64,000 nucleotides of DNA from positions 2,048,001 through 2,112,000 of the forward strand of contig CBDCKW010000009.1 of the NCBI GenBank assembly GCA_965218435.1, in the 5' to 3' direction. The notes beneath the pieces were generated by a model. The model made no database searches. It saw only the letters and a program-made list of their open reading frames with translations, and was not told where the DNA came from. The position numbers and the translations under genes are program-made. This stretch comes from Truepera sp. Its GTDB lineage: Bacteria; Deinococcota; Deinococci; Deinococcales; Trueperaceae. Positions 1-64,000 of the stretch are shown here, one piece after another; position 1 is the first letter of the stretch, and every line of letters begins with the position of its first letter.

Positions 1-413
1 TGCACGAAACTGCCCACGTCGTCGGCTACGCCGGGGAAGCCGAAGCCGACTTCATAGCGGCGCTCGCCGGTCTCACCTCAAGCAACCGGTCGGTACGTTA
101 CGGTGCGGCGCTGCTCGTCTTTTTACGGGCCGGTCAGGTTTTGCCGCCTGAACGTTACGCGGCCCTCTTTAAGACGCTCCCCGCCAAGGCCCAAGCCGAC
201 ATCACCGCCTACAGCCTCGCTTACCAGCGTTACAGCGCCCCTAACCTCGTGACTATGCTGCAGGCGCGTTTTTACGATACTTACCTCCGCACGCAGCGTG
301 TCGGGGCCGGCATCGCCGACTACGACCGCGCCCTCACGCTGCTGCTCGCAGCCAAACGAGACGGACGGTTGACCTTTGAGCAGGGAGAAGTTCGCTTTAA
401 CTTCCTCCAATAG
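1..413 (+). CDS. DUF3810-like zincin-type protein, 5'-truncated by the window
   Basis: Frame open from base 3: HETAH..GYAGEAEADF (HExxH motif), C-terminal YDTYLR...GIADY. Confidence 0.7.
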   Translation, partial: HETAHVVGYAGEAEADFIAALAGLTSSNRSVRYGAALLVFLRAGQVLPPERYAALFKTLPAKAQADITAYSLAYQRYSAPNLVTMLQARFYDTYLRTQRVGAGIADYDRALTLLLAAKRDGRLTFEQGEVRFNFLQ

Positions 414-542
414 CCTCGCAAGCAGCTGCCATCTCACGCACCGTAGCAAGAAGCACTACCGCTTCCGAGCCCCATAACGCTCATGTCCGAAGATGCTACG
501 TTTGGCGTGAACGACCGCATAACGTTTAGAAAAGAGGGTACA

Positions 543-890
543 GTGCGACAAGCTCACCTCAGCGGTTACCTACTCCTTATTACCGGCTCACTCCACACTC
601 TGCTTGGCGTTGTAAGGGGCTATTCGCAGCTCCTCGAGATGACGCGAGCAGGCCTTGTCGGTACCGGCAACGTCTCAACCGAGCGGGCGCTTACTCTTTG
701 GTTTCTCATTGCAGGGGTCGGCATTATTTTGATGGGTTTACTGGCACTAGGCTACCAAGAACCGCTGCCCGCTGGTTTTGGTTGGGGACTGCTGGCGCTG
801 TCTCTATTAGGTGTATTGCCTTTTCCAACTTCCGGATTTTGGCTACTGATCCCTCAAGCATTATTTGTCCTCGTTGTTGCATACCGCTAA
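543..890 (+). CDS. Small membrane protein (DUF6463-like)
   Basis: Hydrophobic segments LHTLLG, LWFLIAG, SGFWLLIPQA; GTG at 543 after GAGGG. Confidence 0.6.
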   Translation: MRQAHLSGYLLLITGSLHTLLGVVRGYSQLLEMTRAGLVGTGNVSTERALTLWFLIAGVGIILMGLLALGYQEPLPAGFGWGLLALSLLGVLPFPTSGFWLLIPQALFVLVVAYR

Positions 891-1042
891 ACGTTGCTAG
901 ATTGGGCTACGACAAACGGGCCGGGTTAAAGTGGCTATGTGCCACCTTCCAGCCCTGCATCTCCTAGCTTTAGACCTGAATATTATGTTTTGACGTCAAT
1001 ATTTCGTTATCTGGTCAAATGCCTATCCGAGGCTTGTTCCCT

Positions 1043-2152
1043 ATGACCCGGTTGACGGGAAAGCTGGTTACGCCACAGGGAATCAGAGAGGGGAGGCTCG
1101 AGTTCAGCACTGCCATCACCTCAGTTACCTATACCGGAGGCAGAGAAGACAGCCCCTACATCCTCCCCGGGTTTATTGACACGCACGTTCACGGCGGCGG
1201 CGGCGGCGACACGATGGACGGAGCCGAGGGCGTCCGTGCGCTCGCCCGGTTTCACGTGCAGTACGGCACTACGACGCTCTACCCGACGACGATTACCAAT
1301 CCTTGGGACAAGATTATCGGGGCGCTAGGCGGCGTTAAAGAAGTCCAAGCTGAGGCTGACCCGACGCTTCCCGACATTCCCGGTGTCCATTTAGAAGGCC
1401 CGTTTATCAGTCCCGAACGGCTCGGCGCACAACCGCCGTTGACGCTCCTCCCCACCCCCGCGCACTTGGGCGAGCTGTTGGCGCTGGATATAATTCGCCT
1501 CGTAACCCTCGCTCCCGAAATCGCGGGCGTCACCGAGGCCGCCGAACGTTTTGCTCAGGCGGGCGTCCGGGTCAGCGTCGGGCACTCTGTTGCAGATTAC
1601 GAAACGGTTAGGGCGTTCGCCGAAACAGTTAGAAAGGCAGGCGGCACCGTTGGCTTTACCCATCTTTACAACGCGATGGGCGGCCTTCGGGGGCGCGAAC
1701 CCGGTATCGTCGGCGCAGCCCTCGCCGACCGTGATGCCTACAGCGAACTGATTTTAGATTTGCGGCACGTCCATTCAGGCAGTTTTTTGGCGGCGCTTCA
1801 GGCCAAACCCGAGCGGCTTCACCTGATGACCGACTGTATCCGTGCAGGCGGCTTGGGCGACGGTGAAACCGAACTCGGCGGGCAGCGGGTCAGCGTGCAA
1901 AACGGCGCGGCGACCCTCCCGGACGGAACCATCGCGGGCAGCACCATGACGCTCGAGCGGGCGCTACGCAACGCCGTTGCTTTGGGGGTAGGGTTGGAGC
2001 AGACCAGCCGGATGCTTTCAGAGATTCCCGCACGTTATCTGGGTTTGACCGACCGGGGCAGCTTGGCGGAAGGTCAACGCGCCGACGTGGTGGTTTTAGA
2101 CCGTGACTTACAGGTACAGGCGGTGTATGTTGCAGGCCGACAGGTTGGGTAA
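1043..2152 (+). CDS. nagA: N-acetylglucosamine-6-phosphate deacetylase
   Basis: PGFIDTHVHGGGG, GVHLEGPFI, VTLAPE, THLYNAM, IAGS motifs; upstream ATG at 1019 is an alternative start. Confidence 0.93.
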   Translation: MTRLTGKLVTPQGIREGRLEFSTAITSVTYTGGREDSPYILPGFIDTHVHGGGGGDTMDGAEGVRALARFHVQYGTTTLYPTTITNPWDKIIGALGGVKEVQAEADPTLPDIPGVHLEGPFISPERLGAQPPLTLLPTPAHLGELLALDIIRLVTLAPEIAGVTEAAERFAQAGVRVSVGHSVADYETVRAFAETVRKAGGTVGFTHLYNAMGGLRGREPGIVGAALADRDAYSELILDLRHVHSGSFLAALQAKPERLHLMTDCIRAGGLGDGETELGGQRVSVQNGAATLPDGTIAGSTMTLERALRNAVALGVGLEQTSRMLSEIPARYLGLTDRGSLAEGQRADVVVLDRDLQVQAVYVAGRQVG

Positions 2153-2324
2153 CCTGATGTACGACTTAAGCGTACAGCTAAACCTCTTTGCGAAACATCT
2201 GGTTGGTAGCCGGTTCGTAGCCCGTAGCGCCGTAAAACTCGTGTGCGTCCAGCCAGTGTAAGCCTGAGCGCAGGCGCAGCTCGAGGTAACCGTGCGCCGC
2301 CGTCTATTTCTTTACCACCAACAA

Positions 2325-2348
2325 GGCGCAGGTCAACCGTCCTGCGCC
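2325..2348. terminator. Hairpin between convergent genes
   Basis: GGCGCAGG-8nt-CCTGCGCC. Confidence 0.45.
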
Positions 2349-2375
2349 CCGTAACAGCGTGACTGACGGCGAATT

Positions 2376-3395
2376 CTAAAAGGCGAACTGCACCTTCATC
2401 CGCTTGGGGTCACGTTCAGCGAGTTCTAAGCCTCGTTCAAATTCACGGATAGGCAGCGTGTGCGAAACGATGGGGGCTAACGTAAGCGCACCCCCGCGCA
2501 CCAGCGAGATCGCCTCGTGAAACGTTTTGTTGAGCGCAAACGACCCGATAATCTTGAGGTCTTTGCGAAAAACCTCGTAGGGTGAAAACGGAACCCTGGC
2601 CTCAGCCGACGCCACGCCGAACACCCAAACTTTACCCCCCGGTTTGACGTATTCGAAGGTTCCTTCAATGACTTTAGGAACGCCCGTCGCGTCTGCAACA
2701 ACGTCAAACCCATAAGGCGCAATGTCTTTAACAGCGTCTTTAAGCGTCTGCGGCGTAAGCTCGTCTGCTGACAACGTAGTTGCGCCGAGCCCTGCGGCAA
2801 TCTTAAGCCGCCACGGTTCTTTGTCTACCACGACCACGGACGCTGCGCCGGAACGCAGCACCGCTTGCAGCATCAAGATACCCATCGGCCCAGCCCCGAA
2901 GATCAGCATGGTGTTACCGGCCTGCAGTTGCACCTGTTTAAGGCCCCAGACGACACACGCGAGCGGTTCCAACAAGGCCGCTTCTGCAAACGGTATGTCG
3001 CCGACGCTGTAAACGGCGCTTTCGGGGACGGAGACGTAGCGAGAGAACGCGCCGCTCCGCGTGACCCCGACGACCTCCAAGTTCAAACACTGATTAAACT
3101 GCCGCTGCTGACAAAAGACGCAGTGGTAACAGGGCAAATTCGGGTCGGCGGTGACGCGGTCGCCTACAGAGAAGGTTTGTACTCGCTCGCCGATAGCGGC
3201 AACGACGCCGCTAAACTCGTGTCCCGGTACGACCGGATACAGGGCGAGCGCGTAAGAGCCGTGCCAGATATGTAGGTCAGTCCCGCAAATCCCAGCGTTT
3301 TTAACCTCGATCAGAACTTCAAAAGGACCGACGTTCGGTTCAGCGGTTTCTAAGACAGCGGTCTCGAGCGGTGAGCGAATTTGCGCAGCGATCAC
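2376..3395 (-). CDS. Zn-dependent (MDR) polyol/sugar-alcohol dehydrogenase
   Basis: GICGTD, GHEFSG, CxxCxxC...C structural Zn site, GAGPMG; last gene of the ABC operon. Confidence 0.88.
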   Translation of the reverse strand: MIAAQIRSPLETAVLETAEPNVGPFEVLIEVKNAGICGTDLHIWHGSYALALYPVVPGHEFSGVVAAIGERVQTFSVGDRVTADPNLPCYHCVFCQQRQFNQCLNLEVVGVTRSGAFSRYVSVPESAVYSVGDIPFAEAALLEPLACVVWGLKQVQLQAGNTMLIFGAGPMGILMLQAVLRSGAASVVVVDKEPWRLKIAAGLGATTLSADELTPQTLKDAVKDIAPYGFDVVADATGVPKVIEGTFEYVKPGGKVWVFGVASAEARVPFSPYEVFRKDLKIIGSFALNKTFHEAISLVRGGALTLAPIVSHTLPIREFERGLELAERDPKRMKVQFAF

Positions 3396-3408
3396 CTAAA
3401 AACTCCCA

Positions 3409-4239
3409 CTATTTAATAGCGCCCATCGTCAGACCGGTGACGAGCTGACGCTGCGCAATCCAACCGGCGAGCAGCACCGGAATCACGGCCGCCGTTGCCG
3501 CCGCCGACATCTTGGCGATAAAAAGGTTGCCCTGCGCCGCCTTAAAGGTTGAGACGTAGACTGAGAGCGGCGAGGCGTTACGTGAGGTCAGGTTGACGGC
3601 TAAAAAGAACTCGTTCCAGGTAAAAATCATCGCTAGCAGGGCGGTCGCGGCGAGACCGGGGATCAGGAGCGGCATAATCACGCGCATAAACTCTTGCCAC
3701 AAATTTGCGCCGTCTAAGCGCGCCGCCTCGACGACCTCGTAAGGAACCTCTAACATAAACGAGCGCATCATCCACACCACCAAGGGGAAGTTCATCCCGG
3801 CGTAGAGGATAATTAAGCCCAAGTGCGTATCAAGTAAACCCAGTTTCAAAAACAAGACGTATAAGGGCACAATCACTCCAGCGGGCGGTAGCATTCTAGT
3901 TGACATCATCCACAGCAGCGACGAATCAGTTCGCTTGGTCTGATAAAACGCCATCGCGTACGCGGTCGGTACCCCTAAGAGGAGAGAGAGCAAAATGGCG
4001 AAAAAGGTGATGATGACGGTGTTCCATAAGTACTCTAAAAAGGGCGAATTAAAGAGCGCGATCCGCCAGTTCTCGAGCGTCGGCTGAAAAAAGAACTGCG
4101 GCGGAAAGGTGATCGCCATCTGCTCGGTCTTAAACGAGGTCAAGACCATCCAGAGAATAGGGAAAAACATAGCGAGTGCAAGCAGCAGCGTAAAGATCGA
4201 CAAGAGCGTCCCGCCGAGTTTTGAGCTTCCGGGTCTCAT
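3409..4239 (-). CDS. Polyol/sugar ABC permease (SmoG/MtlG-like)
   Basis: EAARLDGA loop, WNEFF, GLTMGAIK terminus. Confidence 0.9.
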   Translation of the reverse strand: MRPGSSKLGGTLLSIFTLLLALAMFFPILWMVLTSFKTEQMAITFPPQFFFQPTLENWRIALFNSPFLEYLWNTVIITFFAILLSLLLGVPTAYAMAFYQTKRTDSSLLWMMSTRMLPPAGVIVPLYVLFLKLGLLDTHLGLIILYAGMNFPLVVWMMRSFMLEVPYEVVEAARLDGANLWQEFMRVIMPLLIPGLAATALLAMIFTWNEFFLAVNLTSRNASPLSVYVSTFKAAQGNLFIAKMSAAATAAVIPVLLAGWIAQRQLVTGLTMGAIK

Positions 4240-5171
4240 AAGTTCACCTCACCTGAAGTAGAGTTGCGCCGCAGCACACGTAAAAAGAGAACGATCACGA
4301 TGTTGGCTAAGATGACGGCGAAGATACCGTAGGCGCTCGCCCGGCCGACGTTTTGCCTCGAGAAGGCTTCTAAAAAAATCTGGTATGGCAAGTTGGTCGT
4401 CTGGATGCCCGGTCCACCGGCGGTAGTGACAAAGATGGTCCCGAACTCACTCAAGATAAAGATGGTTTCTAACAGCAGCGCGATCTCAACAAACTGCCTG
4501 AGGTGCGGCAAGATAATGTGGCGAAACATCGCAAAGCCGCTTGCGCCGTCGATCCGGGCGGCCTCGGTCGTCGAATCGGGCAGTGACTGCAGGCCAGCGA
4601 GCAAAATGAGCATCACAAAAGGAATCCACTGCCACGACACGATAGCGATCACCGTCGGCAGCGGAAACGCCTGCAACGCGTAAAAGTCACGAATACCAAA
4701 AAAGCGCAAGTAGTACGAGAAAAAGCCGAACGAAGGGTCTAACAAGACGTTTTTCCATAAAACGGCGGCGGCGACCGGCATCATCAAAAAGGGCGAGATA
4801 AGGAGCGTTCGGGCGATAGCACGCCCCGGAAAAGGCCGGTTAAGTAGAAGCGCGAACGCCAGACCCCCGAGAAAGGTAATGACAACTACTGAAACCGTCA
4901 AGATGACGGTATTGAGGATAACGATAAAGAAGTCTTGGTTGGTTAGAATACGCGAATAGTTACGCCATAACCGGTCCCAACCGATAAAGCCGCTCGAGCT
5001 CGGGCGCAGCAAGTTCCAGTTGGTAAACGAAAACCAGATGGCAAAGACGAACGGAACTTGGGTGACAATAATAAGAAATAACAGCCCGGGAGCTGAGAGG
5101 AACTTACGGTTTTCTCCGCTCGTTGCCTTTGACTCCGTAGACTCTTGCGGGGTTATAGCCTGACTCGCCAT
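4236..5171 (-). CDS. Polyol/sugar ABC permease (SmoF/MtlF-like)
   Basis: WQWIPFVMLILLAGLQSL, EAARIDGA, TAGGPG. Confidence 0.9.
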   Translation of the reverse strand: MASQAITPQESTESKATSGENRKFLSAPGLLFLIIVTQVPFVFAIWFSFTNWNLLRPSSSGFIGWDRLWRNYSRILTNQDFFIVILNTVILTVSVVVITFLGGLAFALLLNRPFPGRAIARTLLISPFLMMPVAAAVLWKNVLLDPSFGFFSYYLRFFGIRDFYALQAFPLPTVIAIVSWQWIPFVMLILLAGLQSLPDSTTEAARIDGASGFAMFRHIILPHLRQFVEIALLLETIFILSEFGTIFVTTAGGPGIQTTNLPYQIFLEAFSRQNVGRASAYGIFAVILANIVIVLFLRVLRRNSTSGEVNL

Positions 5172-5358
5172 AACTGCCTCCTACAGGCGTAGCTACCACA
5201 AAAGGTAGCTCTAAGCTTGGTTAATCTAATACCTAATCCAAAAAGTGTGGGATAAACCCCCCGCTCTCGGCGCGGTTTAGATTACAAGTACTGGTCGTAG
5301 CAGCTTAGCAGCAGCTGCTGTCAACCGCCGCTGTCAACCGGACAGCCAAAAAACAGCT

Positions 5359-5388
5359 AAAAAGGGTGGAGTTCAAAACCCCACCCTC
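5359..5388 (-). terminator. Intrinsic terminator/stabilising hairpin after the binding-protein gene
   Basis: Minus strand AGGGTGG-loop-CCACCCT followed by a T run. Confidence 0.6.
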
Positions 5389-5414
5389 GTTACTGCTAGA
5401 CGTGGGCGACCGGC

Positions 5415-6728
5415 TTAGTAGTAACCGGCGTCAATCATCGCGTTGTCCGCGACGTCTTGGGCGCGGGCGAGACCGGCGTCAACGCTGGTACCGCCGGAGA
5501 GAATTTCTGAAACGATCTGCGCGACGTCGTTACCGATCCCCTGGAATTCAGGAATCTGGACGAACTGAACGCCGGGAGCAACTTGCGGCTGCTCGGTCGA
5601 ATCGTTGGGGTTGGCGTCTTCGATGGACTTAAGGACGAGCGGCGCAAAAGGTGCGGCTTTGGTGTAGTTGGAGTTTTTATAGGTCGAGGTGCGGGTACCG
5701 GGAGGCACAGCGGCCCAGCCTTTATTTTTGGCGACCAACTCGATGTAGTCTTTCGAGGTTGCCCAGGCGACGAACTTGGCGGCGGCTTCTTGCTTCTGGC
5801 TCGAGCTCGGAATCCCTAAGTTCCATGACCAGAGCCACGCGTTACCTTTCTTAACGGGGCCGACCGGGGCGAGCGCGTAGGCCATGTTGGGACCTTCGTC
5901 GGTACCGGCTAAAAAGCCTGCGGCAACCGTTGCGTCAACCCACATCGCGGCCTGACCCGTTGACATCAGCTGCAGCGCCTCGGGGAAGCTGATACCGGTG
6001 ACTCCGGGAGGGCCACACTTGTTGACCAGGTTGCTATAAAAGCTAATTGCATCTTTCCAGGCTTGGGTGTCAAGCTGCGGGTGCCCTTCGGCGTCGAACC
6101 ACTGACCACCGTAGGTGTTGACGACGGTGGTAATCGGAGCCATATTGTCGCCCCAACCGGGTTTGCCGCGGAGCACGATTCCGGCGACACCGTTTTTGGG
6201 ATCGTTGAGTTTACAAGCAAACTCTTGAATCTGTTCCCAGGTCGGCTGCTCGGGCATGGTTAAACCGGCGGCGTCAAAGAGCTTTTTGTTGTACATCGTA
6301 AAGCTCGACTCGCCGTAAAAGGGCAGCGCGTAGAGTTCACCGTCGTAAGAGTTAATCGCGGTAATAGCCGGAAGCAGGTCGGCCTGATCATAGTTGGCGA
6401 AGGTGTCGGGGTACTGCTGCGCCAATGAGTCAACTGAGACGATCCAGCCGTTGGCGGCCCAGAGTGGGGTCTCGTAGGCACCGACGGTCACCACGTCAAA
6501 CGAGCCGCTACCGGTGGCAACGTCGGTCGTAAGGCGGCTGCGGAGCGTCCCTTCGTCTAAAAAGAGCCACTCGAGCTTGATGTCGGGGTTTTGCTTTTCA
6601 AAGTTGGTTGACAGTTCTTGCATCGTCACCATGTCGGGGTTGTTGACCGACGCGATGGTCAGCGTGGTCTGGGCTGAAGCGCCGGCTGCTAACAGCAGCG
6701 CAACGGTTCCTATAAGCAGTTTTTTCAT
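5415..6728 (-). CDS. Polyol ABC substrate-binding protein (SmoE/MtlE-like)
   Basis: Signal peptide, TLTIASVNNPDM, PFYGESS, LRGKPGWG, WLWSW, PPGTR. Confidence 0.9.
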   Translation of the reverse strand: MKKLLIGTVALLLAAGASAQTTLTIASVNNPDMVTMQELSTNFEKQNPDIKLEWLFLDEGTLRSRLTTDVATGSGSFDVVTVGAYETPLWAANGWIVSVDSLAQQYPDTFANYDQADLLPAITAINSYDGELYALPFYGESSFTMYNKKLFDAAGLTMPEQPTWEQIQEFACKLNDPKNGVAGIVLRGKPGWGDNMAPITTVVNTYGGQWFDAEGHPQLDTQAWKDAISFYSNLVNKCGPPGVTGISFPEALQLMSTGQAAMWVDATVAAGFLAGTDEGPNMAYALAPVGPVKKGNAWLWSWNLGIPSSSQKQEAAAKFVAWATSKDYIELVAKNKGWAAVPPGTRTSTYKNSNYTKAAPFAPLVLKSIEDANPNDSTEQPQVAPGVQFVQIPEFQGIGNDVAQIVSEILSGGTSVDAGLARAQDVADNAMIDAGYY

Positions 6729-7029
6729 TTAGTCTCCTAAACCTGTCTTCTTCAACCGGGGGGCATAAAGCAGTTCGGGCGTACGCGTAACTCGGCCTTT
6801 AGGCCAGCCTCCTTTCGATGTGCAAACGTTAGACATAAACAGCTTACGCCTATGACGCTTGCTTTTCCGCAATGGTCTCGTGGCCATTACGATAGTACAG
6901 CCTTTGGGGATTTGTCAAGTAGGCACCCTATATACGCTCTGGCTCATTACGGGGACAAAAGCTCGGGTCAGAGACCAAGGCTCAGGCAGGGTTAATCTCG
7001 GCAGGGGTAAAACCGGCGACGCTCACTGT

Positions 7030-7473
7030 AAGAGGACATGGGCACAGGTCGAAAGTAACTACAAGTTCCAAGCGCCTAAGACCAAAAGGAGCCGCCGTAA
7101 CCTCGAGCTACCCGAACTTGTAAAGCTTTCGCTCGAGCATAAAGCATTGCAACCTGTGGAGAGTGAGCTGATCTTCTCGACTGTAGACGGCACACCCTTA
7201 AGCGAGCGTAACGTCATCGTCCGGCACTTCAAACCGCTCTTAAAGGCCGCTGAGTTGCCTGACGCCTTTATAACTTGCGCCATACTCACGCGACGCTCTT
7301 AACTTATCGTCGGGACAAAGCCCAAAATCGCCAGCGAACGCTTGGGACACTCGAGCATCACCCTGACTTTGGACACCTACAGCCACGTACTACCGGGTAT
7401 GCAGCGCAAATCAGCGAGCAAACTTAACACCATGCTCTTTAATGATGCGGCAGAGGTTAGACCGTACAACTAA
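7030..7473 (+). pseudogene. Frameshifted C-terminal remnant of a tyrosine integrase
   Basis: Across two frameshifts: PKTKRSRR...LIFST..GTP...LRHTHATLL...ERLGHSSITLTLDTYSHVLPGMQ; N-terminus missing. Confidence 0.88.
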
Positions 7474-7563
7474 CCTAAAAAATAGACCGGCACATATGTG
7501 GCACACGCACACGAAAAAAGCACAGCCCGAATCCTCAGGCTGCGCCTCTCTTTTACGTCCCTC

Positions 7564-7620
7564 ACGGCTTTTCTTTGGTAGCGATGAAGAGACTTGAACT
7601 CTTGACCTCACGATTATGAG
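7564..7620. repeat. att site: displaced 3' part of tRNA(CAT), 57-bp direct repeat of 21208-21264
   Basis: acggcttttctttggtagcgatg...cacgattatgag identical at both ends; identity stops at the anticodon loop. Confidence 0.95.
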
Positions 7621-7744
7621 AAGTATATGAGCCCTAATGTATCGCACCATGCTCTGATGGGCTGTGATAGAAAGCCCGTTATAGGCGCATTTCTACCCTT
7701 TGCTCTGCCTCTCGTTCAATGTCTCATCACGCTAGGTAACGCGG

Positions 7745-7779
7745 CTGTAGGTGTAAATAATGTGTAACTCAGGTGCAGG
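7745..7779 (+). repeat. Putative integrase arm-type sites (left end)
   Basis: ctgtAGGTGTAAataATGTGTAActcAGGTGCAg; matches 21129-21154. Confidence 0.65.
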
Positions 7780-7853
7780 CTTTGGGGGGCGTTTACCCCG
7801 TTATGGACGCCGAGGCCATCACAAAACGTAGCGAAACATGGTAAAATTAGAGC

Positions 7854-8354
7854 ATGACGGCGGCGATACCTTACGACGAACTTACGCTTGACGAACTGCT
7901 CGAGCGTGTTGAGCGTATCGTCAGCCGCGCTGAACGGACGCTTACGAAGGGTAAGCCCCGCCGTCTATCCGCCGCCGAACTTGAGCGGGAAAACCGGATG
8001 CGTTCCGTGGTTTTTTGTGCCCCCAAGAATCTTTACTCAAAACGCTGGCAGTCTACTAGCAACTGGCAGGCTTCACTGCCTTCAGCCCTCGGCAGTTTGG
8101 GGACGATAAGGAACATGCGTAAGCTGAACCGCGCGGTTTTTGAGCTTACGCGCATGTTCGCTTGTTCAATACCAAAGGCGCTGTTACAAAAAGTTTTCGC
8201 GCTCATCTTATCGCTCGTTTTTGGTATTGGACTTGAGGACGATACCCCGGAACTGCCTGACGAGCACCGTGATATTGACGTTACACCGCGCCCCGAACCG
8301 CCGTTAAGCAGAATTCCTAAAGCTTTACCTAACGCTCCAAACGCACTGATTTAA
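7854..8354 (+). CDS. Hypothetical protein, first gene of the element
   Basis: 166-aa ORF; extended -10 TGgTAAAAT 6 nt before ATG (leaderless). Confidence 0.6.
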   Translation: MTAAIPYDELTLDELLERVERIVSRAERTLTKGKPRRLSAAELERENRMRSVVFCAPKNLYSKRWQSTSNWQASLPSALGSLGTIRNMRKLNRAVFELTRMFACSIPKALLQKVFALILSLVFGIGLEDDTPELPDEHRDIDVTPRPEPPLSRIPKALPNAPNALI

Positions 8355-8409
8355 GTTTGCGCAGGTCACACCTGCTGGCTTAAATCTCTACCGTGATTTA
8401 TAAATCACG
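8348..8409. promoter_or_regulatory. Hairpin plus perfect 18-bp palindrome upstream of the xis-like gene
   Basis: GATTTAAG..GCAGGT-cac-ACCTGC..CTTAAATC and CGTGATTTATAAATCACG (8392-8409). Confidence 0.55.
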
Positions 8410-8426
8410 TGCGTTTGGAGTTTTTT

Positions 8427-8630
8427 ATGACAATGGAACCGAAGGGCTCGAGCCCTTTTTACAGTTATCCCGAGCTTTGGGAAGCGAACGAGAAAAAAAT
8501 CGGCATCAACACGCTGAGGGCTTGGGGACGTTCAAAGAAGCTGAAGACCGTAAGGGTCGGCAGAAAAATCCTAGTGCCCAAAAGCGAACTTGACCGCCTT
8601 GTGGAAATCGCCGGAGGCGACGACTTATGA
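8427..8630 (+). CDS. Excisionase/MerR-like winged-HTH protein
   Basis: IGINTLRAW...LKTVRVGRKILVPKSELDRL; GGAG RBS. Confidence 0.8.
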   Translation: MTMEPKGSSPFYSYPELWEANEKKIGINTLRAWGRSKKLKTVRVGRKILVPKSELDRLVEIAGGDDL

Positions 8631-8824
8631 AAAATCCCCATCTCGGGCAAGATGGGGACGCGGCGATTCGTAAGGAAAGTTTATCACAAGTCGTTATCTG
8701 CCCCTTTGCTCCCGAATGCTTAAAAAAATGGATTCACCTTGTCGGTACAGAAACGGCAGACTGCCAAAACTTCAGCCGTGCAGACATGGCGAGGATTTTG
8801 GCGGGGGTCGCTGGTGGACGCTAA
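8627..8824 (+). CDS. Small hypothetical protein
   Basis: ATGA overlap with the upstream gene; overlaps the primase start. Confidence 0.5.
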   Translation: MKNPHLGQDGDAAIRKESLSQVVICPFAPECLKKWIHLVGTETADCQNFSRADMARILAGVAGGR

Positions 8825-11207
8825 CCTTACCGACCACCACCGCAAGATGCTCGAGACCGAAAGCGGTATCAGCCCTAAAGTCATAGAATCACGTGGCTAC
8901 CGCACTGTTACCGTCAAAGCCGACCTCGCTAAACTCGGCTTTGCCCTTAGTCAGCAAAGCGTTACGGCCCTGCTCATCCCGATTCACGACCCGACCGGGC
9001 ACGTTGGAACCTACCAACTGAGGCCCGACAAACCGCGCACGATTAAAGGTCAGGGCAAAGAACGGATAGTTAAATACGAGACCGTCAAAGGCTCGAGCCT
9101 CACCCTTGACGTAAACCCGTTGTCACTCAACAAACTAGGCGACCCGGCCACGCCTTTGTGTATCACCGAGGGCTCAAAAAAGGTTGACGCACTCGCGTCT
9201 CGCGGCCTCTGTGCGCTTGGGCTTATGGGCGTGTGGGGCTGGAGGGGGACGAATCCGAACGGCGGCAAAACTGCGCTGCCTGCCTGGGAAAACGTAGCTT
9301 TGAACGGGCGCACCGTTTACCTTTGCTTTGATTCGGATGTCACGACGAAGCGTGAAGTTTACGCTGCGCTCGAGCGGCTTAAAGCGTTCTTAGAGTCTCG
9401 TGGTGCATCCGTCCGCATCATCTATCTACCCGACGATGGCGACGCGAAAACTGGCGTTGACGACTACCTCGTTCAGGGTCACGACGTTGGCGACCTCTTG
9501 AAACTCGCTTCAGATGAGCTTAAGCCACCACCCCACGATAACGTAAGCTCAGATGAAATCGTCATCAACCGTCAGGTCAAAGAGGTTGTGACCGACATCT
9601 CGACTCGGCTTAAAGGCTTAGAGCTTAACGGGCAACCGCTCATTTATTCACGTGGCGACGGGCTCTTGGTGGAGATGCGCGAAGGTTTCGAGCTGAGAGA
9701 AATCACTAAGCCCGACAGTCTTAAGGCATTACTACATGACCACCTCGAGCCCGTCTTGGAAAAGACGCTGCAAAGCGGTGAGGTCATCACGACCCCTTCA
9801 GTTTTCAGCGCGAATCACACGGCGCTGCTGACGCGCAAGACTGCAGAGTTTCCGCCGATTAAAGCAGTGAGCGACATCCCTTTGATGCTCCCAAATGGGG
9901 CGATTTTAAGCGAGCCTGGATACCACCGAGAGCACGAGCATTTTCTCAACACTGCCGGGATAACAGTTGAACTTATGCCCTGGCAAGAGGCTCGAGCCCT
10001 ATTCCTGGAAACGTTTAACGAGTTTTCTTACCAAGCGCCGAAAGCTGGGTTCACAGCTACTTTGGCGTTCGTTTTGCAGGCCTTTTTGATGCTGGTCATA
10101 GACGACCACACACCCTTATACGCGATACTCGGCTCCAGACGCGCCGGGAGCGGAACGGGTAAGGGTTACCTACTCGACTGCATTTACCGGATTCAGCGGG
10201 GCCGTCCTTATACTCACGACGGCGCGATGCCCGCAACAGATGAAGAGATGGGTAAAGTCCTCTTCTCAGCTTTAAGTGAAGGTGCCTCGCACATCATCTT
10301 TGATGATATTGACCACCTGAAACACCGTCAGCTTATGGCAGCCATCACGAGCCGGACGTACAAGGGCCGCATCCTGGGGGTAAGTCAACGCCATGAGGTG
10401 AGCACGGCTGTCACCTGGGCCGTATCGGGCAACGCGCCCGATATTCACCGGGACTTTTATAGGCGCGTCATCCCGATTTATCTCGGTGTCGGTAAAGCCC
10501 GCGCATGGGAGCGTTCCTATACCCGGCCTGACCTCAACCGCTACATCCTAGAAAACCGGAACCTTTACATCTCGGCTGCACTCAGCATCTTGGAACACTG
10601 GCGTTCTCTTGGAATGCCTCTCTCTACGGGGGTCATACGGGGGTTTGACCGGTGGTCTGCGGTGATGGGCGGGGTACTCGAGTCCATCGGGCTAACGCAC
10701 CTTTTAGAAGCCCGTGTTGGTCTCGACACGCTTATAGAGGTGGACAACTCAGACTTAGACCTATTGATAGACGCTTGGCAAGGGTGCAGCTTAGCGGACA
10801 AAAAACTGAAGGGCAAAGACCTCTTGAACCTTGCCGCAGGGCATGAGCTATTCACTGAACTTTATGAAGGGCGAACAGAGGCAGCCGGTGCCGGTGAGTT
10901 GGGCAAGTTCTTGAAACCCTACGCGAACGATGTTTTTAAGGGTCACTATCTGCGCCGTGAGTTTGATTCGGACTCTAAGACCTGGCGCTACTTTTTAGAG
11001 CCGGTGCCCGATGCACCGAAACTACTTTCCGAGGTGTTTAATTTCTCAGCTCTTGAAACTTCGGCTGAACACCCCCGTGAGACCCCCGTAAACCTAGAAG
11101 GCGGTGAGGTTACGGGGGTGCTACGGGGGTCTGGCGGCGAAGTTTCAAGAGACAAAGATAATGACGAACTCTCCTACCTTGTCGGTAGTACGGAGGGTGA
11201 GCTGTGA
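8814..11207 (+). CDS. DUF3854 (TOPRIM-like) primase fused to a P-loop NTPase/helicase; replication protein
   Basis: ITEGSKK..GVWGW, CFDSD, KTGVDDYL; Walker A GSGTGKG, Walker B IIFDD; GTG start at 8814 inferred. Confidence 0.85.
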   Translation: MDANLTDHHRKMLETESGISPKVIESRGYRTVTVKADLAKLGFALSQQSVTALLIPIHDPTGHVGTYQLRPDKPRTIKGQGKERIVKYETVKGSSLTLDVNPLSLNKLGDPATPLCITEGSKKVDALASRGLCALGLMGVWGWRGTNPNGGKTALPAWENVALNGRTVYLCFDSDVTTKREVYAALERLKAFLESRGASVRIIYLPDDGDAKTGVDDYLVQGHDVGDLLKLASDELKPPPHDNVSSDEIVINRQVKEVVTDISTRLKGLELNGQPLIYSRGDGLLVEMREGFELREITKPDSLKALLHDHLEPVLEKTLQSGEVITTPSVFSANHTALLTRKTAEFPPIKAVSDIPLMLPNGAILSEPGYHREHEHFLNTAGITVELMPWQEARALFLETFNEFSYQAPKAGFTATLAFVLQAFLMLVIDDHTPLYAILGSRRAGSGTGKGYLLDCIYRIQRGRPYTHDGAMPATDEEMGKVLFSALSEGASHIIFDDIDHLKHRQLMAAITSRTYKGRILGVSQRHEVSTAVTWAVSGNAPDIHRDFYRRVIPIYLGVGKARAWERSYTRPDLNRYILENRNLYISAALSILEHWRSLGMPLSTGVIRGFDRWSAVMGGVLESIGLTHLLEARVGLDTLIEVDNSDLDLLIDAWQGCSLADKKLKGKDLLNLAAGHELFTELYEGRTEAAGAGELGKFLKPYANDVFKGHYLRREFDSDSKTWRYFLEPVPDAPKLLSEVFNFSALETSAEHPRETPVNLEGGEVTGVLRGSGGEVSRDKDNDELSYLVGSTEGEL
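10625..11151. repeat. Iteron pairs (ACGGGGGT) and ~100-bp palindrome; putative replication origin
   Basis: Pairs at 10625/10636, 11071/11082 (inverted), 11111/11122; 14-bp outer inverted repeat 11050-63/11138-51. Confidence 0.65.
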
Positions 11208-11572
11208 CCTTAAGAGAAAAGCTCGAGCATCAAGGGGTGACCCTTGCCCCTAAGCTCACCTACCAAAGTGCCGCGCCCCTAGACGCTGAAACACTCGCAC
11301 TACTCAAAACCCATAAAGACGACCTGCTGAGAGACCTTATCGTCTCGACCGGATACAGCACCCCGGAACGTCTGCCCTGGCAGTTGGAACGCCTCATCAG
11401 CGCCGCGTGTGCCGACGCGCTGCCCCAAGGCACGGTCACACTACCCTCTGGACTCGTGCCCGACCTTAATCGTTATGTTTTAGGTTGGGGTTGCAGCTAT
11501 CTTGTCAGCGACCGTATAGAAGCCGAAAAGCGTCTCTGGGAAGCCTACCGAGCGTGGCAGGGGGTCAACTGA
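11204..11572 (+). CDS. Hypothetical protein
   Basis: GTGA overlap with the primase gene, GGAGG RBS. Confidence 0.7.
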   Translation: MTLREKLEHQGVTLAPKLTYQSAAPLDAETLALLKTHKDDLLRDLIVSTGYSTPERLPWQLERLISAACADALPQGTVTLPSGLVPDLNRYVLGWGCSYLVSDRIEAEKRLWEAYRAWQGVN

Positions 11573-11573
11573 G

Positions 11574-11804
11574 ATGCCCCGCAAAACACTTCCGGCACAA
11601 CCGCCGCTCTTCCCTAAACGGACGATTACGCCGATTAAAGAAGGTGACGCCCTAGATTTCGCCGACCTTGCACCCTACCTTTACCGCTGTCGGTGCGGAC
11701 ACCGTGCCGAAACCCGTAAGCCTTTACCGGCTGTGACCTGCTCAAAATGCGGCGCTGCAATGCCGCTCGACTCTGAAGCCTCAGCCCACTTACGAAAGGA
11801 TTGA
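11574..11804 (+). CDS. Small zinc-ribbon protein
   Basis: CRCGH...CSKC; tightly packed in the operon. Confidence 0.6.
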   Translation: MPRKTLPAQPPLFPKRTITPIKEGDALDFADLAPYLYRCRCGHRAETRKPLPAVTCSKCGAAMPLDSEASAHLRKD

Positions 11805-12244
11805 CCATGACCGACATTCATAATCTCCATTATAAACTCTCCGAAGCGACCGCCGAATTGACGCAGATTCGGGAACGCCGCACTACTCTCGAGGCTGAAC
11901 TTGCCACCCTCACGCCGCTGGAAACCGAGCTGAGCAATCGGGCTACATCCTTAACGGCTGAACTCCAGCGCCTCGAGCCACCCGCCCCGCGTCCTCAAGA
12001 CGTTGAACGCCTTGCGAGGCTGACCGAAGCCTTGCGTTCTAAGCTCTCTGAAGCCGACCGCCGTTCACCGACCGTTCAACGGGTCAGGGCTAGTCTCGAG
12101 CGTCTCACCGACGAAAGCGTGACCGTCTCCGACCGCTTAAGCCTCGCCTTATCCCTGCTTGACGACCTTAAGAATCACTATCAGCTCGACCGTCGACTTT
12201 GGGATAAAGCTGAAGGTCACAACGCTGCTCAAAGGGGTCGCTAA
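11801..12244 (+). CDS. Coiled-coil hypothetical protein
   Basis: Heptad-rich L/E sequence; AAGGA RBS. Confidence 0.65.
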   Translation: MTMTDIHNLHYKLSEATAELTQIRERRTTLEAELATLTPLETELSNRATSLTAELQRLEPPAPRPQDVERLARLTEALRSKLSEADRRSPTVQRVRASLERLTDESVTVSDRLSLALSLLDDLKNHYQLDRRLWDKAEGHNAAQRGR

Positions 12245-12246
12245 TC

Positions 12247-12729
12247 ATGCCCCGTGTTTGCACTATCTGTAGCCACGCTGAACGCGATTCTGTTGACCTC
12301 CTCTTGCTCGAGGGGGCGTCAATACGCGCCATAGCGCGACAGTTTTCACTGAGCAAAGATGCGCTTTCACGCCATAAAGAGAGTCATCTGCCCGGACAAC
12401 TTGCACGGGCTCATGAGGCGAGCGAAGCCGTCAGCGCCGGTACGCTTTTAGACCGGTTGAGGCAGATAACCAGCGAGACTCACGCCGTCTTAAAAGCATC
12501 GAAGCAGGGTAAAAATCCCGAGCTTTCCTTGAAAGCAATCGCTCGACTTGAACGTCAGCTCGAGCTTGAAGCCCGGATGTTGGGAGAGCTTCAGGACAGC
12601 GCCACCACGACGATAAATGTTTACAGCACCCCGGAATGGCTCGTTTTGAGGTCTACCATCCTGAGCGCCTTGACACCTTTTCCAGACGCGGCGAAGGCTG
12701 TAGGAGCGGCCTTGAATGAACATAGTTGA
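12247..12729 (+). CDS. Zn-finger/HTH protein, putative terminase small subunit
   Basis: CTICSH, HTH SIRAIARQFSLSKDALSRH, helical C-terminus; directly upstream of and overlapping the TerL ATPase gene. Confidence 0.65.
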   Translation: MPRVCTICSHAERDSVDLLLLEGASIRAIARQFSLSKDALSRHKESHLPGQLARAHEASEAVSAGTLLDRLRQITSETHAVLKASKQGKNPELSLKAIARLERQLELEARMLGELQDSATTTINVYSTPEWLVLRSTILSALTPFPDAAKAVGAALNEHS

Positions 12730-13477
12730 CGATTTGAGATTTGCCTTAGACCCGGCTGTTTTTGCACTCGAGGCGCTAGGTTTAAGGCTAGACCCGTGGC
12801 AACGCGAGGCAGTCAGCTCAGCTTCAAAACGCGACCTTTTTAACTGCGCACGTCAATCTGGAAAATCAACCGGGGCGGCGGTAATCGCTCTGCATGAGGC
12901 TTTGTACAAACCGGGTTCACTTACCCTGCTTATCTCACCTTCACAGCGGCAATCATCGGAATTATTCCGCAAGGTCACAGAACTTCGGGAACTGCTACCG
13001 ACCGCACCGGAATTGACAGAGGACAACAAGCTCAGCTTGACGATTCAAGGCGGCGGTAGAGTCCTCTCCCTACCCGGTTCCGAGCAAACGATTCGGGGCT
13101 TCTCAGGTGCAACCTTAGCGGTACTGGACGAAGCAAGCCGCATACCTGACGAGTTGTACTTCAGCGTCCGGCCCATGCTTGCAACCCGTCAGGGGCGCAT
13201 GATTCTGATGAGCACACCTTTTGGGAAAAGAGGCTTTTTTTGGGCTGAATGGTCTGGAATCTCCCCCTGGAACCGGGTAGAAATCCCGGCTTCAGCCGTG
13301 CCGAGAATTACCCCGGAGTTTCTAGCGGAGGAAAAGGCGAGCCTGGGCGATTGGTGGTTTCGCCAAGAATACGGCTGTCAATTTTTGGAATCTACCGATT
13401 CGGTATTCTCCCATGACTCGGTGATGAACGCGCTCGACGATAGCGTCAAACCCTTGTTTGGAGACTCCCATGCTTGA
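12716..13477 (+). CDS. Terminase large subunit, stand-alone ATPase domain
   Basis: Q-motif DPWQ, Walker A ARQSGKST, Walker B AVLDEA, motif III STP, FRQEYGCQF. Confidence 0.9.
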   Translation: MNIVDDLRFALDPAVFALEALGLRLDPWQREAVSSASKRDLFNCARQSGKSTGAAVIALHEALYKPGSLTLLISPSQRQSSELFRKVTELRELLPTAPELTEDNKLSLTIQGGGRVLSLPGSEQTIRGFSGATLAVLDEASRIPDELYFSVRPMLATRQGRMILMSTPFGKRGFFWAEWSGISPWNRVEIPASAVPRITPEFLAEEKASLGDWWFRQEYGCQFLESTDSVFSHDSVMNALDDSVKPLFGDSHA

Positions 13478-14180
13478 ACCGACTGCTAAGACAGCCTCTA
13501 CCCCTGTAACCTTACAGACCCGCGCCCCTGTCTACCTTTTAGGCTGCGACTTAGGTCAGGCTCAAGACTTTACGGCGCTCACGGTGCTCGAGCAAAGCTT
13601 CATAGATACCGGGAAAACCGAAAGCTACGGCCTACCGTCCCCTACGATTAGAGGGCGTCCGCTGCGGCCCATGCCGACCCGCCCGGTCTACCAACGCCTT
13701 TACGCCGCCCGTCACCTCGAGCGTCTACCCAAAAACACGAGCTACCCCAAACAGGTTGAGCGAGTCGCTGAGCTTTACGAATCCCTTACCGCGATGAACG
13801 GCGTAAGACCTCACCTGATTGTGGACGCGACCGGCGTAGGTGCTGCTGTCGTTGATTTACTGCGGCTTGCCAGACTGAACCCTATCGCGGTCACGATTAC
13901 CGCAGGTGACGCGACCTCTTCAGATGGTGACAGCTTCAGAGTCCCCAAGAAAGACCTCGTGGCGACGATAGCGGTGCTCTTACAGTCCGAACGGTTAAAG
14001 GTTGCCAAAGCCTTACCCGACGCCCAAACCCTTATAGATGAACTGCTGGCGTTCAAAGCTCATATCAATCAGCGGGGTCATGCAAGCTTTGGAAACGATG
14101 TTGGGAGCTGGAGAGAAGCGCCGCATGATGACCTTGTGCTGAGCGTGGCACTGGCGTGCTGGTATGGCGAGAGTAGGTGA
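13470..14180 (+). CDS. Terminase large subunit, stand-alone RNase H-like nuclease domain
   Basis: GCDLG..QDFTA, IVDATGVG, HDDLVLSVALA; own GGAG RBS at 13460. Confidence 0.85.
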   Translation: MLEPTAKTASTPVTLQTRAPVYLLGCDLGQAQDFTALTVLEQSFIDTGKTESYGLPSPTIRGRPLRPMPTRPVYQRLYAARHLERLPKNTSYPKQVERVAELYESLTAMNGVRPHLIVDATGVGAAVVDLLRLARLNPIAVTITAGDATSSDGDSFRVPKKDLVATIAVLLQSERLKVAKALPDAQTLIDELLAFKAHINQRGHASFGNDVGSWREAPHDDLVLSVALACWYGESR

Positions 14181-14294
14181 CGCAAAACTTACGCGAGAGC
14201 TCGAGGCACGACTCATCCGCAGCACTCAGCACACGACAGGCGAGCTGCCAACGGTTCACAATGACACCTCTCAGGCCTCGAGCAGTCCTAACCC

Positions 14295-14331
14295 GACCCG
14301 AAGGGGAGATAGCACCACTCCCCTTCGGGTC
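14295..14331. terminator. Perfect 14-bp hairpin between convergent units
   Basis: GACCCGAAGGGGAG-9nt-CTCCCCTTCGGGTC. Confidence 0.55.
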
Positions 14332-14363
14332 ACACCTTTACATTCGATTAGTGGACTAGCGTG

Positions 14364-14798
14364 CTAGGTCGCTTCAAAGTATTCGTCTAGAACAATGGTT
14401 TTCAAAGCTATCAAGGTATCCGCGATTATTAGGTGGTGGCGTTGTTGAGATGCCGACCCAAATTGCTTTTTTAAGAAGTCGGTGCACAAATCCGATTTCG
14501 TTCTAAAAGCCTTCGCGCTACTGGCTTCGATAGCCAAGCTTAAAATTCTTTGAGTCTCTCGACCAAACTGAATACTGAAGCCCAACTTATCCTGATAGAC
14601 GTGCCCTGCACGTTCTTGTGTGTCGTACACGTAATCAACCTTTAGGATGTCGCTATCTATCCTCGCCTCCGCATTCTCAGGCAGATAGATATGTGACAGC
14701 GTCCGAATCTCATACTGTCGTTTTCCTAAAAGCGGGTTTGCGTCCGATGTTGCGTGCCTTCCACCGAACGATAGCGGCAGCTTTTGCGTCTCGGTCAC
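14364..14798 (-). CDS. Hypothetical protein, partner of the 2TM-GAF-like gene
   Basis: 144-aa ORF 9 nt downstream of the upstream gene, GGAG RBS. Confidence 0.65.
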   Translation of the reverse strand: MTETQKLPLSFGGRHATSDANPLLGKRQYEIRTLSHIYLPENAEARIDSDILKVDYVYDTQERAGHVYQDKLGFSIQFGRETQRILSLAIEASSAKAFRTKSDLCTDFLKKQFGSASQQRHHLIIADTLIALKTIVLDEYFEAT

Positions 14799-14807
14799 GG
14801 GCGGCTC

Positions 14808-15662
14808 CTAAAGGGTTCGATTTAACATTGTAGCGTAGTCGTCAATCCTTCTTTGTACGCTTGGCTTATCAAAAGGACAACGTTCCTGAACGCTGTCGAT
14901 AACGAGTACCCCAACGCGGGCGCTCGTTTTTGGGTTGACTAACGGTACAGCATGAAAGTGCCGAGCGATGACATGAAGCCGTTTCACAGTAGCTGGCGTT
15001 GAATAGGTTTCAAGTAAATAGGTATGGACTTGAGCAGGCATCGGCCCGTCGAGATGCAGAGCAGAAAGGTCGAGGGCGCGGATGTCAGGCAAGTCGCGTT
15101 TTGTGACTACATCGCCTGTTTGCATGACATGAGAAGCGACGCTCTCGCAATCCTCTCTTGTTGCAGGGTTGTAATGGAAAAATGTACCCGAGTTATTGTA
15201 CTCGGTTCCTATTCTCTGAGTGATGTGGACAAACCGATACTGAAAAATCTTACGCGGCTTCATCCGCGTGCTTTTCTTGCGCCCTCTAGCTCGCCGATTA
15301 CACGTCATAATGAAGACCTGAACCCATATATATCGGGCCATCCACCAATTTGCTTTTCTAAAAATCGTTATGCGAAGTTCAGTTTTTTCATTGTCGAATA
15401 GCTCGGAGCGCATATCCTCTAAAATAGCCTCTCGAATTCTCCGCAGTTTTCCACGGGGTTCAGCGAAAAAGCCGCCCCAACTATTGATTATTACGGACAC
15501 AGTTATTAGAGCCGCAATTATCCACCATTTATGCGTAAAGGCGAAATCATTAAGCGCCTGCTGTATCGGGTCAGGGTACTTAGCAGGTTTGACCTGCGCA
15601 AAAAATGCTGTGGCGATAGTTACAAGAGTAAGTATGACGACAAGCCAAAGGGGACGACGCAT
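14808..15662 (-). CDS. 2TM protein with C-terminal GAF-like domain (candidate defence protein)
   Basis: Two N-terminal TM helices; ELRITIFR, FHAVPLV...VGVLVIDS GAF-like strands; start at 15662 inferred. Confidence 0.65.
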   Translation of the reverse strand: MRRPLWLVVILTLVTIATAFFAQVKPAKYPDPIQQALNDFAFTHKWWIIAALITVSVIINSWGGFFAEPRGKLRRIREAILEDMRSELFDNEKTELRITIFRKANWWMARYIWVQVFIMTCNRRARGRKKSTRMKPRKIFQYRFVHITQRIGTEYNNSGTFFHYNPATREDCESVASHVMQTGDVVTKRDLPDIRALDLSALHLDGPMPAQVHTYLLETYSTPATVKRLHVIARHFHAVPLVNPKTSARVGVLVIDSVQERCPFDKPSVQRRIDDYATMLNRTL

Positions 15663-15790
15663 ATAAAGTTCGTTACCACTATACCTTAACTCTTCTAACA
15701 TGACGTAAACAGACCTTAGTTCCATTAAAAGAGTGCTTATACACCGTTTTGGTGTTAATTCCTTGTACAACAACATGGTGTAATAACGTT

Positions 15791-16027
15791 ATGAATAGAC
15801 AAGTACGTAGTGCTGCCCGCCAAGCCGTTTCGGGGCAGGGGCTTACCCAAGATAAGCTCGCCAAGCGTGCGGGGCTGTCGCAGCAAGCGGTAAGCCGCAT
15901 CCTCAACAACGACCGTACGGGCAACCCAGATTCTTGGGATAGAATCCTCGACGCCCTCGACCTAAAACTCGCCGCGATACCAAAGAACGCAGACATCGAA
16001 CAACTCTTCGACAGGAAAGGGGAATAA
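15791..16027 (+). CDS. XRE/Cro-type HTH regulator
   Basis: LTQDKLAKRAGLSQQAVSRILN. Confidence 0.85.
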   Translation: MNRQVRSAARQAVSGQGLTQDKLAKRAGLSQQAVSRILNNDRTGNPDSWDRILDALDLKLAAIPKNADIEQLFDRKGE

Positions 16028-16029
16028 AT

Positions 16030-16773
16030 ATGGCACGACGGCGCACAAGCAAACGGGCAAAAAATGAGGGCTCAGTCTTCGAGCTACCAAATGGCACATG
16101 GCGGGGCAAGGTCACGACCGGTTATGACGACGAAGGTAAGTAAAAGTTCCGTTGGGTCTCAGGTAAAACGCAGGGTGAGGCGCTGGCTAAAGTAGCGGAG
16201 ATAAAGCAGCGGCTTGTGAGCGGCACCTATACCGATACTAAGCTCACGGTAGCGGAATATCTTGAACGGTGGCTAGAGGAGAAGAAGCGCACGCTAAAAG
16301 CCTCTACGCTGGAACAGTACGAAAGTTGCATCAACTGTTCAATCGTGCCGCTAATCGGTAAGGTCAAACTCGACAAGCTCACACCTTTACAGGTGCAAAA
16401 CCTTGTGAACGGGATACACGACGTTTCAGGAGCCGCTCGAGCTGCAAAGTGTCGCACTGTCCTCTTCAGCGCCTATAAACAGGCGATTCGCTGGCAACTC
16501 GTGACCCGGAACCCGGTAGAGGCAACCGACCCGGTAAAGGAACCGCATCGGGAGATGACCTTATGGGAGCCGGAACAAGCGGCGCGGTTTCTCGACACCG
16601 CCCGGTCACACCGGCTGTTCGCGTTCTTTTACCTGAGCATGGCGACCGGCCTACGCCGTGGGGAGCTGCTAGGTCTGCGTTGGGTTGATATAGAGGGGAA
16701 CCTGCTACACGTCAAGCAAACACTCGTTAAGGTTGGGAGTAAGCTTATCCTCTCAACACCGAAAACGCGCTAA
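16030..16773 (+). pseudogene. Tyrosine integrase pseudogene (internal TAA at 16141, truncated after PKTR)
   Basis: NEGSVFE...GTYTDTKLTVAEYLERW...TGLRRGELLGLRW; close paralog of 19932-21125. Confidence 0.92.
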
Positions 16774-16836
16774 GGCTCGAGCCAGTAGCCTTACTTAAAG
16801 GAAAACACTTGAGCAAACATATAGAGAGAGGATTAG

Positions 16837-17709
16837 ATGACGATTTCAGAAGCGTTTGAAACGTTTTTAAGGAATCTCGAGGTTAAAAATCAAGACGACA
16901 TCCGCTTGCGTTACCGAAACATCACTAAAAGTGTAAACCGGGAATTCAGAGGTTCTGACTCGGAAACTGAGAACAGTTTATATCTTGGCTCTTACGCTAG
17001 AAACACTGCCATTAACGGCTTCAGCGACCTAGACATGGCTGTTATTTTGCCAGAGGCTGAGAAGGAGCGAGTCGAGAGCATCTACACCTATCCTCAGAGC
17101 GCGCTCCTAAGAAGTGTAAAGACGGCTTTGGAAAAAACCTACCCGCGAACTGAGATGCGGGCGGACGGACAAGTAGTAGTAGTGCTGTTTAGCGACGGGA
17201 TGCAGATTGAGGTTGTCCCGTTCATAGAACGGTCAAGCTCGCGTGGCTTCTACTTCCCGGACACGCACGACGACGGCTCCTGGAAAGAAACCGACCCAAA
17301 AGGCGAGCAAGAAACGTTTTTCGACCTAAGCCGGATTGCGAATGGAAACGCTGTAAAAATAGGCCGCATTATGAGGGCTTGGCGCAGGAAGCACAATGTA
17401 CCTATTAGCGGTATCCTATTAGATACCTTTATAACCCGGTTTTTGATTGAAAACCATTATGGGTTTGGTTCGTTTTATATGTGTGATTGGATTTGCCGAG
17501 ATTTTTTTCGTTACTTGTCGGAATTGCCGAAGCGGGGAGCATGGTCATCGCCGCGACACACTTACATGATAAAAGAGAAAGGAGATTTCCGACCCTCGGC
17601 TCGTGAGGCTTACAACATCACCCAAGAGGTTAAGAGTTCAATCGAATTTGACTTTGATGATTGCTGGGAATGGAGACGTATTTTCGGTGACGATTTCCCA
17701 CTCACCTAA
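16837..17709 (+). CDS. SMODS / CD-NTase-like nucleotidyltransferase
   Basis: GSYARNTAI..SDLDM, DGQVVVV, IEVVP, FPDTHDDGSWKETDP, WRRIFG. Confidence 0.88.
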   Translation: MTISEAFETFLRNLEVKNQDDIRLRYRNITKSVNREFRGSDSETENSLYLGSYARNTAINGFSDLDMAVILPEAEKERVESIYTYPQSALLRSVKTALEKTYPRTEMRADGQVVVVLFSDGMQIEVVPFIERSSSRGFYFPDTHDDGSWKETDPKGEQETFFDLSRIANGNAVKIGRIMRAWRRKHNVPISGILLDTFITRFLIENHYGFGSFYMCDWICRDFFRYLSELPKRGAWSSPRHTYMIKEKGDFRPSAREAYNITQEVKSSIEFDFDDCWEWRRIFGDDFPLT

Positions 17710-18301
17710 CGACCACAACATGCTAGAAGCTCAGCTTCGTGAGGTCTACGGGCGCATCGTTTACACGCACAAGACCCACGAAAAGATGGCTGACCTCCTC
17801 ACGTCTAGATACAACGTGACTCAGTGGATTCAAACGATTTTGTCTGGCCTGACGACCACTAGCTTGCTAGTCGTCATATTTGGCAATTCGGAGATGGGCG
17901 CTGTTATCGCAGCCTTTCTTTCGGCCTTTCTATTCATGGTCAACCTTTATCTACAGAACAATAATCTAGGCCAAAGAGTCGAGCGGCATACGGAAGTCGC
18001 GGCGGTCTTATGGGGCATCCGGGAAAGCTATCTAACGCTCATCACCGACTTACTAACCCCTGTCCCAAACATTGATTACATCAAGGCGGAACGGGATAGG
18101 TTACAAGACATAAGTGAAAGGGTATTTCGCAACGCGCCGCGTACCAATGCAAAGGCATATAGGTTGGCTCAAAATGCCTTGAAAAATAATGAGGAACTTA
18201 CCTTCAGTGAAGACGAGCTCGACCTATTGTTGCCGGAAGAGTTGAGGAAAGGTAAGCGCAGAAAGAGGATGAGTAACAGCGACACTGAACAGCCCAGCTG
18301 A
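17687..18301 (+). CDS. SLATT-family 2TM effector
   Basis: QLREVYGRIVYTHKTHEK, two TM helices, LWGIRESYL, APRT; overlaps the NTase stop; GTG start inferred. Confidence 0.82.
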   Translation: MTISHSPNDHNMLEAQLREVYGRIVYTHKTHEKMADLLTSRYNVTQWIQTILSGLTTTSLLVVIFGNSEMGAVIAAFLSAFLFMVNLYLQNNNLGQRVERHTEVAAVLWGIRESYLTLITDLLTPVPNIDYIKAERDRLQDISERVFRNAPRTNAKAYRLAQNALKNNEELTFSEDELDLLLPEELRKGKRRKRMSNSDTEQPS

Positions 18302-18386
18302 TGAGTCATCACACTTAACGGCAAGTCTAGTAGTGGCGCTTGCAACCATACCTACTATGTTGAACAAACAAGCTAACGGAAGGTGT

Positions 18387-18410
18387 TAAAACCCCGGCGA
18401 ATACCGGGGC
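18387..18410 (-). terminator. Intrinsic terminator of the leftward small-gene operon
   Basis: CCCCGG-6nt-CCGGGG preceded by AAAA. Confidence 0.6.
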
Positions 18411-18430
18411 TACTTCGTTTTGCAAGCAGT

Positions 18431-18763
18431 TCAGGCCGCTTCTCTAAAGGGCTCGAGTGCCCTCATCTGATACCGGGCTAAATCCCACTCTAGCCGTGCT
18501 CCCTCATACGCGCATAGGGCCTCTGTCAGCGCGTCTTCAGCTTCAGCGAGCGCGGTGTACTCAGCACTCAGCTCGAGCCGTAGCTTAGCCGTCCGCTCCC
18601 GTTCATTCTTACCGTCTACCCCGGCGCACAGTTTCAGGGCTTCAGCGTGCTCGAGCGTCCGCTTGGCTTCAGCGTGAGCAGTGACCGAGCCGCACAGGTT
18701 GATTTGAGCATCCTCTAAACCGTTCTTAGCGCAGCGCAGTTGGGAGAGAAGAGTGGCGCTCAC
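18431..18763 (-). CDS. Phage-like coiled-coil hypothetical protein
   Basis: GVDGKNERERTAKL; GTGA overlap with the upstream gene. Confidence 0.6.
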   Translation of the reverse strand: MSATLLSQLRCAKNGLEDAQINLCGSVTAHAEAKRTLEHAEALKLCAGVDGKNERERTAKLRLELSAEYTALAEAEDALTEALCAYEGARLEWDLARYQMRALEPFREAA

Positions 18764-18951
18764 GCCGCCTCTCCCCAAAAATCATAGTCAGGTACTTCGT
18801 CTTGGATGATTGGAGGCAGTTCATCACCTGTGCCACCCGAAGGGTCGGTATCTGCCCCGTCGTCTTCAGCTGCCAACTCTGCGTAAAGCGCCTGTAAATC
18901 CTCTTCACGGTCGCTGTACATCTCGACATCTACAAAGTAGAAGGGGCTCAT
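18760..18951 (-). CDS. Small acidic hypothetical protein
   Basis: TAATG coupling upstream; ends in GEAA, which supplies the next RBS. Confidence 0.55.
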   Translation of the reverse strand: MSPFYFVDVEMYSDREEDLQALYAELAAEDDGADTDPSGGTGDELPPIIQDEVPDYDFWGEAA

Positions 18952-19157
18952 TACAGAGCCCGTCCCGCAACGCGTACCGCTGCTTTGATGGTGCTGTGCT
19001 TGGACACAAGGTTAAAAGCTGAGTCAAAAACCTCCCAGACCGTGCCCCAAGTTTGGAGGCAACCGACGACTTCAGCGCCGCGCATGAGGTCATACGCCTT
19101 AACGGGGGTGCGGTAGCTTGCGCCGTCTTGCTTGTGGAGGGTGATGGTATTGTTCAC
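18951..19157 (-). CDS. Small hypothetical protein, first gene of the leftward operon
   Basis: GGAG RBS; downstream of a near-consensus promoter. Confidence 0.6.
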   Translation of the reverse strand: MNNTITLHKQDGASYRTPVKAYDLMRGAEVVGCLQTWGTVWEVFDSAFNLVSKHSTIKAAVRVAGRAL

Positions 19158-19218
19158 TTTAGAACTCCGTTTCTAGTTAGAGGCTGTACTTTTCGAGGGT
19201 CTGCCTCTAACTGCCTTT

Positions 19219-19247
19219 AGTTTATCAGGTATCGGCTAAACTGTCAA
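19219..19247 (-). promoter_or_regulatory. Strong sigma70-type leftward promoter
   Basis: TTGACA-17bp-TAAACT with TG extension. Confidence 0.75.
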
Positions 19248-19285
19248 GCATGTACAGCTTAAGCTAAATGTGCTAAGCTACTAAT

Positions 19286-19624
19286 ATGAAATGGAAACTG
19301 AAAGACTACTTAGAGCAACACGACATCACCGCACATCAATTGGCCCTCGAGTCAAAGCTCAGTCTGAACAGTGTTTACCCGGCAGTCCGGGGGCAAGCCG
19401 AGCGTGTCAGTTTGGCAACGCTTGACCGGATGCTTACGGCGCTCGACAAGCTGACGGGTGAGCGGGCAGAGCTGGGGGATGTACTTGAGCGAGAAGATGA
19501 CGCTTATGAGTTTCCGGGTGAGGTTCCAGCGGACATCCGCGAACGAATAGAACGATTTGAACGGGGTGAAGTGAAGCTTATCCCAGCTGCGGATATTGCC
19601 GCCAAATACGGCGTCAAACGTTGA
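19286..19624 (+). CDS. Cro/C1 HTH repressor with antitoxin-like C-terminal tail
   Basis: WKLKDYLEQHDITAHQLA HTH; C-terminus IERFERGEVKLIPAADIAAKYG; overlaps relE. Confidence 0.8.
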   Translation: MKWKLKDYLEQHDITAHQLALESKLSLNSVYPAVRGQAERVSLATLDRMLTALDKLTGERAELGDVLEREDDAYEFPGEVPADIRERIERFERGEVKLIPAADIAAKYGVKR

Positions 19625-19929
19625 CTTATGAGGTCATCTTCACCGATGAGGTAGATAGAGACTTAGAGGCGATTACCGATGTACGAACCCGTAACGCAGT
19701 CATTCGTAAAGCTCTTGACCTCGACACCGAACCCGACAAGCAAGGAAAAACGCTAGGCGGCAATCTAGCAGCTTACCGGGTCGTCAGAGCCGCAGGGCAA
19801 CGCTACCGGGTGGTCTATCAGATAGCGAGTCTCGAGGGTGTGGTCACTGTGGTGGTGGTAGGTATCCGCAAAGAAGGCGACAAGAGAGACGTGTACCGAG
19901 TAGCGAGCAAACGGTTAGGAAAGGGGTAA
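19621..19929 (+). CDS. RelE/ParE family toxin
   Basis: YEVIFT, QGKTLGGNL..YR, QRYRVVYQI, VVGIRKEG. Confidence 0.85.
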   Translation: MTYEVIFTDEVDRDLEAITDVRTRNAVIRKALDLDTEPDKQGKTLGGNLAAYRVVRAAGQRYRVVYQIASLEGVVTVVVVGIRKEGDKRDVYRVASKRLGKG

Positions 19930-19931
19930 CG

Positions 19932-21125
19932 ATGCCAAGACGTAAGAGCACGAGACGCGGTAAGGGTGAGGGTTCTGTCTTTGAGTTTGAACGGAATTAC
20001 AAAAAGCAAGACGGCTCTATCGTCGTCCGTTCCGGCTGGGAGGGTAAGGTTACGGTCGGTTATGACGAAAACGGTAAGCAACGTTTCAAGAGCGTGTATG
20101 GCAAAACGCAGAATGAAGCTCTAGCTAAAATTGCTGAGATTAAACAGCGTCTTATGAACGGCACCTATTCAGATACCAAGTTGACGGTCGCCGAATACCT
20201 TGAGCAGTGGTTAAGAGAGAAAGAGCGCAGCGTCAAGGAACGAACAGCGATGCTCTACCGGGAACAAGCCGAGCGGTACGTTATCCGCAAGATAGGCAGT
20301 GTCAAGCTCGAGAAGCTCACGCCCTTACACCTTCAGCGGATGATTAGCGAACTCGCTGACGAAATCGGCGTCCCGACCGCGAACAAAGCCCGCACCCTGA
20401 TGTTCGCCGCGTTAAAGCAAGCGGTGCGGTGGCAGCTCATTCACCGGAACCCATGTGAAGCTGTCGCTAAGCTTAAAGAGACCCGTAAAGAGATGACGCT
20501 ATGGACGCCCGCCGAAACCTTGAAGTTCTTAGGAGCGGCCCGACCCCACCGTTTATACGCCGCGTTCTATCTGGCTGTGTTTGCCGGACTCCGTAGAGGT
20601 GAGCTGTTAGGGCTACGTTGGAAAGACCTCACCGGCCCCGTGCTGAGCGTCAAGCAATCCCTGACCGTCTTAGGCGGTACACCGCACTTCACAACACCCA
20701 AGACCCGTAAAGGTGAGCGGCACATCACCGTCTCCCCTGACGTGCTCGAGGTACTCGCACAGCACCGGCTGATTCAAGAGGCAGAGGCTAAAGCTTTAGG
20801 CGACGCCTGGACAGATTCCGGGCTCATCTTTGCAACTGAAGTTGGAACGCTCATTCACCCCCGGAACTTTGAACGCACATTCAAAGACCTGCTTAAGACT
20901 GCCGACGTAACGAAGGCCCGGTTGCACGACCTGAGACACTTGCACGTCTCGCTACTCGTTTCTAAAGGGTTTGACCCGCGTTCAATCGCCGACCGGGTAG
21001 GCCATACGAACCCGAGCTTCACAATGGACGTGTACAGCCATATGTTTGCAACGCAGAGAGCGCAGGCCGCTGTCGGCATGGCTGACCTACTCGGAACCGA
21101 CGCGAGACAGGAAAAACTGAATTAA
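19932..21125 (+). CDS. Tyrosine integrase (intact)
   Basis: GLRRGE, PKT, HDLRH, VGH, YSH catalytic set; N-terminal arm-binding domain; next to att. Confidence 0.95.
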   Translation: MPRRKSTRRGKGEGSVFEFERNYKKQDGSIVVRSGWEGKVTVGYDENGKQRFKSVYGKTQNEALAKIAEIKQRLMNGTYSDTKLTVAEYLEQWLREKERSVKERTAMLYREQAERYVIRKIGSVKLEKLTPLHLQRMISELADEIGVPTANKARTLMFAALKQAVRWQLIHRNPCEAVAKLKETRKEMTLWTPAETLKFLGAARPHRLYAAFYLAVFAGLRRGELLGLRWKDLTGPVLSVKQSLTVLGGTPHFTTPKTRKGERHITVSPDVLEVLAQHRLIQEAEAKALGDAWTDSGLIFATEVGTLIHPRNFERTFKDLLKTADVTKARLHDLRHLHVSLLVSKGFDPRSIADRVGHTNPSFTMDVYSHMFATQRAQAAVGMADLLGTDARQEKLN

Positions 21126-21128
21126 ACC

Positions 21129-21154
21129 CTGTAGGTGTAATTAAGGTGTAAACC
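21129..21154 (+). repeat. Putative integrase arm-type sites (right end)
   Basis: ctgtAGGTGTAAttaAGGTGTAAacc. Confidence 0.65.
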
Positions 21155-21167
21155 GGCACACAAGAGA

Positions 21168-21198
21168 AGCGCCCCACACTTAGCGGGGCGCTCTTTTT
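21168..21198. terminator. Hairpin between the integrase and the tRNA
   Basis: AGCGCCCC-9nt-GGGGCGCT-CTTTTT. Confidence 0.65.
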
Positions 21199-21219
21199 GC
21201 GTCTCTGACGGCTTTTCTT

Positions 21220-21296
21220 TGGTAGCGATGAAGAGACTTGAACTCTTGACCTCACGATTATGAGTCGTGCGCTCTAACCAGCTGAGCTACATCGCC
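21220..21296 (-). tRNA. tRNA with CAT anticodon (probably elongator tRNA-Met)
   Basis: GGCGATGTAGCTCAGCTGGTTAGAGCGCACGA-CTCATAA-TCGTGAGGTCAAGAGTTCAAGTCTCTTCATCGCTACCA. Confidence 0.95.
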
Positions 21297-21677
21297 ACAC
21301 AGCAGTAGCAGCTTCAAACCTCTCGAGACACCTTAATCTCTGACGGTTTGACCACAGAAGATGCTATCACTCAGGTTCGGAGCCTTGCAAGTCACTTAAA
21401 GCTCGAGAAACCCAAAAAACGTCTCACTTGTCTGAGCGGGACGCGCACCAACTCCCTGGCGGGCGCAATATCTAAGCACAAACAATCTTTGATGGGCGCG
21501 TTTACGAGCAACCTCGAGTCGGCAAAACGCTCCGCCGCACCGATAGCACTAAAAACTTTTCACCACATTTCTTGAATACTTTATTAGGAGCAAAGCGTGT
21601 ATGTCGCTTTCACTTGCATTACCTAATCATTTAAGGTACCATGACATATAAAAATTCTACCGCTCCCGGAGGTTATA

Positions 21678-22724
21678 ATGGACAGCCAGAGACAGAAGAG
21701 CCTAGAGACGACCCTCACACAGATCGAGAAACAGTTCGGCAAAGGGGCGATCATGCGCCTCGGCGACGACCGCACCATGTTAAGCCAAGGCGTCATCTCG
21801 ACCGGCTCGATGTCGGTTGACTTAGCCTTAGGCGTCGGGGGCGTCCCCCGTGGCCGCATCATCGAAGTCTATGGTCCCGAGTCCGGCGGCAAGACCACCT
21901 TAAGCTTACATATTATCGCCGAAGCGCAAAAAGCCGGGGGCGTGGCCGCGTTTGTCGACGCGGAACACGCCTTAGACCCCGGCTACGCCAAAGCCTTAGG
22001 CGTCGATACCGACGAGCTGTTAGTTTCCCAACCCGACACCGGCGAGCAAGCCTTAGAGATTACCGAACTGCTGGTAAGAAGTGGGGCGGTAGACGTTATC
22101 GTGGTTGACTCCGTAGCGGCGCTTGTCCCCAGGGCGGAGATCGAAGGCGAAATGGGCGACACCCACGTCGGCTTACAAGCCCGCTTGATGAGTCAAGCGT
22201 TGCGGAAGCTGACCGGGGTGTTATCCAAAAGTCACACCACGGCGATCTTTATCAACCAGATTCGGGAAAAGATCGGGGTGATGTACGGCAACCCCGAAAC
22301 GACCCCCGGAGGACGCGCGTTAAAGTTCTATTCGTCCGTGCGGATGGAAGTGCGGCGTAAAGGGGACGTCAAGTCGGGGACTGACAAAGTGGGCAACCAA
22401 ACGCGGATCAAAGTCACCAAGAACAAAGTCGCCCCGCCGTTTAAGGAAGCGGAAGTCGAGATTATGTTTGGCCGGGGGATTGACAAAGTGGGCGACCTGA
22501 TCAACATTGCTTCGGACCTAGACATCATCCAGAAGTCGGGTTCGTTTTACAAGTATGACGGCGTGACCATCGGCCAGGGTAAAGAAAAAGCTTCGGCTTA
22601 CCTCTTAGACCAACCCGGACTTATTGAGCAGATTAGGGAGAGGGTCGTAGGGGTCGTCAGTGGTAAGGGGGCCGAAGAAGATGAACCCGGCGTGCAGCAG
22701 AGCCCTATGGGTGAACTAGGCTAA
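21678..22724 (+). CDS. recA: Recombinase A
   Basis: [38 protein letters not shown]. Confidence 0.99.
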
Positions 22725-22725
22725 C

Positions 22726-22947
22726 GTGACCCGCAGCGACCTCAGAGAGGTGCTCAGCTACGCCCTCGGCGGCGAGGCTCCAGAGCGGTTTGTCGAGCGT
22801 TTGGTGTCGCGCCGCGAATGGGACAGTGAGTTTGAGGCGAGGCTCGAGGCCCTCGCCTACGAACTCCGCCCCGACCTAGCCGTGTGGGAAGTTGAGGTAG
22901 ACGAGCAAGGTCACTTTCAAGAACGCCGGGTGCCGCTGCTCGAGTAG
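22726..22947 (+). CDS. Small hypothetical protein after recA
   Basis: Starts 1 nt after the recA stop; host-like codon usage. Confidence 0.6.
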   Translation: MTRSDLREVLSYALGGEAPERFVERLVSRREWDSEFEARLEALAYELRPDLAVWEVEVDEQGHFQERRVPLLE

Positions 22948-22970
22948 CACTTTAGTCTAAGGAGCAAACG

Positions 22971-23489
22971 ATGACTCAGAGCTCCGAACTCGGATTACTA
23001 CTCGAGTCTTTTAGCCGTAACGGACGAGTTAATGACGTTATCCTCAGCGCCCTTACCGAAGCAGACCTAAACTTAGCAGATGGGCAAGGCGGCTGGAATA
23101 TAGGTCAGCATTTAGGCCATCTGGCAGAGTTTCGTTATGGTTGGTTGAACTTTATCTCACCGCAGCACGCAGAGAACATCCCTTCAGTAGCCGAGGGCGA
23201 CCAGCAAAACTTTCGGCTGACGACGCAAAATCCGGCCGATCTCAAACAGGCATTTGCAGCGGGAGACGCGGCTGCGCTCGAGGCAGTTACAAGTGCGCTG
23301 AGGGAAAACCGTTCTTTTGAAGGAGCTTACAAAAGCCACCCCGCGCACTTTTTACAACACATCATCGTGCACGATTCACATCACCGGGGCCAGGTGATAA
23401 GCCTCCTCCGCCGGGGTAGTTGGACACGCGAGCAGCTCGGTACCCTCGATGACGCTACCTGGACGATTTGGAACGAGGCGCAAGATTAA
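22971..23489 (+). CDS. DinB family protein
   Basis: QHLGHL, HDSHHRGQ. Confidence 0.85.
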   Translation: MTQSSELGLLLESFSRNGRVNDVILSALTEADLNLADGQGGWNIGQHLGHLAEFRYGWLNFISPQHAENIPSVAEGDQQNFRLTTQNPADLKQAFAAGDAAALEAVTSALRENRSFEGAYKSHPAHFLQHIIVHDSHHRGQVISLLRRGSWTREQLGTLDDATWTIWNEAQD

Positions 23490-23515
23490 CTTTAAGCACA
23501 CATAAAGGAACTGAA

Positions 23516-24079
23516 ATGGCTGTTATTCTCCTTTTCCACCACGCCCAAGGCTTAACCGAAGGTATCAATGCGTTTGCCGAAGAGCTGCGCTCAGCTGGTC
23601 ACCATGTAACCGTCCCCGACCTCTATGACGGCCTCACTTTCCCTACCGTAGAAACCGGCGTAGAACACGCTAAAAACCTCGGCTTTGAGGCACTTCTCGC
23701 CGCCGGGGTAGCTGCTGCTGACGGCCTTCCAAACGGCGTAGTGTACGGCGGGTTTTCTTTGGGCCTAATGCCCGCTCAGAAACTTGCCCAACAACGCCCT
23801 GGCGCACGCAGCGCGCTGCTCTATCACGGCGGCATACCCGTTACCGAATTTGGTGAGGTTTGGCCGGACGGAGTACCGCTCCAAGCGCATGTAATGCGGG
23901 ACGACCCATGGGGCGACGTCGAGGACGTCAAGGAACTTGTAGCCCAGGCTGACGGAGAGTTGTTTCTTTACGAGGGTGACGCTCATTTGTTTACGGACAG
24001 TTCACTAGACGCTTATGACCCGGACGCAGCCAAGCTCGTGATGAAACGAACACTAGCGTTCCTCAACTCCCTCTCGTGA
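23516..24079 (+). CDS. Dienelactone hydrolase family protein
   Basis: LLFHHAQG, VPDLY, GFSLG, HLFTD. Confidence 0.85.
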   Translation: MAVILLFHHAQGLTEGINAFAEELRSAGHHVTVPDLYDGLTFPTVETGVEHAKNLGFEALLAAGVAAADGLPNGVVYGGFSLGLMPAQKLAQQRPGARSALLYHGGIPVTEFGEVWPDGVPLQAHVMRDDPWGDVEDVKELVAQADGELFLYEGDAHLFTDSSLDAYDPDAAKLVMKRTLAFLNSLS

Positions 24080-24223
24080 CAGGTCGTTCCCTGAGCGCGA
24101 GTTAGTTTGGAAAGTGCAAAAGGAGTTCAGCGTTTCTCTAGTCCCTACAAACTCTTGACAGCAAGAACGCTTTTACTTTTATAACGCGTTATCGGTCTTG
24201 ACTTACATCATCTGCGATAAGGT

Positions 24224-24763
24224 TTAATTCTTAGCGAGGGCACGCTCGAGTTCCCCCTTGTTCATCTTGCTCCGCCCCTTGATATCCCGTTTTTTCGCCT
24301 CGTCCATCAGTTCAGCTTTGGTCTTCTCCCCTGTTTGCGCTTTTTTACGGGCGAGCTTGGCTTCTACCGTATTTTCGACGTACTGTTTACCCTTTTTGTC
24401 TCCCTGCTTTTTCTTTTTCTCAGCCTCTTTTTTCTCTTTGTCAGTTAATGCGTCCCACGCTTTTTCCGGCAAGTAGCGTTTGGTGCTGCCGTCACTTTGG
24501 CGAGCATCGGCGCTGCCGTCTTCGGTCTGCCAGTTTTCATTCGTCCACGACTCTAAAGATTTGGCTGCGTCACTTTTGTCGCCCTTGTAACCGCCACCGT
24601 GCTTTTCGTATTCGTGAACCAAAAGCTGACTTTTACGGGCCGACCACTGCCCTTTTTTGCCCCCTTTAGATGATGCCTGGATGTCGTCTTTAAGCTTCCG
24701 GCGCAACTCAGGATCGGTATATTTTTCGTCGTAGTCATCTTGATGCTGTTCTTTACGGGCCAT
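24224..24763 (-). CDS. DUF5872-like basic protein with Rho-N-like tail
   Basis: KYTDPELR, GQWSARKSQL, RYLP, IKGRSKMNKGEL. Confidence 0.75.
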   Translation of the reverse strand: MARKEQHQDDYDEKYTDPELRRKLKDDIQASSKGGKKGQWSARKSQLLVHEYEKHGGGYKGDKSDAAKSLESWTNENWQTEDGSADARQSDGSTKRYLPEKAWDALTDKEKKEAEKKKKQGDKKGKQYVENTVEAKLARKKAQTGEKTKAELMDEAKKRDIKGRSKMNKGELERALAKN

Positions 24764-24871
24764 GCTAAAAGTTTAGAAGTCGGTACGGGTAAAAATCTGC
24801 GCGGTGCAGAACGGTTGCGCAACTAAATCTGTGAGACGATAGGCGCTATAGTAGCTCTGAGGAGGCACACC

Positions 24872-26002
24872 ATGAATCCACTCGAGAAACTCGCTACCTT
24901 CGGACAGTCCCCGTGGTTAGACGACCTGCGCCGCAGCTTGGTAACCGGCGGCGGATTGCAAGACCTGATTGACGACGGTTTAAGGGGACTAACGTCAAAC
25001 CCGGCTATCTTTGAGGCTGCCATCGCCAAAAGCAGCGACTACGACGACGCTATCCGGCAACTTGCTCAAGACGGCAAAAGTATCGAGGAAATCTACCGCA
25101 CCTTAACCGTTGAAGACGTACAGGGAGCCTGCGACCTCTTTCGCCCGCTTTACGATGAGACCGGTGGCGCGGACGGCTTTGTCTCTTACGAGGTTTCGCC
25201 GAAACTCGCCAACGACACAGGCGGCACCATCCAAGAAGCGCGCGAGTTGTGGCGAGTGATTGACCGTCCGAATGTGATGATCAAGGTTCCCGCGACGCAA
25301 GAGGGTCTACCGGCAATCCGGCAGCTGATCAGCGAGGGTATCAACGTCAACGTGACGCTGATCTTCGGCCTGCCACGGTACAAGCTCGTCGCGCAGGCGT
25401 ATATGGACGGGCTGCAAGACCGTTTGGCGCAGGACGGCAGCTTAGAGCACGTGGCGTCGGTGGCGAGCTTCTTTTTAAGCCGCGTGGATTCGCTGTTAGA
25501 CCCCAAACTCGAGGCCATTCAGCAAGAGGGCGGCGAGCGGGGCGAGCACGCCCAGAGCATTCTCGGTAAGGTCGCGGTTGCGAGCGCGAAGATGGCGTAT
25601 GTGGCGTACAAAGAGATTTTCGGGGGCGACGATTTTGCTAAACTCGCAGCGGAGGGCGCAAAACCGCAACGCCTGCTGTGGGCCAGCACCAGCACCAAAA
25701 ACCCCGAATATTCTGAAGACAAGTACGTCGAGCCTTTGATCGGTGACCCGACCGTTAATACAATGGCGCAAAAGACGCTGGACTATTACCGTGAGTCGGG
25801 TGAGCCTGCGGCGACGCTCGAGCAGGGCGCAGACGAAGCGGATAAGACCCTGAGTACGCTCGAGTCGTTAGGCATCAGTATTGACGAAGCGACGCAGCAG
25901 CTCGAGGACGAAGGTGTGGAGAAATTTGTCACCCCCTTTGGCAGTCTGATGGACACGCTCGCCAAAGCGCGCGACGAGGCGCTCGAAAAGCCGACCGCTT
26001 AA
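24872..26002 (+). CDS. tal: Transaldolase
   Basis: GQSPWLD, GLTSNP, MIKVPAT, LWASTSTK. Confidence 0.95.
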   Translation: MNPLEKLATFGQSPWLDDLRRSLVTGGGLQDLIDDGLRGLTSNPAIFEAAIAKSSDYDDAIRQLAQDGKSIEEIYRTLTVEDVQGACDLFRPLYDETGGADGFVSYEVSPKLANDTGGTIQEARELWRVIDRPNVMIKVPATQEGLPAIRQLISEGINVNVTLIFGLPRYKLVAQAYMDGLQDRLAQDGSLEHVASVASFFLSRVDSLLDPKLEAIQQEGGERGEHAQSILGKVAVASAKMAYVAYKEIFGGDDFAKLAAEGAKPQRLLWASTSTKNPEYSEDKYVEPLIGDPTVNTMAQKTLDYYRESGEPAATLEQGADEADKTLSTLESLGISIDEATQQLEDEGVEKFVTPFGSLMDTLAKARDEALEKPTA

Positions 26003-26042
26003 CGCATTAGCCGCTCTCACAAACGCTCACAGACAAGCGCGC

Positions 26043-26077
26043 CTCCTGCTTCTATCCTAAAAGCAGGAGGTTTTTTT
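26043..26077 (+). terminator. tal terminator overlapping the next gene's RBS
   Basis: CCTCCTGCTT-8nt-AAGCAGGAGG-T7. Confidence 0.7.
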
Positions 26078-26447
26078 GAAGCACTTGACTTACCAGGATA
26101 TTCGGCGGGCTTTCGTGTTGCTCGGCCTGCTTGTCCTCGCCGCTTGCGCCCCACAAACCAGCGTCGAGACCAATGTGCAACCCACGCTCTTTTCAGCTAC
26201 TGCGCCGGGTGAAGTTGGCGGCGAGTTAGTTTTGCAAGGGCGTTACTTCGGTGATGGTCAAGCCGGAAATAATTCGTATGTGGTTCTAGGTGCAGATATT
26301 AACGGTGACGGCGGTGGACGGATTAAAACAACGTCGTGGACGCCTTCACGTATCACGCTGGACGTTCCCAAAAATGTCGGTTACGGCTTCGTCTTTGTTT
26401 TTGTAGATGGCGTCAAAAGCAACGGTCTACCGGCTAATTTGCCCTAA
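26076..26447 (+). CDS. Lipoprotein with IPT/TIG-like domain
   Basis: LAAC lipobox, LQGRYFG, SW..SRI, VDGVKSN. Confidence 0.75.
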   Translation: MKHLTYQDIRRAFVLLGLLVLAACAPQTSVETNVQPTLFSATAPGEVGGELVLQGRYFGDGQAGNNSYVVLGADINGDGGGRIKTTSWTPSRITLDVPKNVGYGFVFVFVDGVKSNGLPANLP

Positions 26448-26471
26448 CGATTTGCCGTTAGAGCTGACAGT

Positions 26472-26504
26472 GAGCAGTGATGTGACGTCATTGCTCGTTT
26501 TTTT
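26472..26504 (+). terminator. Intrinsic terminator
   Basis: GAGCAGTGA-7nt-TCATTGCTC-G-T7. Confidence 0.65.
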
Positions 26505-26697
26505 GGCTGGCTTGACACGTTTAGAGACAGACGGACTCGGGCCAGTCTCAAACACGACGCATGTTCTTAAATGTGTGACAGCAGCACACGGCTTAAAGAA
26601 GTGGTTGTGCAGCTTTGACTTTGAACAAAACCATACCTCCTAAAGAACCTTTCCGAGGGACGCTTTTTAGCCCTGGCCGGGTGCTAGACTCGAGGTT

Positions 26698-27981
26698 ATG
26701 AAGTTTCAGGCCGTTAAAGGCACCTACGACATCCTTCCCGCCGACCGACCCCGTTGGGCACACGTGTACGACGCGGCCGCCCGCGTTTTAGGGCATGCCG
26801 GGGCGGGGGAACTGACGCCACCCGTGTTTGAACACAGCGACGTATTCGTCAAAGCGGCGGGCGAATCATCCGACCTGATCGTGCAAAAAGAGATGTACAC
26901 CTTTAAGGACGCGGGCGAGCGCGACCTGACGCTCCGGCCCGAGTTTACGCCGGGAGTGCTGCGGGCGTATCTCGAGCACGGCATGTATACCCGCCCCGCA
27001 CCGGTGAAACTCTGGAGTTTCGGCCCGATCTTTCGCGCCGAAAAACCGCAACGCGGCAGATTTCGGCAGTTTCATCAGCTCAACTGTGAAGTGTTGGGGC
27101 TCGCCTCGCCACTCGTTGACGCCGAAACGGTCGCCCTCCTCTACCGCGTGTTGGGGGCGTGCGGGCTCAAAAACTTGACGGTCAAGCTCGGCTCGGTGGG
27201 TGACCCGGAAGACAAGGCGGCGTATAACGGTTATTTGCGTGACGAACTCGGCAAACGCGCGGGCGAGTTGTCCGAGACGAGCCAAGAGCGGCTGCGCCTC
27301 AACCCGATGCGGGTGCTCGACAGCAAAGATGCAGGTGACCAAAAAATTGTGGCGACGCTCAAACGTCCGTTGGATTTTCTAAGCGACGACGCCCGCAACC
27401 ACTTCGACACGGTGCAGCAGTTTCTGACCGACTGGGGCGTCCCCTTCGAGGTTGACGCCAGCATCGTCCGGGGGTTGGACTACTACCGCCGCACCGCCTT
27501 TGAGGTGCATCATCCAGGGATCGGCGCACAGTCGGCGCTCGGCGGCGGGGGCCGCTACGACGGGCTCGTCGAACACTTGGGTGGTCCGGCAACGCCCGGT
27601 ATCGGCTGGGCGTTCGGCGTTGAGCGCGTGCTCGACGCGATGGTACAAGACGGGGTAGGCCATGATGCTGAAGCCAAGCCGCTCCTCTTTCTCGTGCCGA
27701 TGGACGAAGCGGCGGTCCCTGAGGTGGCGCTGACGGCGTTCAATTTGCGCAGCCTCTTTGCTGTGCAGCACGCCTATAAAGAGCGGAATCCGGGTAAAGG
27801 TCTGCGGGACGCGCAGCGCAGCGGCGCACAGTTTGCCGGTCTGCGCGGCGAGCGCGAACGCGAGCGTGGGGTGTATACGCTTAAAAATTTGATATCCGGT
27901 GAGCAGCTCGAGGTCACTGAAACGGATTTGGGGTCGTTTTTAGCCGCTCGAGCCGAAACAGCGCAGGCGGTCAGCGTATGA
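26698..27981 (+). CDS. hisS: Histidine-tRNA ligase
   Basis: LRPEFT, FRAEKPQRGRFRQF, VRGLDYY, GGGRYD. Confidence 0.97.
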   Translation: MKFQAVKGTYDILPADRPRWAHVYDAAARVLGHAGAGELTPPVFEHSDVFVKAAGESSDLIVQKEMYTFKDAGERDLTLRPEFTPGVLRAYLEHGMYTRPAPVKLWSFGPIFRAEKPQRGRFRQFHQLNCEVLGLASPLVDAETVALLYRVLGACGLKNLTVKLGSVGDPEDKAAYNGYLRDELGKRAGELSETSQERLRLNPMRVLDSKDAGDQKIVATLKRPLDFLSDDARNHFDTVQQFLTDWGVPFEVDASIVRGLDYYRRTAFEVHHPGIGAQSALGGGGRYDGLVEHLGGPATPGIGWAFGVERVLDAMVQDGVGHDAEAKPLLFLVPMDEAAVPEVALTAFNLRSLFAVQHAYKERNPGKGLRDAQRSGAQFAGLRGERERERGVYTLKNLISGEQLEVTETDLGSFLAARAETAQAVSV

Positions 27982-29861
27982 CTGCTGATACTAAACGCAC
28001 GCATATGTGCGGCGACCTCAGAGCAGGCGACGAAGGTCAAAGCGTCACCTTACAAGGCTGGGTCAACCGCCGCCGCGACCTGGGCGGACTGATCTTCCTA
28101 GATTTGCGTGACCGTACCGGTTTGGTTCAAGTCGTCACCGAACCCGACGCCGCAGCGTTTGCTGTGGGCGAACAGCTCAGACCCGAGTTTATCGTCACGG
28201 TAAGTGGCAATGTGCGGCTCCGGCCCGACGTGCAGCGCACCTCGAGGCTCCCAACCGGCGACGTCGAAGTGCTGGCCGAGAGCATCACCATCATTTCTGA
28301 AGCCAAAACTCCTCCCTTTGTACTGAATAGTCCCGAAGAAGCCGCTGAGGTCAGCGAAGATTTACGCCTCAAGTACCGTTACCTAGACCTCCGCCGCCCC
28401 GAAGCTGCTGCGCCGCTCTACCTCCGGCACCGGGTCAGCAAAGCCATCTGGGACTTTTTGGACGCTGAGGGCTTCGTGCAGGTTGAGACGCCGCTGTTAA
28501 CGCTCTCGACACCTGAGGGGGCTCGAGATTACGTGGTGCCCTCACGGACGCAACCCGGTAACTTTTACGCGCTGCCGCAGTCGCCGCAGCTCTTTAAGCA
28601 GCTCTTGATGATGGGCGGCCTGGAACGTTACTTTCAGCTCGCGCACTGTTTTCGAGACGAAGACCTCCGCGCCGACCGCCAACCCGACTTTACGCAGCTC
28701 GATATTGAAATGTCATTTGTAGATCAAGACGACGTGTTAGACCTCAACGAGCGGTTGCTGCAGCATGTGATTAAAGCCGCACTAGACCGGGACATCCCCG
28801 CGCCGTTCCCACGTTTGAGCTACGCGGACGCCATGAACCGCTACGGCTCGGACAAACCGGATGTGCGCTTTGCGTTAGAACTCACCGACCTCTCCCCTGT
28901 TTTTAGCGAGACGACCTTTCGCGGCTTTGCCTCGGTGTTGGCGTCCGGCGGCAGCGTGCGGGCCTTGCCGGTTCCCGCTGAGCGCGCAGGTGAGCTGAGC
29001 CGCAAACGGTTAGGGGAGCTCGAGACCCACGGCAAAACTTACGGTGCCCAGGGACTCGCGTGGCTCCGGCGCGACGGTGAAGGTTTCAGCGGCCCCATCG
29101 CCAAGTTTTTAGCTGATACCGAGGTGCAGGCGCTGACGCAGCACGCACCCGCTGACGGTGACCTGCTCCTCATCGTCGCGGCCAAAACGCGCGTCGCGTG
29201 CGAGGCGCTCGGCGCAGTGCGGCTTAAACTGGCTCACGATTTTGGCCTCATCCCCGAAGGTGAGCTGGCTTTTTCGTGGGTGATTGACTTTCCGCTGCTC
29301 GAGTACGACGATGAGACCGGCGGCCACACCTACATGCACCACCCCTTCACTCGGCCCCAGGACGAAGACCTGCCGCTGTTAAGGACCGACCCCGGCAAAG
29401 TGCGGGCGTGGGCGTATGACCTGGTGCTCAACGGTTTTGAAATCGGCGGGGGGTCGCTGCGTATCTATCAGCTCGAGACCCAACGCGCCATGTTCCGCGC
29501 CCTCGGCTTTTCCGACGAGGAAGCGCAGGCCCGCTTCGGCTTCTTTTTAGACGCGCTCGCTTACGGCGCGCCGCCACACGGGGGCGTCGCCTGGGGACTG
29601 GACCGCTTGATCATGCTCTTAGCCGGGGCCAAAAGTCTCCGCGACGTGATCGCCTTCCCCAAAAATCAGCGCGGGGCCGACCCGCTCACCGGCGCACCGG
29701 GACCGCTCACACAGGCGCAGCTTGACGAACTGTCGTTACGCCTCGGCCATACGCCTGTCGAGGCTGCGGCAGAAGCCAATCCTGCAGCTACTGAGACAGA
29801 AATAAAAGCAGCCGTAACTACAAGCGCCACTGAAGGAGAAAGCTCACAGGAAACGCCGTGA
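27978..29861 (+). CDS. aspS: Aspartate-tRNA ligase
   Basis: RRDLGG, LPQSPQLFKQ, FRDED, PPHGG; acidic C-terminal tail. Confidence 0.97.
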   Translation: MTADTKRTHMCGDLRAGDEGQSVTLQGWVNRRRDLGGLIFLDLRDRTGLVQVVTEPDAAAFAVGEQLRPEFIVTVSGNVRLRPDVQRTSRLPTGDVEVLAESITIISEAKTPPFVLNSPEEAAEVSEDLRLKYRYLDLRRPEAAAPLYLRHRVSKAIWDFLDAEGFVQVETPLLTLSTPEGARDYVVPSRTQPGNFYALPQSPQLFKQLLMMGGLERYFQLAHCFRDEDLRADRQPDFTQLDIEMSFVDQDDVLDLNERLLQHVIKAALDRDIPAPFPRLSYADAMNRYGSDKPDVRFALELTDLSPVFSETTFRGFASVLASGGSVRALPVPAERAGELSRKRLGELETHGKTYGAQGLAWLRRDGEGFSGPIAKFLADTEVQALTQHAPADGDLLLIVAAKTRVACEALGAVRLKLAHDFGLIPEGELAFSWVIDFPLLEYDDETGGHTYMHHPFTRPQDEDLPLLRTDPGKVRAWAYDLVLNGFEIGGGSLRIYQLETQRAMFRALGFSDEEAQARFGFFLDALAYGAPPHGGVAWGLDRLIMLLAGAKSLRDVIAFPKNQRGADPLTGAPGPLTQAQLDELSLRLGHTPVEAAAEANPAATETEIKAAVTTSATEGESSQETP

Positions 29862-30664
29862 TTCCTTTTGTGCTCCTCGACCTAGACGGCACAGTGATCG
29901 GCTCGAGCGGTCAGGTCTTGTCGTGCGTGTGGGAGGCAGTCGCAGAGGTGCAGCAAGCGGGCATGAAACTCGCCGTTTGCACCGGACGCCCGCGCGTCGG
30001 GGTCGCTAAACGCGTAGCCGAGCGCCTCGGTAAAAGCGTTCCGCACATCTTTCAAAACGGCGCGATGATCGCCTACGCCGATGGCGACGTGGTTGAACTG
30101 CACGCGCTTAAAGAGGCGAATACCCGCGCGTTAATTACCCATGCGCGGGCGCACAACTTAGCTCTGGAGGTCTACACTTCAAATGCGCTCTACGTCGAGC
30201 GTCGCACCCCGCTGAGCGAAGCGCACGCAAAACTGATCGGTGCGACGGCGATTGTCCGCAATTTAGAAGACGTAGCTGAGAACGAACCCGTGGTGCGGGC
30301 GCAGTGGGTGATTCCGTTGGGGAAAGAAGCCGAAGCCAGGGAGCTCACCCTACCCGGCGTGCAGACCTCGAGCGCAGTCTCCCCGGCCCTTAAAGACACC
30401 CTGTTTATCAGCGTCACAGCCAAAGACGTATCCAAAGGTTCGGCGGTGCGGACGCTGATCAAGCGAGAACGCTTTAAGACAGAAAACGTGATGGCCGTTG
30501 GGGACAGCGCGGGCGATTTGCCGATGTTAGAAGCGGTCGGTCACCCCGTCGTGATGGCCGAAGCGCCTGCTGAACTGCGTGAGCGGTTTTTTACCGTCGG
30601 CGGCGTAGATGAATGCGGCGTCGTCGAGGCGTTGGAACGCGCCTTAACGCTCAAGGTCGTCTGA
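29858..30664 (+). CDS. Cof-type HAD-IIB hydrolase
   Basis: DLDGT, CTGR, SKG, GDSAGDLPM. Confidence 0.9.
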   Translation: MIPFVLLDLDGTVIGSSGQVLSCVWEAVAEVQQAGMKLAVCTGRPRVGVAKRVAERLGKSVPHIFQNGAMIAYADGDVVELHALKEANTRALITHARAHNLALEVYTSNALYVERRTPLSEAHAKLIGATAIVRNLEDVAENEPVVRAQWVIPLGKEAEARELTLPGVQTSSAVSPALKDTLFISVTAKDVSKGSAVRTLIKRERFKTENVMAVGDSAGDLPMLEAVGHPVVMAEAPAELRERFFTVGGVDECGVVEALERALTLKVV

Positions 30665-30909
30665 GTCAAAAGCTTTGCGTAGGTCAAGCGTCCCCAAGCT
30701 AGGCTGTGTTACTTCTGCTTTGTTGTCTTCTGAAGTCGTAAGAAACGTTATTTCTTTTGTCAACCTGGCAACTATTGACTGCTGTATTCTGAATTCGCTC
30801 TTCCTCACGTAGACTACACAGCCGTCATCTCGAGCCGATTCCAGAACTCGCCAAACGATGCGTCGCTGCTCATCAGGCTTTGCCAACTTTAGCTTGATAA
30901 ACTCGGAGC

Positions 30910-32205
30910 ATGGTTGTCCCCATTCAAAACCTCAAAGAACACTTAGGCGAGAGCGTCACCATCCAGGGCTGGCTGGCAGGTTCACGCTCGAGCGGCAAGA
31001 TCGCCTTTTTACAACTCCGCGACGGCTCCGGCTTCGTGCAGGGCGTATTGGCGAAAAACGACGTAGACGAATCTACTTTTAAGCTGGCGCGGTCACTCAC
31101 CCAAGAGTCGAGCATCATCGTGACCGGCGAAGTTCGGGCTGATGAACGCTCACCCTCCGGCGTCGAGCTGGGCGTGACCGGGCTCGAGCTAGTTGAACGC
31201 ACCGAAAACTACCCCATCACGCCTAAAGAGCACGGCGTCGACTTTTTGATGGAGCATCGGCACCTCTACATGCGGAACAAAAAGCCGTGGGCAATTATGC
31301 GGATTCGAGATGAATTGGAGCGGGCCGTTCACGATTTTTTTGCCGAGCGCGGCTTTGTCCGCTTTGACACGCCCTTTTTTACCCCGAACGCCGCAGAGGG
31401 CACCACCAACCTTTTTGAAATTGATCTCTTTGGTGAAGACAAGGCGTACCTGTCGCAGTCCGGGCAGCTCTACGCCGAGGCCGGGGCGCTCGCTTTGGGC
31501 CGGGTGTACACCTTCGGGCCGACCTTTCGGGCAGAAAAGTCGAAGACGCGCAAACACCTCTTAGAGTTTTGGATGATCGAGCCCGAGGTCGCATATCTGG
31601 AACACGAAGGCAACATGAAGTTGCAAGAAGAGTTTGTCTCGTACCTTGTAGGACGCGCGTTAGAAAACCGCCAAGCCGAGCTGACGATGTTGGAGCGGGA
31701 TACGAGGATGCTTACTGCCACCGCTCAGGGAGGGTTTCCGCGCCTCTCTTACGACGAAGCTTTGGCTAAACTCGCCGAGCACGGCGAACACCTCAGCTGG
31801 GGTGACGATTTGGGTGCGCCGCACGAGACGATTTTAGGAGGGCTTTACGACCGCCCCGTCTTCGTTGACGCGTGGCCAACCGAGACCAAAGCGTTTTATA
31901 TGCAACCGTTTGACGACGACCCGACGCGCGTCAAGTGCGACGACCTCATCGCCCCGGAAGGGTACGGCGAACTTATCGGGGGTTCGGAGCGCATCCATGA
32001 CTATGACCTCTTAAAGTCGCGGATTGAGGCGCACGGGTTGCCCGAAGAAGCGTTCGCCTGGTATTTGGACCTGCGGCGTTACGGGTCGGTGCCGCATTCA
32101 GGGTTCGGACTCGGGTTTGAGCGGCTCTTGGCGTGGGTTACGGGCGTGCATCATTTACGCGAGGTCATCCCCTTCCCACGGCTCTTGACCCGTATGTACC
32201 CGTAG
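30910..32205 (+). CDS. asnS: Asparagine-tRNA ligase
   Basis: [40 protein letters not shown]. Confidence 0.96.
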
Positions 32206-32597
32206 TGAGCTGGGTCAACGTCCTCGGCGTGATGGCGGGTGGGGCGCTCGGGGCGCTCGCCCGTTACTCGGTCGCGGTAACGGTGCAGGGGCGATTGTTA
32301 CAGACGCCCTTTGCCGGTCTCCCGGTAGCGACGCTTTTGGTCAACGTCAGCGGATCATTTTTGTTGGCGTTTTTGGCAACGCTGGCGCTGCAAGGACGGC
32401 TCAGTGGGATTTTATTACTGACGCTCGGTACAGGTTTTTGCGGTGCGCTCACAACCTTTTCGACCTTTGAACTCGACGCGGACGGGCTCTTAAGAAGTGG
32501 GCAGTTTGGCAGCGCCCTGCTCTACGTCGGCAGCAACCTCTTTTTAGGTTACGCTGCGCTGCTACTCGGGCAGATGGTCGGGGAGCGCCTTACTTGA
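32205..32597 (+). CDS. crcB: Fluoride channel FluC/CrcB
   Basis: GGALGALARY, VNVSGSF, GFCGALTTFSTF. Confidence 0.92.
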   Translation: MSWVNVLGVMAGGALGALARYSVAVTVQGRLLQTPFAGLPVATLLVNVSGSFLLAFLATLALQGRLSGILLLTLGTGFCGALTTFSTFELDADGLLRSGQFGSALLYVGSNLFLGYAALLLGQMVGERLT

Positions 32598-32620
32598 TTT
32601 CGCCTAGTTTTAGTTCAAGC

Positions 32621-33184
32621 TCAGTTTGGGCTTGTCGCCGTCAGGTTTTGGGAGGTCTGAGGCAGCTCCAGCTCGCCGAGCGTCTGCGGGAGCGAAACCT
32701 GACCCAAAAACGTCGGTGGGACGCGGCCGTTGATAAGCACAAAGGTGTCAGCCACGCCCTGCCGAGCGGCAGTTTGCTGGATAGACCCCAACAGCCACAG
32801 CTCAGTTGTCACTGGCACTTCTACAGTCTCTGAGAGTGAAAAGTCGAGGGCAGCATGGCCCCCATCAGCCTCGTCACCGAGCCAGAACACGCGCGGCGTA
32901 CCGAGTTCCTTAGGCCACGCGCCCTCACTTACAAGCCACGTCCGCAGGGCGTGGAGCGTCGCCGCAAGACGCGCGGGTGAGGTGTCGGCGGCGCGGAGCG
33001 ACACGTTACGTGTCCGCAGTTCACCGCTGGTTTGCTGAATCAGAACGGCGGGAAAAGGCGTGGTGGGGAGGGGCTCGAGCGTCACCAACTCAGGCGGCGG
33101 AACCCCCGGCGGGCGCGTGTGAACGAACGCCAGGATGCCGGCCAGCAAGACGAGCGCGCTCAAAAGCGTGGGCAAAACGCGCAT
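32621..33184 (-). CDS. GerMN-like membrane-anchored protein
   Basis: N-terminal TM, AALDFS, LINGRVPPTFLGQVSL. Confidence 0.6.
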   Translation of the reverse strand: MRVLPTLLSALVLLAGILAFVHTRPPGVPPPELVTLEPLPTTPFPAVLIQQTSGELRTRNVSLRAADTSPARLAATLHALRTWLVSEGAWPKELGTPRVFWLGDEADGGHAALDFSLSETVEVPVTTELWLLGSIQQTAARQGVADTFVLINGRVPPTFLGQVSLPQTLGELELPQTSQNLTATSPN

Positions 33185-34500
33185 CAGCGGCCCTGCAAGA
33201 GCGTGCGCAGAAGCGGGGCCAACGACCCAGCGAGTTCGGCGTCGGCCCCGGGCCGCCCCAAGTCTTCGGAGCTCAGCTCGAGCATCACGCCGCGCCCCGC
33301 CGCGCCGCTAAGTGTCTCTAAGGGTACAGCCATAAGCGAAGCCAGCTTCAGCGAGGTCCGTCCGCTCAGCCCGGTGGCGAGCCCCCGCGCGATTCGCTCA
33401 CCCAACGAAGTGTCAGGTTTAAGGCGGGCGAGTTGCGCCCTCGCCTCGTCAGATAAGACAGTCTCGGCTACTGCGCGGCGTACCGGAGCGTCCAGCGTCG
33501 GCACGTCCGGCGGCAGGTAGTAGACGTTAAACCGGCCTGCCGGGAGCGGGGCTTGACGGAGCGTCAGCAGAAAAGGTACGGCGAATCCGGTCTGCGCGGC
33601 ATTTTCAGACGTGGCGCGTTGCAACTTGACCTGAAACCCGTACGGCTCGAGCACCGCTTTAAGGCGCTCGGCTAGCGGGAATGTGCCAGCATCTGCACGA
33701 AGGACAAGAATCAGCGTCTGCACGCCTGCAGCAGTATTTGGTGCTGTGTCTACCGCGCTACGAAAGACGTCAATGACGACGCGCTCCCCTGCGCCGTGGG
33801 GTTCGCTAAAGGTGCGGTAGGTGTTGCCTTGCTGCAAAATCAGATTGAAATCTACGAAGTTGCCGCTCGGCACCAACGCCGCGTAACTGATACGGCCGCC
33901 CCCCAAACTAAAAGGTCGCCCGCTTAGCTCGTCTGAACCTAACCGGGCTCTGGGAAAGCGGAAGCGCACCGCACCGAGCGAGGGTGCCGGGGTATCCTCC
34001 ATGTCAACGGGCGCGTCAAAGGTCAGGACGAACCGCTCGTAACTTCCCCAGGCTTTCGGCGGCGACACCGCCGTTAGGACAGGCCGGGGAAAAACGACTG
34101 CGACGGTTCGCGCGGCGGCGAGGTAGGCCGTGCGGCCGCCGAGCGCCGCCGTGACGCTTTTGACCGGCAGGTACACCGTTTCGCCTACCCGCACTGCGCC
34201 CGTACTCGGAAGGCGCTGCCCGTCAACCGTCAGGGTTGCCTTAGCTGCCGCCGCCTGTTTCGCCGTGGGAAAGCTCTGCAAACTGAGAAAGCGGCCCCCA
34301 AATAAGAGGAGCACGCCCGTCCGTGCGTCGTAGCGGTACGCCGCGCCGAGCGCCTCCGCATAAAGCTCCGCCGGGGTGTAGGCGCTGCCGGGAACAAGAT
34401 CGGTACGAACCTCGAGCAACGTACCGTTGACCGCGAGCCGCTGCTGCGCGCCCGCACACGTCAGCAGTGCGAGCAGAGTAAACACGGCGAGAAGACGCAT
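33184..34500 (-). CDS. Secreted AMIN-like protein with degenerate Amidase_3-like domain
   Basis: Signal peptide, ERFVLTF, RVVIDV; amidase-like topology without the Zn-binding His motifs. Confidence 0.6.
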   Translation of the reverse strand: MRLLAVFTLLALLTCAGAQQRLAVNGTLLEVRTDLVPGSAYTPAELYAEALGAAYRYDARTGVLLLFGGRFLSLQSFPTAKQAAAAKATLTVDGQRLPSTGAVRVGETVYLPVKSVTAALGGRTAYLAAARTVAVVFPRPVLTAVSPPKAWGSYERFVLTFDAPVDMEDTPAPSLGAVRFRFPRARLGSDELSGRPFSLGGGRISYAALVPSGNFVDFNLILQQGNTYRTFSEPHGAGERVVIDVFRSAVDTAPNTAAGVQTLILVLRADAGTFPLAERLKAVLEPYGFQVKLQRATSENAAQTGFAVPFLLTLRQAPLPAGRFNVYYLPPDVPTLDAPVRRAVAETVLSDEARAQLARLKPDTSLGERIARGLATGLSGRTSLKLASLMAVPLETLSGAAGRGVMLELSSEDLGRPGADAELAGSLAPLLRTLLQGR

Positions 34501-34932
34501 CTAGCGTTTGAGCGCCCGCTCCATCTGGCGCTGCGCGTCACGCTTGGCCTGGTCTTGGCGTTTGTCGTAACGTTTCTTGCCGCGTCCGAGAGCTAACTCG
34601 AGCTTGACCCAGCCCCCCTTAAAGTAGAGCCGCGTCGGCACGAGCGTCAGCCCTTTACGCTCTAAGCCTTTGGTAATCTCAGCGATTTCAGACTTTTTTA
34701 ACAGCAATTTACGGCTACGCACCGGTTCGTGGTTGTTATAACTCGCCTCTCGGTACGGCGGAATGTGCATTCCCTCTAAAAAGACCTCGCCGTTACGGAC
34801 ACGGGCGAACGCCTCGCCAAGTGTGACCCCGCCCTGACGAAGCGATTTGATCTCGCTGCCGGTCAGGGCGATGCCCGCTTCAAAGCGGTCTAAGAGTTCG
34901 TAGTCAAAAGAGGCGCGGCGGTTTTGAATCAT
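34501..34932 (-). CDS. smpB: SsrA-binding protein
   Basis: NRRA, EAGIALTGSEIKSLR, RKLLL, GKKRYDKR. Confidence 0.97.
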   Translation of the reverse strand: MIQNRRASFDYELLDRFEAGIALTGSEIKSLRQGGVTLGEAFARVRNGEVFLEGMHIPPYREASYNNHEPVRSRKLLLKKSEIAEITKGLERKGLTLVPTRLYFKGGWVKLELALGRGKKRYDKRQDQAKRDAQRQMERALKR

Positions 34933-35114
34933 AGAACGTCCACTTTACCGCGTTTAGAGTTTGAGTTGCCTATTCAGCATGTCTAAACAGGAACAAGCTC
35001 CCTACCGAGGCAACAACCTGCTTAATGCACCGGAGTATATCAGTCACTTAGAGCTTTATTTCTAGTGCGTCTCTCGCGCTCAACACACGCAGAAGGGGTA
35101 CGTAAAAAAGATAT

Positions 35115-35480
35115 CTACCTCTCGTTGTGAATCCCCTTCGGGGCAGGGCTAATCGGCTGAGCAAAGGCGGCAGGTTCAGCTTGCACCTGTAGACTGACCA
35201 AGGACGTAAGAACACCCCCGGCGATGAGCAGCCAGAAGACGGGCTCAAACGCTTGTAGTGGCGCGGCGGGTGTCGCTGTGGCTAAAACGGCGATAACCAA
35301 CGCCACCCCGAACACAGCGCCGAGCTGCCGCACCGCTTGATTGACCGCGCTGCCCACTCCGAAGCGTTCCGGCGGCAGGCCGGAGACTGCCGCCGCGCTC
35401 ATTACGGGGGTAGGAGTAGTCCCACCCCTACCCCCGTAATGAGCGAGTTGGAAACAGACGCGTCAAGTCGTTGCTTGTGT
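35115..35480 (-). pseudogene. C-terminal remnant of a DHA2-type MFS transporter
   Basis: LITGVGVGLLLP..SAAAV, GSAVNQAVRQLGAVFGVA; N-terminus lost next to an IS remnant. Confidence 0.75.
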
Positions 35481-35489
35481 GATAGGCAG

Positions 35490-35841
35490 TCGTGGGGTTG
35501 CCACTTACCGCAAACTGTGGGATAACATCCCTGCAGCTTTCAGACGAAGCACCTTGTTCAGCGACTTTTGGGAAGCTTACTAAGCGGTTATCCCTGATGA
35601 ACAACACCAAGCTATTGGCAAAGATAGCGGCCTAACAGCTCACGTTGAACGCTTCAATAACACCCTCCGCCAGCGGACAGGCCCGGAAGGTGCCGTTTCG
35701 TCCAAGACAGCGCCTAGCCCGCTTTGTCAGAAAGACCCTTTCCTTCTCCAAGTCTGAGCACATGCACCTCATTTGCTTGCACTTGTTCCTCGTTCGCTAC
35801 AACTTTAATGCGCTGCTGTCAGTCGACGGTGAACCACTACC
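35490..35841 (+). mobile_element. IS1-family transposase remnant with right end
   Basis: SDFWEAY, HVERFNNTLRQR, RKTLSFSK; terminal ACCACTACC (revcomp GGTAGTGGT); stops and frameshifts. Confidence 0.8.
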
Positions 35842-35986
35842 CAAAGTTTTTATGCGGCAGAACGGCCCATTGACCGCATAAGTGGCTCGGTTAGCTAGCG
35901 GGTCAATAAACTTAGCAACCTCAATATGGGGATTAACTGAAGCGAGGCTGGTGCGTAAAATATAGCGTTGCCAAAACTAAATCAGC

Positions 35987-38236
35987 TCACTCCAAAAACC
36001 CCGATACGTCACGCGGGTCAATGTCAAGGCGGAGCCGTGCGGGGCCGTGATAGGCCAGGGCCGGGACGAGGCGTTCGGGGAGCGTCTCAGCGTCGGTACG
36101 GATAAAGAGCTGATACGAGTACCGGTTTTTAACGCGGGCGACGGGCGCGGCGCTCGGCCCGAGCAGTTCGTCGGGGGTTGCGCCCGCCGTTTTGAGTGCA
36201 CCCGCCAGCCAGGTCGCGGCGTTCTCGGCGGTGCGGGCGTCGCGGGCGCTGAGCTGCACTTTAGCGAGGGCCGCAAAAGGCGGATAGTTAAAACTCTGTC
36301 GGCGCTCGAGTAACCCCCGTACAAACGCCTCACCCGTCCCGTGCGTATACGCGTGCAGCAGCGGACTGTCCGGGACGAAGGTCTGAATGAGCGTCAAAGG
36401 ACGCTTACCGGGCGCGAGTTCACCCAGGTTCAGCAGTAACCGAAACGCCTCTTCTTCCGCGCGAAAGTTGCCCAGAGACAAAAACGCGTCGAGCAGCGTC
36501 ACGCCGATAAGCGATACGTTCGGGAGCGGCGGCAGCCTCAGACACGCCGTCGTAGCGACGAGTACACCCGGCGTACCATCTATCAGTTCGGCTAGGTCTT
36601 CGCGTTTGTCGCTGTCATAGCGTTTGACGAGCAGGTTCGGGACAACCCTCGAGACCTCAGCCGCGATCCACTGCGTTCCGGCGGCGCGGGTCGGACCGAG
36701 CGTCGGATTGTTGCAGTTTGGACAGAGGTCGGGGGCGCGGCCCTGATGCCCACACTGATGGCAACGTAAGAGGTAACGCTCGCGGTGGTAGCGCAGCGGC
36801 AGGTCGCAGTTCGGGCACATCAGCGTGTGTTCACACGCCGCGCAGCAAAGCGCCGCTGAAAACCCACGGCGGGGTGCGAGCAGGACTGCCTGACGGCCCC
36901 GCGCCTCAACTTGTTTAAGCACCCCGATCAGGTCATTGCTGAGCGGCCAGCCCCCCGCCCGGAGATCGACGAGGTGGGTGCGGGGGACCGCGGTGGGCAG
37001 CTCGAGCCGCGCCATCTCAGAGACCAACCCGAGCGTTTCGGGTGTGGCGAACGCGTCACTTAACACCAGCGGCACATGGGCTGCTTGCGCCAGAAAACGC
37101 GCAGCGGTTGGGACAAAGACGCGGCAACCGGCGCTCAGTTTGTAGGCGCTGCTGCCCTCCTCGAGCACCACCACCCGGCCTAGCTCCAGAGGGGCTAAAA
37201 GTGCCAGATAACTCCCAACCAGCACAAACGGCTCCGGCTCACGGCAGCGTTCCCAGAGCCGCTGCCGCTCTTTGTCGGAGGTGTCGCCCGACAACAGGTG
37301 AACCGGCACGTGCGCAGCTAAGAGCGAGGCCGCCTGCTGCACGAACGTCTGTTCAGGAGCCAAGACCAGCACACTTTTTCCGGCGGCGAGGTCAGCTTTG
37401 ATAAGCGGCAACGAGCTCAAAACCCGTTCTGCACGCGTGCTGCCCGAAACACTCAGAACCGGCTCGCTGACGGTAGTTGCAGACCAAATGTTTGCTACGC
37501 CGGGTTGAGCAGCTGGCAGCACCGGCGTCAGCACCACCGGCGGCGCTTCGATCTCGCGGTAGGCCGCGTACCCTTTTTTCACGAGCGCACGTACCGCTGT
37601 TTCGGGGACGGCAACGGCGCGGGCCAACGCTGCCGCACTTTCAGCCTGACCCAATCTAAAAAGGTGGGCGAGCGCCATACGCTGATTGGTGCGCGGCGCA
37701 CCGTCTAACGCCGCGTCCCCTTCGCGTACCGGGGTGAGCCGCTGCACCCGCGTCGGCGCGACCCGTACAGATTCGTCTAACAACCCTTGCTGACGGTAGA
37801 GCTCGAGCCTTTTAAGCGGCACCGTCCCGGCGTCTTGCCAGGTTTCAGAAACAGGTTCGGTTTTAACGACGCTGAGGGCGCGGACGCGGTGCTCGAGCGG
37901 CACACTCAGCCCCGTCGGCAAGAGGTTGGCGAGCACCGTTCCGGCGGGCGCACAGGTATACGCGGCCACCCGCAGCAGAACGTCTAGAGCACTCTCTTTT
38001 AAGAAAGGTTCAGTATCTAGTGCGCCGATAGCTTCACGAAGCTCGAGACCCGCCCCGCCCCGGAGCAGTTCAAAACCGACTAAAATCCCAATCCGTACCC
38101 CGCTCTGCCACGGCACCACGACGCGCACACCTACCTGCACCTCAGCGGCAGACAGCCGCAGCGCGTGAGGCGGCAAAAAGGTAAAGGGGGGGAGCGGCAG
38201 GGGCAACAGCACCCGCCACGCACTCGGAACGGTCAC
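35987..38236 (-). CDS. priA: Primosomal protein N' with degenerate helicase motifs
   Basis: VVVPW, RRGF, 8-Cys region CxxC..CPNC..CHQC..CPNC, YPPF; Walker A/DExH not intact. Confidence 0.9.
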   Translation of the reverse strand: MTVPSAWRVLLPLPLPPFTFLPPHALRLSAAEVQVGVRVVVPWQSGVRIGILVGFELLRGGAGLELREAIGALDTEPFLKESALDVLLRVAAYTCAPAGTVLANLLPTGLSVPLEHRVRALSVVKTEPVSETWQDAGTVPLKRLELYRQQGLLDESVRVAPTRVQRLTPVREGDAALDGAPRTNQRMALAHLFRLGQAESAAALARAVAVPETAVRALVKKGYAAYREIEAPPVVLTPVLPAAQPGVANIWSATTVSEPVLSVSGSTRAERVLSSLPLIKADLAAGKSVLVLAPEQTFVQQAASLLAAHVPVHLLSGDTSDKERQRLWERCREPEPFVLVGSYLALLAPLELGRVVVLEEGSSAYKLSAGCRVFVPTAARFLAQAAHVPLVLSDAFATPETLGLVSEMARLELPTAVPRTHLVDLRAGGWPLSNDLIGVLKQVEARGRQAVLLAPRRGFSAALCCAACEHTLMCPNCDLPLRYHRERYLLRCHQCGHQGRAPDLCPNCNNPTLGPTRAAGTQWIAAEVSRVVPNLLVKRYDSDKREDLAELIDGTPGVLVATTACLRLPPLPNVSLIGVTLLDAFLSLGNFRAEEEAFRLLLNLGELAPGKRPLTLIQTFVPDSPLLHAYTHGTGEAFVRGLLERRQSFNYPPFAALAKVQLSARDARTAENAATWLAGALKTAGATPDELLGPSAAPVARVKNRYSYQLFIRTDAETLPERLVPALAYHGPARLRLDIDPRDVSGFLE

Positions 38237-38311
38237 ACGCTTATTGTATCCCGGCGTTATATCCCGGCAGTTTGTCCCAGCCTTGGCACGCGGCGCGGTA
38301 AGATGCGCGTT

Positions 38312-39352
38312 ATGAAACCCCCTGCAACTTCAAACTCGGTGCCAACCTCAGATTCGGCTTACCGCGCCGCCGGGGTTGATTTAGCCGCGAGTGGCGATAC
38401 GATGGCGCGGGTTAAGGCGGCGGTGACTGCAACCTATACACCGGCGGTGCTCGCCGGGATGGGCGCGTTCGGCGGCCTTTTCGACGTAGGCGCACTTAAA
38501 AACATGGACGCGCCCGTTCTCGCCTCGTCAACCGACGGGGTGGGGACGAAGACAAAGGTGGCCGCTGCATTAGGGCGCTACGACACGCTCGGACAAGATT
38601 TGGTCAACCACTGCGTCAACGACCTTTTGGTGCAGGGTGCGCAGCCGCTTTTTTTTCTCGATTATGTAGCGTCGGGAAGGCTCGAGCCCACCCTCACCGC
38701 CGCCCTGATTGAGAACGTCGCGGCAGGCTGCCGGGCGCACAGCATTCCGCTTTTGGGCGGCGAAACTGCTGAAATGCCGGGGGTTTACGTTGCAGGAGAG
38801 TTCGACCTTGTAGGAACGCTCGTCGGCGTCGTTGAACGTTCACGACTCGTCACCGGTGAGCAGGTCAGAGCAGGAGATGTGATTTTAGGTTTGGCGTCGG
38901 GCGGACTACAGACGAACGGTTTCTCGCTGGCACGACATATTTTAGACGGCAGCTACGACGAGCCCCTCGGAGACGCGACCGTAGGCGACGCGCTCTTAGC
39001 CCCGCACCGGAGTTTTTTAGGGGCGCTGACGCCGCTTTTAGACGCTGGTTTAGTTCGGGGGATGGCGCACATTACCGGCGGCGGTCTGCCGGGGAACCTA
39101 CCCCGTAGCCTGCCGGAAGGTTTGGGCGCACTTATCACGCCTGAATGGAACGTACCGGAGATTTTTACGTTGATTAAAGAGCGTGGCAACGTCAGCCGGG
39201 ATGAGATGTACAGCGTTTTTAATATGGGCGTCGGCTTCGTCTTGATCGTGTCACCGGAAAACTTAGCGTCGGCGCACGCACTGTTGCCTGAAGCCTTTGA
39301 AATTGGGCAAGTTGTTCAAGGTGACGAGGTAAAGCTAGTCGGGTCGGTCTGA
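38312..39352 (+). CDS. purM: Phosphoribosylformylglycinamidine cyclo-ligase
   Basis: TDGVGTK, FFLDY, GGETAEMP, HITGGG, FNMG. Confidence 0.96.
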   Translation: MKPPATSNSVPTSDSAYRAAGVDLAASGDTMARVKAAVTATYTPAVLAGMGAFGGLFDVGALKNMDAPVLASSTDGVGTKTKVAAALGRYDTLGQDLVNHCVNDLLVQGAQPLFFLDYVASGRLEPTLTAALIENVAAGCRAHSIPLLGGETAEMPGVYVAGEFDLVGTLVGVVERSRLVTGEQVRAGDVILGLASGGLQTNGFSLARHILDGSYDEPLGDATVGDALLAPHRSFLGALTPLLDAGLVRGMAHITGGGLPGNLPRSLPEGLGALITPEWNVPEIFTLIKERGNVSRDEMYSVFNMGVGFVLIVSPENLASAHALLPEAFEIGQVVQGDEVKLVGSV

Positions 39353-40909
39353 ATTATCCGACTCCAAAACCGGTAGCAGCACCGTAAAAACCGTGCCTTC
39401 ACCGACTTTGGACTCAACTGAAACCGTGCCGCCATGTTGTTCGACGATCCATTTGACGATGGCCAGCCCCAGCCCTGAACCGTTGCCGCGTGTGCTCCGC
39501 GCGCCGTCTACCCGGTAAAAACGCTCGAACAAGTTGGGCAACGCCGACTCGGGGATACCGGGGCCGTTGTCTAAAACCTCGAGCCGTGCCCAGTCTCCCT
39601 CTTTTAAGAGCGACACGCTGACCCTGCTCGAGCCTGCGTTCAGCGCGTTTTGCACGAGGTTAAGAACAACCTGTTTAAGCCGCGCCGCGTCACCCGAGAC
39701 TTCCAACAGCGGTACCGGCGAAAAAGCTTCGATGGTGGCCCCGCGCGCAACCGGCGCGAGTTCTTTGGAGACCGCCTCGATGGTTTCAACCAGGTTCATC
39801 GGTTCACGTTTGACCGTCAATCCGGCGTCGGCGCGGGCCAACTCTAAGAGGTCGTTGACGAGTTTGCTCATCCTAAGCGCCTCGCTCTGAATAATCTCTA
39901 ACGGCTCGACCTGCTCAGAAGTCGGGTGCGTCCGGCGCAGCAGGTAGCTCGCGTGCCCGGAAATCGCGGTGACCGGCGTCCGCAGTTCGTGTGACGCGTC
40001 GGCCGTAAAACGCCGCTGCGTCTCCAAAGTTTCTTGCAAACGGTCAAGCATCCGGTTGAGCGTCACCGAGAGTTCGCCCACCTCATCGCGGCTTTTAGGG
40101 ACCGGTACCCGCTGCGAGAGGTCTTGTGAGCTGATCCTCGAGGCCGCCTTGGTCATCCGTTTCAGCGGCGTCAGCGCCCGCTGCGCCAAGAGCCAAACCC
40201 CAAAGGGAAAGACGATCAGCGCGACTAAAATGGTTTGAATCAGGTTGGTACGAAGTTGCGTTAAGGTGTCGCTGCGTACCGGCATCGCCACAGCAATCAG
40301 CGTCGGCGCGTCCGTGATACCAATCACGTTATCGAACGAAGGTAAACCTGCAGTTGACAGACTAAAAATCACGCGTCTTGCCCTGACAACCCAAAGCATC
40401 CCGTCTTCATTAGTAATACTGGTCTGCAAACGGCCGGTTCGCCTTAGTTCGGCAAAGCGGTCTTCGCCGAGAAAATCAATCATCCCTGCACCCGTTTGAT
40501 TACCAATAACCGTCGGCAATCTTGGGACGCGCTCGAACCCGACAAACGGCTTAGGCGGCAGCGGCACACTAGGATCGTTTAGATAAACATTGACATAGAG
40601 CAGCGTGTCACTCGTCAGGTTCTGAACCCAGTTATTACGGCTCGAAGAGGGTGTCCAAGGATTTTGCTCAATCGCTTCTAGAACATCGGCGTAGGCTTGA
40701 TTTGTCTGCGCCTCAACGTTATCGATCAGCGAGCGCCGCGTCAGACTATAGACAAGGACGCCGACAAAAATGAGCACCAAGACTAAAAAGCTAGCAAAGA
40801 AGAGGGTCAGGCGGAGCTGCAAAGACAGCCCCGCTGGGAAACCCGCTCGAGCCTCTCTCTGCGTCACCATGCGCTGATTTGTACGTTCTATTGCCACACG
40901 ACCACCCAC
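39335..40909 (-). CDS. HAMP sensor histidine kinase
   Basis: Two TM helices, HAMP, ASHELRTP, DNGPGI, GSGLGL; start uncertain. Confidence 0.92.
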   Translation of the reverse strand: MGGRVAIERTNQRMVTQREARAGFPAGLSLQLRLTLFFASFLVLVLIFVGVLVYSLTRRSLIDNVEAQTNQAYADVLEAIEQNPWTPSSSRNNWVQNLTSDTLLYVNVYLNDPSVPLPPKPFVGFERVPRLPTVIGNQTGAGMIDFLGEDRFAELRRTGRLQTSITNEDGMLWVVRARRVIFSLSTAGLPSFDNVIGITDAPTLIAVAMPVRSDTLTQLRTNLIQTILVALIVFPFGVWLLAQRALTPLKRMTKAASRISSQDLSQRVPVPKSRDEVGELSVTLNRMLDRLQETLETQRRFTADASHELRTPVTAISGHASYLLRRTHPTSEQVEPLEIIQSEALRMSKLVNDLLELARADAGLTVKREPMNLVETIEAVSKELAPVARGATIEAFSPVPLLEVSGDAARLKQVVLNLVQNALNAGSSRVSVSLLKEGDWARLEVLDNGPGIPESALPNLFERFYRVDGARSTRGNGSGLGLAIVKWIVEQHGGTVSVESKVGEGTVFTVLLPVLESDNSDRPD

Positions 40910-41054
40910 AGCGTTTACCGATCAAGGCCCTTTGCCCGCGTCAACCCAATTTAACCCCTCGTACGGGTGAAAAGCGTGACCTAATAAATGTGAGTTTATA
41001 CATGCAAAGCTGTATGTTAAACCTTACAGGTTAGATATTAGGTGTAAGCAAGAC

Positions 41055-41732
41055 CTATTCTTCGCGCAACACGTAACCGACGCCGCGCACGGTGTGAATC
41101 AGGCGGCGTTCGCCTTCGCCCTCGAGTTTACGCCGCAAATAGCCGACGTATACGTCTACGACGTTCGAGCCGCCGGTATATTCGGGCCAGACTTTTTCTT
41201 CGATTTCAAAACGGTTAAAGACCTTGCCGGGGCTCCGGGCAAAGAGTTCTAAGAGTTCAAACTCTTTAGCGGAGAGTTCAATCCGCCGCCCATCCCGAAA
41301 AACCTCGCGCCCGTCTAAGTTCATAACCAAATCAGCGACGCGTACCTCGCCGGTCACGGCTGGGTTCACCCGCCGCAGGTGTGCCCGCACGCGGGCTAAC
41401 AGTTCTTCAATCGAAAACGGCTTGACGAGGTAGTCGTCCGCACCCGAGTCGAGGCCCTGCACCTTGTCGTCTACGGAATCTTTCGCCGTCAAGATGATGA
41501 TCGGCGTGTTCGAGGTCTTGCGGATACGCCGCGCCACCTCGAGTCCGTCTAGTACGGGCAGCATCAGGTCGAGCACCACCAAGTCGGGGTTGAGTTCACG
41601 GAACTTTGATAAACCAGTCACGCCGTCATAGGTTACGACCGTTTCGTACGATTCGGCCTGCAGCTCCAAGTCAATAAATTTAGCGATCTCTTTTTCGTCC
41701 TCGATAATGAGAATCAAAGGTTTTCTGTCCAT
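41055..41732 (-). CDS. OmpR-family response regulator
   Basis: [27 protein letters not shown]. Confidence 0.95.
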
Positions 41733-41817
41733 AAACCGATTATGAGACGCACAATTATGAGAGTCTTACCGACAAGATGAGAATAAGCCGCGTAAATTTC
41801 TCACACCGTTTTCAGGT

Positions 41818-42309
41818 TTACGGCAGTAAGACTGTTTCTTGCACGATAATCTCATCTTGCAAGATGCGCTCCGCCCACGCCTTCGCACCGGGCAAAGAGT
41901 GGTCGCGGAAGTTGCCGCACCGCTCTGCGCTGCACCCCGGAATCTCACCTTCGTGGCCTTGGACGGCCTCGAGCGACACCTTAAGCGCCTCAGCAACAGC
42001 CTTCTCACCCGGTTCACCAAATACCGTCAGATAAAACCCGGTGCGACACCCCATCGGGCTCGCGTCAATCAAATTACCGAGCGACCCCCGCAGATAACCG
42101 GCTAACAGGTGCTCGATAGTATGCAGCGGCGCAGTCGGAATCTCGGCTTGATTGGGTTGGACGAGGCGCAGGTCAAACTTGCTCACCACGTCGCCACTCG
42201 GCCCGGTGTAGTGTCCGGCGAGGCGGACGTAAGGGGCGCGGACGCGGGTGTGGTCGAGGTCAAACGAGGCGACTTTTTTGGCTTCGGGTTTAGCGTTAGG
42301 TGTGCTCAT
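41818..42309 (-). CDS. luxS: S-ribosylhomocysteine lyase
   Basis: SFDLDH, HTIEH, SPMGCRTGFY, CGN. Confidence 0.96.
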   Translation of the reverse strand: MSTPNAKPEAKKVASFDLDHTRVRAPYVRLAGHYTGPSGDVVSKFDLRLVQPNQAEIPTAPLHTIEHLLAGYLRGSLGNLIDASPMGCRTGFYLTVFGEPGEKAVAEALKVSLEAVQGHEGEIPGCSAERCGNFRDHSLPGAKAWAERILQDEIIVQETVLLP

Positions 42310-42372
42310 AAAGTCCAGCCTACTCCGTTTAAGCAGCCTTTGAAAGTCAGCCCTGAACGCAGTTTTTAGGCA

Positions 42373-43230
42373 TCAGGCCCGCGCCGCGCGTATGACCTCG
42401 GTAAGGGTGGTAGCGGGACGGCCCAGCAACCGCGCCAGGTCCTCGCTGTTGGTCTCGAGGTCGCCGTGGGCGATCGAGGCGTCGAGGGCGGCCACGAAGT
42501 GAGCGGTCGCCTCGTCGAGACCCGCTTGCTGGAGCGAGGAGACGTACGCGTCAGCCGGCAGGTCGCGGTAAGTCAGCGGCTTACCGGTGACCTCGCTAAC
42601 GACCTGGGCGAGCTCGGACAAGCTGAAGGCCGGGCCGCCGAGCTCGAAGGGCCGGTTCCCCGCCTCATCCTGGAGCAGCGCGGCTGCAGCTGCGGCGGCG
42701 TAGTCCTTGCGGGTCGCCGCTGCGATCTTGCCGGTCCCGGCGGCACCGAGGATCTCGCCGCGCTCGAGATACTGGCCGATCTGGTCGGTGTAGTTTTCTG
42801 TGTACCAGCCGTTGCGCAGCACCGTAAACGGCACACCCGCTTCACGCAGCGCCCGCTCGGTGTCCTGGTGCTCGCCTGCCAGCGGGTTGGTCGTGTTATC
42901 GGCGTTCAGCATGCTCGTGTACACGATCCGCGAGACACCCACCGTCTTCGCGGCTTTGATGACGTTGGTGTGCTGGGCAACCCGCTGGCCCGGCTCGCTG
43001 CTCGAGACCAGCAACAGCCGGTCTACACCGGCCAGCGCCGCGCCCAGGGTCTCCGGACGGGCGTAGTCTCCCTCGCGCACCTGCACGCCGCGCTCGGCGA
43101 GGCTGGTAACTTTCGCTCGGGTGCGTACGACAGCGACGACGTCGGAAGCGGGCACACCGAGGGCCAGCAGCTCCTGAACGGCAAGGTGCCCGAGATGACC
43201 TGAGGCTCCGGTAATGGCGTAGATGGACAT
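42373..43230 (-). CDS. NAD(P)H:quinone oxidoreductase-like atypical SDR (YtfG/QOR2-like)
   Basis: ITGASGHLG, LLLVSS, LRNGWYTEN, LLGRP. Confidence 0.88.
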   Translation of the reverse strand: MSIYAITGASGHLGHLAVQELLALGVPASDVVAVVRTRAKVTSLAERGVQVREGDYARPETLGAALAGVDRLLLVSSSEPGQRVAQHTNVIKAAKTVGVSRIVYTSMLNADNTTNPLAGEHQDTERALREAGVPFTVLRNGWYTENYTDQIGQYLERGEILGAAGTGKIAAATRKDYAAAAAAALLQDEAGNRPFELGGPAFSLSELAQVVSEVTGKPLTYRDLPADAYVSSLQQAGLDEATAHFVAALDASIAHGDLETNSEDLARLLGRPATTLTEVIRAARA

Positions 43231-43349
43231 ACGATTCCTCCTAAAGGTGGCTGTCTGATCGGTCGTAATTACGGGTTAGAACAAATGTTTTTGGTTGTTC
43301 CCTTATAGGTTGGCGGGACGCGTACCACGGGCCTACGGCGGCAGTTCGG

Positions 43350-44198
43350 TCAGGAGAACGCCGCAGCGTAGTCGGTGGCGAACTGTGTGTAGGAGTGCGC
43401 CGCCCGGCCAAGCAGCGTCGGCAGGTCCTGAGAGAGCCACTCCGCGTCGCCCTCGGCGAAGAGGCTCAGCGCCAGAGCGTTCATGGCGGCCACCGGCTGC
43501 GGGAGACCGGCGCGGATCATCTCGGCCTCATCCTCCTCGCGGCTGCGCGGGTAGAAGGTGACCGTTCGGCTGAGCAGCTGTGACAGCACCCCGGCGACGT
43601 CGGCGTAGGTGAGGAGTTCTGGTCCGCTGAGCCAGTACGTCTTACTCGCGTGGCCAGCCGGGTCGGCGACGATAGCGGCGGCCACCGCAGCGACGTCGCG
43701 CGCGTCAATCATGCCCACCCGACCGGCTCCAATCGAGGAAGCGAAACTGCTCGTCTGGGCGATGCTCGGTGCCAATATGAGGGTGTTCTGCATGAAGGCG
43801 TTGGACCGCAGCAGCGTGTGCAGCAGCCCCGAGGCGGCCAGGCCCTGCTCGATCTGCGCGTGCCAGCGCTGACGAGCGATCGGGGAATCCGGCGACGCCT
43901 TGCTCGTGAGCTTCACGATGTGCGCCACCCCCGCTCGGGCCGCGGCGTCGATGACGCCGAGTTCCTGCGCCGGCTCTCCACCGGGGCCGACGAGCAGGAC
44001 AGTCGTGACGCCGTCCATCGCCGCCTCGATGCTCTCCGGCGCGTCGAAGTCGCCTACAGCGAGTTCTACGCCCGCCTGCGCAAGGGCCTGGGCTTTGTGC
44101 CGGTCGCGCACCAGCGCCCGCACCTGTACCTCCTGCTGGCGCAGCACCCGCACCGCCTCGGAGCCTACTTTTCCCGTCGCTCCTGTTACTAAGATCAT
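43350..44198 (-). CDS. NmrA-like atypical SDR
   Basis: MILVTGATGKVG, AFMQN, IDARDVA; AGGAGG RBS. Confidence 0.88.
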   Translation of the reverse strand: MILVTGATGKVGSEAVRVLRQQEVQVRALVRDRHKAQALAQAGVELAVGDFDAPESIEAAMDGVTTVLLVGPGGEPAQELGVIDAAARAGVAHIVKLTSKASPDSPIARQRWHAQIEQGLAASGLLHTLLRSNAFMQNTLILAPSIAQTSSFASSIGAGRVGMIDARDVAAVAAAIVADPAGHASKTYWLSGPELLTYADVAGVLSQLLSRTVTFYPRSREEDEAEMIRAGLPQPVAAMNALALSLFAEGDAEWLSQDLPTLLGRAAHSYTQFATDYAAAFS

Positions 44199-44291
44199 CT
44201 CGAGCCTCCTCGTCTCTCTAACATAAAAAAATAAGTCGTTCATTCATTTGAGCGAATATATCACACTTCTCGGCCTGCTAGACTGATCCAC

Positions 44292-44951
44292 ATGACAACG
44301 CGTCCTCAGACCGACACCGACGCCCCAGCAGCTGTCGACGCGCGGCGGACCGGCGGCGAACGCACCCGGCGGCGGCTGATCGAAGCGGCGCAGGAACTCA
44401 TCGCCGAACGCGGCGAAAGCGCGATCCGCTTGCGCGACCTTACCGAGGTTGCGGGAACCAATCTGGCCGCCGTCCACTACCACTTCGGCGGCCTCGGCCC
44501 GCTCCTCGCTGTTGCAGCATCTGAGGCCGTGGAGCGTATCATCGAAACTCAGATCGCCGAACTCGAGTCGTTGCCACCCGACGCGACGCTCTACGAGATC
44601 GCCGCAGCTTACTTTCGTCCGATGGTCGACGCGCTCAGCGGGCCGTCCAGCAGAGGGCGTCCCTACGTGCGCGTGCTCGCCCGGGTGACCTCTGACCCGC
44701 CTGAAGGGCTCGAGGACTGGGCGGAGACCGTAACGGCTCGTGCGCATCACGCGCTCGTCGCTCGGTTACGACCGGTGCTTCCCGACGTGCCCGACGATGA
44801 TCTCTTGTTCCGTATTAAGTGTGTAGGCGGAATCCTCGTGGTGCTGAGCACGGCCGCTTTGGAGCCAGACCTGCAAGGCAAGTCGCCGGAGGCGGTGGAG
44901 CAAAAGCTCATCCCGGTAATCGCCGGTGCGCTAGCAGTCACCCCAAGGTAG
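44292..44951 (+). CDS. TetR-family regulator
   Basis: TRRRLIEAA, AGTNLAAVHYHFG; divergent from the SDR genes. Confidence 0.9.
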   Translation: MTTRPQTDTDAPAAVDARRTGGERTRRRLIEAAQELIAERGESAIRLRDLTEVAGTNLAAVHYHFGGLGPLLAVAASEAVERIIETQIAELESLPPDATLYEIAAAYFRPMVDALSGPSSRGRPYVRVLARVTSDPPEGLEDWAETVTARAHHALVARLRPVLPDVPDDDLLFRIKCVGGILVVLSTAALEPDLQGKSPEAVEQKLIPVIAGALAVTPR

Positions 44952-45549
44952 TGGCTCTTCCGGCATTTCGGTACGGTATCCGCGCCATCGACAGGGTGTC
45001 AGGTAAGCTGAGAGCAGCACCGCACAGGCTCGTTCACTGGGACAAGCGGCGGAACGTACTCTGGCTTTCCTCGGCAGCTCCGGATCAGCCTCACCTTTGT
45101 GCGCCCACGAGCCTGGACCCGTTACCCGTGAAGCGCAGCCGGAAATGCTAGGCCAGCCGACTCAGCCCAGCCGACGGCTTTTGAAACGCGGGCAAAAAGC
45201 GTGTGGGAACGCTAAGCAACCGGTACGGCGTTTCCTGCTCGAGGCCGAGCGGTTGCCGGAGGCAGAGACGCGCGTGCTCGGAGCTACGTAAGAAAGAGCG
45301 CCCTACCGGGCTCGAGCTTCCCTTCGCTTGTCTATGTAGGTGTCTATACGAGCAGCAGCTGTAAGCAAACGCGTCGCCGGTCAACTCAATAGCCATGACA
45401 CCCACAATATGTTAGCGTCAGCATGTCAGCGTTAGAGCCGGAAAAAGCCTTATACTTTCTTGTTTGTAAGTATATCTTTATCTTTATTTAGCAGTCGGGT
45501 ACACTAGCTGGGGTCGTCTAGTCTAGCGGTTATTTATTAGGAGTTTATC

Positions 45550-46065
45550 TTGCGTGTTGCGATCTTTATTGACGGCAGCAATCTCTATAACGGTATGCGT
45601 GACAACCTCTCTTCCACCCGTTTTAACCTTCAAGAACTCGTGGCGCAGCTGTTAGCTAAACGCCAGCTGGTCCGTACCTACTACTACAACGCGCCCCTGA
45701 CCGACGACTACGAGAGTGAGCTGCGCGAGGGGCAGCAGCGGTTTTTCGAGTCCTTACGGCGGATTCCCTACACGACCGTGCGGCTCGGGCGGCTCCACCG
45801 CCGTTTTGACGGCTCACTCGTTGAAAAAGGCATTGACGTAGCGATCGCGGTCGAGTCGCTCGCGCTCGCCTACGAAGACGCCTACGACACGGTGCTGCTC
45901 GTTTCGGGTGACGGCGACTATGTGCAGCTCGTCGAGGCGATTAAACGCCGGGGCAAACACGTCGAGTGCGCGATGTTTCGCAATCAGTCGGCGGGGGTGC
46001 TCTTAGAGTACGCCGACGTTTTTACGCCGTTAGATGAACTCAACTGGCAAAAAGTGCTGTTTTAG
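45550..46065 (+). CDS. NYN domain (LabA/DUF88) protein
   Basis: IFIDGSNLY, EKGIDV, LVSGDGDY. Confidence 0.9.
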   Translation: MRVAIFIDGSNLYNGMRDNLSSTRFNLQELVAQLLAKRQLVRTYYYNAPLTDDYESELREGQQRFFESLRRIPYTTVRLGRLHRRFDGSLVEKGIDVAIAVESLALAYEDAYDTVLLVSGDGDYVQLVEAIKRRGKHVECAMFRNQSAGVLLEYADVFTPLDELNWQKVLF

Positions 46066-46270
46066 GTTGGGCTTAACTTTCGAAGTCAGCACTAGGCGTC
46101 TTCAGAGTGGTCTATGGGAGAAGCCAGAATACAGCATTCAGAAGGTTGTGGCCTACAGAAGGGAATAGCGTCGTTTACACGCACACGCCTAAATCAGCCA
46201 AAGCGCAACCCTCAGTAGGACTCAAGTAATTAGACACAGGTTGAGACCCTAGTTTAAGGCTCGAACCCTC

Positions 46271-49404
<3,134 letters not shown>

Positions 49405-49749
49405 CTAGGCTCGAGGATACCCGAAATGTCTGAGAGCACGCAGCAAAACTTCAGCACTCAGATAGGGCAAACGTATTAGGGCTACATTCGTAAGCTAAAA
49501 ACTCTCTACGCTGGTATTTCAAGAATCGCATTCTAATAAAAACCGTAAAAGGGACAGATTCTGAAGCATTTTTGGAGGTTGGACTTAAGAAAACGTGGGT
49601 AGTGCGTTTGCCCTGAGCACTCAGACAGTCATCACCTCTAGTAGCTCGTCTTTTGGCTATGATACTGAGTAGTTGTACCTAGGTGCTGTAGACACACTGA
49701 CCCTAAAGCAGCCCCTAAACGCAGCATTTAAGATGAAATTGAGGCACTT

Positions 49750-51006
49750 GTGAACCGAACTGTCAACCGACTTAGTTTTTACGCGCTCGTTATTTTTTTC
49801 TTTTCGCTGCCGTGGCAAGATATCGTCAAGCTGCCGGGTAGCAACATTTTTTCCGTTTCACGTCTCGTTGGCTTGGTGCTCGTTATCGCCGGTTTAGGCG
49901 TAACCCTTCAGCGTGGAACCCTAAGACTACGAGTTCCAGCAGTCACGACCGTACTTACAGTGATGTTTGCGTTATGGGCAGTTTGCGGCAGTTTATGGAG
50001 TAGCGGCGGCCGTAGCAGTACGACTGTATTAGCCTTGACCTATGTGCAGCTCGCAGTGATGGCGCTCCTGATCTGGCAGCTCTGCCGCACCCTGCAAGAT
50101 CACCGCACTTTGCTCCAAGCATATGTTCTAGGCGCGTATATCGTCGCTGGGCAGATTGCTGTACAGTACCTGACCCATCCTTTTGCCCCTAATTCAACAC
50201 AGAGTATGGAACGTTATACCGGTCTAGGCGGAAACCCGAACAACACCGCTGCAGCCGTTGCGCTGGCACTGCCTATCGCGTGGTATCTAGGGCACTTTTG
50301 GGCGCGTGGACTGCTCCGGTGGCTGAACTATCTCTATTTGCCGCTCGCTATCTTCGCGATTATTTTGACGGCCTCGAGGGGCGGCTTTTTAGTTGCCTTG
50401 GTGGGACTTATGGTCGTACCACTGACCTTTAGACAGTTGCCACCTCGGGCTAGGGTAACGACGTTCGTCTTTGCGCTTTTATCGGTTGGCATTATTGTCA
50501 CAGTCGTGCCTCTCGCTAACTTTTCGCGCATTGCGCAAACCTCATCTGAAATCAGCGACGGCAACGTGAGTAACAGGGGTGTCATCTGGAAGGCCGGGTT
50601 ACAACTTTATACGGAAAGTCCGGTTATAGGGATTGGTACGGGTAGCTTTCTGAGCGCGGTTGGGCCTGTGCTCGGATACCGAATACCCGCCCATAACGCC
50701 TTTTTACTGGTTTTAGTCGAAATGGGTATCATCGGCTTTTTACTTTTTACGGTCAACTTTTTGGTGGTTCTTTGGCCGCTGTTACGGTTGCGGGGGCCGG
50801 AAAAGTTACTTTACTTGTGCCTCTGGTTGGCTCTAGTCGTCTCAATGTTGCCTTCAAACGTAGAAGACTCGCAGTACGTCTGGGGCTTTCTAACGCTGAT
50901 GGCGACGCGGCAAGCTTATACGCTAAGACTATCCGGACTTAACTCCCGGATGGACGCAGACAACCAAGAACCAACTACGGTTAAGCGGCCGGTCCATAGC
51001 CTGTAA
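49750..51006 (+). CDS. O-antigen ligase/Wzy_C family membrane protein
   Basis: GNPN, TASRGG, R..IW, GIGTGSF, AHNAFL. Confidence 0.85.
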   Translation: MNRTVNRLSFYALVIFFFSLPWQDIVKLPGSNIFSVSRLVGLVLVIAGLGVTLQRGTLRLRVPAVTTVLTVMFALWAVCGSLWSSGGRSSTTVLALTYVQLAVMALLIWQLCRTLQDHRTLLQAYVLGAYIVAGQIAVQYLTHPFAPNSTQSMERYTGLGGNPNNTAAAVALALPIAWYLGHFWARGLLRWLNYLYLPLAIFAIILTASRGGFLVALVGLMVVPLTFRQLPPRARVTTFVFALLSVGIIVTVVPLANFSRIAQTSSEISDGNVSNRGVIWKAGLQLYTESPVIGIGTGSFLSAVGPVLGYRIPAHNAFLLVLVEMGIIGFLLFTVNFLVVLWPLLRLRGPEKLLYLCLWLALVVSMLPSNVEDSQYVWGFLTLMATRQAYTLRLSGLNSRMDADNQEPTTVKRPVHSL

Positions 51007-51183
51007 CCCCGTAAACTCCGCAGCTCGTGAGCTCAGCTGGAGCAAAAAAGAATGTGGAACCCCGGTCGCGTGATCTTTGAGCGCCGCAAATTTATGAACA
51101 CTCGCTAAAGATGCCCCAAAGCCCCTACGTGTAGCGGCTGCTATACTCGCCTATGGGTTTCGCCCATACCTTTAGGAGGATAC

Positions 51184-52323
51184 ATGCGCAAGGTTCTACT
51201 CTCGCTTTTGACTTTAGGGCTGCCGTTAGCTGCAGCTCAAGACTACGTCTTTGGAATCACCTATGACGCGGGTGGTAAGTTCGACGGGTCATTTAACGAA
51301 GGGACGTTTAACGGCCTTTCAAAAGCCGTCAAAGAATTAAAAGAAGACGATGGACTTGCTATTGACGTGTTGGAATTTGAAGGTTCTCCCGACACCGCCG
51401 CTGAAGGGCAACGCAGCATGGCGTCTAAAGGCGCAGAACTCGTCATCGCACCCGGATTTTTACAGTACGACGCCATCACGTCTGTGAGCCGGGAGTTTCC
51501 CGACTCTGACTTTCTTTTGATAGACGCAGCACCCGCGACCGCAGAAGAGGCAACGCAATATCCCAATGTTCAGTTCGTTCTCTTTAAGGAGCACGAAGGC
51601 AGCTATTTAGTCGGCTACCTTGCCGGTAAGATGACCCAAACCGGCACGGTCGGATTTGTCGGCGGGATGGATATTCCGCTCATTCACGCGTTTGACCTTG
51701 GTTACCAAGAAGGCGTCAAGGCTGCCTGCCCCGACTGCAAGGTCATCTCTAACTACGTCGGTTCGACGCCCGCTGCCTGGAATGATCCGGCCCGCGCCCG
51801 TGAACTTGCGACCACGCAGCAAGCCCAAGGTGCAGATATTATCTACGCCGCCGCCGGCGCTTCAGGCAACGGCGTCATTGACTTCGTAACTCAGACGATG
51901 TGCTATCAGCCAAAAGGTGAGTTGCGCGTGTCACCTATGGCCGACGTTCTGCCCACTATCAAAAAACCTGCGGCCTATACCCAGAAGTGTGGCCAGAACA
52001 GTCAACCGCTCTTTTTTATCGGGGTGGACTCAAACCAAAACCCGCGCGGCGACACCGACGGCAACCCGGCTACCTTAAACTTCGGCCTGACGAGTATGCT
52101 TAAGCGCGTTGATACCGCCGCGTACAACGCAGTTTATGACGTGGTAGACGACAAGTTTGAAGGCGGCGTACAGAACCTCGGCTTAGCTGAAGACGGTGTA
52201 GGGTACGCCGTTGACAAGAACAACAAGGCGCTGATTCCACAAGCCGTCATTGACGAACTCGAGGCTACCCGTCAGCAGATTATTGACGGTAAAATTGTGG
52301 TCACGGACTACCGCGCGCAGTAA
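51184..52323 (+). CDS. BMP family ABC substrate-binding protein
   Basis: GGKFDGSFN, FKEHEGSYLVG, IGVDSNQ, TSMLKRVD. Confidence 0.92.
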   Translation: MRKVLLSLLTLGLPLAAAQDYVFGITYDAGGKFDGSFNEGTFNGLSKAVKELKEDDGLAIDVLEFEGSPDTAAEGQRSMASKGAELVIAPGFLQYDAITSVSREFPDSDFLLIDAAPATAEEATQYPNVQFVLFKEHEGSYLVGYLAGKMTQTGTVGFVGGMDIPLIHAFDLGYQEGVKAACPDCKVISNYVGSTPAAWNDPARARELATTQQAQGADIIYAAAGASGNGVIDFVTQTMCYQPKGELRVSPMADVLPTIKKPAAYTQKCGQNSQPLFFIGVDSNQNPRGDTDGNPATLNFGLTSMLKRVDTAAYNAVYDVVDDKFEGGVQNLGLAEDGVGYAVDKNNKALIPQAVIDELEATRQQIIDGKIVVTDYRAQ

Positions 52324-52358
52324 CTTTGCACCAACCTTATATCTGCTAAACCTCAGCC

Positions 52359-52384
52359 AGAGGCCCCGAGTGGGGCCTCTTTTA
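52359..52384 (+). terminator. Intrinsic terminator
   Basis: AGAGGCCCC-GAGT-GGGGCCTCT-TTT. Confidence 0.75.
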
Positions 52385-52386
52385 CT

Positions 52387-53004
52387 TTACTGAAGCGTAT
52401 AGATTCCGGCACAAAACGAAACCTGAACATAGTCGGCTTCAAATCCTTGCTGTTCCAAAAGCGGCAAGGCTTCTTCAGCTACCCAGTAATATTCGCTCTC
52501 ATCCCAGACGCTCTGCCACTTTTGCCGAACTGCGGCTCTGGACTCAGCTGTTGCAAAAGAGATGTCGCCTACGACAATACGGCCACCAGGCCCCAGCAAC
52601 CCGGCCAAGCGGGTGAGCAGCTTGATTTTCGTCTCGAGCTCAAACTCGTGTAAAACGTAGGCAGAGACGATGGCAGTAAAACGGCGAGTCCCTAGGTCAC
52701 CCCAATCACCGAGCAGGTCGAGCTGTTTGAAATCGGCGTTGGGGACGTTAAGCCGCGCTTGTTCCAGCATCTTTTCCGATAGGTCTACGCCCAGCACGTA
52801 GCAGCCAAGCTCAGCAAAACGGGCGGCCAAGGCTCCGGTGCCGGTTCCTACATCCAAAACAGTGGCCCCGTCTCCCATCTCAGCTCCACCGACAACTTCG
52901 CCAAGTACCAGGCTATAACCTTCAAAAGGAAACCCGGCAGCGTCTTCTAAACCCTCGTCATAAGTCTCGGCCCAATCGTCAAACAGCTCTTTACGTTCAG
53001 GCAT
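52387..53004 (-). CDS. Class I SAM-dependent methyltransferase
   Basis: FDDWAETYD, VLDVGTGTG, GVDLS. Confidence 0.9.
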   Translation of the reverse strand: MPERKELFDDWAETYDEGLEDAAGFPFEGYSLVLGEVVGGAEMGDGATVLDVGTGTGALAARFAELGCYVLGVDLSEKMLEQARLNVPNADFKQLDLLGDWGDLGTRRFTAIVSAYVLHEFELETKIKLLTRLAGLLGPGGRIVVGDISFATAESRAAVRQKWQSVWDESEYYWVAEEALPLLEQQGFEADYVQVSFCAGIYTLQ

Positions 53005-53044
53005 ATGCCTCCCTATTCGCGAGCACCATGCTACAATCTTCAGT

Positions 53045-53499
<455 letters not shown>

Positions 53500-53513
53500 C
53501 TTTTTTAAGCGTT

Positions 53514-53541
53514 AAGCGTAGCGGCGTCGCTGCGCTTTTTT
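53514..53541 (+). terminator. rnpB terminator
   Basis: AAGCGTAGCG-4nt-CGCTGCGCTT-T run. Confidence 0.65.
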
Positions 53542-53759
53542 GGGTTCGGACGTATCTTTAAGTGAAGTGTAGTTACAGACATTCTGACCGAAATGCGCAT
53601 CACTTGACGCCACACGTTTTATGATGCTGATAGTCAACATTTCTTCGTAGCATATCTGAGAATACCGTCTAAGTAGACTCCACACAAAATATCAAACATC
53701 TCCTCGAGCAGCTCTGCGTGGGAGGACTCTATAAGAAACCCACTGAAGAAGGGAAAAAT

Positions 53760-53798
53760 GTGGGGGCTTGTGGGAGAACGTGGGAAAGTGTGTTAAAC
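53760..53798 (+). promoter_or_regulatory. MraZ-binding boxes overlapping the dcw promoter
   Basis: GTGGG at 53760, 53770 and 53780 (10-bp period), then TGtTAAACT. Confidence 0.8.
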
Positions 53799-53899
53799 TT
53801 CACCCTAGTTGGAATCACGTGTACTGCAACGTTTACTGCGGGCTTAAACAGGTGTAGCGGCTAAGCGGTACGAAACTCTAGGTGGGAGATAGGTGGAGA

Positions 53900-54328
53900 A
53901 TGCCATTTGGCGAATATCCTTACGCGGTGGACGACAAAGGGCGAGTCATCGTCCCCCCACCGTTTCGGGAATTCGTCGAAGACGGCATGATTATTACCCG
54001 TGGGATGGAAAAATGTCTCTACGTGTTTCCCATGACGGCGTGGTCACGGGTCGTCAAGCAACTCGACGAACTGCCGATGACCGACCCCAAAGCACGCAAG
54101 TTTTTACGTTACTTTTACTCCGGCGCGGCCAAAGCCAAGATAGACGCGGCGGGCCGCATTACGCTGCCGGGAACACTGCGCACCTTTGCGGGGCTCGAGA
54201 ACAGCGTGATGGTCGCGGGCGCACCGAACCACCTCGAGATTTGGAACGAAACGCGCTGGAACGAAGCGATCGAAGCGATGCACGACGACCTCGACGCGCC
54301 CGAGCTGCTCCAAGGGATGGTCGGATGA
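53900..54328 (+). CDS. mraZ: Division/cell-wall cluster repressor
   Basis: DDKGR and DAAGR SpoVT-AbrB repeats. Confidence 0.95.
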   Translation: MPFGEYPYAVDDKGRVIVPPPFREFVEDGMIITRGMEKCLYVFPMTAWSRVVKQLDELPMTDPKARKFLRYFYSGAAKAKIDAAGRITLPGTLRTFAGLENSVMVAGAPNHLEIWNETRWNEAIEAMHDDLDAPELLQGMVG

Positions 54329-55263
54329 CCCGTTCTGAGGCCGCACCGGGCAGCGCCCCGCACGCCCCGGTGATGTTAAACGAGTGCCTAGAGCACCTGA
54401 ACGTCAAACCCGGCGCTTGGTACCTTGACGGCACCTTCGGCGCAGGGGGGCATACCAACGCGATTTTGGCAGCGGGCGGGCGCGTGCTGGCGCTTGACCG
54501 CGACCCGCAGGTGCAACGGTTTTTAGACGCGGACGCGTTAGGGACGGGCCACCTGCTCTTTGCCGAAGGTTCCTTTAGCGAGCTGGACGTTCACGCTGAA
54601 CGCCTCGGCGTCGCGCCGGTCGCCGGAGTCCTCCTCGATTTGGGCGTCTCGTCCATGCAGCTCGACGAAGGTGAACGCGGGTTTTCGTTTCGGCACTCCG
54701 GTCCGCTCGATATGCGGATGGGACGGACCGGACTTTCCGCCGCCGACCTGGTCAACCACGCCTCACCCGACGAACTCGCCAGCTTGATCTTCCGCTACGG
54801 CGAAGACCGTTACAGCCGCCGCATCGCGCGGCGTATCGCCGAGGCGCGGGACGCTGCGCCTATCGAGACCACCCAAGAGCTCGCCGAGGTCATCGCCCGC
54901 GCCTATCCGCCCGGTAAACGCCGCGACCATCCGGCAAGGCGCACCTTTCAGGCGCTCCGCATCGCCGTAAACGATGAGTTAGGCGAATTGCAAGGTGCGC
55001 TTTCAGTGCTAGAGCGCACCTTGGCACCCGAAGGTCGCGCCGTGGTGTTGACCTATCACTCGTTAGAAGACCGCATCGTCAAACATTTTTTTAAAGGTAA
55101 CCCGAACTTTACGCCGCTCCACAAACGCCCCTTGACCGCCACCGAAGAAGAAACCTTACTTAATCCAAGGGCGCGCAGCGCCAAGTTGCGCGCCGCTCAG
55201 TTTGCTGACATCCGGCCCAGTGACGTTACCGGCCCAACTGCGCCCCCAAAGAAACTGCTCTGA
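54325..55263 (+). CDS. rsmH: 16S rRNA m4C1402 methyltransferase
   Basis: HAPVM, DGTFGAGGH, DLGVSSMQLD, HSLEDR, SAKLR. Confidence 0.96.
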   Translation: MTRSEAAPGSAPHAPVMLNECLEHLNVKPGAWYLDGTFGAGGHTNAILAAGGRVLALDRDPQVQRFLDADALGTGHLLFAEGSFSELDVHAERLGVAPVAGVLLDLGVSSMQLDEGERGFSFRHSGPLDMRMGRTGLSAADLVNHASPDELASLIFRYGEDRYSRRIARRIAEARDAAPIETTQELAEVIARAYPPGKRRDHPARRTFQALRIAVNDELGELQGALSVLERTLAPEGRAVVLTYHSLEDRIVKHFFKGNPNFTPLHKRPLTATEEETLLNPRARSAKLRAAQFADIRPSDVTGPTAPPKKLL

Positions 55264-55284
55264 AGAAACTGCTGTGAGGAACCC

Positions 55285-55611
55285 GTGATGACCAAATCCA
55301 GCCGCCGCCTGCTCGCGCTCTATCTGAGTGCACTTCTGGCACTCGCCTATTTGGGCGTACACAACCAAACCGGTTACCGTCAGCACGAGTACCTGCTGCA
55401 GCAAAAGAGAGTGTTGCAGCTGCAACTTCAAGGTTTGCGCCGCGACGCGGCCCTCGTCAACGGGACGCTCACCGTACGGCAGTGGGCGCTCGAGCGGGGC
55501 ATGGTGCCCGCCCCCGAAGCACTCAATATTCGTGAAGTGAACGCCGGTCCTGCACCCGTAGCAGCCCCTTTGCCGCAAGGCGAGTTGGAGGTAGATACCC
55601 TATGGCACTAA
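55285..55611 (+). CDS. ftsL: FtsL-like bitopic division protein
   Basis: TM plus coiled coil, WALERGMVP; position between rsmH and ftsI. Confidence 0.6.
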   Translation: MMTKSSRRLLALYLSALLALAYLGVHNQTGYRQHEYLLQQKRVLQLQLQGLRRDAALVNGTLTVRQWALERGMVPAPEALNIREVNAGPAPVAAPLPQGELEVDTLWH

Positions 55612-57065
55612 GACCTGTAAATGTCCCTGAGCTGACGCGCCGCCGCACCCGGGTTCGGTCCCGCGTCCAGGTTCAGCCCCTGCCTGCGCCCCAAGCGGAG
55701 TCGGACTACGGTTCCTTACGGCTTCGGCGCGGCTGGCTTTTCGTCTTGTGCCTAGGTCTTCCCCTCTTGCTGGGATTAGGTGGCTTTGTGGGGGCCGGGA
55801 TTCGGCTTCCGAGCTGGCCTGCGCTGTTGGCGGAACCCCCGTTACGCGGCACGATTTACGCCGCCGACGGCACCGTCTTAGCCGAAGGTGACGCCGAAGC
55901 GCGGAGTTACCCCCAGGGAACCTTGGCCGCACAGCTGCTCGGGTTTAGCGGCGCTGAACAACCCGATAAGACCCACGGGTTAGAGGGGCTCGAGCGCAAA
56001 CTCGATACCGAATTACAAGCCGGTCACAGCGTCACGCTGACGCTCGACCCGAACGTTCAGGGCATCGTTCAGACCGAACTAGAACACGCGGTTAAACTCC
56101 ACGGCGCACGAAACGGCGTGATGGTCATGCTCGAGGCCGGGTCGGGCCGGGTGCTGGCGAGCGCGTCGTATCCGACCTTTGACCCCAATACCCAGGGAAA
56201 TTTGGTCGGCTCCGGCCGCGACGTTATCGGCAACAGCCCGATGATGGCCGCCGTTGAACCCGGTTCGGTGATGAAACCCTTTGTCGTCGCAGCTTTGCTA
56301 CAAGACCATAAACTCCGGGCCGACGAGGTGTTGGATGTAGCGATGCAGCGGCGGGTCGGCAGCAAAACGTTTACGGACGTAACCGCCCACGAACCAACTC
56401 TGGCGATTAAGGACATTTTGCGGTACTCGTCTAACGTCGGGATGATCGAACTCGGTGAACGCTTCTCGTCGGAGGAGCTGGCCGCTTGGTATCACCGCTA
56501 CGGTTTCGGAGAGCCCGTCGGCGTCCACTTTGCCAGCAGCGCCGCCGGGATCATCAACCCGCCCGAAAATTGGGTGCCACAAGATCACGCCTCGGCGGTG
56601 ATCGGTCAGAGCATGTCGGCGACCGCCTTACAACTCGCGGCAGCCTACAGCATCTTCGCTAATGACGGGCGCTACGTGACGCCGCAAGTCGTCGAGTCCG
56701 AAGTAGGTAAAGTCGCGGCCACACAAATTTTAGACCCGGCGGTGGCGCGTACGGTCCGGGGGATGCTCACCTATACGGTTCAAAACAGCGGCCTTAAAGC
56801 CGCCAAGATTCCGGGCGTCGAGGTGGCCGGTAAGTCCGGCAGCGCCGACCTTTTTGATATCGCCAAGGGTAAATATATCGACGCCGGAACCTTGTCGTTT
56901 GCGGGCATGTTCCCAGCCGAACATCCCAAGGTCATCGGCGTCATGTATTTGCAACGCGTCAAAGAAAAAGGAGCCTTAAGTGTATCGGTCACCGCGCCCG
57001 CCTTTCGTGAGATCGGCGCACAAACGGTCGCACTATGGGATGAGGCGGCGCTCGAGGGTCACTAA
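55602..57065 (+). CDS. ftsI: Class B penicillin-binding protein
   Basis: RGTI, GLE, SVMK, SSN, KSG. Confidence 0.88.
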   Translation: MALRPVNVPELTRRRTRVRSRVQVQPLPAPQAESDYGSLRLRRGWLFVLCLGLPLLLGLGGFVGAGIRLPSWPALLAEPPLRGTIYAADGTVLAEGDAEARSYPQGTLAAQLLGFSGAEQPDKTHGLEGLERKLDTELQAGHSVTLTLDPNVQGIVQTELEHAVKLHGARNGVMVMLEAGSGRVLASASYPTFDPNTQGNLVGSGRDVIGNSPMMAAVEPGSVMKPFVVAALLQDHKLRADEVLDVAMQRRVGSKTFTDVTAHEPTLAIKDILRYSSNVGMIELGERFSSEELAAWYHRYGFGEPVGVHFASSAAGIINPPENWVPQDHASAVIGQSMSATALQLAAAYSIFANDGRYVTPQVVESEVGKVAATQILDPAVARTVRGMLTYTVQNSGLKAAKIPGVEVAGKSGSADLFDIAKGKYIDAGTLSFAGMFPAEHPKVIGVMYLQRVKEKGALSVSVTAPAFREIGAQTVALWDEAALEGH

Positions 57066-57186
57066 GTTATGGCTCCATTACGGCTGAGGCAAGTAGGTGT
57101 ATAATGAGTATGATGCGCATAGTGCTCAGTAGCTATACCCCTATCTGCACCTTTACTTATATTGTGCTGGGGGGCCGGAGGCTTAC

Positions 57187-58491
57187 GTGATAGAGCCGTA
57201 CAACCTAAACCCGGAGAGACTCGCCGAACAAGGCCGTGGGCGTGCCGCCCCTGATCTGCCTGCTGCTGGCGGCGTTAGCTTTCACAGTCAGCGCGTCCGT
57301 CCCCGCGACGCTTTTTTTGCGCTGCCCGGCGCAGCCGAACACGGGTTGCGTTACGCGGGCGCGGCGCTCGCGGCGGGCGCTGCTTATATCGTTTCCGACA
57401 GGCCGCACCCGCGGGGCGTGACCGTTCCCGACCCGGCAGGGCTTCTGTTAGCGTTAGGGGCCGACGCCCGGAGCGCACTCCAGGGAATCGTCATCGGCGT
57501 CACCGGTTCGGCAGGGAAAACGACGTGTAAGGCTCTTTTAGGTGCCGCTTTGGAGGCTGAAGTTACACCGGGCAATTTCAATACGCCCTTTGCCCTCGCG
57601 CAGACTTTAGTGAACACTGCCGCACAAGGTCACACCGGAAAAAACGCACGGCTCGTGCTCGAGCTGGGCATCGACCACCCCGGCGAGATGGACACGCTGC
57701 TAGCACTCGCGCGGCCCACGCACGCCGTTTTGACGCTGATTGCGCCGAGTCACCTGGCCGGTTTAGGCAGCGTCGCGGGCGTCGCCCGCGAAAAGCTCAA
57801 GCTCGTTGACGCCGCTGAGTACGCGCTCGTCAGCACGCAAGCCGCAGCTTTTTTGAGCTCGGCGCAGCGGCGCAGGGTCGTCACGTACGGGTTCAAAAAT
57901 GCCGACGTGACCGGAACGCTTTCCGACATTTCAGCTAAGGGTCAGACTCTCTCAGCTCTCGGCGTCAAAGTTAACTTGCCGTTTGTCGGGGCGGCGCTCG
58001 CTGAGAGCGCGTTGGCAGCTCTCGCCTTAGCTGCGCAGCTGGGCGATGACTTGGGGGCTGCGGCAACGAAACTAGCGCACGTCCGGCGCGAGCCCGGTCG
58101 CTTGCAAGTCCATCAGTTGGGGCCGCTCACGCTGTTAGACGATTCGTACAACAGCAATCCTGCGTCGGCAGCGGCGGCGCTGGAAACTTTACGGCACTTT
58201 CCGAGGCCGCACGCCGCAGTTTTGGGCGACATGCTCGAGCTCGGCGCAGGTTCGGCGCGGTTTCATAGAGAATTAGGCGAACAAACGACCGGATTAGACA
58301 AGGTCATTGCAGTGGGGCCGGAGATGCGGGCACTTTTACGGGGAAACTCAGCTGCACATTACTTTGAAACGTTTGACTTAAAAACGCTGCTGGCCGAACT
58401 GCCCGAACGCGGGACGCTGCTGGTCAAGGGCTCGAGGGGGACGCGGCTCGAGCGCCTTGTCACGGCCCTTCTTGAAGGAGTCGGCGCGTGA
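57187..58491 (+). CDS. murF: UDP-MurNAc-tripeptide:D-Ala-D-Ala ligase
   Basis: GSAGKTT, GNFN, DSYNSNP, LGDMLELG, KGSRG. Confidence 0.93.
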   Translation: MIEPYNLNPERLAEQGRGRAAPDLPAAGGVSFHSQRVRPRDAFFALPGAAEHGLRYAGAALAAGAAYIVSDRPHPRGVTVPDPAGLLLALGADARSALQGIVIGVTGSAGKTTCKALLGAALEAEVTPGNFNTPFALAQTLVNTAAQGHTGKNARLVLELGIDHPGEMDTLLALARPTHAVLTLIAPSHLAGLGSVAGVAREKLKLVDAAEYALVSTQAAAFLSSAQRRRVVTYGFKNADVTGTLSDISAKGQTLSALGVKVNLPFVGAALAESALAALALAAQLGDDLGAAATKLAHVRREPGRLQVHQLGPLTLLDDSYNSNPASAAAALETLRHFPRPHAAVLGDMLELGAGSARFHRELGEQTTGLDKVIAVGPEMRALLRGNSAAHYFETFDLKTLLAELPERGTLLVKGSRGTRLERLVTALLEGVGA

Positions 58492-59507
58492 TTATCCTCG
58501 TCTCTGCGCTGCTGTCGCTCCTCTTCGTCGGCACTTTTATCCAGCTCGCACCCCGCTACGGGTGGGGCAAAGACATCCGTCCGGACGGACCGGATCACCA
58601 AGCCAAGGCCGGAACCCCGACGATGGGCGGCGCGGCGTTTTTGCTGGCGGCACTGTTAACGTGGCTTTTTTTCGGCAGCCCCGGTGTGGACAGCCTCGCC
58701 GTCGCTCTCTTAACGCTCGCCGTCGCAGGCTTGGGACTGTTGGACGACCTCACCGCCCTCCGCAAAAAGCGGCGTGTCACCAGCTCGGCAGAGGAACCCT
58801 CACCCAAACCACCGCTTAAAACGCCTTTAGTGACGGTTACAAAAACCGATGCCGAACCCGGTGAAGCTGACGAAACAGAGGATAAACCTAGAATGACGCT
58901 TGACCTGACGACGGGCGTGTTGGCACGCTACCGGCTGCTCGTCCAGGCGCTGGCGGCGCTGCCTTTTGCTATCTACGCCGTAAGGAACGGGCAAGAGCTG
59001 TTCGGCTCGGGCTTGATTGACACGCTCGGATTCATGTTTATTATCGTCGGGGCGATTAACGCGCTCAACTTTAGCGACGGCCTAGACGGGCTCGCCGGAG
59101 GGATAGCGATCATTATCTTGCTGCCGTTTATCGGCGTAAGTTTCGTCGGGGCGCTCGTCGGGGCGCTGCTCGGCTTTTTGTGGTTTAACATTCACCCGTC
59201 AAGGGTCTTTATGGGCGGCGTCGGGTCAGAGGCGTTAGGGGCCGCCGTTGCAGGGACAGCGATCTTGGCGGGTTGGGGCTGGTGGCTGCCGCTCATTGCC
59301 CTGGTGCCGATGCTCGAGGTCGTCTCGGTCATCATTCAGGTGCCTTACTTCCGCTTAACCGGCGGCAAACGGTTTTTTAAGATGACGCCGCTGCATCATC
59401 ACTTTGAAAAGTCGGGCTGGCCGGAGACTCAGGTCACGCTCCGTTTTTGGCTCGTCACGGCAGTCTGTGTCGGGCTGGCGTGGGGCCTTAAAGGTGGGCT
59501 GCAGTGA
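58488..59507 (+). CDS. mraY: Phospho-MurNAc-pentapeptide transferase
   Basis: TPTMGG, GLLDD, NFSDGLDGL, FMG, PLHHHFE. Confidence 0.95.
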   Translation: MIILVSALLSLLFVGTFIQLAPRYGWGKDIRPDGPDHQAKAGTPTMGGAAFLLAALLTWLFFGSPGVDSLAVALLTLAVAGLGLLDDLTALRKKRRVTSSAEEPSPKPPLKTPLVTVTKTDAEPGEADETEDKPRMTLDLTTGVLARYRLLVQALAALPFAIYAVRNGQELFGSGLIDTLGFMFIIVGAINALNFSDGLDGLAGGIAIIILLPFIGVSFVGALVGALLGFLWFNIHPSRVFMGGVGSEALGAAVAGTAILAGWGWWLPLIALVPMLEVVSVIIQVPYFRLTGGKRFFKMTPLHHHFEKSGWPETQVTLRFWLVTAVCVGLAWGLKGGLQ

Positions 59508-60886
59508 GTCAGCTCGGCGTATCTAAAAAAGTGCTTGTTTACGGCCTCGGGCGGAGCGGCAGCGCCGTAGCGCAGCTGTTACGGCGGCAGGGTCATGAGG
59601 TCTGGACCTATGACGCCGCAGCACCGCAAGGTGACGAGTTAGCCGTGCTCGGCTGCATCCGCACCGACACGCCGCTGACAGTACCAGCAGACCTCTGTAT
59701 CGCCGCCCCCGGTGTCCCTTACGACGCGCCTGACTTGCTGGCGTTAAGAGCGCGAGGCGTCGAGACCATCGGCGAAGTCGAGTGGGTTTACCGCTCCGTC
59801 CCCGCTGAGATCATCGGCATCACCGGCACTGCCGGAAAAACGACGACGACACGCTGGCTCTCGCACGTCTTGACGAATGCAGGGCTCGACGCGCCTGCGG
59901 GCGGCAACGTGGACCCGGCGCTCGCCGCCGTCGCCGAACCGGGCGCGACGCTCGTGACCGAACTCTCGTCGTTTCAACTCGAGCGGTGCCCCACCCTCAA
60001 ACCGAAGGTCGCTGTGCTGCTCAATTTAGGCGTAGACCACCTCGACCGGCACGGCTCGGTGGCGGCGTACCACGCCGCTAAACGCACCCTGATCCAGCAC
60101 CTGACCGGGGCCGAAACACTGGTCTACAACCAAGACGATCCGGTGTTGCGGAGGTGGGCTGCCGAGTCGGAGGCAAGGGCGTGGGGATTCTCAGCGTCCA
60201 ATCCTGACGCTAAAGCGTATATAGACGGCGACACGCTCACGCTGCACGGTGCGCCGCTGGTCACCGCAGCCGAGCTGCAGCTTGCCGGACAGCACCACCT
60301 GCTAAACGCGCTCGCGGTCGCGCTGGCGGCGTCCGCGCGGGGTCTGGGCGCTGAGGCGATACGGGCCGGACTCACTACCTTTACCGGCGTGCCGGGGCGT
60401 TACAGCCTGGTTGCCGAAGCCGCGGGCGTCCGCTTTATTGAAGATTCGGTCGCGACGCGGACCCTCGCCGTGTTGGCAGCGTTAGAGGCGACGCCCGCCC
60501 CGATTGTCTGGCTGGTCGGCGGGCAAGATAAGGGCGCGGACTTGGCCCCGTTAGAGGCGCTCGTACGGGCCAGGGTCGTGCGCTGCATCGGTCTCGGTGA
60601 AGCGGGCAGAGGGTTTACCGAACGCATGGCTTCCTGGACAGCCGTGCGTTATGTTGAGACCGAAGACGGTGAACGGGCGCTGCTCGAGGCGGTTACCCTG
60701 GCCGCAGCGACCTTACGTGAGAGCGGTGGGACGGTCCTCTTGGCTCCTCTAGCCGCTTCATTCGATCAGTTTCGTGACTACCGGGTGCGCGCTGACGCCT
60801 TTCGCCGCGCTGTACATAGCGTCGTCGCGCAGCTGAGGACTGAGCGACCCGCCGCAGAAAGCGCCTTATGGACCCTCTCTTACTAG
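59504..60886 (+). CDS. murD: UDP-MurNAc-L-Ala:D-Glu ligase
   Basis: GLGRSG, GTAGKTT, ELSSFQL, DHLDRH, ASFDQF. Confidence 0.95.
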   Translation: MSQLGVSKKVLVYGLGRSGSAVAQLLRRQGHEVWTYDAAAPQGDELAVLGCIRTDTPLTVPADLCIAAPGVPYDAPDLLALRARGVETIGEVEWVYRSVPAEIIGITGTAGKTTTTRWLSHVLTNAGLDAPAGGNVDPALAAVAEPGATLVTELSSFQLERCPTLKPKVAVLLNLGVDHLDRHGSVAAYHAAKRTLIQHLTGAETLVYNQDDPVLRRWAAESEARAWGFSASNPDAKAYIDGDTLTLHGAPLVTAAELQLAGQHHLLNALAVALAASARGLGAEAIRAGLTTFTGVPGRYSLVAEAAGVRFIEDSVATRTLAVLAALEATPAPIVWLVGGQDKGADLAPLEALVRARVVRCIGLGEAGRGFTERMASWTAVRYVETEDGERALLEAVTLAAATLRESGGTVLLAPLAASFDQFRDYRVRADAFRRAVHSVVAQLRTERPAAESALWTLSY

Positions 60887-61989
60887 CCGCGCAGCTGACG
60901 CTCGGCGCACTCGGCGTCCTCGGGGTCGCCGCCGCCAACCCGGACCTTGCAGCAGACCATTTTTGGCGCGTTCTCTTTGCGCTCATCATCACCTTTCTCG
61001 TCGCCCGCCTTTCCCCGCAGCGCGTGGTTAAACTCAGCACCGGCTTCTTTTTGAGTGTGCTGGCGCTGCTCGTCCTCGTATTGTTCGTCGGCATTTCGCC
61101 CGACGGTAGCGAGGCGAACCGCTGGCTCAATTTGGGTTTTTTTACCCTGCAACCTTCGGAACTGATGAAAGTCGCCGTGATCGCCTACCTGACCGCCTTT
61201 TTTCACAACCATTTGAGCAGCTTTCAGGTGTGGCGGCCGCTGCTGATGATCGGTTTCGCCGTCGCGCTCATTATTTTTGAACCCAATATCAGCACCGCTC
61301 TTTTTATCTTTTTGTTGGGACTCGCTATCATGGTCGCCGCCGGGACGACGCTTTGGCGACTTGTCCGGCTCAATCTGCTCGTCGCCGTTTTTGCCATCTT
61401 AATCGTCGCGCCGTTTCTCAACGCGCAGTATCCTTACCTCGCCGCGCGTGTCGGCGCACATTTCGGGACGCTGGGCACGGCTGAATCCGAAGCTCTCAAC
61501 TACCAAGCCGACCGCGCCACCGAGTATCTACGCGGCGCAGGTGTGGTCGGGGTCGGGCCGGGGCAACCTTACTACTTACCGGCCAGGGACACCGATATGA
61601 TCGCTGTTTCCGTCGGGCGCGCCCTCGGGCTCATCGGCACGGCGACGCTTTTTGCGCTCTACTTGCTGATCGCCCTGCGCGGGATTCAGGTCGCCTCGAG
61701 AGTCACCGGTCCCGGTTCACTGTTAGCCATCGGCGCAACGACCTATATCTGTGGGCAGGCAGCACTCAATCTTCTGGTAGCGGCCAAACTCGTGCCGGTG
61801 ACCGGCGTGCCGCTGCCGTTTGTCTCTTACGGCTTTAACAGCCTGATTTCGGTAGCAATGGCGCTGGGCTTTTTGCACGCGGCTTACCGCGCGGCGCGGG
61901 TGCAAGCAGGGGCACAAGCTTCTGCGCCGGTAGCGTCAGCGGTGGAGTCAGCCGAGACCGAGCCACCTTTACGGCGGGTTAAAGCGTGA
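60868..61989 (+). CDS. ftsW: SEDS protein FtsW
   Basis: RWL, QPSELMK, TD, TGVPLPFVSYG. Confidence 0.9.
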   Translation: MDPLLLAAQLTLGALGVLGVAAANPDLAADHFWRVLFALIITFLVARLSPQRVVKLSTGFFLSVLALLVLVLFVGISPDGSEANRWLNLGFFTLQPSELMKVAVIAYLTAFFHNHLSSFQVWRPLLMIGFAVALIIFEPNISTALFIFLLGLAIMVAAGTTLWRLVRLNLLVAVFAILIVAPFLNAQYPYLAARVGAHFGTLGTAESEALNYQADRATEYLRGAGVVGVGPGQPYYLPARDTDMIAVSVGRALGLIGTATLFALYLLIALRGIQVASRVTGPGSLLAIGATTYICGQAALNLLVAAKLVPVTGVPLPFVSYGFNSLISVAMALGFLHAAYRAARVQAGAQASAPVASAVESAETEPPLRRVKA

Positions 61990-63101
61990 GCCTCGTCGTT
62001 TTCGCCACCGGCGGCACCGGCGGCCACATCTACCCGGCCGTCGCAACCGCTCAGGAGCTGGCGCAGCAGGGGGTTGACACCGTCTTTGTAGGCCAAGCGG
62101 GGGGGCTCGAGGCGCGAGCTGTGCCCGCTGCAGGTCTCCCCTTTTACGGCGTGCGGGCAGGCAAGTGGCACCGAGGTCGCCCCGACCCTCGGCAGGCGGT
62201 CCGAGCTGCGCTCGGTTTGCAGGACGCGGTGACGCTGTTACGCCGTCTTCGTCCCGACCTCGTGTTGGGGTTCGGCGGCTTCGCCAGTTTTCCGGCGCTC
62301 GCTGCCGCCAGAACTTTAGGTATTCCTTACGCGCTGCACGAGCAAAACGTCTTTCCCGGCAAAGTCGTGCGCTGGTTTGCCGGGGGCGCACGGTTTATTG
62401 CTGTGGCAGGTTCTGAAACGAACGTCCATCTGGGGGCTAATCCACGCGCCAAGGTCGTCCCGATAGGATTGCCGGTTCGTGAAGTACGCCTAGACAAGGC
62501 CGAAGCGCGTCGCCGGTTGGGGTTACCCGAAACGGGTACGTTGACGCTGGTGATGGGCGGCTCACAGGGCTCCGTCGTCCTCAACCAAGCTGTTCCCAAA
62601 GCGTTTGCGGCGCTGCCCGAGGCGCTTAAAACCGATCTTCAGGTCTTGCACAGCAGTGGTCCGGCGAACTTAGAAGTGACCCGCCGTGCTACTGAGGGCC
62701 TGCCGAACTACCGGGTGGACGCTTACTTGGAGGGCGTGTTAGCGTGGTCTGCGGCTGACCTGGGCGTGACCCGGAGCGGGAACGGCACGCTCGCCGAGGC
62801 TGCGTTTCACGGGGTGCCGCTTGTGATGGTACCGCTGCCGACGGCTGCCGAAAACCATCAGCTTTATAACGCCGAGGCAGTACAGACGGCGGGCGCAGGA
62901 CTCGTCGTTGAGGAACGTTCGCTCGGCACACTCGCCCAAGCTTGGACCGAACTGTTAGATGGGCACACGCGTCAAAAGATGAGTGTCCGAGCGCAGCTGC
63001 GCTCGCCTGAGGGCGCTGCGGCGCGCTTAGCCGAGTTGGTCAACCACACGTTGGAGGCTGCGCCGGAACATAGGCAGAACAGGATGCAGAGAACGTCATG
63101 A
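61986..63101 (+). CDS. murG: Lipid II GlcNAc transferase
   Basis: GGTGGH, HEQN, GGSQGS, HQLYNA. Confidence 0.96.
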   Translation: MSLVVFATGGTGGHIYPAVATAQELAQQGVDTVFVGQAGGLEARAVPAAGLPFYGVRAGKWHRGRPDPRQAVRAALGLQDAVTLLRRLRPDLVLGFGGFASFPALAAARTLGIPYALHEQNVFPGKVVRWFAGGARFIAVAGSETNVHLGANPRAKVVPIGLPVREVRLDKAEARRRLGLPETGTLTLVMGGSQGSVVLNQAVPKAFAALPEALKTDLQVLHSSGPANLEVTRRATEGLPNYRVDAYLEGVLAWSAADLGVTRSGNGTLAEAAFHGVPLVMVPLPTAAENHQLYNAEAVQTAGAGLVVEERSLGTLAQAWTELLDGHTRQKMSVRAQLRSPEGAAARLAELVNHTLEAAPEHRQNRMQRTS

Positions 63102-64000
63102 AACCCCACCTTCACTTTATGGGTATCGCCGGGGTCGGCATGAGCGGGCTGGCCCGCTGGTATTTGGCCGACGGCTACCCGGTATCGGGGTGCGACGCCT
63201 TTGACAGTGCTGAATTGCAGACGCTCCGGCAGCAAGGCGTTGAAGCGTCTTTGGGTCATGACGCGGGCCATGTGGCGCACGCGGACATCTTAGTCAGCAG
63301 TATGGCGGTCCCGACGACGCACCCTGAAATTCAGGCGGCTTTGGCGCAGGGCAAGCCCTCGCTACGCCGTATCGAGCTGTTGGCGCAGCTTTTAGCCACG
63401 CGCCGCAGCGTCGCGGTGACCGGGACGCACGGTAAGAGCACGACCACCGGGATGATCGCCACGCTGTTTCTTAAGGCCAACCTCGACCCCTCGATCCTCG
63501 TCGGCGGACAGCTGACGAGTCTGAGGAGCAACGTCCGGTACGGGCACGGGCCGTGGCTCGTCGCTGAAGTAGACGAGTCCGATCCGGGCTTCGCTGGACT
63601 CTCTGCAGAGATTGCCGTGGTGACCAACTTAGAAGATGACCACATCGCCGGAGAGTTTGACGAGCGGCGTAACTATCACGCGAGCATGGGGGATTTAGAG
63701 GGAGCCGCCCGCACCTTTGCAGGACGCGCAGGGCACGTCTTATACTGCGCCGACTGGTCCGGTCTGGGCGAGACGTTAGGGAATCTCCCGCAAAGTGTCT
63801 CTTACGGGTTTGCCAAGAACGCGACCTACCGCGCCGAAATCTGTGAGCTGACCGGGCAGCGCAGCACCTTTACCTTTTACGCGCCCGGTGAGCAGTGCGA
63901 GGTCAAGCTCCCGGTACCGGGCCGTTACAACGTCCAGAATGCGGCAGCGGCGCTCGGGGCGGCGCACCTGGCGGGGCTCGAGCTAACCTCAGCCGCCGAA
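63098..64000 (+). CDS. murC: UDP-MurNAc:L-Ala ligase, 3'-truncated by the window
   Basis: HFMGIAGVGMSGLA, GTHGKSTTT, EVDESD, TNLEDDH. Confidence 0.95.
   Translation, partial: MKPHLHFMGIAGVGMSGLARWYLADGYPVSGCDAFDSAELQTLRQQGVEASLGHDAGHVAHADILVSSMAVPTTHPEIQAALAQGKPSLRRIELLAQLLATRRSVAVTGTHGKSTTTGMIATLFLKANLDPSILVGGQLTSLRSNVRYGHGPWLVAEVDESDPGFAGLSAEIAVVTNLEDDHIAGEFDERRNYHASMGDLEGAARTFAGRAGHVLYCADWSGLGETLGNLPQSVSYGFAKNATYRAEICELTGQRSTFTFYAPGEQCEVKLPVPGRYNVQNAAAALGAAHLAGLELTSAAE

Follow-up and report, generated by a model that had tools for sequence, protein, structure and literature searches.

Analysis of the window, the full 64,000-nt stretch of Truepera sp. DNA, revealed a ∼13.6-kb island that is inserted at a tRNA-Met gene and that encodes a TerS-like protein, a terminase ATPase and a terminase nuclease. 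Its anatomy is, as far as sequence can tell, typical of satellites, with an integrase, an Xis-like HTH protein, a primase-helicase with associated repeats, packaging genes and defence cargo. We cautiously favor the reading that the island is a phage satellite that would use a terminase of its own to fill helper procapsids with island DNA, where packaging, induction and the helper are all presumed. The island family is widespread in bacteria and archaea and apparently undescribed; the literature searched contained no description of a capsid-less satellite class with its own terminase.

The island is flanked by 70-nt direct repeats. The attR copy (21195-21264) overlaps the 3′ part of the insertion site, the tRNA-Met(cat) gene on the minus strand at 21220-21296, and the attL copy (7551-7620) reproduces the 3′ part of that gene together with downstream bases, with 96% identity to 21195-21264. 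Reading of both sequences showed that the final 53 nt of the copies are identical. Hence, the att sites that had been proposed on both sides from the sequence alone are indeed present. A pair of 23-nt repeats (family D16, 91% identity) lies inside attL at 7745-7767 and inside attR at 21129-21151 and is a candidate arm-type site for the integrase. The latter, an intact tyrosine integrase of 397 aa, is encoded on the plus strand at 19932-21125 (Phage_integrase, 6.4e-18; phrog_1, 2e-69), and these matches make it an integrase of the kind required of a PICI.

The island is not a single clean element. A second, truncated tyrosine integrase (185 aa; 16216-16773, plus strand), which the sequence-only reading had overlooked, was identified from Pfam and PHROGs matches and from a DNA repeat shared with the intact gene. 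Its DNA is 74% identical to that of the intact integrase, with homology from position 16099 onward, and it shows 90% identity to the integrase of the sibling island L170. The presence of this truncated second integrase indicates that the island is composite. A second backbone module, consisting of a 115-aa ORF on the minus strand and small ORFs, is found at 18431-19220; it is common to the island family of this genome and is 76-81% identical in DNA to at least five other places in the genome, with protein identities of 74-82%. The left two thirds of the island (∼7621-16800) would belong to a widespread family of small terminase islands that replicate themselves, and the right third, with CBASS, the backbone module, a toxin-antitoxin pair and the intact integrase, would derive from a second, related island backbone that supplied the working integrase. 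Because the island is composite and one integrase is broken, the window copy may be less mobile than its relatives.

The three terminase genes lie consecutively on the plus strand. The TerS-like protein (160 aa; 12247-12729) combines an N-terminal Cys/His and HTH region with a long helical hairpin and short C-terminal helices. It gave a weak Pfam match to HTH_38 and no match to a TerS family in Pfam, PHROGs or NCBIfam, but along its entire length it shares 38% identity with the ORF that immediately precedes TerL in the phages Riverbug and MMP17, and tblastn located homologues at 72 loci. Its structure model (pLDDT 84.8) shows an HTH and a helical hairpin; Foldseek returned no match at E ≤ 0.001 (best E 0.3, with TerS entries among the weak rows only), and VIA-align returned generic helical hairpins only. 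A complex of the TerS-like protein with the ATPase was predicted with weak support, at an ipSAE of 0.51 (runs of 0.51, 0.51 and 0.54) against a best of three of 0.01 for the controls, with at least 92% of contacts in agreement between runs and a partner pLDDT of at least 69. Of 157 solved complexes in the calibration of this score, 116 attained the mark, as did 2 of 215 mismatched pairs, and at ipSAE ≤ 0.60 only 18 of the 157 solved complexes reach it, together with both passing mismatches. The position, the phage homologues and the model suit a small terminase subunit, and the assignment as TerS, which rests on position, architecture and this weak complex score, is putative. The remainder of the gene content first proposed, namely integrase, primase, TerL ATPase and nuclease, and defence cargo, was confirmed, with subthreshold matches for the Xis-like HTH.

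The TerL ATPase is a separate protein of 253 aa (12716-13477; Terminase_6N, 7.9e-11) that matches phrog_7579 (1.6e-61) across positions 2-238 of the 239-position profile and is 48% identical to the 417-aa Riverbug TerL across residues 3-231 of the latter. Profile searches matched it to the P74-26 TerL ATPase (4zni, 2.7e-18) and also to the ATPase domain of T4 gp17. Residues R46, Q47, G49, K50 and S51, D138 and E139, and S166, T167 and P168 are invariant in 26 sequences, and we take these groups to be Walker A, Walker B and the STP coupling motif of a TerL ASCE ATPase. The TerL nuclease, of RNase H-like type, is likewise a separate protein (236 aa; 13470-14180, with an alternative TTG start at 13458). 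It matches phrog_27743 (1.6e-37), falls just below the cut-off for Terminase_6C (2.4e-4; 21.5 bits against 22.6 bits) and matches the nuclease of G20c (5m1f, 1.6e-7), with G20c and P74-26 matches ranging from 1.5e-7 to 3.3e-7. Of the acidic residues, D123 and D224/D225 do not vary among 17 sequences and D31 scarcely does, in keeping with a TerL RNase H-like nuclease. With its conserved motifs, coupled genes and TerL domains as nearest solved relatives, the window terminase looks functional.

TerL is thus not a single polypeptide in this island. The ATPase and nuclease ORFs are in different frames and overlap by 8 nt (ATG at 13470, TGA at 13475-13477), and the nuclease has its own start, with a GGAG 7 nt upstream of that ATG. 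Among the loci, the junction between the two genes varies, with overlaps, gaps and even intervening ORFs, and nuclease homologues of near length outnumber longer ones by 1718 to 4; the tool rates a small number of longer proteins as weak evidence. A lesion as the cause of the split was considered and rejected, because the genes are translationally coupled, the catalytic motifs are kept and real phages have the split as well; it is not special to satellites.

The ORFs from 8409 to 14367 overlap or abut at spacings of −17 to +2 nt and none is interrupted, which agrees with the original description of the core as a tightly coupled, lesion-free operon. The first of them (8409-8630, plus strand) encodes a 73-aa excisionase/AlpA-like HTH protein, with subthreshold matches to HTH_17 (6.4e-6; 26.8 bits, cut-off 27) and to the TIGR01764 excisionase domain (3.8e-5, under its cut-off); it is a candidate for the regulation module of a PICI, which calls for an AlpA, MerR or Stl homologue. 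Further along is an 822-aa primase-helicase (8739-11207, plus strand) with a DUF3854 Toprim-like N-terminal part (1.6e-22) and a C-terminal NTPase part, which also matches phrog_16213 DNA primase (1.8e-12) and phrog_10537 (1.5e-44). Within the 3′ end of this gene, six copies of TACGGGGGT form three 11-nt-phased pairs, at 10625/10636 (plus), 11071/11082 (minus) and 11111/11122 (plus). This iteron-like cluster (10625-11130; also family D18) gathers, in 506 nt, five of the eight exact copies in the window and one single-mismatch copy, and is a candidate origin. The iterons ascribed to the primase were in this way confirmed in part, as a repeat cluster, and together with the primase matches they give the island the primase-replicase module of a PICI.

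A 166-aa ORF at 7854-8354 (plus strand) belongs to no family and had no match in Pfam, PHROGs, PADLOC or NCBIfam. Two small plus-strand ORFs follow the primase gene at 11204-11804: one of 122 aa, with a homologue in L170 after its DUF3987 protein, and one of 76 aa, zinc-ribbon-like, with homologues in the sibling island L172 and on contig C8. A coiled-coil ORF of 147 aa (11801-12244, plus strand) immediately precedes the TerS-like gene and has weak coiled-coil-type matches only in Pfam, PHROGs and NCBIfam; its C-terminal 97 aa are 61% identical to a stretch upstream of the TerS-like gene of L006, a second island of this genome (tblastn). The accessory block at 14164-16027 comprises ORFs of 67 aa (plus), 144 aa (minus) and 322/297 aa (minus), and a 92-aa HTH protein (15749-16027, plus) homologous to the gene preceding the integrase in L017, L066 and L189. 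The 322/297-aa protein has two hydrophobic helices at its N terminus, and its resemblance to GAF-type clusters in the ESM Atlas (score 0.97) is no more than a lead; the model of the 297-aa form, at pLDDT 35, gave no usable fold. Further right, a CBASS cyclase (16837-17709, plus strand; SMODS, 1.5e-40; PADLOC Cyclase, 5.2e-90) and a 2TM SLATT effector (17603-18301, plus strand; SLATT_4, 4.3e-60; PADLOC Effector 2TM, 4.2e-71) provide the oligonucleotide cyclase and 2TM effector of a type I CBASS at 16837-18301. Pfam and PHROGs matches identified the toxin-antitoxin pair as an HTH_26 antitoxin-like gene and a ParE/RelE-like toxin gene (19286-19929, plus strand).

None of the 21 island ORFs matched a portal, capsid, scaffold, protease, connector, tail or lysis family in Pfam or PHROGs (E ≤ 0.01), so the claim that the island lacks portal, capsid, tail and lysis genes stands at this level of detection; TerL is the only head-related PHROGs match. 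Likewise, no cfPICI-type capsid, head-tail adaptor or connector was found in these 21 ORFs or in the 74 ORFs of five related islands. PHROG sensitivity is imperfect, as some portal-sized ORFs in clearly phage-like contigs went unmatched. This, and the family-less ORFs in the window (166, 122, 147, 144 and 322 aa) and in L024 and L043, could be taken to suggest a very small autonomous virus with capsid and portal genes too divergent for recognition. We consider such a virus extremely improbable, because the minimal islands L006 and L084 have no family-less ORF of portal size (none exceeds 235 aa), the only large family-less ORF of the window begins with two hydrophobic helices and has the GAF-type resemblance (a lead only), and terminases of this lineage are known to act at a portal vertex. 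In L024 and L043, the family-less ORF, of 348-358 aa, is located at the attL end.

The terminase locus recurs well beyond this genome. One-genome-per-species contigs from bacterial and archaeal genomes yielded 342 loci, of which the best 80 were retained. Of these best 80 of 342, 43 had at least 6 kb downstream and could be scored (265 ORFs scanned), and 42 of the 43 have no portal, scaffold or capsid gene downstream; the sole scorable locus with all three is L081. Four further att-bounded islands were found (9.7-12.7 kb, with att repeats of 45-56 nt), and in these and L006, with 74 ORFs between them, the terminase genes are the only "head and packaging" matches. The synteny search that had been suggested as a check thus showed the arrangement to recur without head genes in other att-bounded islands. 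In 12 of the 32 loci scanned, and in L006, the nuclease gene is followed by a minus-strand tRNA gene, 0.2-5.8 kb away in those 12 loci; islands with a visible end, carrying a full terminase and no virion genes, appear mostly to sit at a tRNA gene. A recognized primase, helicase or polymerase domain occurs upstream in 18 of the 43 loci, of varied type (Toprim/DnaG, NrS-1 primpol, D5_N, DUF3854, AAA_25/DnaB, RepB and PolA), and linkage of the motor to an integrase and a replication module spans at least 14 phyla.

Between headless islands, dN/dS is 0.05-0.28 for the ATPase (13 pairs with a value), 0.10-0.24 for the nuclease (18 pairs) and 0.09-0.30 for the TerS-like protein (4 pairs), ratios by which these genes are under purifying selection. 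The recurrence in small islands without head genes and the dN/dS values of 0.05-0.30 argue that the family is not decaying prophage debris. A deletion relic, meaning a prophage stripped of its head and tail genes with the terminase genes on their way out, would account for the truncated integrase in the window, for a decayed copy elsewhere in the genome and for distant homologues in full phages with head genes (L081 and the IMG/VR contigs described below). We judge it very unlikely, and for the family as a whole it is already disfavoured: apart from the selection, the catalytic motifs are intact, two intact copies that are 59-61% identical coexist in one genome with different replication modules, and att-bounded islands of 9.7-13.6 kb, in which a tRNA gene follows the nuclease gene at 0.2-5.8 kb, offer no space where lost modules could have been.

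Among cultured phages, Thermus phage Riverbug (PQ109080) and Meiothermus phage MMP17, both with a fused TerL, carry the nearest relatives of the ATPase. Relative to these and MMP7, identity is 46-48% for the island ATPase, 37-38% for the TerS-like protein (against the ORF immediately before TerL) and 29% for the nuclease (against the C terminus of TerL). In the phages, however, TerL is a single protein of 415-417 aa, and its gene precedes those for portal, minor head, protease and major head proteins; in the island nuclease, a stretch of additional, variable sequence separates the first and second conserved blocks. Uncultured phages in IMG/VR share the split into an ATPase ORF and a nuclease ORF, often with the same TerS-like gene upstream, but differ in what comes next: of 54 classifiable contigs (nuclease homologues 32-48% identical, 80 kept), 45 have head genes, for portal, head morphogenesis, protease or capsid, no more than 6 kb downstream of the nuclease. 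Close homologues in full prophages had been named as evidence against a new class; what was found are distant homologues only, and in the nuclease tree the window falls in a six-row clade (support 86) in which all six are headless, again at odds with a relic. Elsewhere in the tree, phage and headless labels are interleaved (14 changes of the phage label, at least 4 of them forced), which indicates that headless islands arose, or swapped modules, several times and are not one lineage.

Within this genome, L006 carries an intact TerS-like/ATPase/nuclease set, 43%, 61% and 59% identical, respectively, to that of the window island, in the matching order up to integrase and tRNA, with a different replication module (DnaG-type primase and AAA_25 helicase). 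The decayed copy, L007, has stops in the ATPase and a nuclease in pieces. The nuclease profile is present in 2 of 40 other relatives and in none of five genomes of the same genus, a variable presence that speaks for the satellite reading. In the window island, the replication genes and the 115-aa backbone gene enclose the trio, and the corresponding slot in siblings holds defence systems, namely type I R-M with PIN (L170), SIR2 (L172) and DUF4238 (C8). A role in defence or interference is possible on this ground, and the CBASS and toxin-antitoxin pair of the window island point the same way. The trio could have been repurposed to interfere with phages, by cutting their concatemers, occupying portals or titrating procapsids without productive transfer, or to process the island's own replicated DNA for a non-capsid route. 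In favor of the satellite reading, a resident helper is not visible: the genome, which is 100% complete, has no match to the portal and HK97 capsid profiles tried (Phage_capsid PF05065, Phage_portal PF04860, phrog_12 and phrog_533), tblastn with the portal, capsid and head genes of Riverbug and MMP17 found none of them in it, and its only two Terminase_6N matches are those of the two islands. The lack of helper-type portal and capsid genes fits repurposing as well. So does the finding that five other island-bearing genomes have no second related ATPase that would mark a cognate resident helper, which speaks against the satellite reading. We nevertheless regard repurposing as rather unlikely, since no PADLOC model matches the TerS-like protein, ATPase or nuclease of either island and the entire motor (Walker A/B, STP, nuclease and TerS-like partner) is kept and linked to integrase and replication genes across those phyla, as a transfer function predicts. 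Interference also belongs to the satellite model, so the two readings overlap.

As a satellite, the island would operate as follows. The integrase and the excisionase-like HTH protein, flanked by the att repeats read in the sequence, would allow excision, and the circle would be replicated by the primase-helicase from the iteron-like cluster within its gene. Upon infection by a helper tailed phage, the TerS-like protein would recognize a site on island DNA, and the ATPase and nuclease proteins would assemble into a split TerL that attaches to the portal of the helper, cleaves concatemers of the island and drives them into helper procapsids, with helper tails and lysis releasing transducing particles. 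The terminase module was probably acquired from a phage clade whose members have Mu-like head modules and frequently a TerL that is split already.

Among known satellites, P4 carries an integrase and a primase-helicase whose gene is linked to an origin, and takes all virion proteins from its helper; it is not known to encode a terminase, uses the cos-specific terminase of the helper and resizes capsids with Sid/Psu. The island resembles P4 in its integrase, its primase-helicase with a gene-linked candidate origin and its presumed helper dependence, and differs in having a terminase. Its resemblance to classical PICIs and SaPIs extends to size (7-13 kb), integrase, AlpA/Xis-like HTH, primase-replicase, accessory defence genes and the lack of structural and lysis genes and, as candidates in the island, to an origin adjacent to the primase-replicase and a packaging-specificity gene, although no capsid-morphogenesis gene (cpm/ppi-type) was recognized in the island. 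By the SatelliteFinder definitions, PICIs encode TerS, have no further structural or packaging genes of phage type and borrow TerL from the helper (PMC10085698), whereas the islands encode an ATPase and a nuclease too. The same study defines cf-PICIs by genes for capsid, head-tail adaptor and connector alongside TerL, and has them steal tails only (PMC10085698). The islands share with cf-PICIs an integrase, a primase-replicase, a large terminase of phage origin and, as candidates, a regulator and a small terminase gene, but have TerL in two genes, and no capsid, portal, adaptor or connector was found in them. The combination of a TerS-like protein and TerL without head genes therefore fits neither PICIs nor cf-PICIs as defined there, as the sequence-only reading had maintained. 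By the account in that study, cf-PICIs acquired capsid and TerL from phages on more than one occasion (de Sousa et al. 2023, SatelliteFinder, PMC10085698), and the nuclease tree indicates the same for the packaging genes of these islands.

Direct repeats of 70 nt (96% identity) at 7551-7620 and 21195-21264 flank the element; their final 53 nt are identical when the two sequences are read. The right one runs into the 3' part of tRNA-Met(cat), a minus-strand gene at 21220-21296. On the plus strand, the repeats enclose a 166-aa ORF of no known family, an excisionase/AlpA-like HTH gene scoring slightly below the Pfam cut-off, an 822-aa DUF3854 primase-helicase, three small ORFs, a 160-aa TerS-like ORF, a 253-aa TerL ATPase and a TerL nuclease of 236/240 aa. 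The ATPase matched Terminase_6N (7.9e-11) and, end to end on a 239-position profile, phrog_7579 (1.6e-61); the nuclease matched phrog_27743 (1.6e-37), with Terminase_6C slightly below cut-off. A few accessory ORFs past the nuclease gene, among them one of 297 aa with a single homologue found and a structure model too poor for use (pLDDT 35), are followed by a truncated integrase, a CBASS cyclase with a 2TM effector, a conserved 115-aa ORF, an HTH and ParE/RelE-like pair and, last, an intact 397-aa integrase. Repeats and family matches agree with the sequence-only reading of an att-bounded island with integrase, Xis-like HTH, primase, TerS-like gene, both TerL halves and defence cargo. That reading had recognized no portal, capsid, tail or lysis gene, and indeed none of the 21 island ORFs matched portal, capsid, scaffold, protease, connector, tail or lysis families in Pfam or PHROGs. 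The tight operon it had placed at 8427-14180 is borne out by ORFs that abut or overlap throughout 8409-14367.

The division of TerL into two polypeptides is evidently no lesion. The ATPase gene runs past the nuclease start (ATG at 13470, with GGAG 7 nt before it) to its own stop (TGA, 13475-13477), the corresponding overlap in L006, a second terminase island of the same genome, is 4 nt, and elsewhere the junction consists of gaps or even holds a small ORF between the genes. Moreover, each TerL half has its own PHROG families. These varied junctions and separate families rule out a programmed frameshift or a pseudogene behind the split. The Walker A, Walker B and STP motifs showed no variation in 26 ATPases, and in 17 nucleases the acidic residues are fully or almost fully conserved. 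Among solved structures, profile searches matched the ATPase to the corresponding domains of P74-26 TerL and T4 gp17, and the nuclease to those of G20c and P74-26 TerL. Nuclease homologues were near-length in 1718 cases and longer in 4, the low count among longer proteins being weak evidence. A variant arrangement was seen in a same-family relative (L189, G015:C23:1001-2341), where the nuclease domain forms the C-terminal half of a 446-aa ORF followed by an HTH gene and an integrase; hhalign found no resemblance between the first 230 aa of this ORF and the ATPase profile (probability 0.07).

Fused relatives of the module occur in phages. Against the fused 415-417-aa TerL of Thermus phage Riverbug and Meiothermus phages MMP17 and MMP7, the ATPase aligns to the N-terminal half at 46-48% identity and the nuclease to the C-terminus at 29%; the TerS-like protein shows 37-38% identity over its full length to the ORF directly upstream of TerL in Riverbug and MMP17. 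In Riverbug and MMP17, unlike in the island, portal, minor head and major head genes come after TerL, with an annotated head-maturation protease in Riverbug. IMG/VR yielded 89 loci with a nuclease relative, of which the best 80 were kept; annotation used PHROG matches of 111 cluster representatives (198 ORFs), extended to cluster members. Head genes (portal, head morphogenesis, protease, capsid) lay within 6 kb downstream in 45 of the 54 classifiable loci, showing that a split TerL is normal in a clade of real phages. The IMG/VR contig L151 (12,762 nt) encodes an integrase, TerS-like protein, ATPase and nuclease, then major-head-like and protease-like genes, and is possibly a cfPICI-like relative of the family. 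Another IMG/VR contig, L104 (13,351 nt), the only one of 51 full-length contigs positive in a terminal repeat search, has a 123-nt direct terminal repeat and is thus circular or terminally redundant; it carries the ATPase, the nuclease, a 570-aa serine recombinase and an AAA_25-type helicase, and BLAST against an assembled set of head proteins found no match in it.

The module also recurs without head genes. At tRNA-Thr, L006 replaces the DUF3854 protein with a DnaG-type primase and an AAA_25 helicase, followed by TerS-like, ATPase and nuclease genes (43, 61 and 59% identity to those of the window), small ORFs, an HTH gene and an integrase, with no further ORF of more than 112 aa. A third terminase copy in this genome, near tRNA-Trp (L007, G000:C9:1382000-1401999, around 9976-10750), is decayed, with TGA and TAA stops in an ATPase fragment and the nuclease in two pieces. 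Among contigs from one genome per species, 342 loci encoded a relative; the 80 best were retained, and they represent no fewer than 14 bacterial phyla together with several methanogenic archaeal families. Where a locus had 6 kb or more of downstream sequence (43 loci), we examined all 265 ORFs of at least 110 aa within 7 kb downstream. Portal, scaffold, capsid and adaptor genes were present in L081 alone, and no portal, scaffold or capsid gene was found in the remaining loci. Four of the 43, from methanogens (L012, L031, L062) and Bradyrhizobium (L023), have a tape-measure-like gene after the terminase trio, accompanied in L023 and L031 by a tail-completion/Neck1-like gene, and all four are without capsid or portal; the same holds for the tape-measure-like gene of an IMG/VR locus, L092. 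Tape-measure genes are described as unusual in satellites in the available part of PMC12822802. The other matches were a tail-fibre-like ORF past the integrase of L008 and, at domain level only, a Hoc-like Ig-type domain in L045 and a LysM/endolysin-type domain past the integrase of L014. Upstream, primase, helicase or polymerase domains of many types were found in 18 of the 43 loci, in a scan covering 47 of the 90 listed ORFs of at least 300 aa.

In 12 of the 32 loci scanned, a minus-strand tRNA gene follows the nuclease gene at a distance of 0.2-5.8 kb, and in 8 of these an integrase lies between the two; a separate scan found the same placement in L006. Four loci are att-bounded islands with 45-56-nt tRNA-end repeats: L017 (12.7 kb), L024 (11.5 kb), L043 (10.0 kb) and L084 (9.7 kb). 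Among the 74 ORFs of at least 60 aa in these four and L006, the only "head and packaging" matches were the terminase genes, and connector, tail and lysis matches were absent. Thus, the synteny check proposed with the sequence-only reading came out in its favor, terminase without head genes being a feature of other att-bounded islands.

We next considered whether the headless islands are deletion debris. Between headless island pairs, dN/dS was 0.05-0.28 for the ATPase (13 pairs with a value), 0.10-0.24 for the nuclease (18 pairs) and 0.09-0.30 for the TerS-like gene (4 pairs), and pairs with unsaturated dS are among the low values. In a FastTree phylogeny of 131 nucleases, headless and phage-linked sequences were interleaved, the phage label changing 14 times, with at least 4 changes forced by well-supported branches. 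Together with the dN/dS values, these interleaved labels indicate that headless islands repeatedly arose, or repeatedly swapped packaging modules with phages, and were afterwards maintained by selection, a picture unlike that of deletion debris. The window's own clade (support 86) comprises the window, L006, one Trueperaceae metagenome-assembled genome (MAG), two loci of a same-family MAG and one Gemmatimonas MAG. The concern that close homologues sit in complete phages, making this copy a relic, applies only to more distant homologues, those in IMG/VR, and fails for the window clade, in which all six members are headless.

The island is composite, a feature overlooked in the earlier reading. 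An integrase fragment of 185 aa (16216-16773; DNA similarity to the intact integrase begins at 16099) is 90% identical to the integrase of L170, an island in the same genome, and is preceded by a 92-aa HTH gene (15749-16027) whose homologues precede the integrase in L017, L066 and L189. The broken integrase thus marks the end of the canonical terminase element, and the part running from CBASS up to the intact integrase belongs to a second backbone. The 115-aa ORF, HTH, ParE-like toxin and integrase of this backbone recur at no fewer than five other places in the genome with 74-92% protein identity. Two sibling islands share the 115-aa ORF, HTH and integrase and carry other cargo where the terminase would be: L170 (G000:C9:984000-1002999), at tRNA-Val, has a DUF3987 protein and type I R-M with PIN, and L172 (G000:C9:2864000-2880999), at tRNA-Ala, has SIR2 and an AAA_25 helicase. 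Contig C8 (L173, 1-20000; 21 kb) consists of two copies of one 10,471-bp unit and is therefore probably an episome in circular form. In common with the window island it has the 115-aa ORF (82% identity), the HTH/ParE-like pair and an Xis-like HTH, and it encodes a 1031-aa Toprim/AAA_30 protein and a DUF4238 protein, without a terminase. A further locus, L171 (G000:C9:766000-781999), looks like another decayed island of this family: its HTH/ParE-like pair is 76-93% identical to the window's, and a group II intron reverse transcriptase/maturase (9449-11155) lies amid integrase fragments.

The sibling islands bear on the main rival explanation, that the terminase has been repurposed for defence or interference, since they keep defence systems in the slot that the trio occupies here; against it, no PADLOC model matches the TerS-like, ATPase or nuclease protein. 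NCBIfam gave no match to these three proteins. On sequence evidence, we lean modestly toward a satellite that packages its own DNA into helper procapsids with its own terminase. From the anatomy, conservation and selection, which are directly established, we infer induction, excision and transfer: the island would excise and then replicate from its own origin, the TerS-like/ATPase/nuclease terminase would load its DNA into helper procapsids by docking on a foreign portal, and the island would thereby be transferred. The TerS-like protein was modeled with a pLDDT of 84.8. Foldseek against the PDB returned nothing at E<=0.001; weak hits (E 0.3-2.3) included Sf6 gp1, G20c TerS and the phage protein 2ao9 among TetR-type regulators, and VIA-align against 48,161 chains gave generic helical hairpins only (Z<=8.1). 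A contact between the TerS-like protein and the ATPase was weakly predicted (ipSAE 0.51 versus 0.01 for the best control; runs agreeing in at least 92% of contacts; partner pLDDT of at least 69). In calibration, 116 of 157 solved complexes attained the ipSAE mark, as did 2 of 215 mismatched pairs; values of 0.60 or less comprised only 18 of those 157 complexes, but both passing mismatches.

The genome, 100% complete by marker genes, gave no match to Phage_capsid, Phage_portal, phrog_12 or phrog_533, for which positive controls matched, and lacks the head genes of Riverbug and MMP17; Portal_Mu (PF06074) and phrog_113 also gave no match, but their controls matched nowhere either. Terminase_6N matched only twice, in the two islands, and no second related ATPase turned up in five other genomes with such islands. 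Thus, any helper would be exogenous or have an unrelated terminase. Of 40 other relatives, 2 matched the nuclease profile, and among 5 genomes of the same genus none did, a patchy distribution that fits a mobile element.

Known satellites divide this labor differently. P4 is not known to carry a terminase, and both P4 and PLE borrow the helper's TerL. As defined for SatelliteFinder in the accessible part of PMC10085698, PICIs borrow the helper TerL and exclude the island, which carries its own, and cfPICIs, which also build their own capsids, exclude it for lack of capsid, adaptor and connector; the misfit to both families noted from sequence is therefore upheld. VEIMEs, which may bear on this comparison, are reported to encode TerS homologues and "motor-like ATPases" (PMC9618062). 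A capsid-less class with TerS and TerL was not found described in the literature searched outside subscription journals, nor in the available portions of PMC10085698, PMC9618062, PMC12822802, PMC11389934, PMC11437467, 10.1101/2020.12.28.424599, 10.1101/2025.02.15.638363 and 10.64898/2026.08.12.739948. We rate the finding as a putative phage satellite with a new hijacking repertoire. More tentatively, the islands may form a cross-domain class of satellites of phages and viruses, in many bacterial phyla and methanogens, whose complete split terminase fills helper procapsids, the helper giving only a portal-bearing shell, tail and lysis. A tape-measure-like and a tail-completion-like gene are additions of some members, chiefly archaeal ones. 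Such an abundant family, with a whole terminase and no other virion part, would bridge TerL-borrowing and capsid-building satellites, extend satellites to at least 14 phyla and methanogenic archaea and count among its members the first satellites that depend on archaeal tailed viruses. The islands would escape detectors based on gene content, such as SatelliteFinder, or be annotated as defective prophages. Terminase-portal docking would be the only specificity link to the helper, a natural experiment offering a clean system for portal recognition by a foreign terminase and a route to study a TerL working as two polypeptides. Because the islands carry defence cargo, here CBASS, their transfer route bears on the spread of defence systems.

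In sequencing run X1, exact-match unitigs had a depth of 71-77 on the left flank (5742-7593) and 36-44 on the island (7591-21237), a hint only that part of the population is without the island, contig depths being neither copy numbers nor cell shares. These data are Logan contigs, in which uncovered stretches in runs X3 and X5 carry no weight; the att core is longer than the word length, so unitigs break there and attB or attP is not visible in any contig. The Rfam scan matched only the tRNA. A promoter scan gave 6 sites, not above chance (7.8 +/- 2.8 expected), and terminator-like sites numbered 25 against 15.5 +/- 3.5 expected. The 3' end of the primase gene holds six copies of the iteron-like 9-mer TACGGGGGT as three 11-nt-phased pairs, and five of the eight exact copies in the window fall inside those 506 nt. 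The other three lie outside the island, at 35403-35438 and 36313-36321, and two of them form an inverted pair 27 nt apart.

Follow-up and report, generated by a model that had tools for sequence, protein, structure and literature searches.

The DNA analysed here (the window) is a stretch of 64,000 nt from a Truepera sp. contig, in which a large terminase is encoded by two adjacent genes, one for a stand-alone ATPase and one for a stand-alone nuclease (Table 1). The pair lies inside a 13.6-kb island at tRNA-Met that is bounded by 70-nt repeats. No portal, capsid, protease, head-tail or tail gene was recognised when 23 ORFs in or beside the island were compared with Pfam and 12 with PHROGs, and the island ORFs gave no match in these collections to a homing endonuclease, intron or intein domain. 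Models of CBASS cyclases match the SMODS-SLATT region of the cargo below their cut-off. The joint expected of an excised island or circle is absent from the contigs, from which rare forms get lost, and RNA evidence was likewise not found.

Table 1. Features of the tRNA-Met island and of the two terminase genes (positions in the window)
Feature	Position	Strand	Evidence
Attachment-site repeat, copy of the 3' part of tRNA-Met, island left end	7551..7620	.	70-nt direct repeat, 96% identical to 21195-21264, 13,644 bp apart
Excisionase/AlpA-like HTH regulator, 73 aa	8409..8630	+	HTH_17 E 6e-6, 26.8 bits vs cut-off 27; TIGR01764 E 4e-5, under cut-off
Primase-like replication protein, 822 aa counted from the first possible start	8739..11207	+	DUF3854 E 2e-22; phrog_10537; primase phrog_16213
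Three small ORFs in the same orientation, no assigned function, 122/76/147 aa	11204..12244	+	related ORFs elsewhere in the same genome
TerS-like protein, 160 aa: CxxC, HTH, long helices	12247..12729	+	family recurrence, gene position
Terminase ATPase, stand-alone, 253 aa: Q motif, Walker A/B, arginine finger R127, lid	12716..13477	+	
ATPase C-terminal tail, residues 227-248, predicted nuclease-docking segment	13394..13459	+	complex-model interface and conservation
Ribosome-binding site GGAG within the ATPase 3' end, 6 nt ahead of the nuclease ATG	13460..13463	+	sequence
Terminase nuclease, stand-alone, RNase H-fold, 236 aa, D27/D119/D220-221, C-terminus unusually short	ATG 13470..14180	+	
XRE-type HTH gene and truncated second integrase	15749..16773	+	HTH_3 E 3e-9; Phage_int_SAM_3 E 1e-17 on 185-aa ORF
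Cargo, CBASS-like defence pair: SMODS nucleotidyltransferase and SLATT_4 two-TM effector	16837..18301	+	PF18144 E 2e-40; PF18186 E 4e-60
HTH antitoxin-like gene and ParE/RelE-family toxin	19286..19929	+	HTH_26 E 2e-5; ParE_toxin E 1e-6
Tyrosine integrase, 397 aa	19932..21125	+	PF00589 E 6e-18; PF14659 E 1e-11
Attachment-site repeat 21195-21264 overlapping intact tRNA-Met 21220-21296, island right end	21195..21296	-	

The same genome contains a second intact split pair, about 60–61% identical to the first, in an island that has integrase and primase genes and adjoins tRNA-Thr; a third terminase copy, close to tRNA-Trp, is broken. A helper prophage was sought in the host genome with PF04860, PF05065, PF05133 and phrog_113 (the last also without a match in any control), as well as by tblastn with phage structural proteins, and neither search detected one.

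The large terminase, TerL, is normally a single ATPase-nuclease polypeptide. The first-pass annotation had described its two domains here as separate intact genes, and the motifs it named for the ATPase (Q motif, Walker A/B, STP, FRQEYGCQF) were all located in the sequence, with DPWQ at residue 26, ARQSGKS at 45, IRG at 126, VLDEAS at 136, STP at 166 and FRQEYGCQF at 215. The nuclease, with GCDLG at 25, IVDATG at 117 and HDD at 219, has the expected ribosome-binding site of its own; its ORF is in the +1 frame relative to the ATPase and shares 8 nt with the ATPase ORF at its stop (ATGCTTGA). In Pfam, the window ATPase matches Terminase_6N (E 8e-11) and the nuclease matches Terminase_6C slightly under the family cut-off (E 2e-4). 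The best-fitting PHROGs are phrog_7579 for the ATPase (E 2e-61), an ATPase-only model of 239 positions, and phrog_27743 for the nuclease (E 2e-37; model length 233 positions); in NCBIfam, neither half is covered by a model. A profile of the ATPase family retrieved the ATPase of P74-26 TerL (PDB 4ZNI, E 2e-19), in which R139, the residue aligned with R127 of the window ATPase, is described as the trans-acting arginine finger of ring catalysis (PMC5389665). Similarly, the nuclease-family profile retrieved the nuclease of G20c TerL (PDB 5M1F, E 2e-10) with the acidic triad aligned.

Both an N-terminal leader and an insertion had been noted in the nuclease, and both are present. The leader ahead of GCDLG is 24 aa long, compared with a median of 8 in the 106 measurable cases among the 120 nearest nucleases. 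The spacing from the first acidic motif to the RHLER strand is 56 aa, which is also the median among 90 measurable nearest matches; since the medians in the wider family are 30.5–33, the insertion of ~25 aa is genuine and a trait of a subclade. The junction itself is continuous in a single contig of run X1 (12200–14300) and in one of run X2 from the same sample (12430–14300), each with 0 differences, these contigs being possibly the source of the assembly itself. A relative of ~90% identity from a second study (runs X3 and X4) covers 13038–14171; close to the junction a single indel is listed, an in-frame deletion of 3 nt at 13492.

The separation of the domains is shared by the nearest homologues. 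All of the best 120 ATPase homologues are stand-alone proteins of 232–284 aa with 62–91% identity (proteins of up to 443 aa were searchable), and the best 120 nuclease homologues are likewise all stand-alone (138–260 aa; up to 413 aa searchable). Among proteins of 444–2000 aa, the top one-chain homologue is 61% identical and the next one 57%. Searches for loci retrieved 279, of which 243 are distinct; they were seeded with the window family, so that the counts describe that family and not terminases overall. The distinct loci comprise 207 scored as split (202 in order, 5 reversed), 17 truly fused, 17 uninformative and 2 artefacts. Calls of fusion were dropped for L031, a broken copy, and for L135, in which the ATPase is frameshifted, and one reversed locus (L208) proved to be a circular contig. 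In the four genuine rearrangements that remain (L008, L009, L219, and L226, two of them from methanogen bins), the nuclease comes first, followed by TerS and then the ATPase, an order that cannot result from a frameshift.

At the in-order split loci, the two genes occur in all three relative frames (126, 58, and 18 loci), and the domains are separated by gaps of -1 to 1607 bp. The functional motifs are mostly kept: among 172 loci, Walker A is present in 169, Walker B in 165, the arginine finger in 144, and the three nuclease acidic motifs in 157, 160, and 170. For 22 independent close pairs the median dN/dS is 0.10 for the ATPase and 0.15 for the nuclease, indicating purifying selection on both, whereas pairs of the window with its relatives are saturated or nearly saturated at silent sites. 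A Shine-Dalgarno sequence was counted ahead of 169 of 202 nucleases, a figure biased by the choice of starts by their Shine-Dalgarno score and obtained without a control. The large terminase in two genes is, we are nearly certain, real, selected, and widespread. The proposal that the split had evolved, and is not a frameshift lesion, is strongly supported by the homologue survey, the variety of frames, dN/dS, and the fixed break point described below.

Among 301 Deinococcota genomes, 12 have a match. In the Truepera family (Trueperaceae) all 10 matches are short open frames of 253–311 aa, and in another Deinococcota family 5 matches are one-chain, four of them 427–442 aa long and one cut by the contig end. 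Separately, genomes from the order of the window's host were observed to carry a TerL nearly identical to that of the Thermus phage Riverbug.

The break point is fixed, after the last helix of the linker, i.e., after the docking tail: in all 187 measurable split loci the ATPase reaches at least 31 residues beyond the lid QEY motif, and this stretch serves as the linker of the one-chain TerL of Riverbug. What had been recorded as a short tail after FRQEYGCQF is indeed there and has turned out to be a conserved, probably functional part of the protein, with F231 kept in 97%, A239 in 79%, P246 in 76%, and L247 in 76% of 165 loci. In a complex model of the two proteins, made as the first-pass annotation had proposed, ATPase residues 227–248 lie on nuclease residues 79–82 and 164–197. 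The model scored 0.74 against 0.00 for the best control (contact agreement across runs at least 81%, partner pLDDT at least 77), a score that stands for likeness and not for binding, as halves of a split gene may pass by their likeness to solved one-chain TerL, possibly through memorisation by the model; 116 of 157 solved pairs reach the mark, as do 2 of 215 mismatched ones. Tail conservation is an argument for docking that does not depend on the model score. With good confidence, we predict from the model that the halves re-associate via the ATPase tail.

In such an arrangement the hinge would stay covalently joined to the ATPase, with the far end alone turning into a non-covalent clasp. A 2026 review presents TerL as two domains and a signal-transmitting linker, and the regulation of the nuclease as a long-standing question (PMC13595956). 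For T4 gp17, a split at the linker is reported to keep both activities and to abolish translocation (PMC3012670); the clasp, we infer, is a way round that result. An uncoupling of cutting from translocation, suggested earlier for the separate subunits, is possible, but the evidence favours re-association, the linker end being always kept by the ATPase as the predicted dock for the nuclease.

Portal or head genes are found in 73 of the 207 split loci. A named portal occurs in 60 of these loci, 52 of which have it no more than 1.5 kb downstream of the nuclease. The portals belong to seven families, one of them T7-like. These loci are uncultured viral contigs viewed up to 10 kb on each side, a range beyond which a second TerL may lie. 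Since the pair occupies the canonical terminase slot there, it is likely the motor of those uncultured phages, and its position directly before the portal gene in 52 viral loci makes it likely that the pair works as a two-chain motor.

A capsid-less layout is seen elsewhere. No portal or head gene was detected in any of the 27 loci from outside IMG/VR with at least 3 kb downstream, and 20 of these have an integrase or primase; the context scan covered cluster representatives and large downstream singletons. Because IMG/VR is enriched for virion genes, the ratio of phage to satellite loci is not a frequency. Nine circular contigs were found among 159 loci of at least 6 kb (59 ORFs scanned). Eight of the nine, 7–15 kb in length, have no portal or capsid match among the scanned ORFs, and the ninth (L195, 9.9 kb) has a portal, a capsid, and a split terminase. 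The capsid-less layout recurs on four complete plasmids, three of them from Salinibacter and one in a Streptomyces record, again with no portal or capsid match among the scanned ORFs. A tape-measure gene is present in 8 split loci, and weak matches to it occur on the Salinibacter plasmids pSR11 and pSR14.

The 160-aa protein encoded ahead of the ATPase is likely the small terminase, a call that rests on gene position. Its family is present in 110 of the 243 loci, is found in 28 split phage loci, and precedes TerL in phages Riverbug and MMP17. The fold likeness is weak: the top PDB fold match is the TerS of Sf6 (E 0.32), the single-sequence fold prediction has a pLDDT of 50, and a comparison with the Atlas gave only unnamed clusters.

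Phylogenetic trees give no demonstration of a single origin of the split. In the ATPase trees, whose deep branches are weakly supported, split proteins are mixed with one-chain ones, requiring 16 changes on 278 rows, three of which were mislabelled, and 10 changes on 71 rows. In the nuclease tree (FastTree, 250 rows), one side of a branch with support 94 contains 193 split proteins, 8 proteins labelled as fused with the split-type nuclease, of which L135 is an artefact, and 5 fused proteins of the Thermus type. One-chain proteins with the window type of nuclease account for 7 of 120 long homologues. Re-fusion of split halves seems to happen, because one of the one-chain proteins, P0121, is nested among split relatives in the tree with good support (96*); it is the only well-placed case.

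In its sequence features the pair is closest to the one-chain TerL of P74-26/G20c and of Riverbug/MMP17 (Terminase_6N plus Terminase_6C), sharing the ATPase motifs, arginine finger, lid, and RNase H acidic triad. Chains in this group are up to 485 aa long. The ATPase of Riverbug is 48.5% identical to that of the window, and the same TerS-like family is encoded upstream; in contrast to the two genes of the window, TerL of Riverbug and MMP17 is a single chain of 415–417 aa with portal and capsid genes nearby. The window terminase would work like the P74-26/G20c type while departing from it in not being one polypeptide. A comparison of the window nuclease with 50,697 cultured-phage records gave no match; the nuclease of a relative matched 14 such records, 13 of them from Thermus or Meiothermus and all at 34% or less, that are annotated as TerL-type or hypothetical.

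Both halves are already known as unlabelled database families. PHROG 7579 and PHROG 27743, as well as the RefSeq ‘terminase family protein’ entries of the Salinibacter ruber plasmids pSR11, pSR14, and pSR31, represent the same two families in the same gene order, and the nuclease is labelled in these resources as unknown or hypothetical. The plasmid ‘terminase’ is mentioned in PMC6060240, the accessible text of which does not note the split. Otherwise we found no description of the two-gene layout: the literature searched, mostly freely accessible main texts, yielded no account of a TerL family naturally encoded in two genes, nor of such a pair on a capsid-less element, and no paper with the term ‘split terminase’. 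The supplementary tables of SatelliteFinder and VEIME could list such elements.

Among satellites, the island resembles the PICIs in its integrase and attachment repeats, primase, defence cargo, and size of 13.6 kb, and probably also in its HTH regulator (of AlpA/MerR/Stl type in PICIs) and TerS-like gene. However, a PICI borrows the TerL of its helper, and TerL is listed in the accessible part of PMC10085698 as a component specific to cfPICIs; the window island has its own, in two genes. The cf-PICIs also have their own small and large terminases, but the island lacks their capsid, portal, protease, and head-tail genes, in contrast to the circle L195, which looks cf-PICI-like. EPIPs (PMC12822802) and VEIMEs (PMC9618062) are likewise small helper-dependent elements with TerS; the EPIPs carry a tape-measure gene, which the island does not, and neither description, as far as its accessible text goes, reports a large terminase on the element.

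On balance, we favour the reading in which the split halves rejoin via the tail and, together with the TerS-like protein, form a motor that would pack the DNA of the capsid-less island into proheads of a helper phage. By extension of the PICI model, self-packaging into a helper prohead is the simplest role for TerS, ATPase, and nuclease genes that come without a head. The island would excise and replicate with its own primase, TerS would pick the island DNA, the ATPase would make a ring (the arginine finger being kept), and the docked nuclease would cut the DNA and contact the helper portal.

The last step is where the window copy is atypical. In its nuclease HDD is followed by 18 aa, the second-lowest value among 193 loci, and C-tails of 20 aa or less occur in only 6 of 115 nearest matches, the medians of relatives being 34–38. 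A tail of 20 aa is found in the second copy of the genome and in L006, and the other 24 clade members listed have 26–56 aa; in the relative of ~90% identity the nuclease likewise stops within a few codons (loose end 14171). The C-termini of TerL are described as binding the portal (PMC13595956, section 13; PMC5389665), and the window copy may be without portal docking. We regard it as rather unlikely, though worth weighing, that the pair rejoins only to recognise and cut island DNA as an initiation complex, handing the end over to the helper TerL, or that this copy has lost portal docking and, although its family is functional, is itself partly decayed. The nearly absent C-terminus in these copies and the broken third copy in the genome speak for this, whereas the arginine finger, lid, and Walker motifs are intact. 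Moreover, since the short tail is common to two copies just ~60% identical, it looks like a lineage trait and not fresh damage, and by this comparison it may be a lineage variant. Tail length does not discriminate phages from satellites either (median 36 in 55 satellite-like loci vs. 38 in 75 phage loci, p = 0.97).

Less probable still is interference as the main role, with a solo ATPase entering and stalling the TerL ring of the helper, or a solo nuclease blocking the portal or degrading helper DNA. Such a role would suit an island with SMODS-SLATT defence cargo; helper packaging is a known target of satellites (PMC11417361, accessible part), and extra nuclease paralogues occur in capsid-less elements, one of them, in L083, without catalytic motifs. 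But a poison needs neither three conserved catalytic sites nor a conserved predicted partner-binding tail, and the genes travel with a TerS-like gene in nearly half of the loci. With the same pair placed before the portal in the viral loci and its catalytic residues kept, the poisoning of a helper's motor, raised in the first-pass annotation, is disfavoured as a general role; for the window copy, with its nuclease devoid of the usual C-terminal tail, it stays conceivable.

We consider it very improbable that a single polypeptide arises from the two ORFs, be it through readthrough, programmed frameshifting, an intron, or a split intein. Because the nuclease frame is already open at 13428, a +1 shift within the ATPase tail could fuse the ORFs, and seven long homologues with this type of nuclease are single chains; yet the overlap contains no X-XXY-YYZ slippery heptamer, its 8 nt are too few for an intron or intein, and the use of all frames, the gaps of up to 1.6 kb, and the four loci with the nuclease upstream of TerS argue against any such joining. 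In the terL of phage phD2B (PMC4246154) TerL also comes from two ORFs, but there an intron with a homing endonuclease is described, and splicing into one chain is proposed; the fractured genes with split inteins (PMC2677866) also have two ORFs and a homing endonuclease and are proposed to be spliced to one chain. In contrast, the ORFs of the window family overlap at the domain boundary, and their order can swap. Finally, the survey of homologues and the examination of the junction refute an assembly error or a recent frameshift in a one-chain terL: nothing was found in its favour, the nearest homologues are not fused, and the closest fused relative is 61% identical.

A wider view of the proposed motor is suggested by nuclease duplications. 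The plasmid pSR31 encodes one ATPase, two clear nucleases, and a third, divergent candidate, and the paralogues of pSR31, L064, L219, and L267 differ in their C-tails. Two nucleases are present in 5 of 87 non-phage loci and in none of 72 phage loci, a difference that is not significant (p = 0.064), so that confinement of the duplication to capsid-less elements was not retained as a result. It is possible, though we hold this only tentatively, that these elements form an undescribed, widespread class of satellites with a three-gene packaging motor and no head. The detachable nuclease would serve as a swappable portal adapter, one ATPase ring being fitted to different helper portals by exchange or duplication of the nuclease gene, and the split state would be an intermediate for the re-fusion of TerL ATPases with different nuclease families. 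The paralogues with differing C-tails fit the adapter idea, without statistical significance.

The existence of a natural family that lacks the covalent link and occurs with podovirus-type and other portals implies that TerL can probably do without this link as long as the break comes after the docking tail. The split pair thus offers a system in which to vary nuclease stoichiometry, to swap nucleases, and to ask which domain grips the portal. Half-length ‘terminase’ calls within the window family should not be counted as pseudogenes. Their capsid-less carriers, found from bacteria to methanogens, probably represent a class of satellites that has been missed by the definitions of PICIs and cf-PICIs.

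Contig depth over the island, the 13.6-kb tRNA-Met element that carries the split terminase (window 7591–21237), is about half that of its flanks in X1 and X2, two sequencing runs of one sample that is possibly the source of the window (36–44 vs. 70–77 and 196–258 vs. ~427, respectively), contig depth not being equivalent to copy number. Variant sites are situated just outside the island, and these observations together weakly hint that the island is present only in a part of the population.

Remnants of two additional tyrosine integrases, one of them within the island, suggest that elements have integrated here serially or one inside another. The island cargo includes a CBASS-like defence pair. 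Inverted repeats of the TACGGGGGT and ACCCCCGT motifs occur within the primase gene, and the region may be the replication origin of the island.

Features of the island and its left border (window coordinates)
Feature	Position	Remark
Tyrosine integrase remnant	6859–7302	Just outside the left att repeat
Inverted-arrangement repeats of TACGGGGGT/ACCCCCGT	10625–11151	Inside the primase gene, at its 3' end; candidate origin
42-nt arms of the repeats	11050–11091 and 11110–11151	
Tyrosine integrase remnant	16216–16773	Within the island
SMODS nucleotidyltransferase and SLATT_4 effector	16837–18301	CBASS-like pair

Several further integrase/TA islands drawing on the same gene pool are localized on contig C9 of the host genome (near 778k, 999k, 2158k, and 2877k). 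Tandem copies of a ~10.5-kb unit make up contig C8; this unit contains a primase, along with genes that the island also has, and no match to a terminase was found in it. Contig C6 is also self-repeating. Separately, recA is found twice on the chromosome (window 21678–22724 and C9:1610300–1611301), the proteins being 99.7% identical over 334 residues.

Among other split-terminase loci, tape-measure-like genes were observed in carriers without portal and capsid genes, including the Salinibacter plasmids pSR11 and pSR14 (L157, L132, L156, L228, L252, L259, L270, L274, L140, L280, and L281; some matches in this set are weak). The tiny circular locus L195 (9,929 bp) combines the split terminase with a primase, a portal, and a major capsid protein, a form resembling the capsid-coding satellites cf-PICI. 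Weak matches point to a second ATPase-like ORF between the paired ATPase and nuclease in L196 (9313–9696) and beside the pair in L132 (3837–4343).

Seven long ATPase homologues (P0169, P0176, P0203, P0214, P0152, P0126, and P0212) have their C-terminal end directly past the ATPase tail. Four of them contain PF14528, and these are probably stand-alone ATPase genes with inteins inserted. In the ATPase tree, which is unrooted and weakly supported, the one-chain TerL groups L062/L106, P0217/L091, and that of Thermus are placed among the split ATPases. Since their nuclease types are visibly different, this placement hints at an exchange of TerL domains via the split state.
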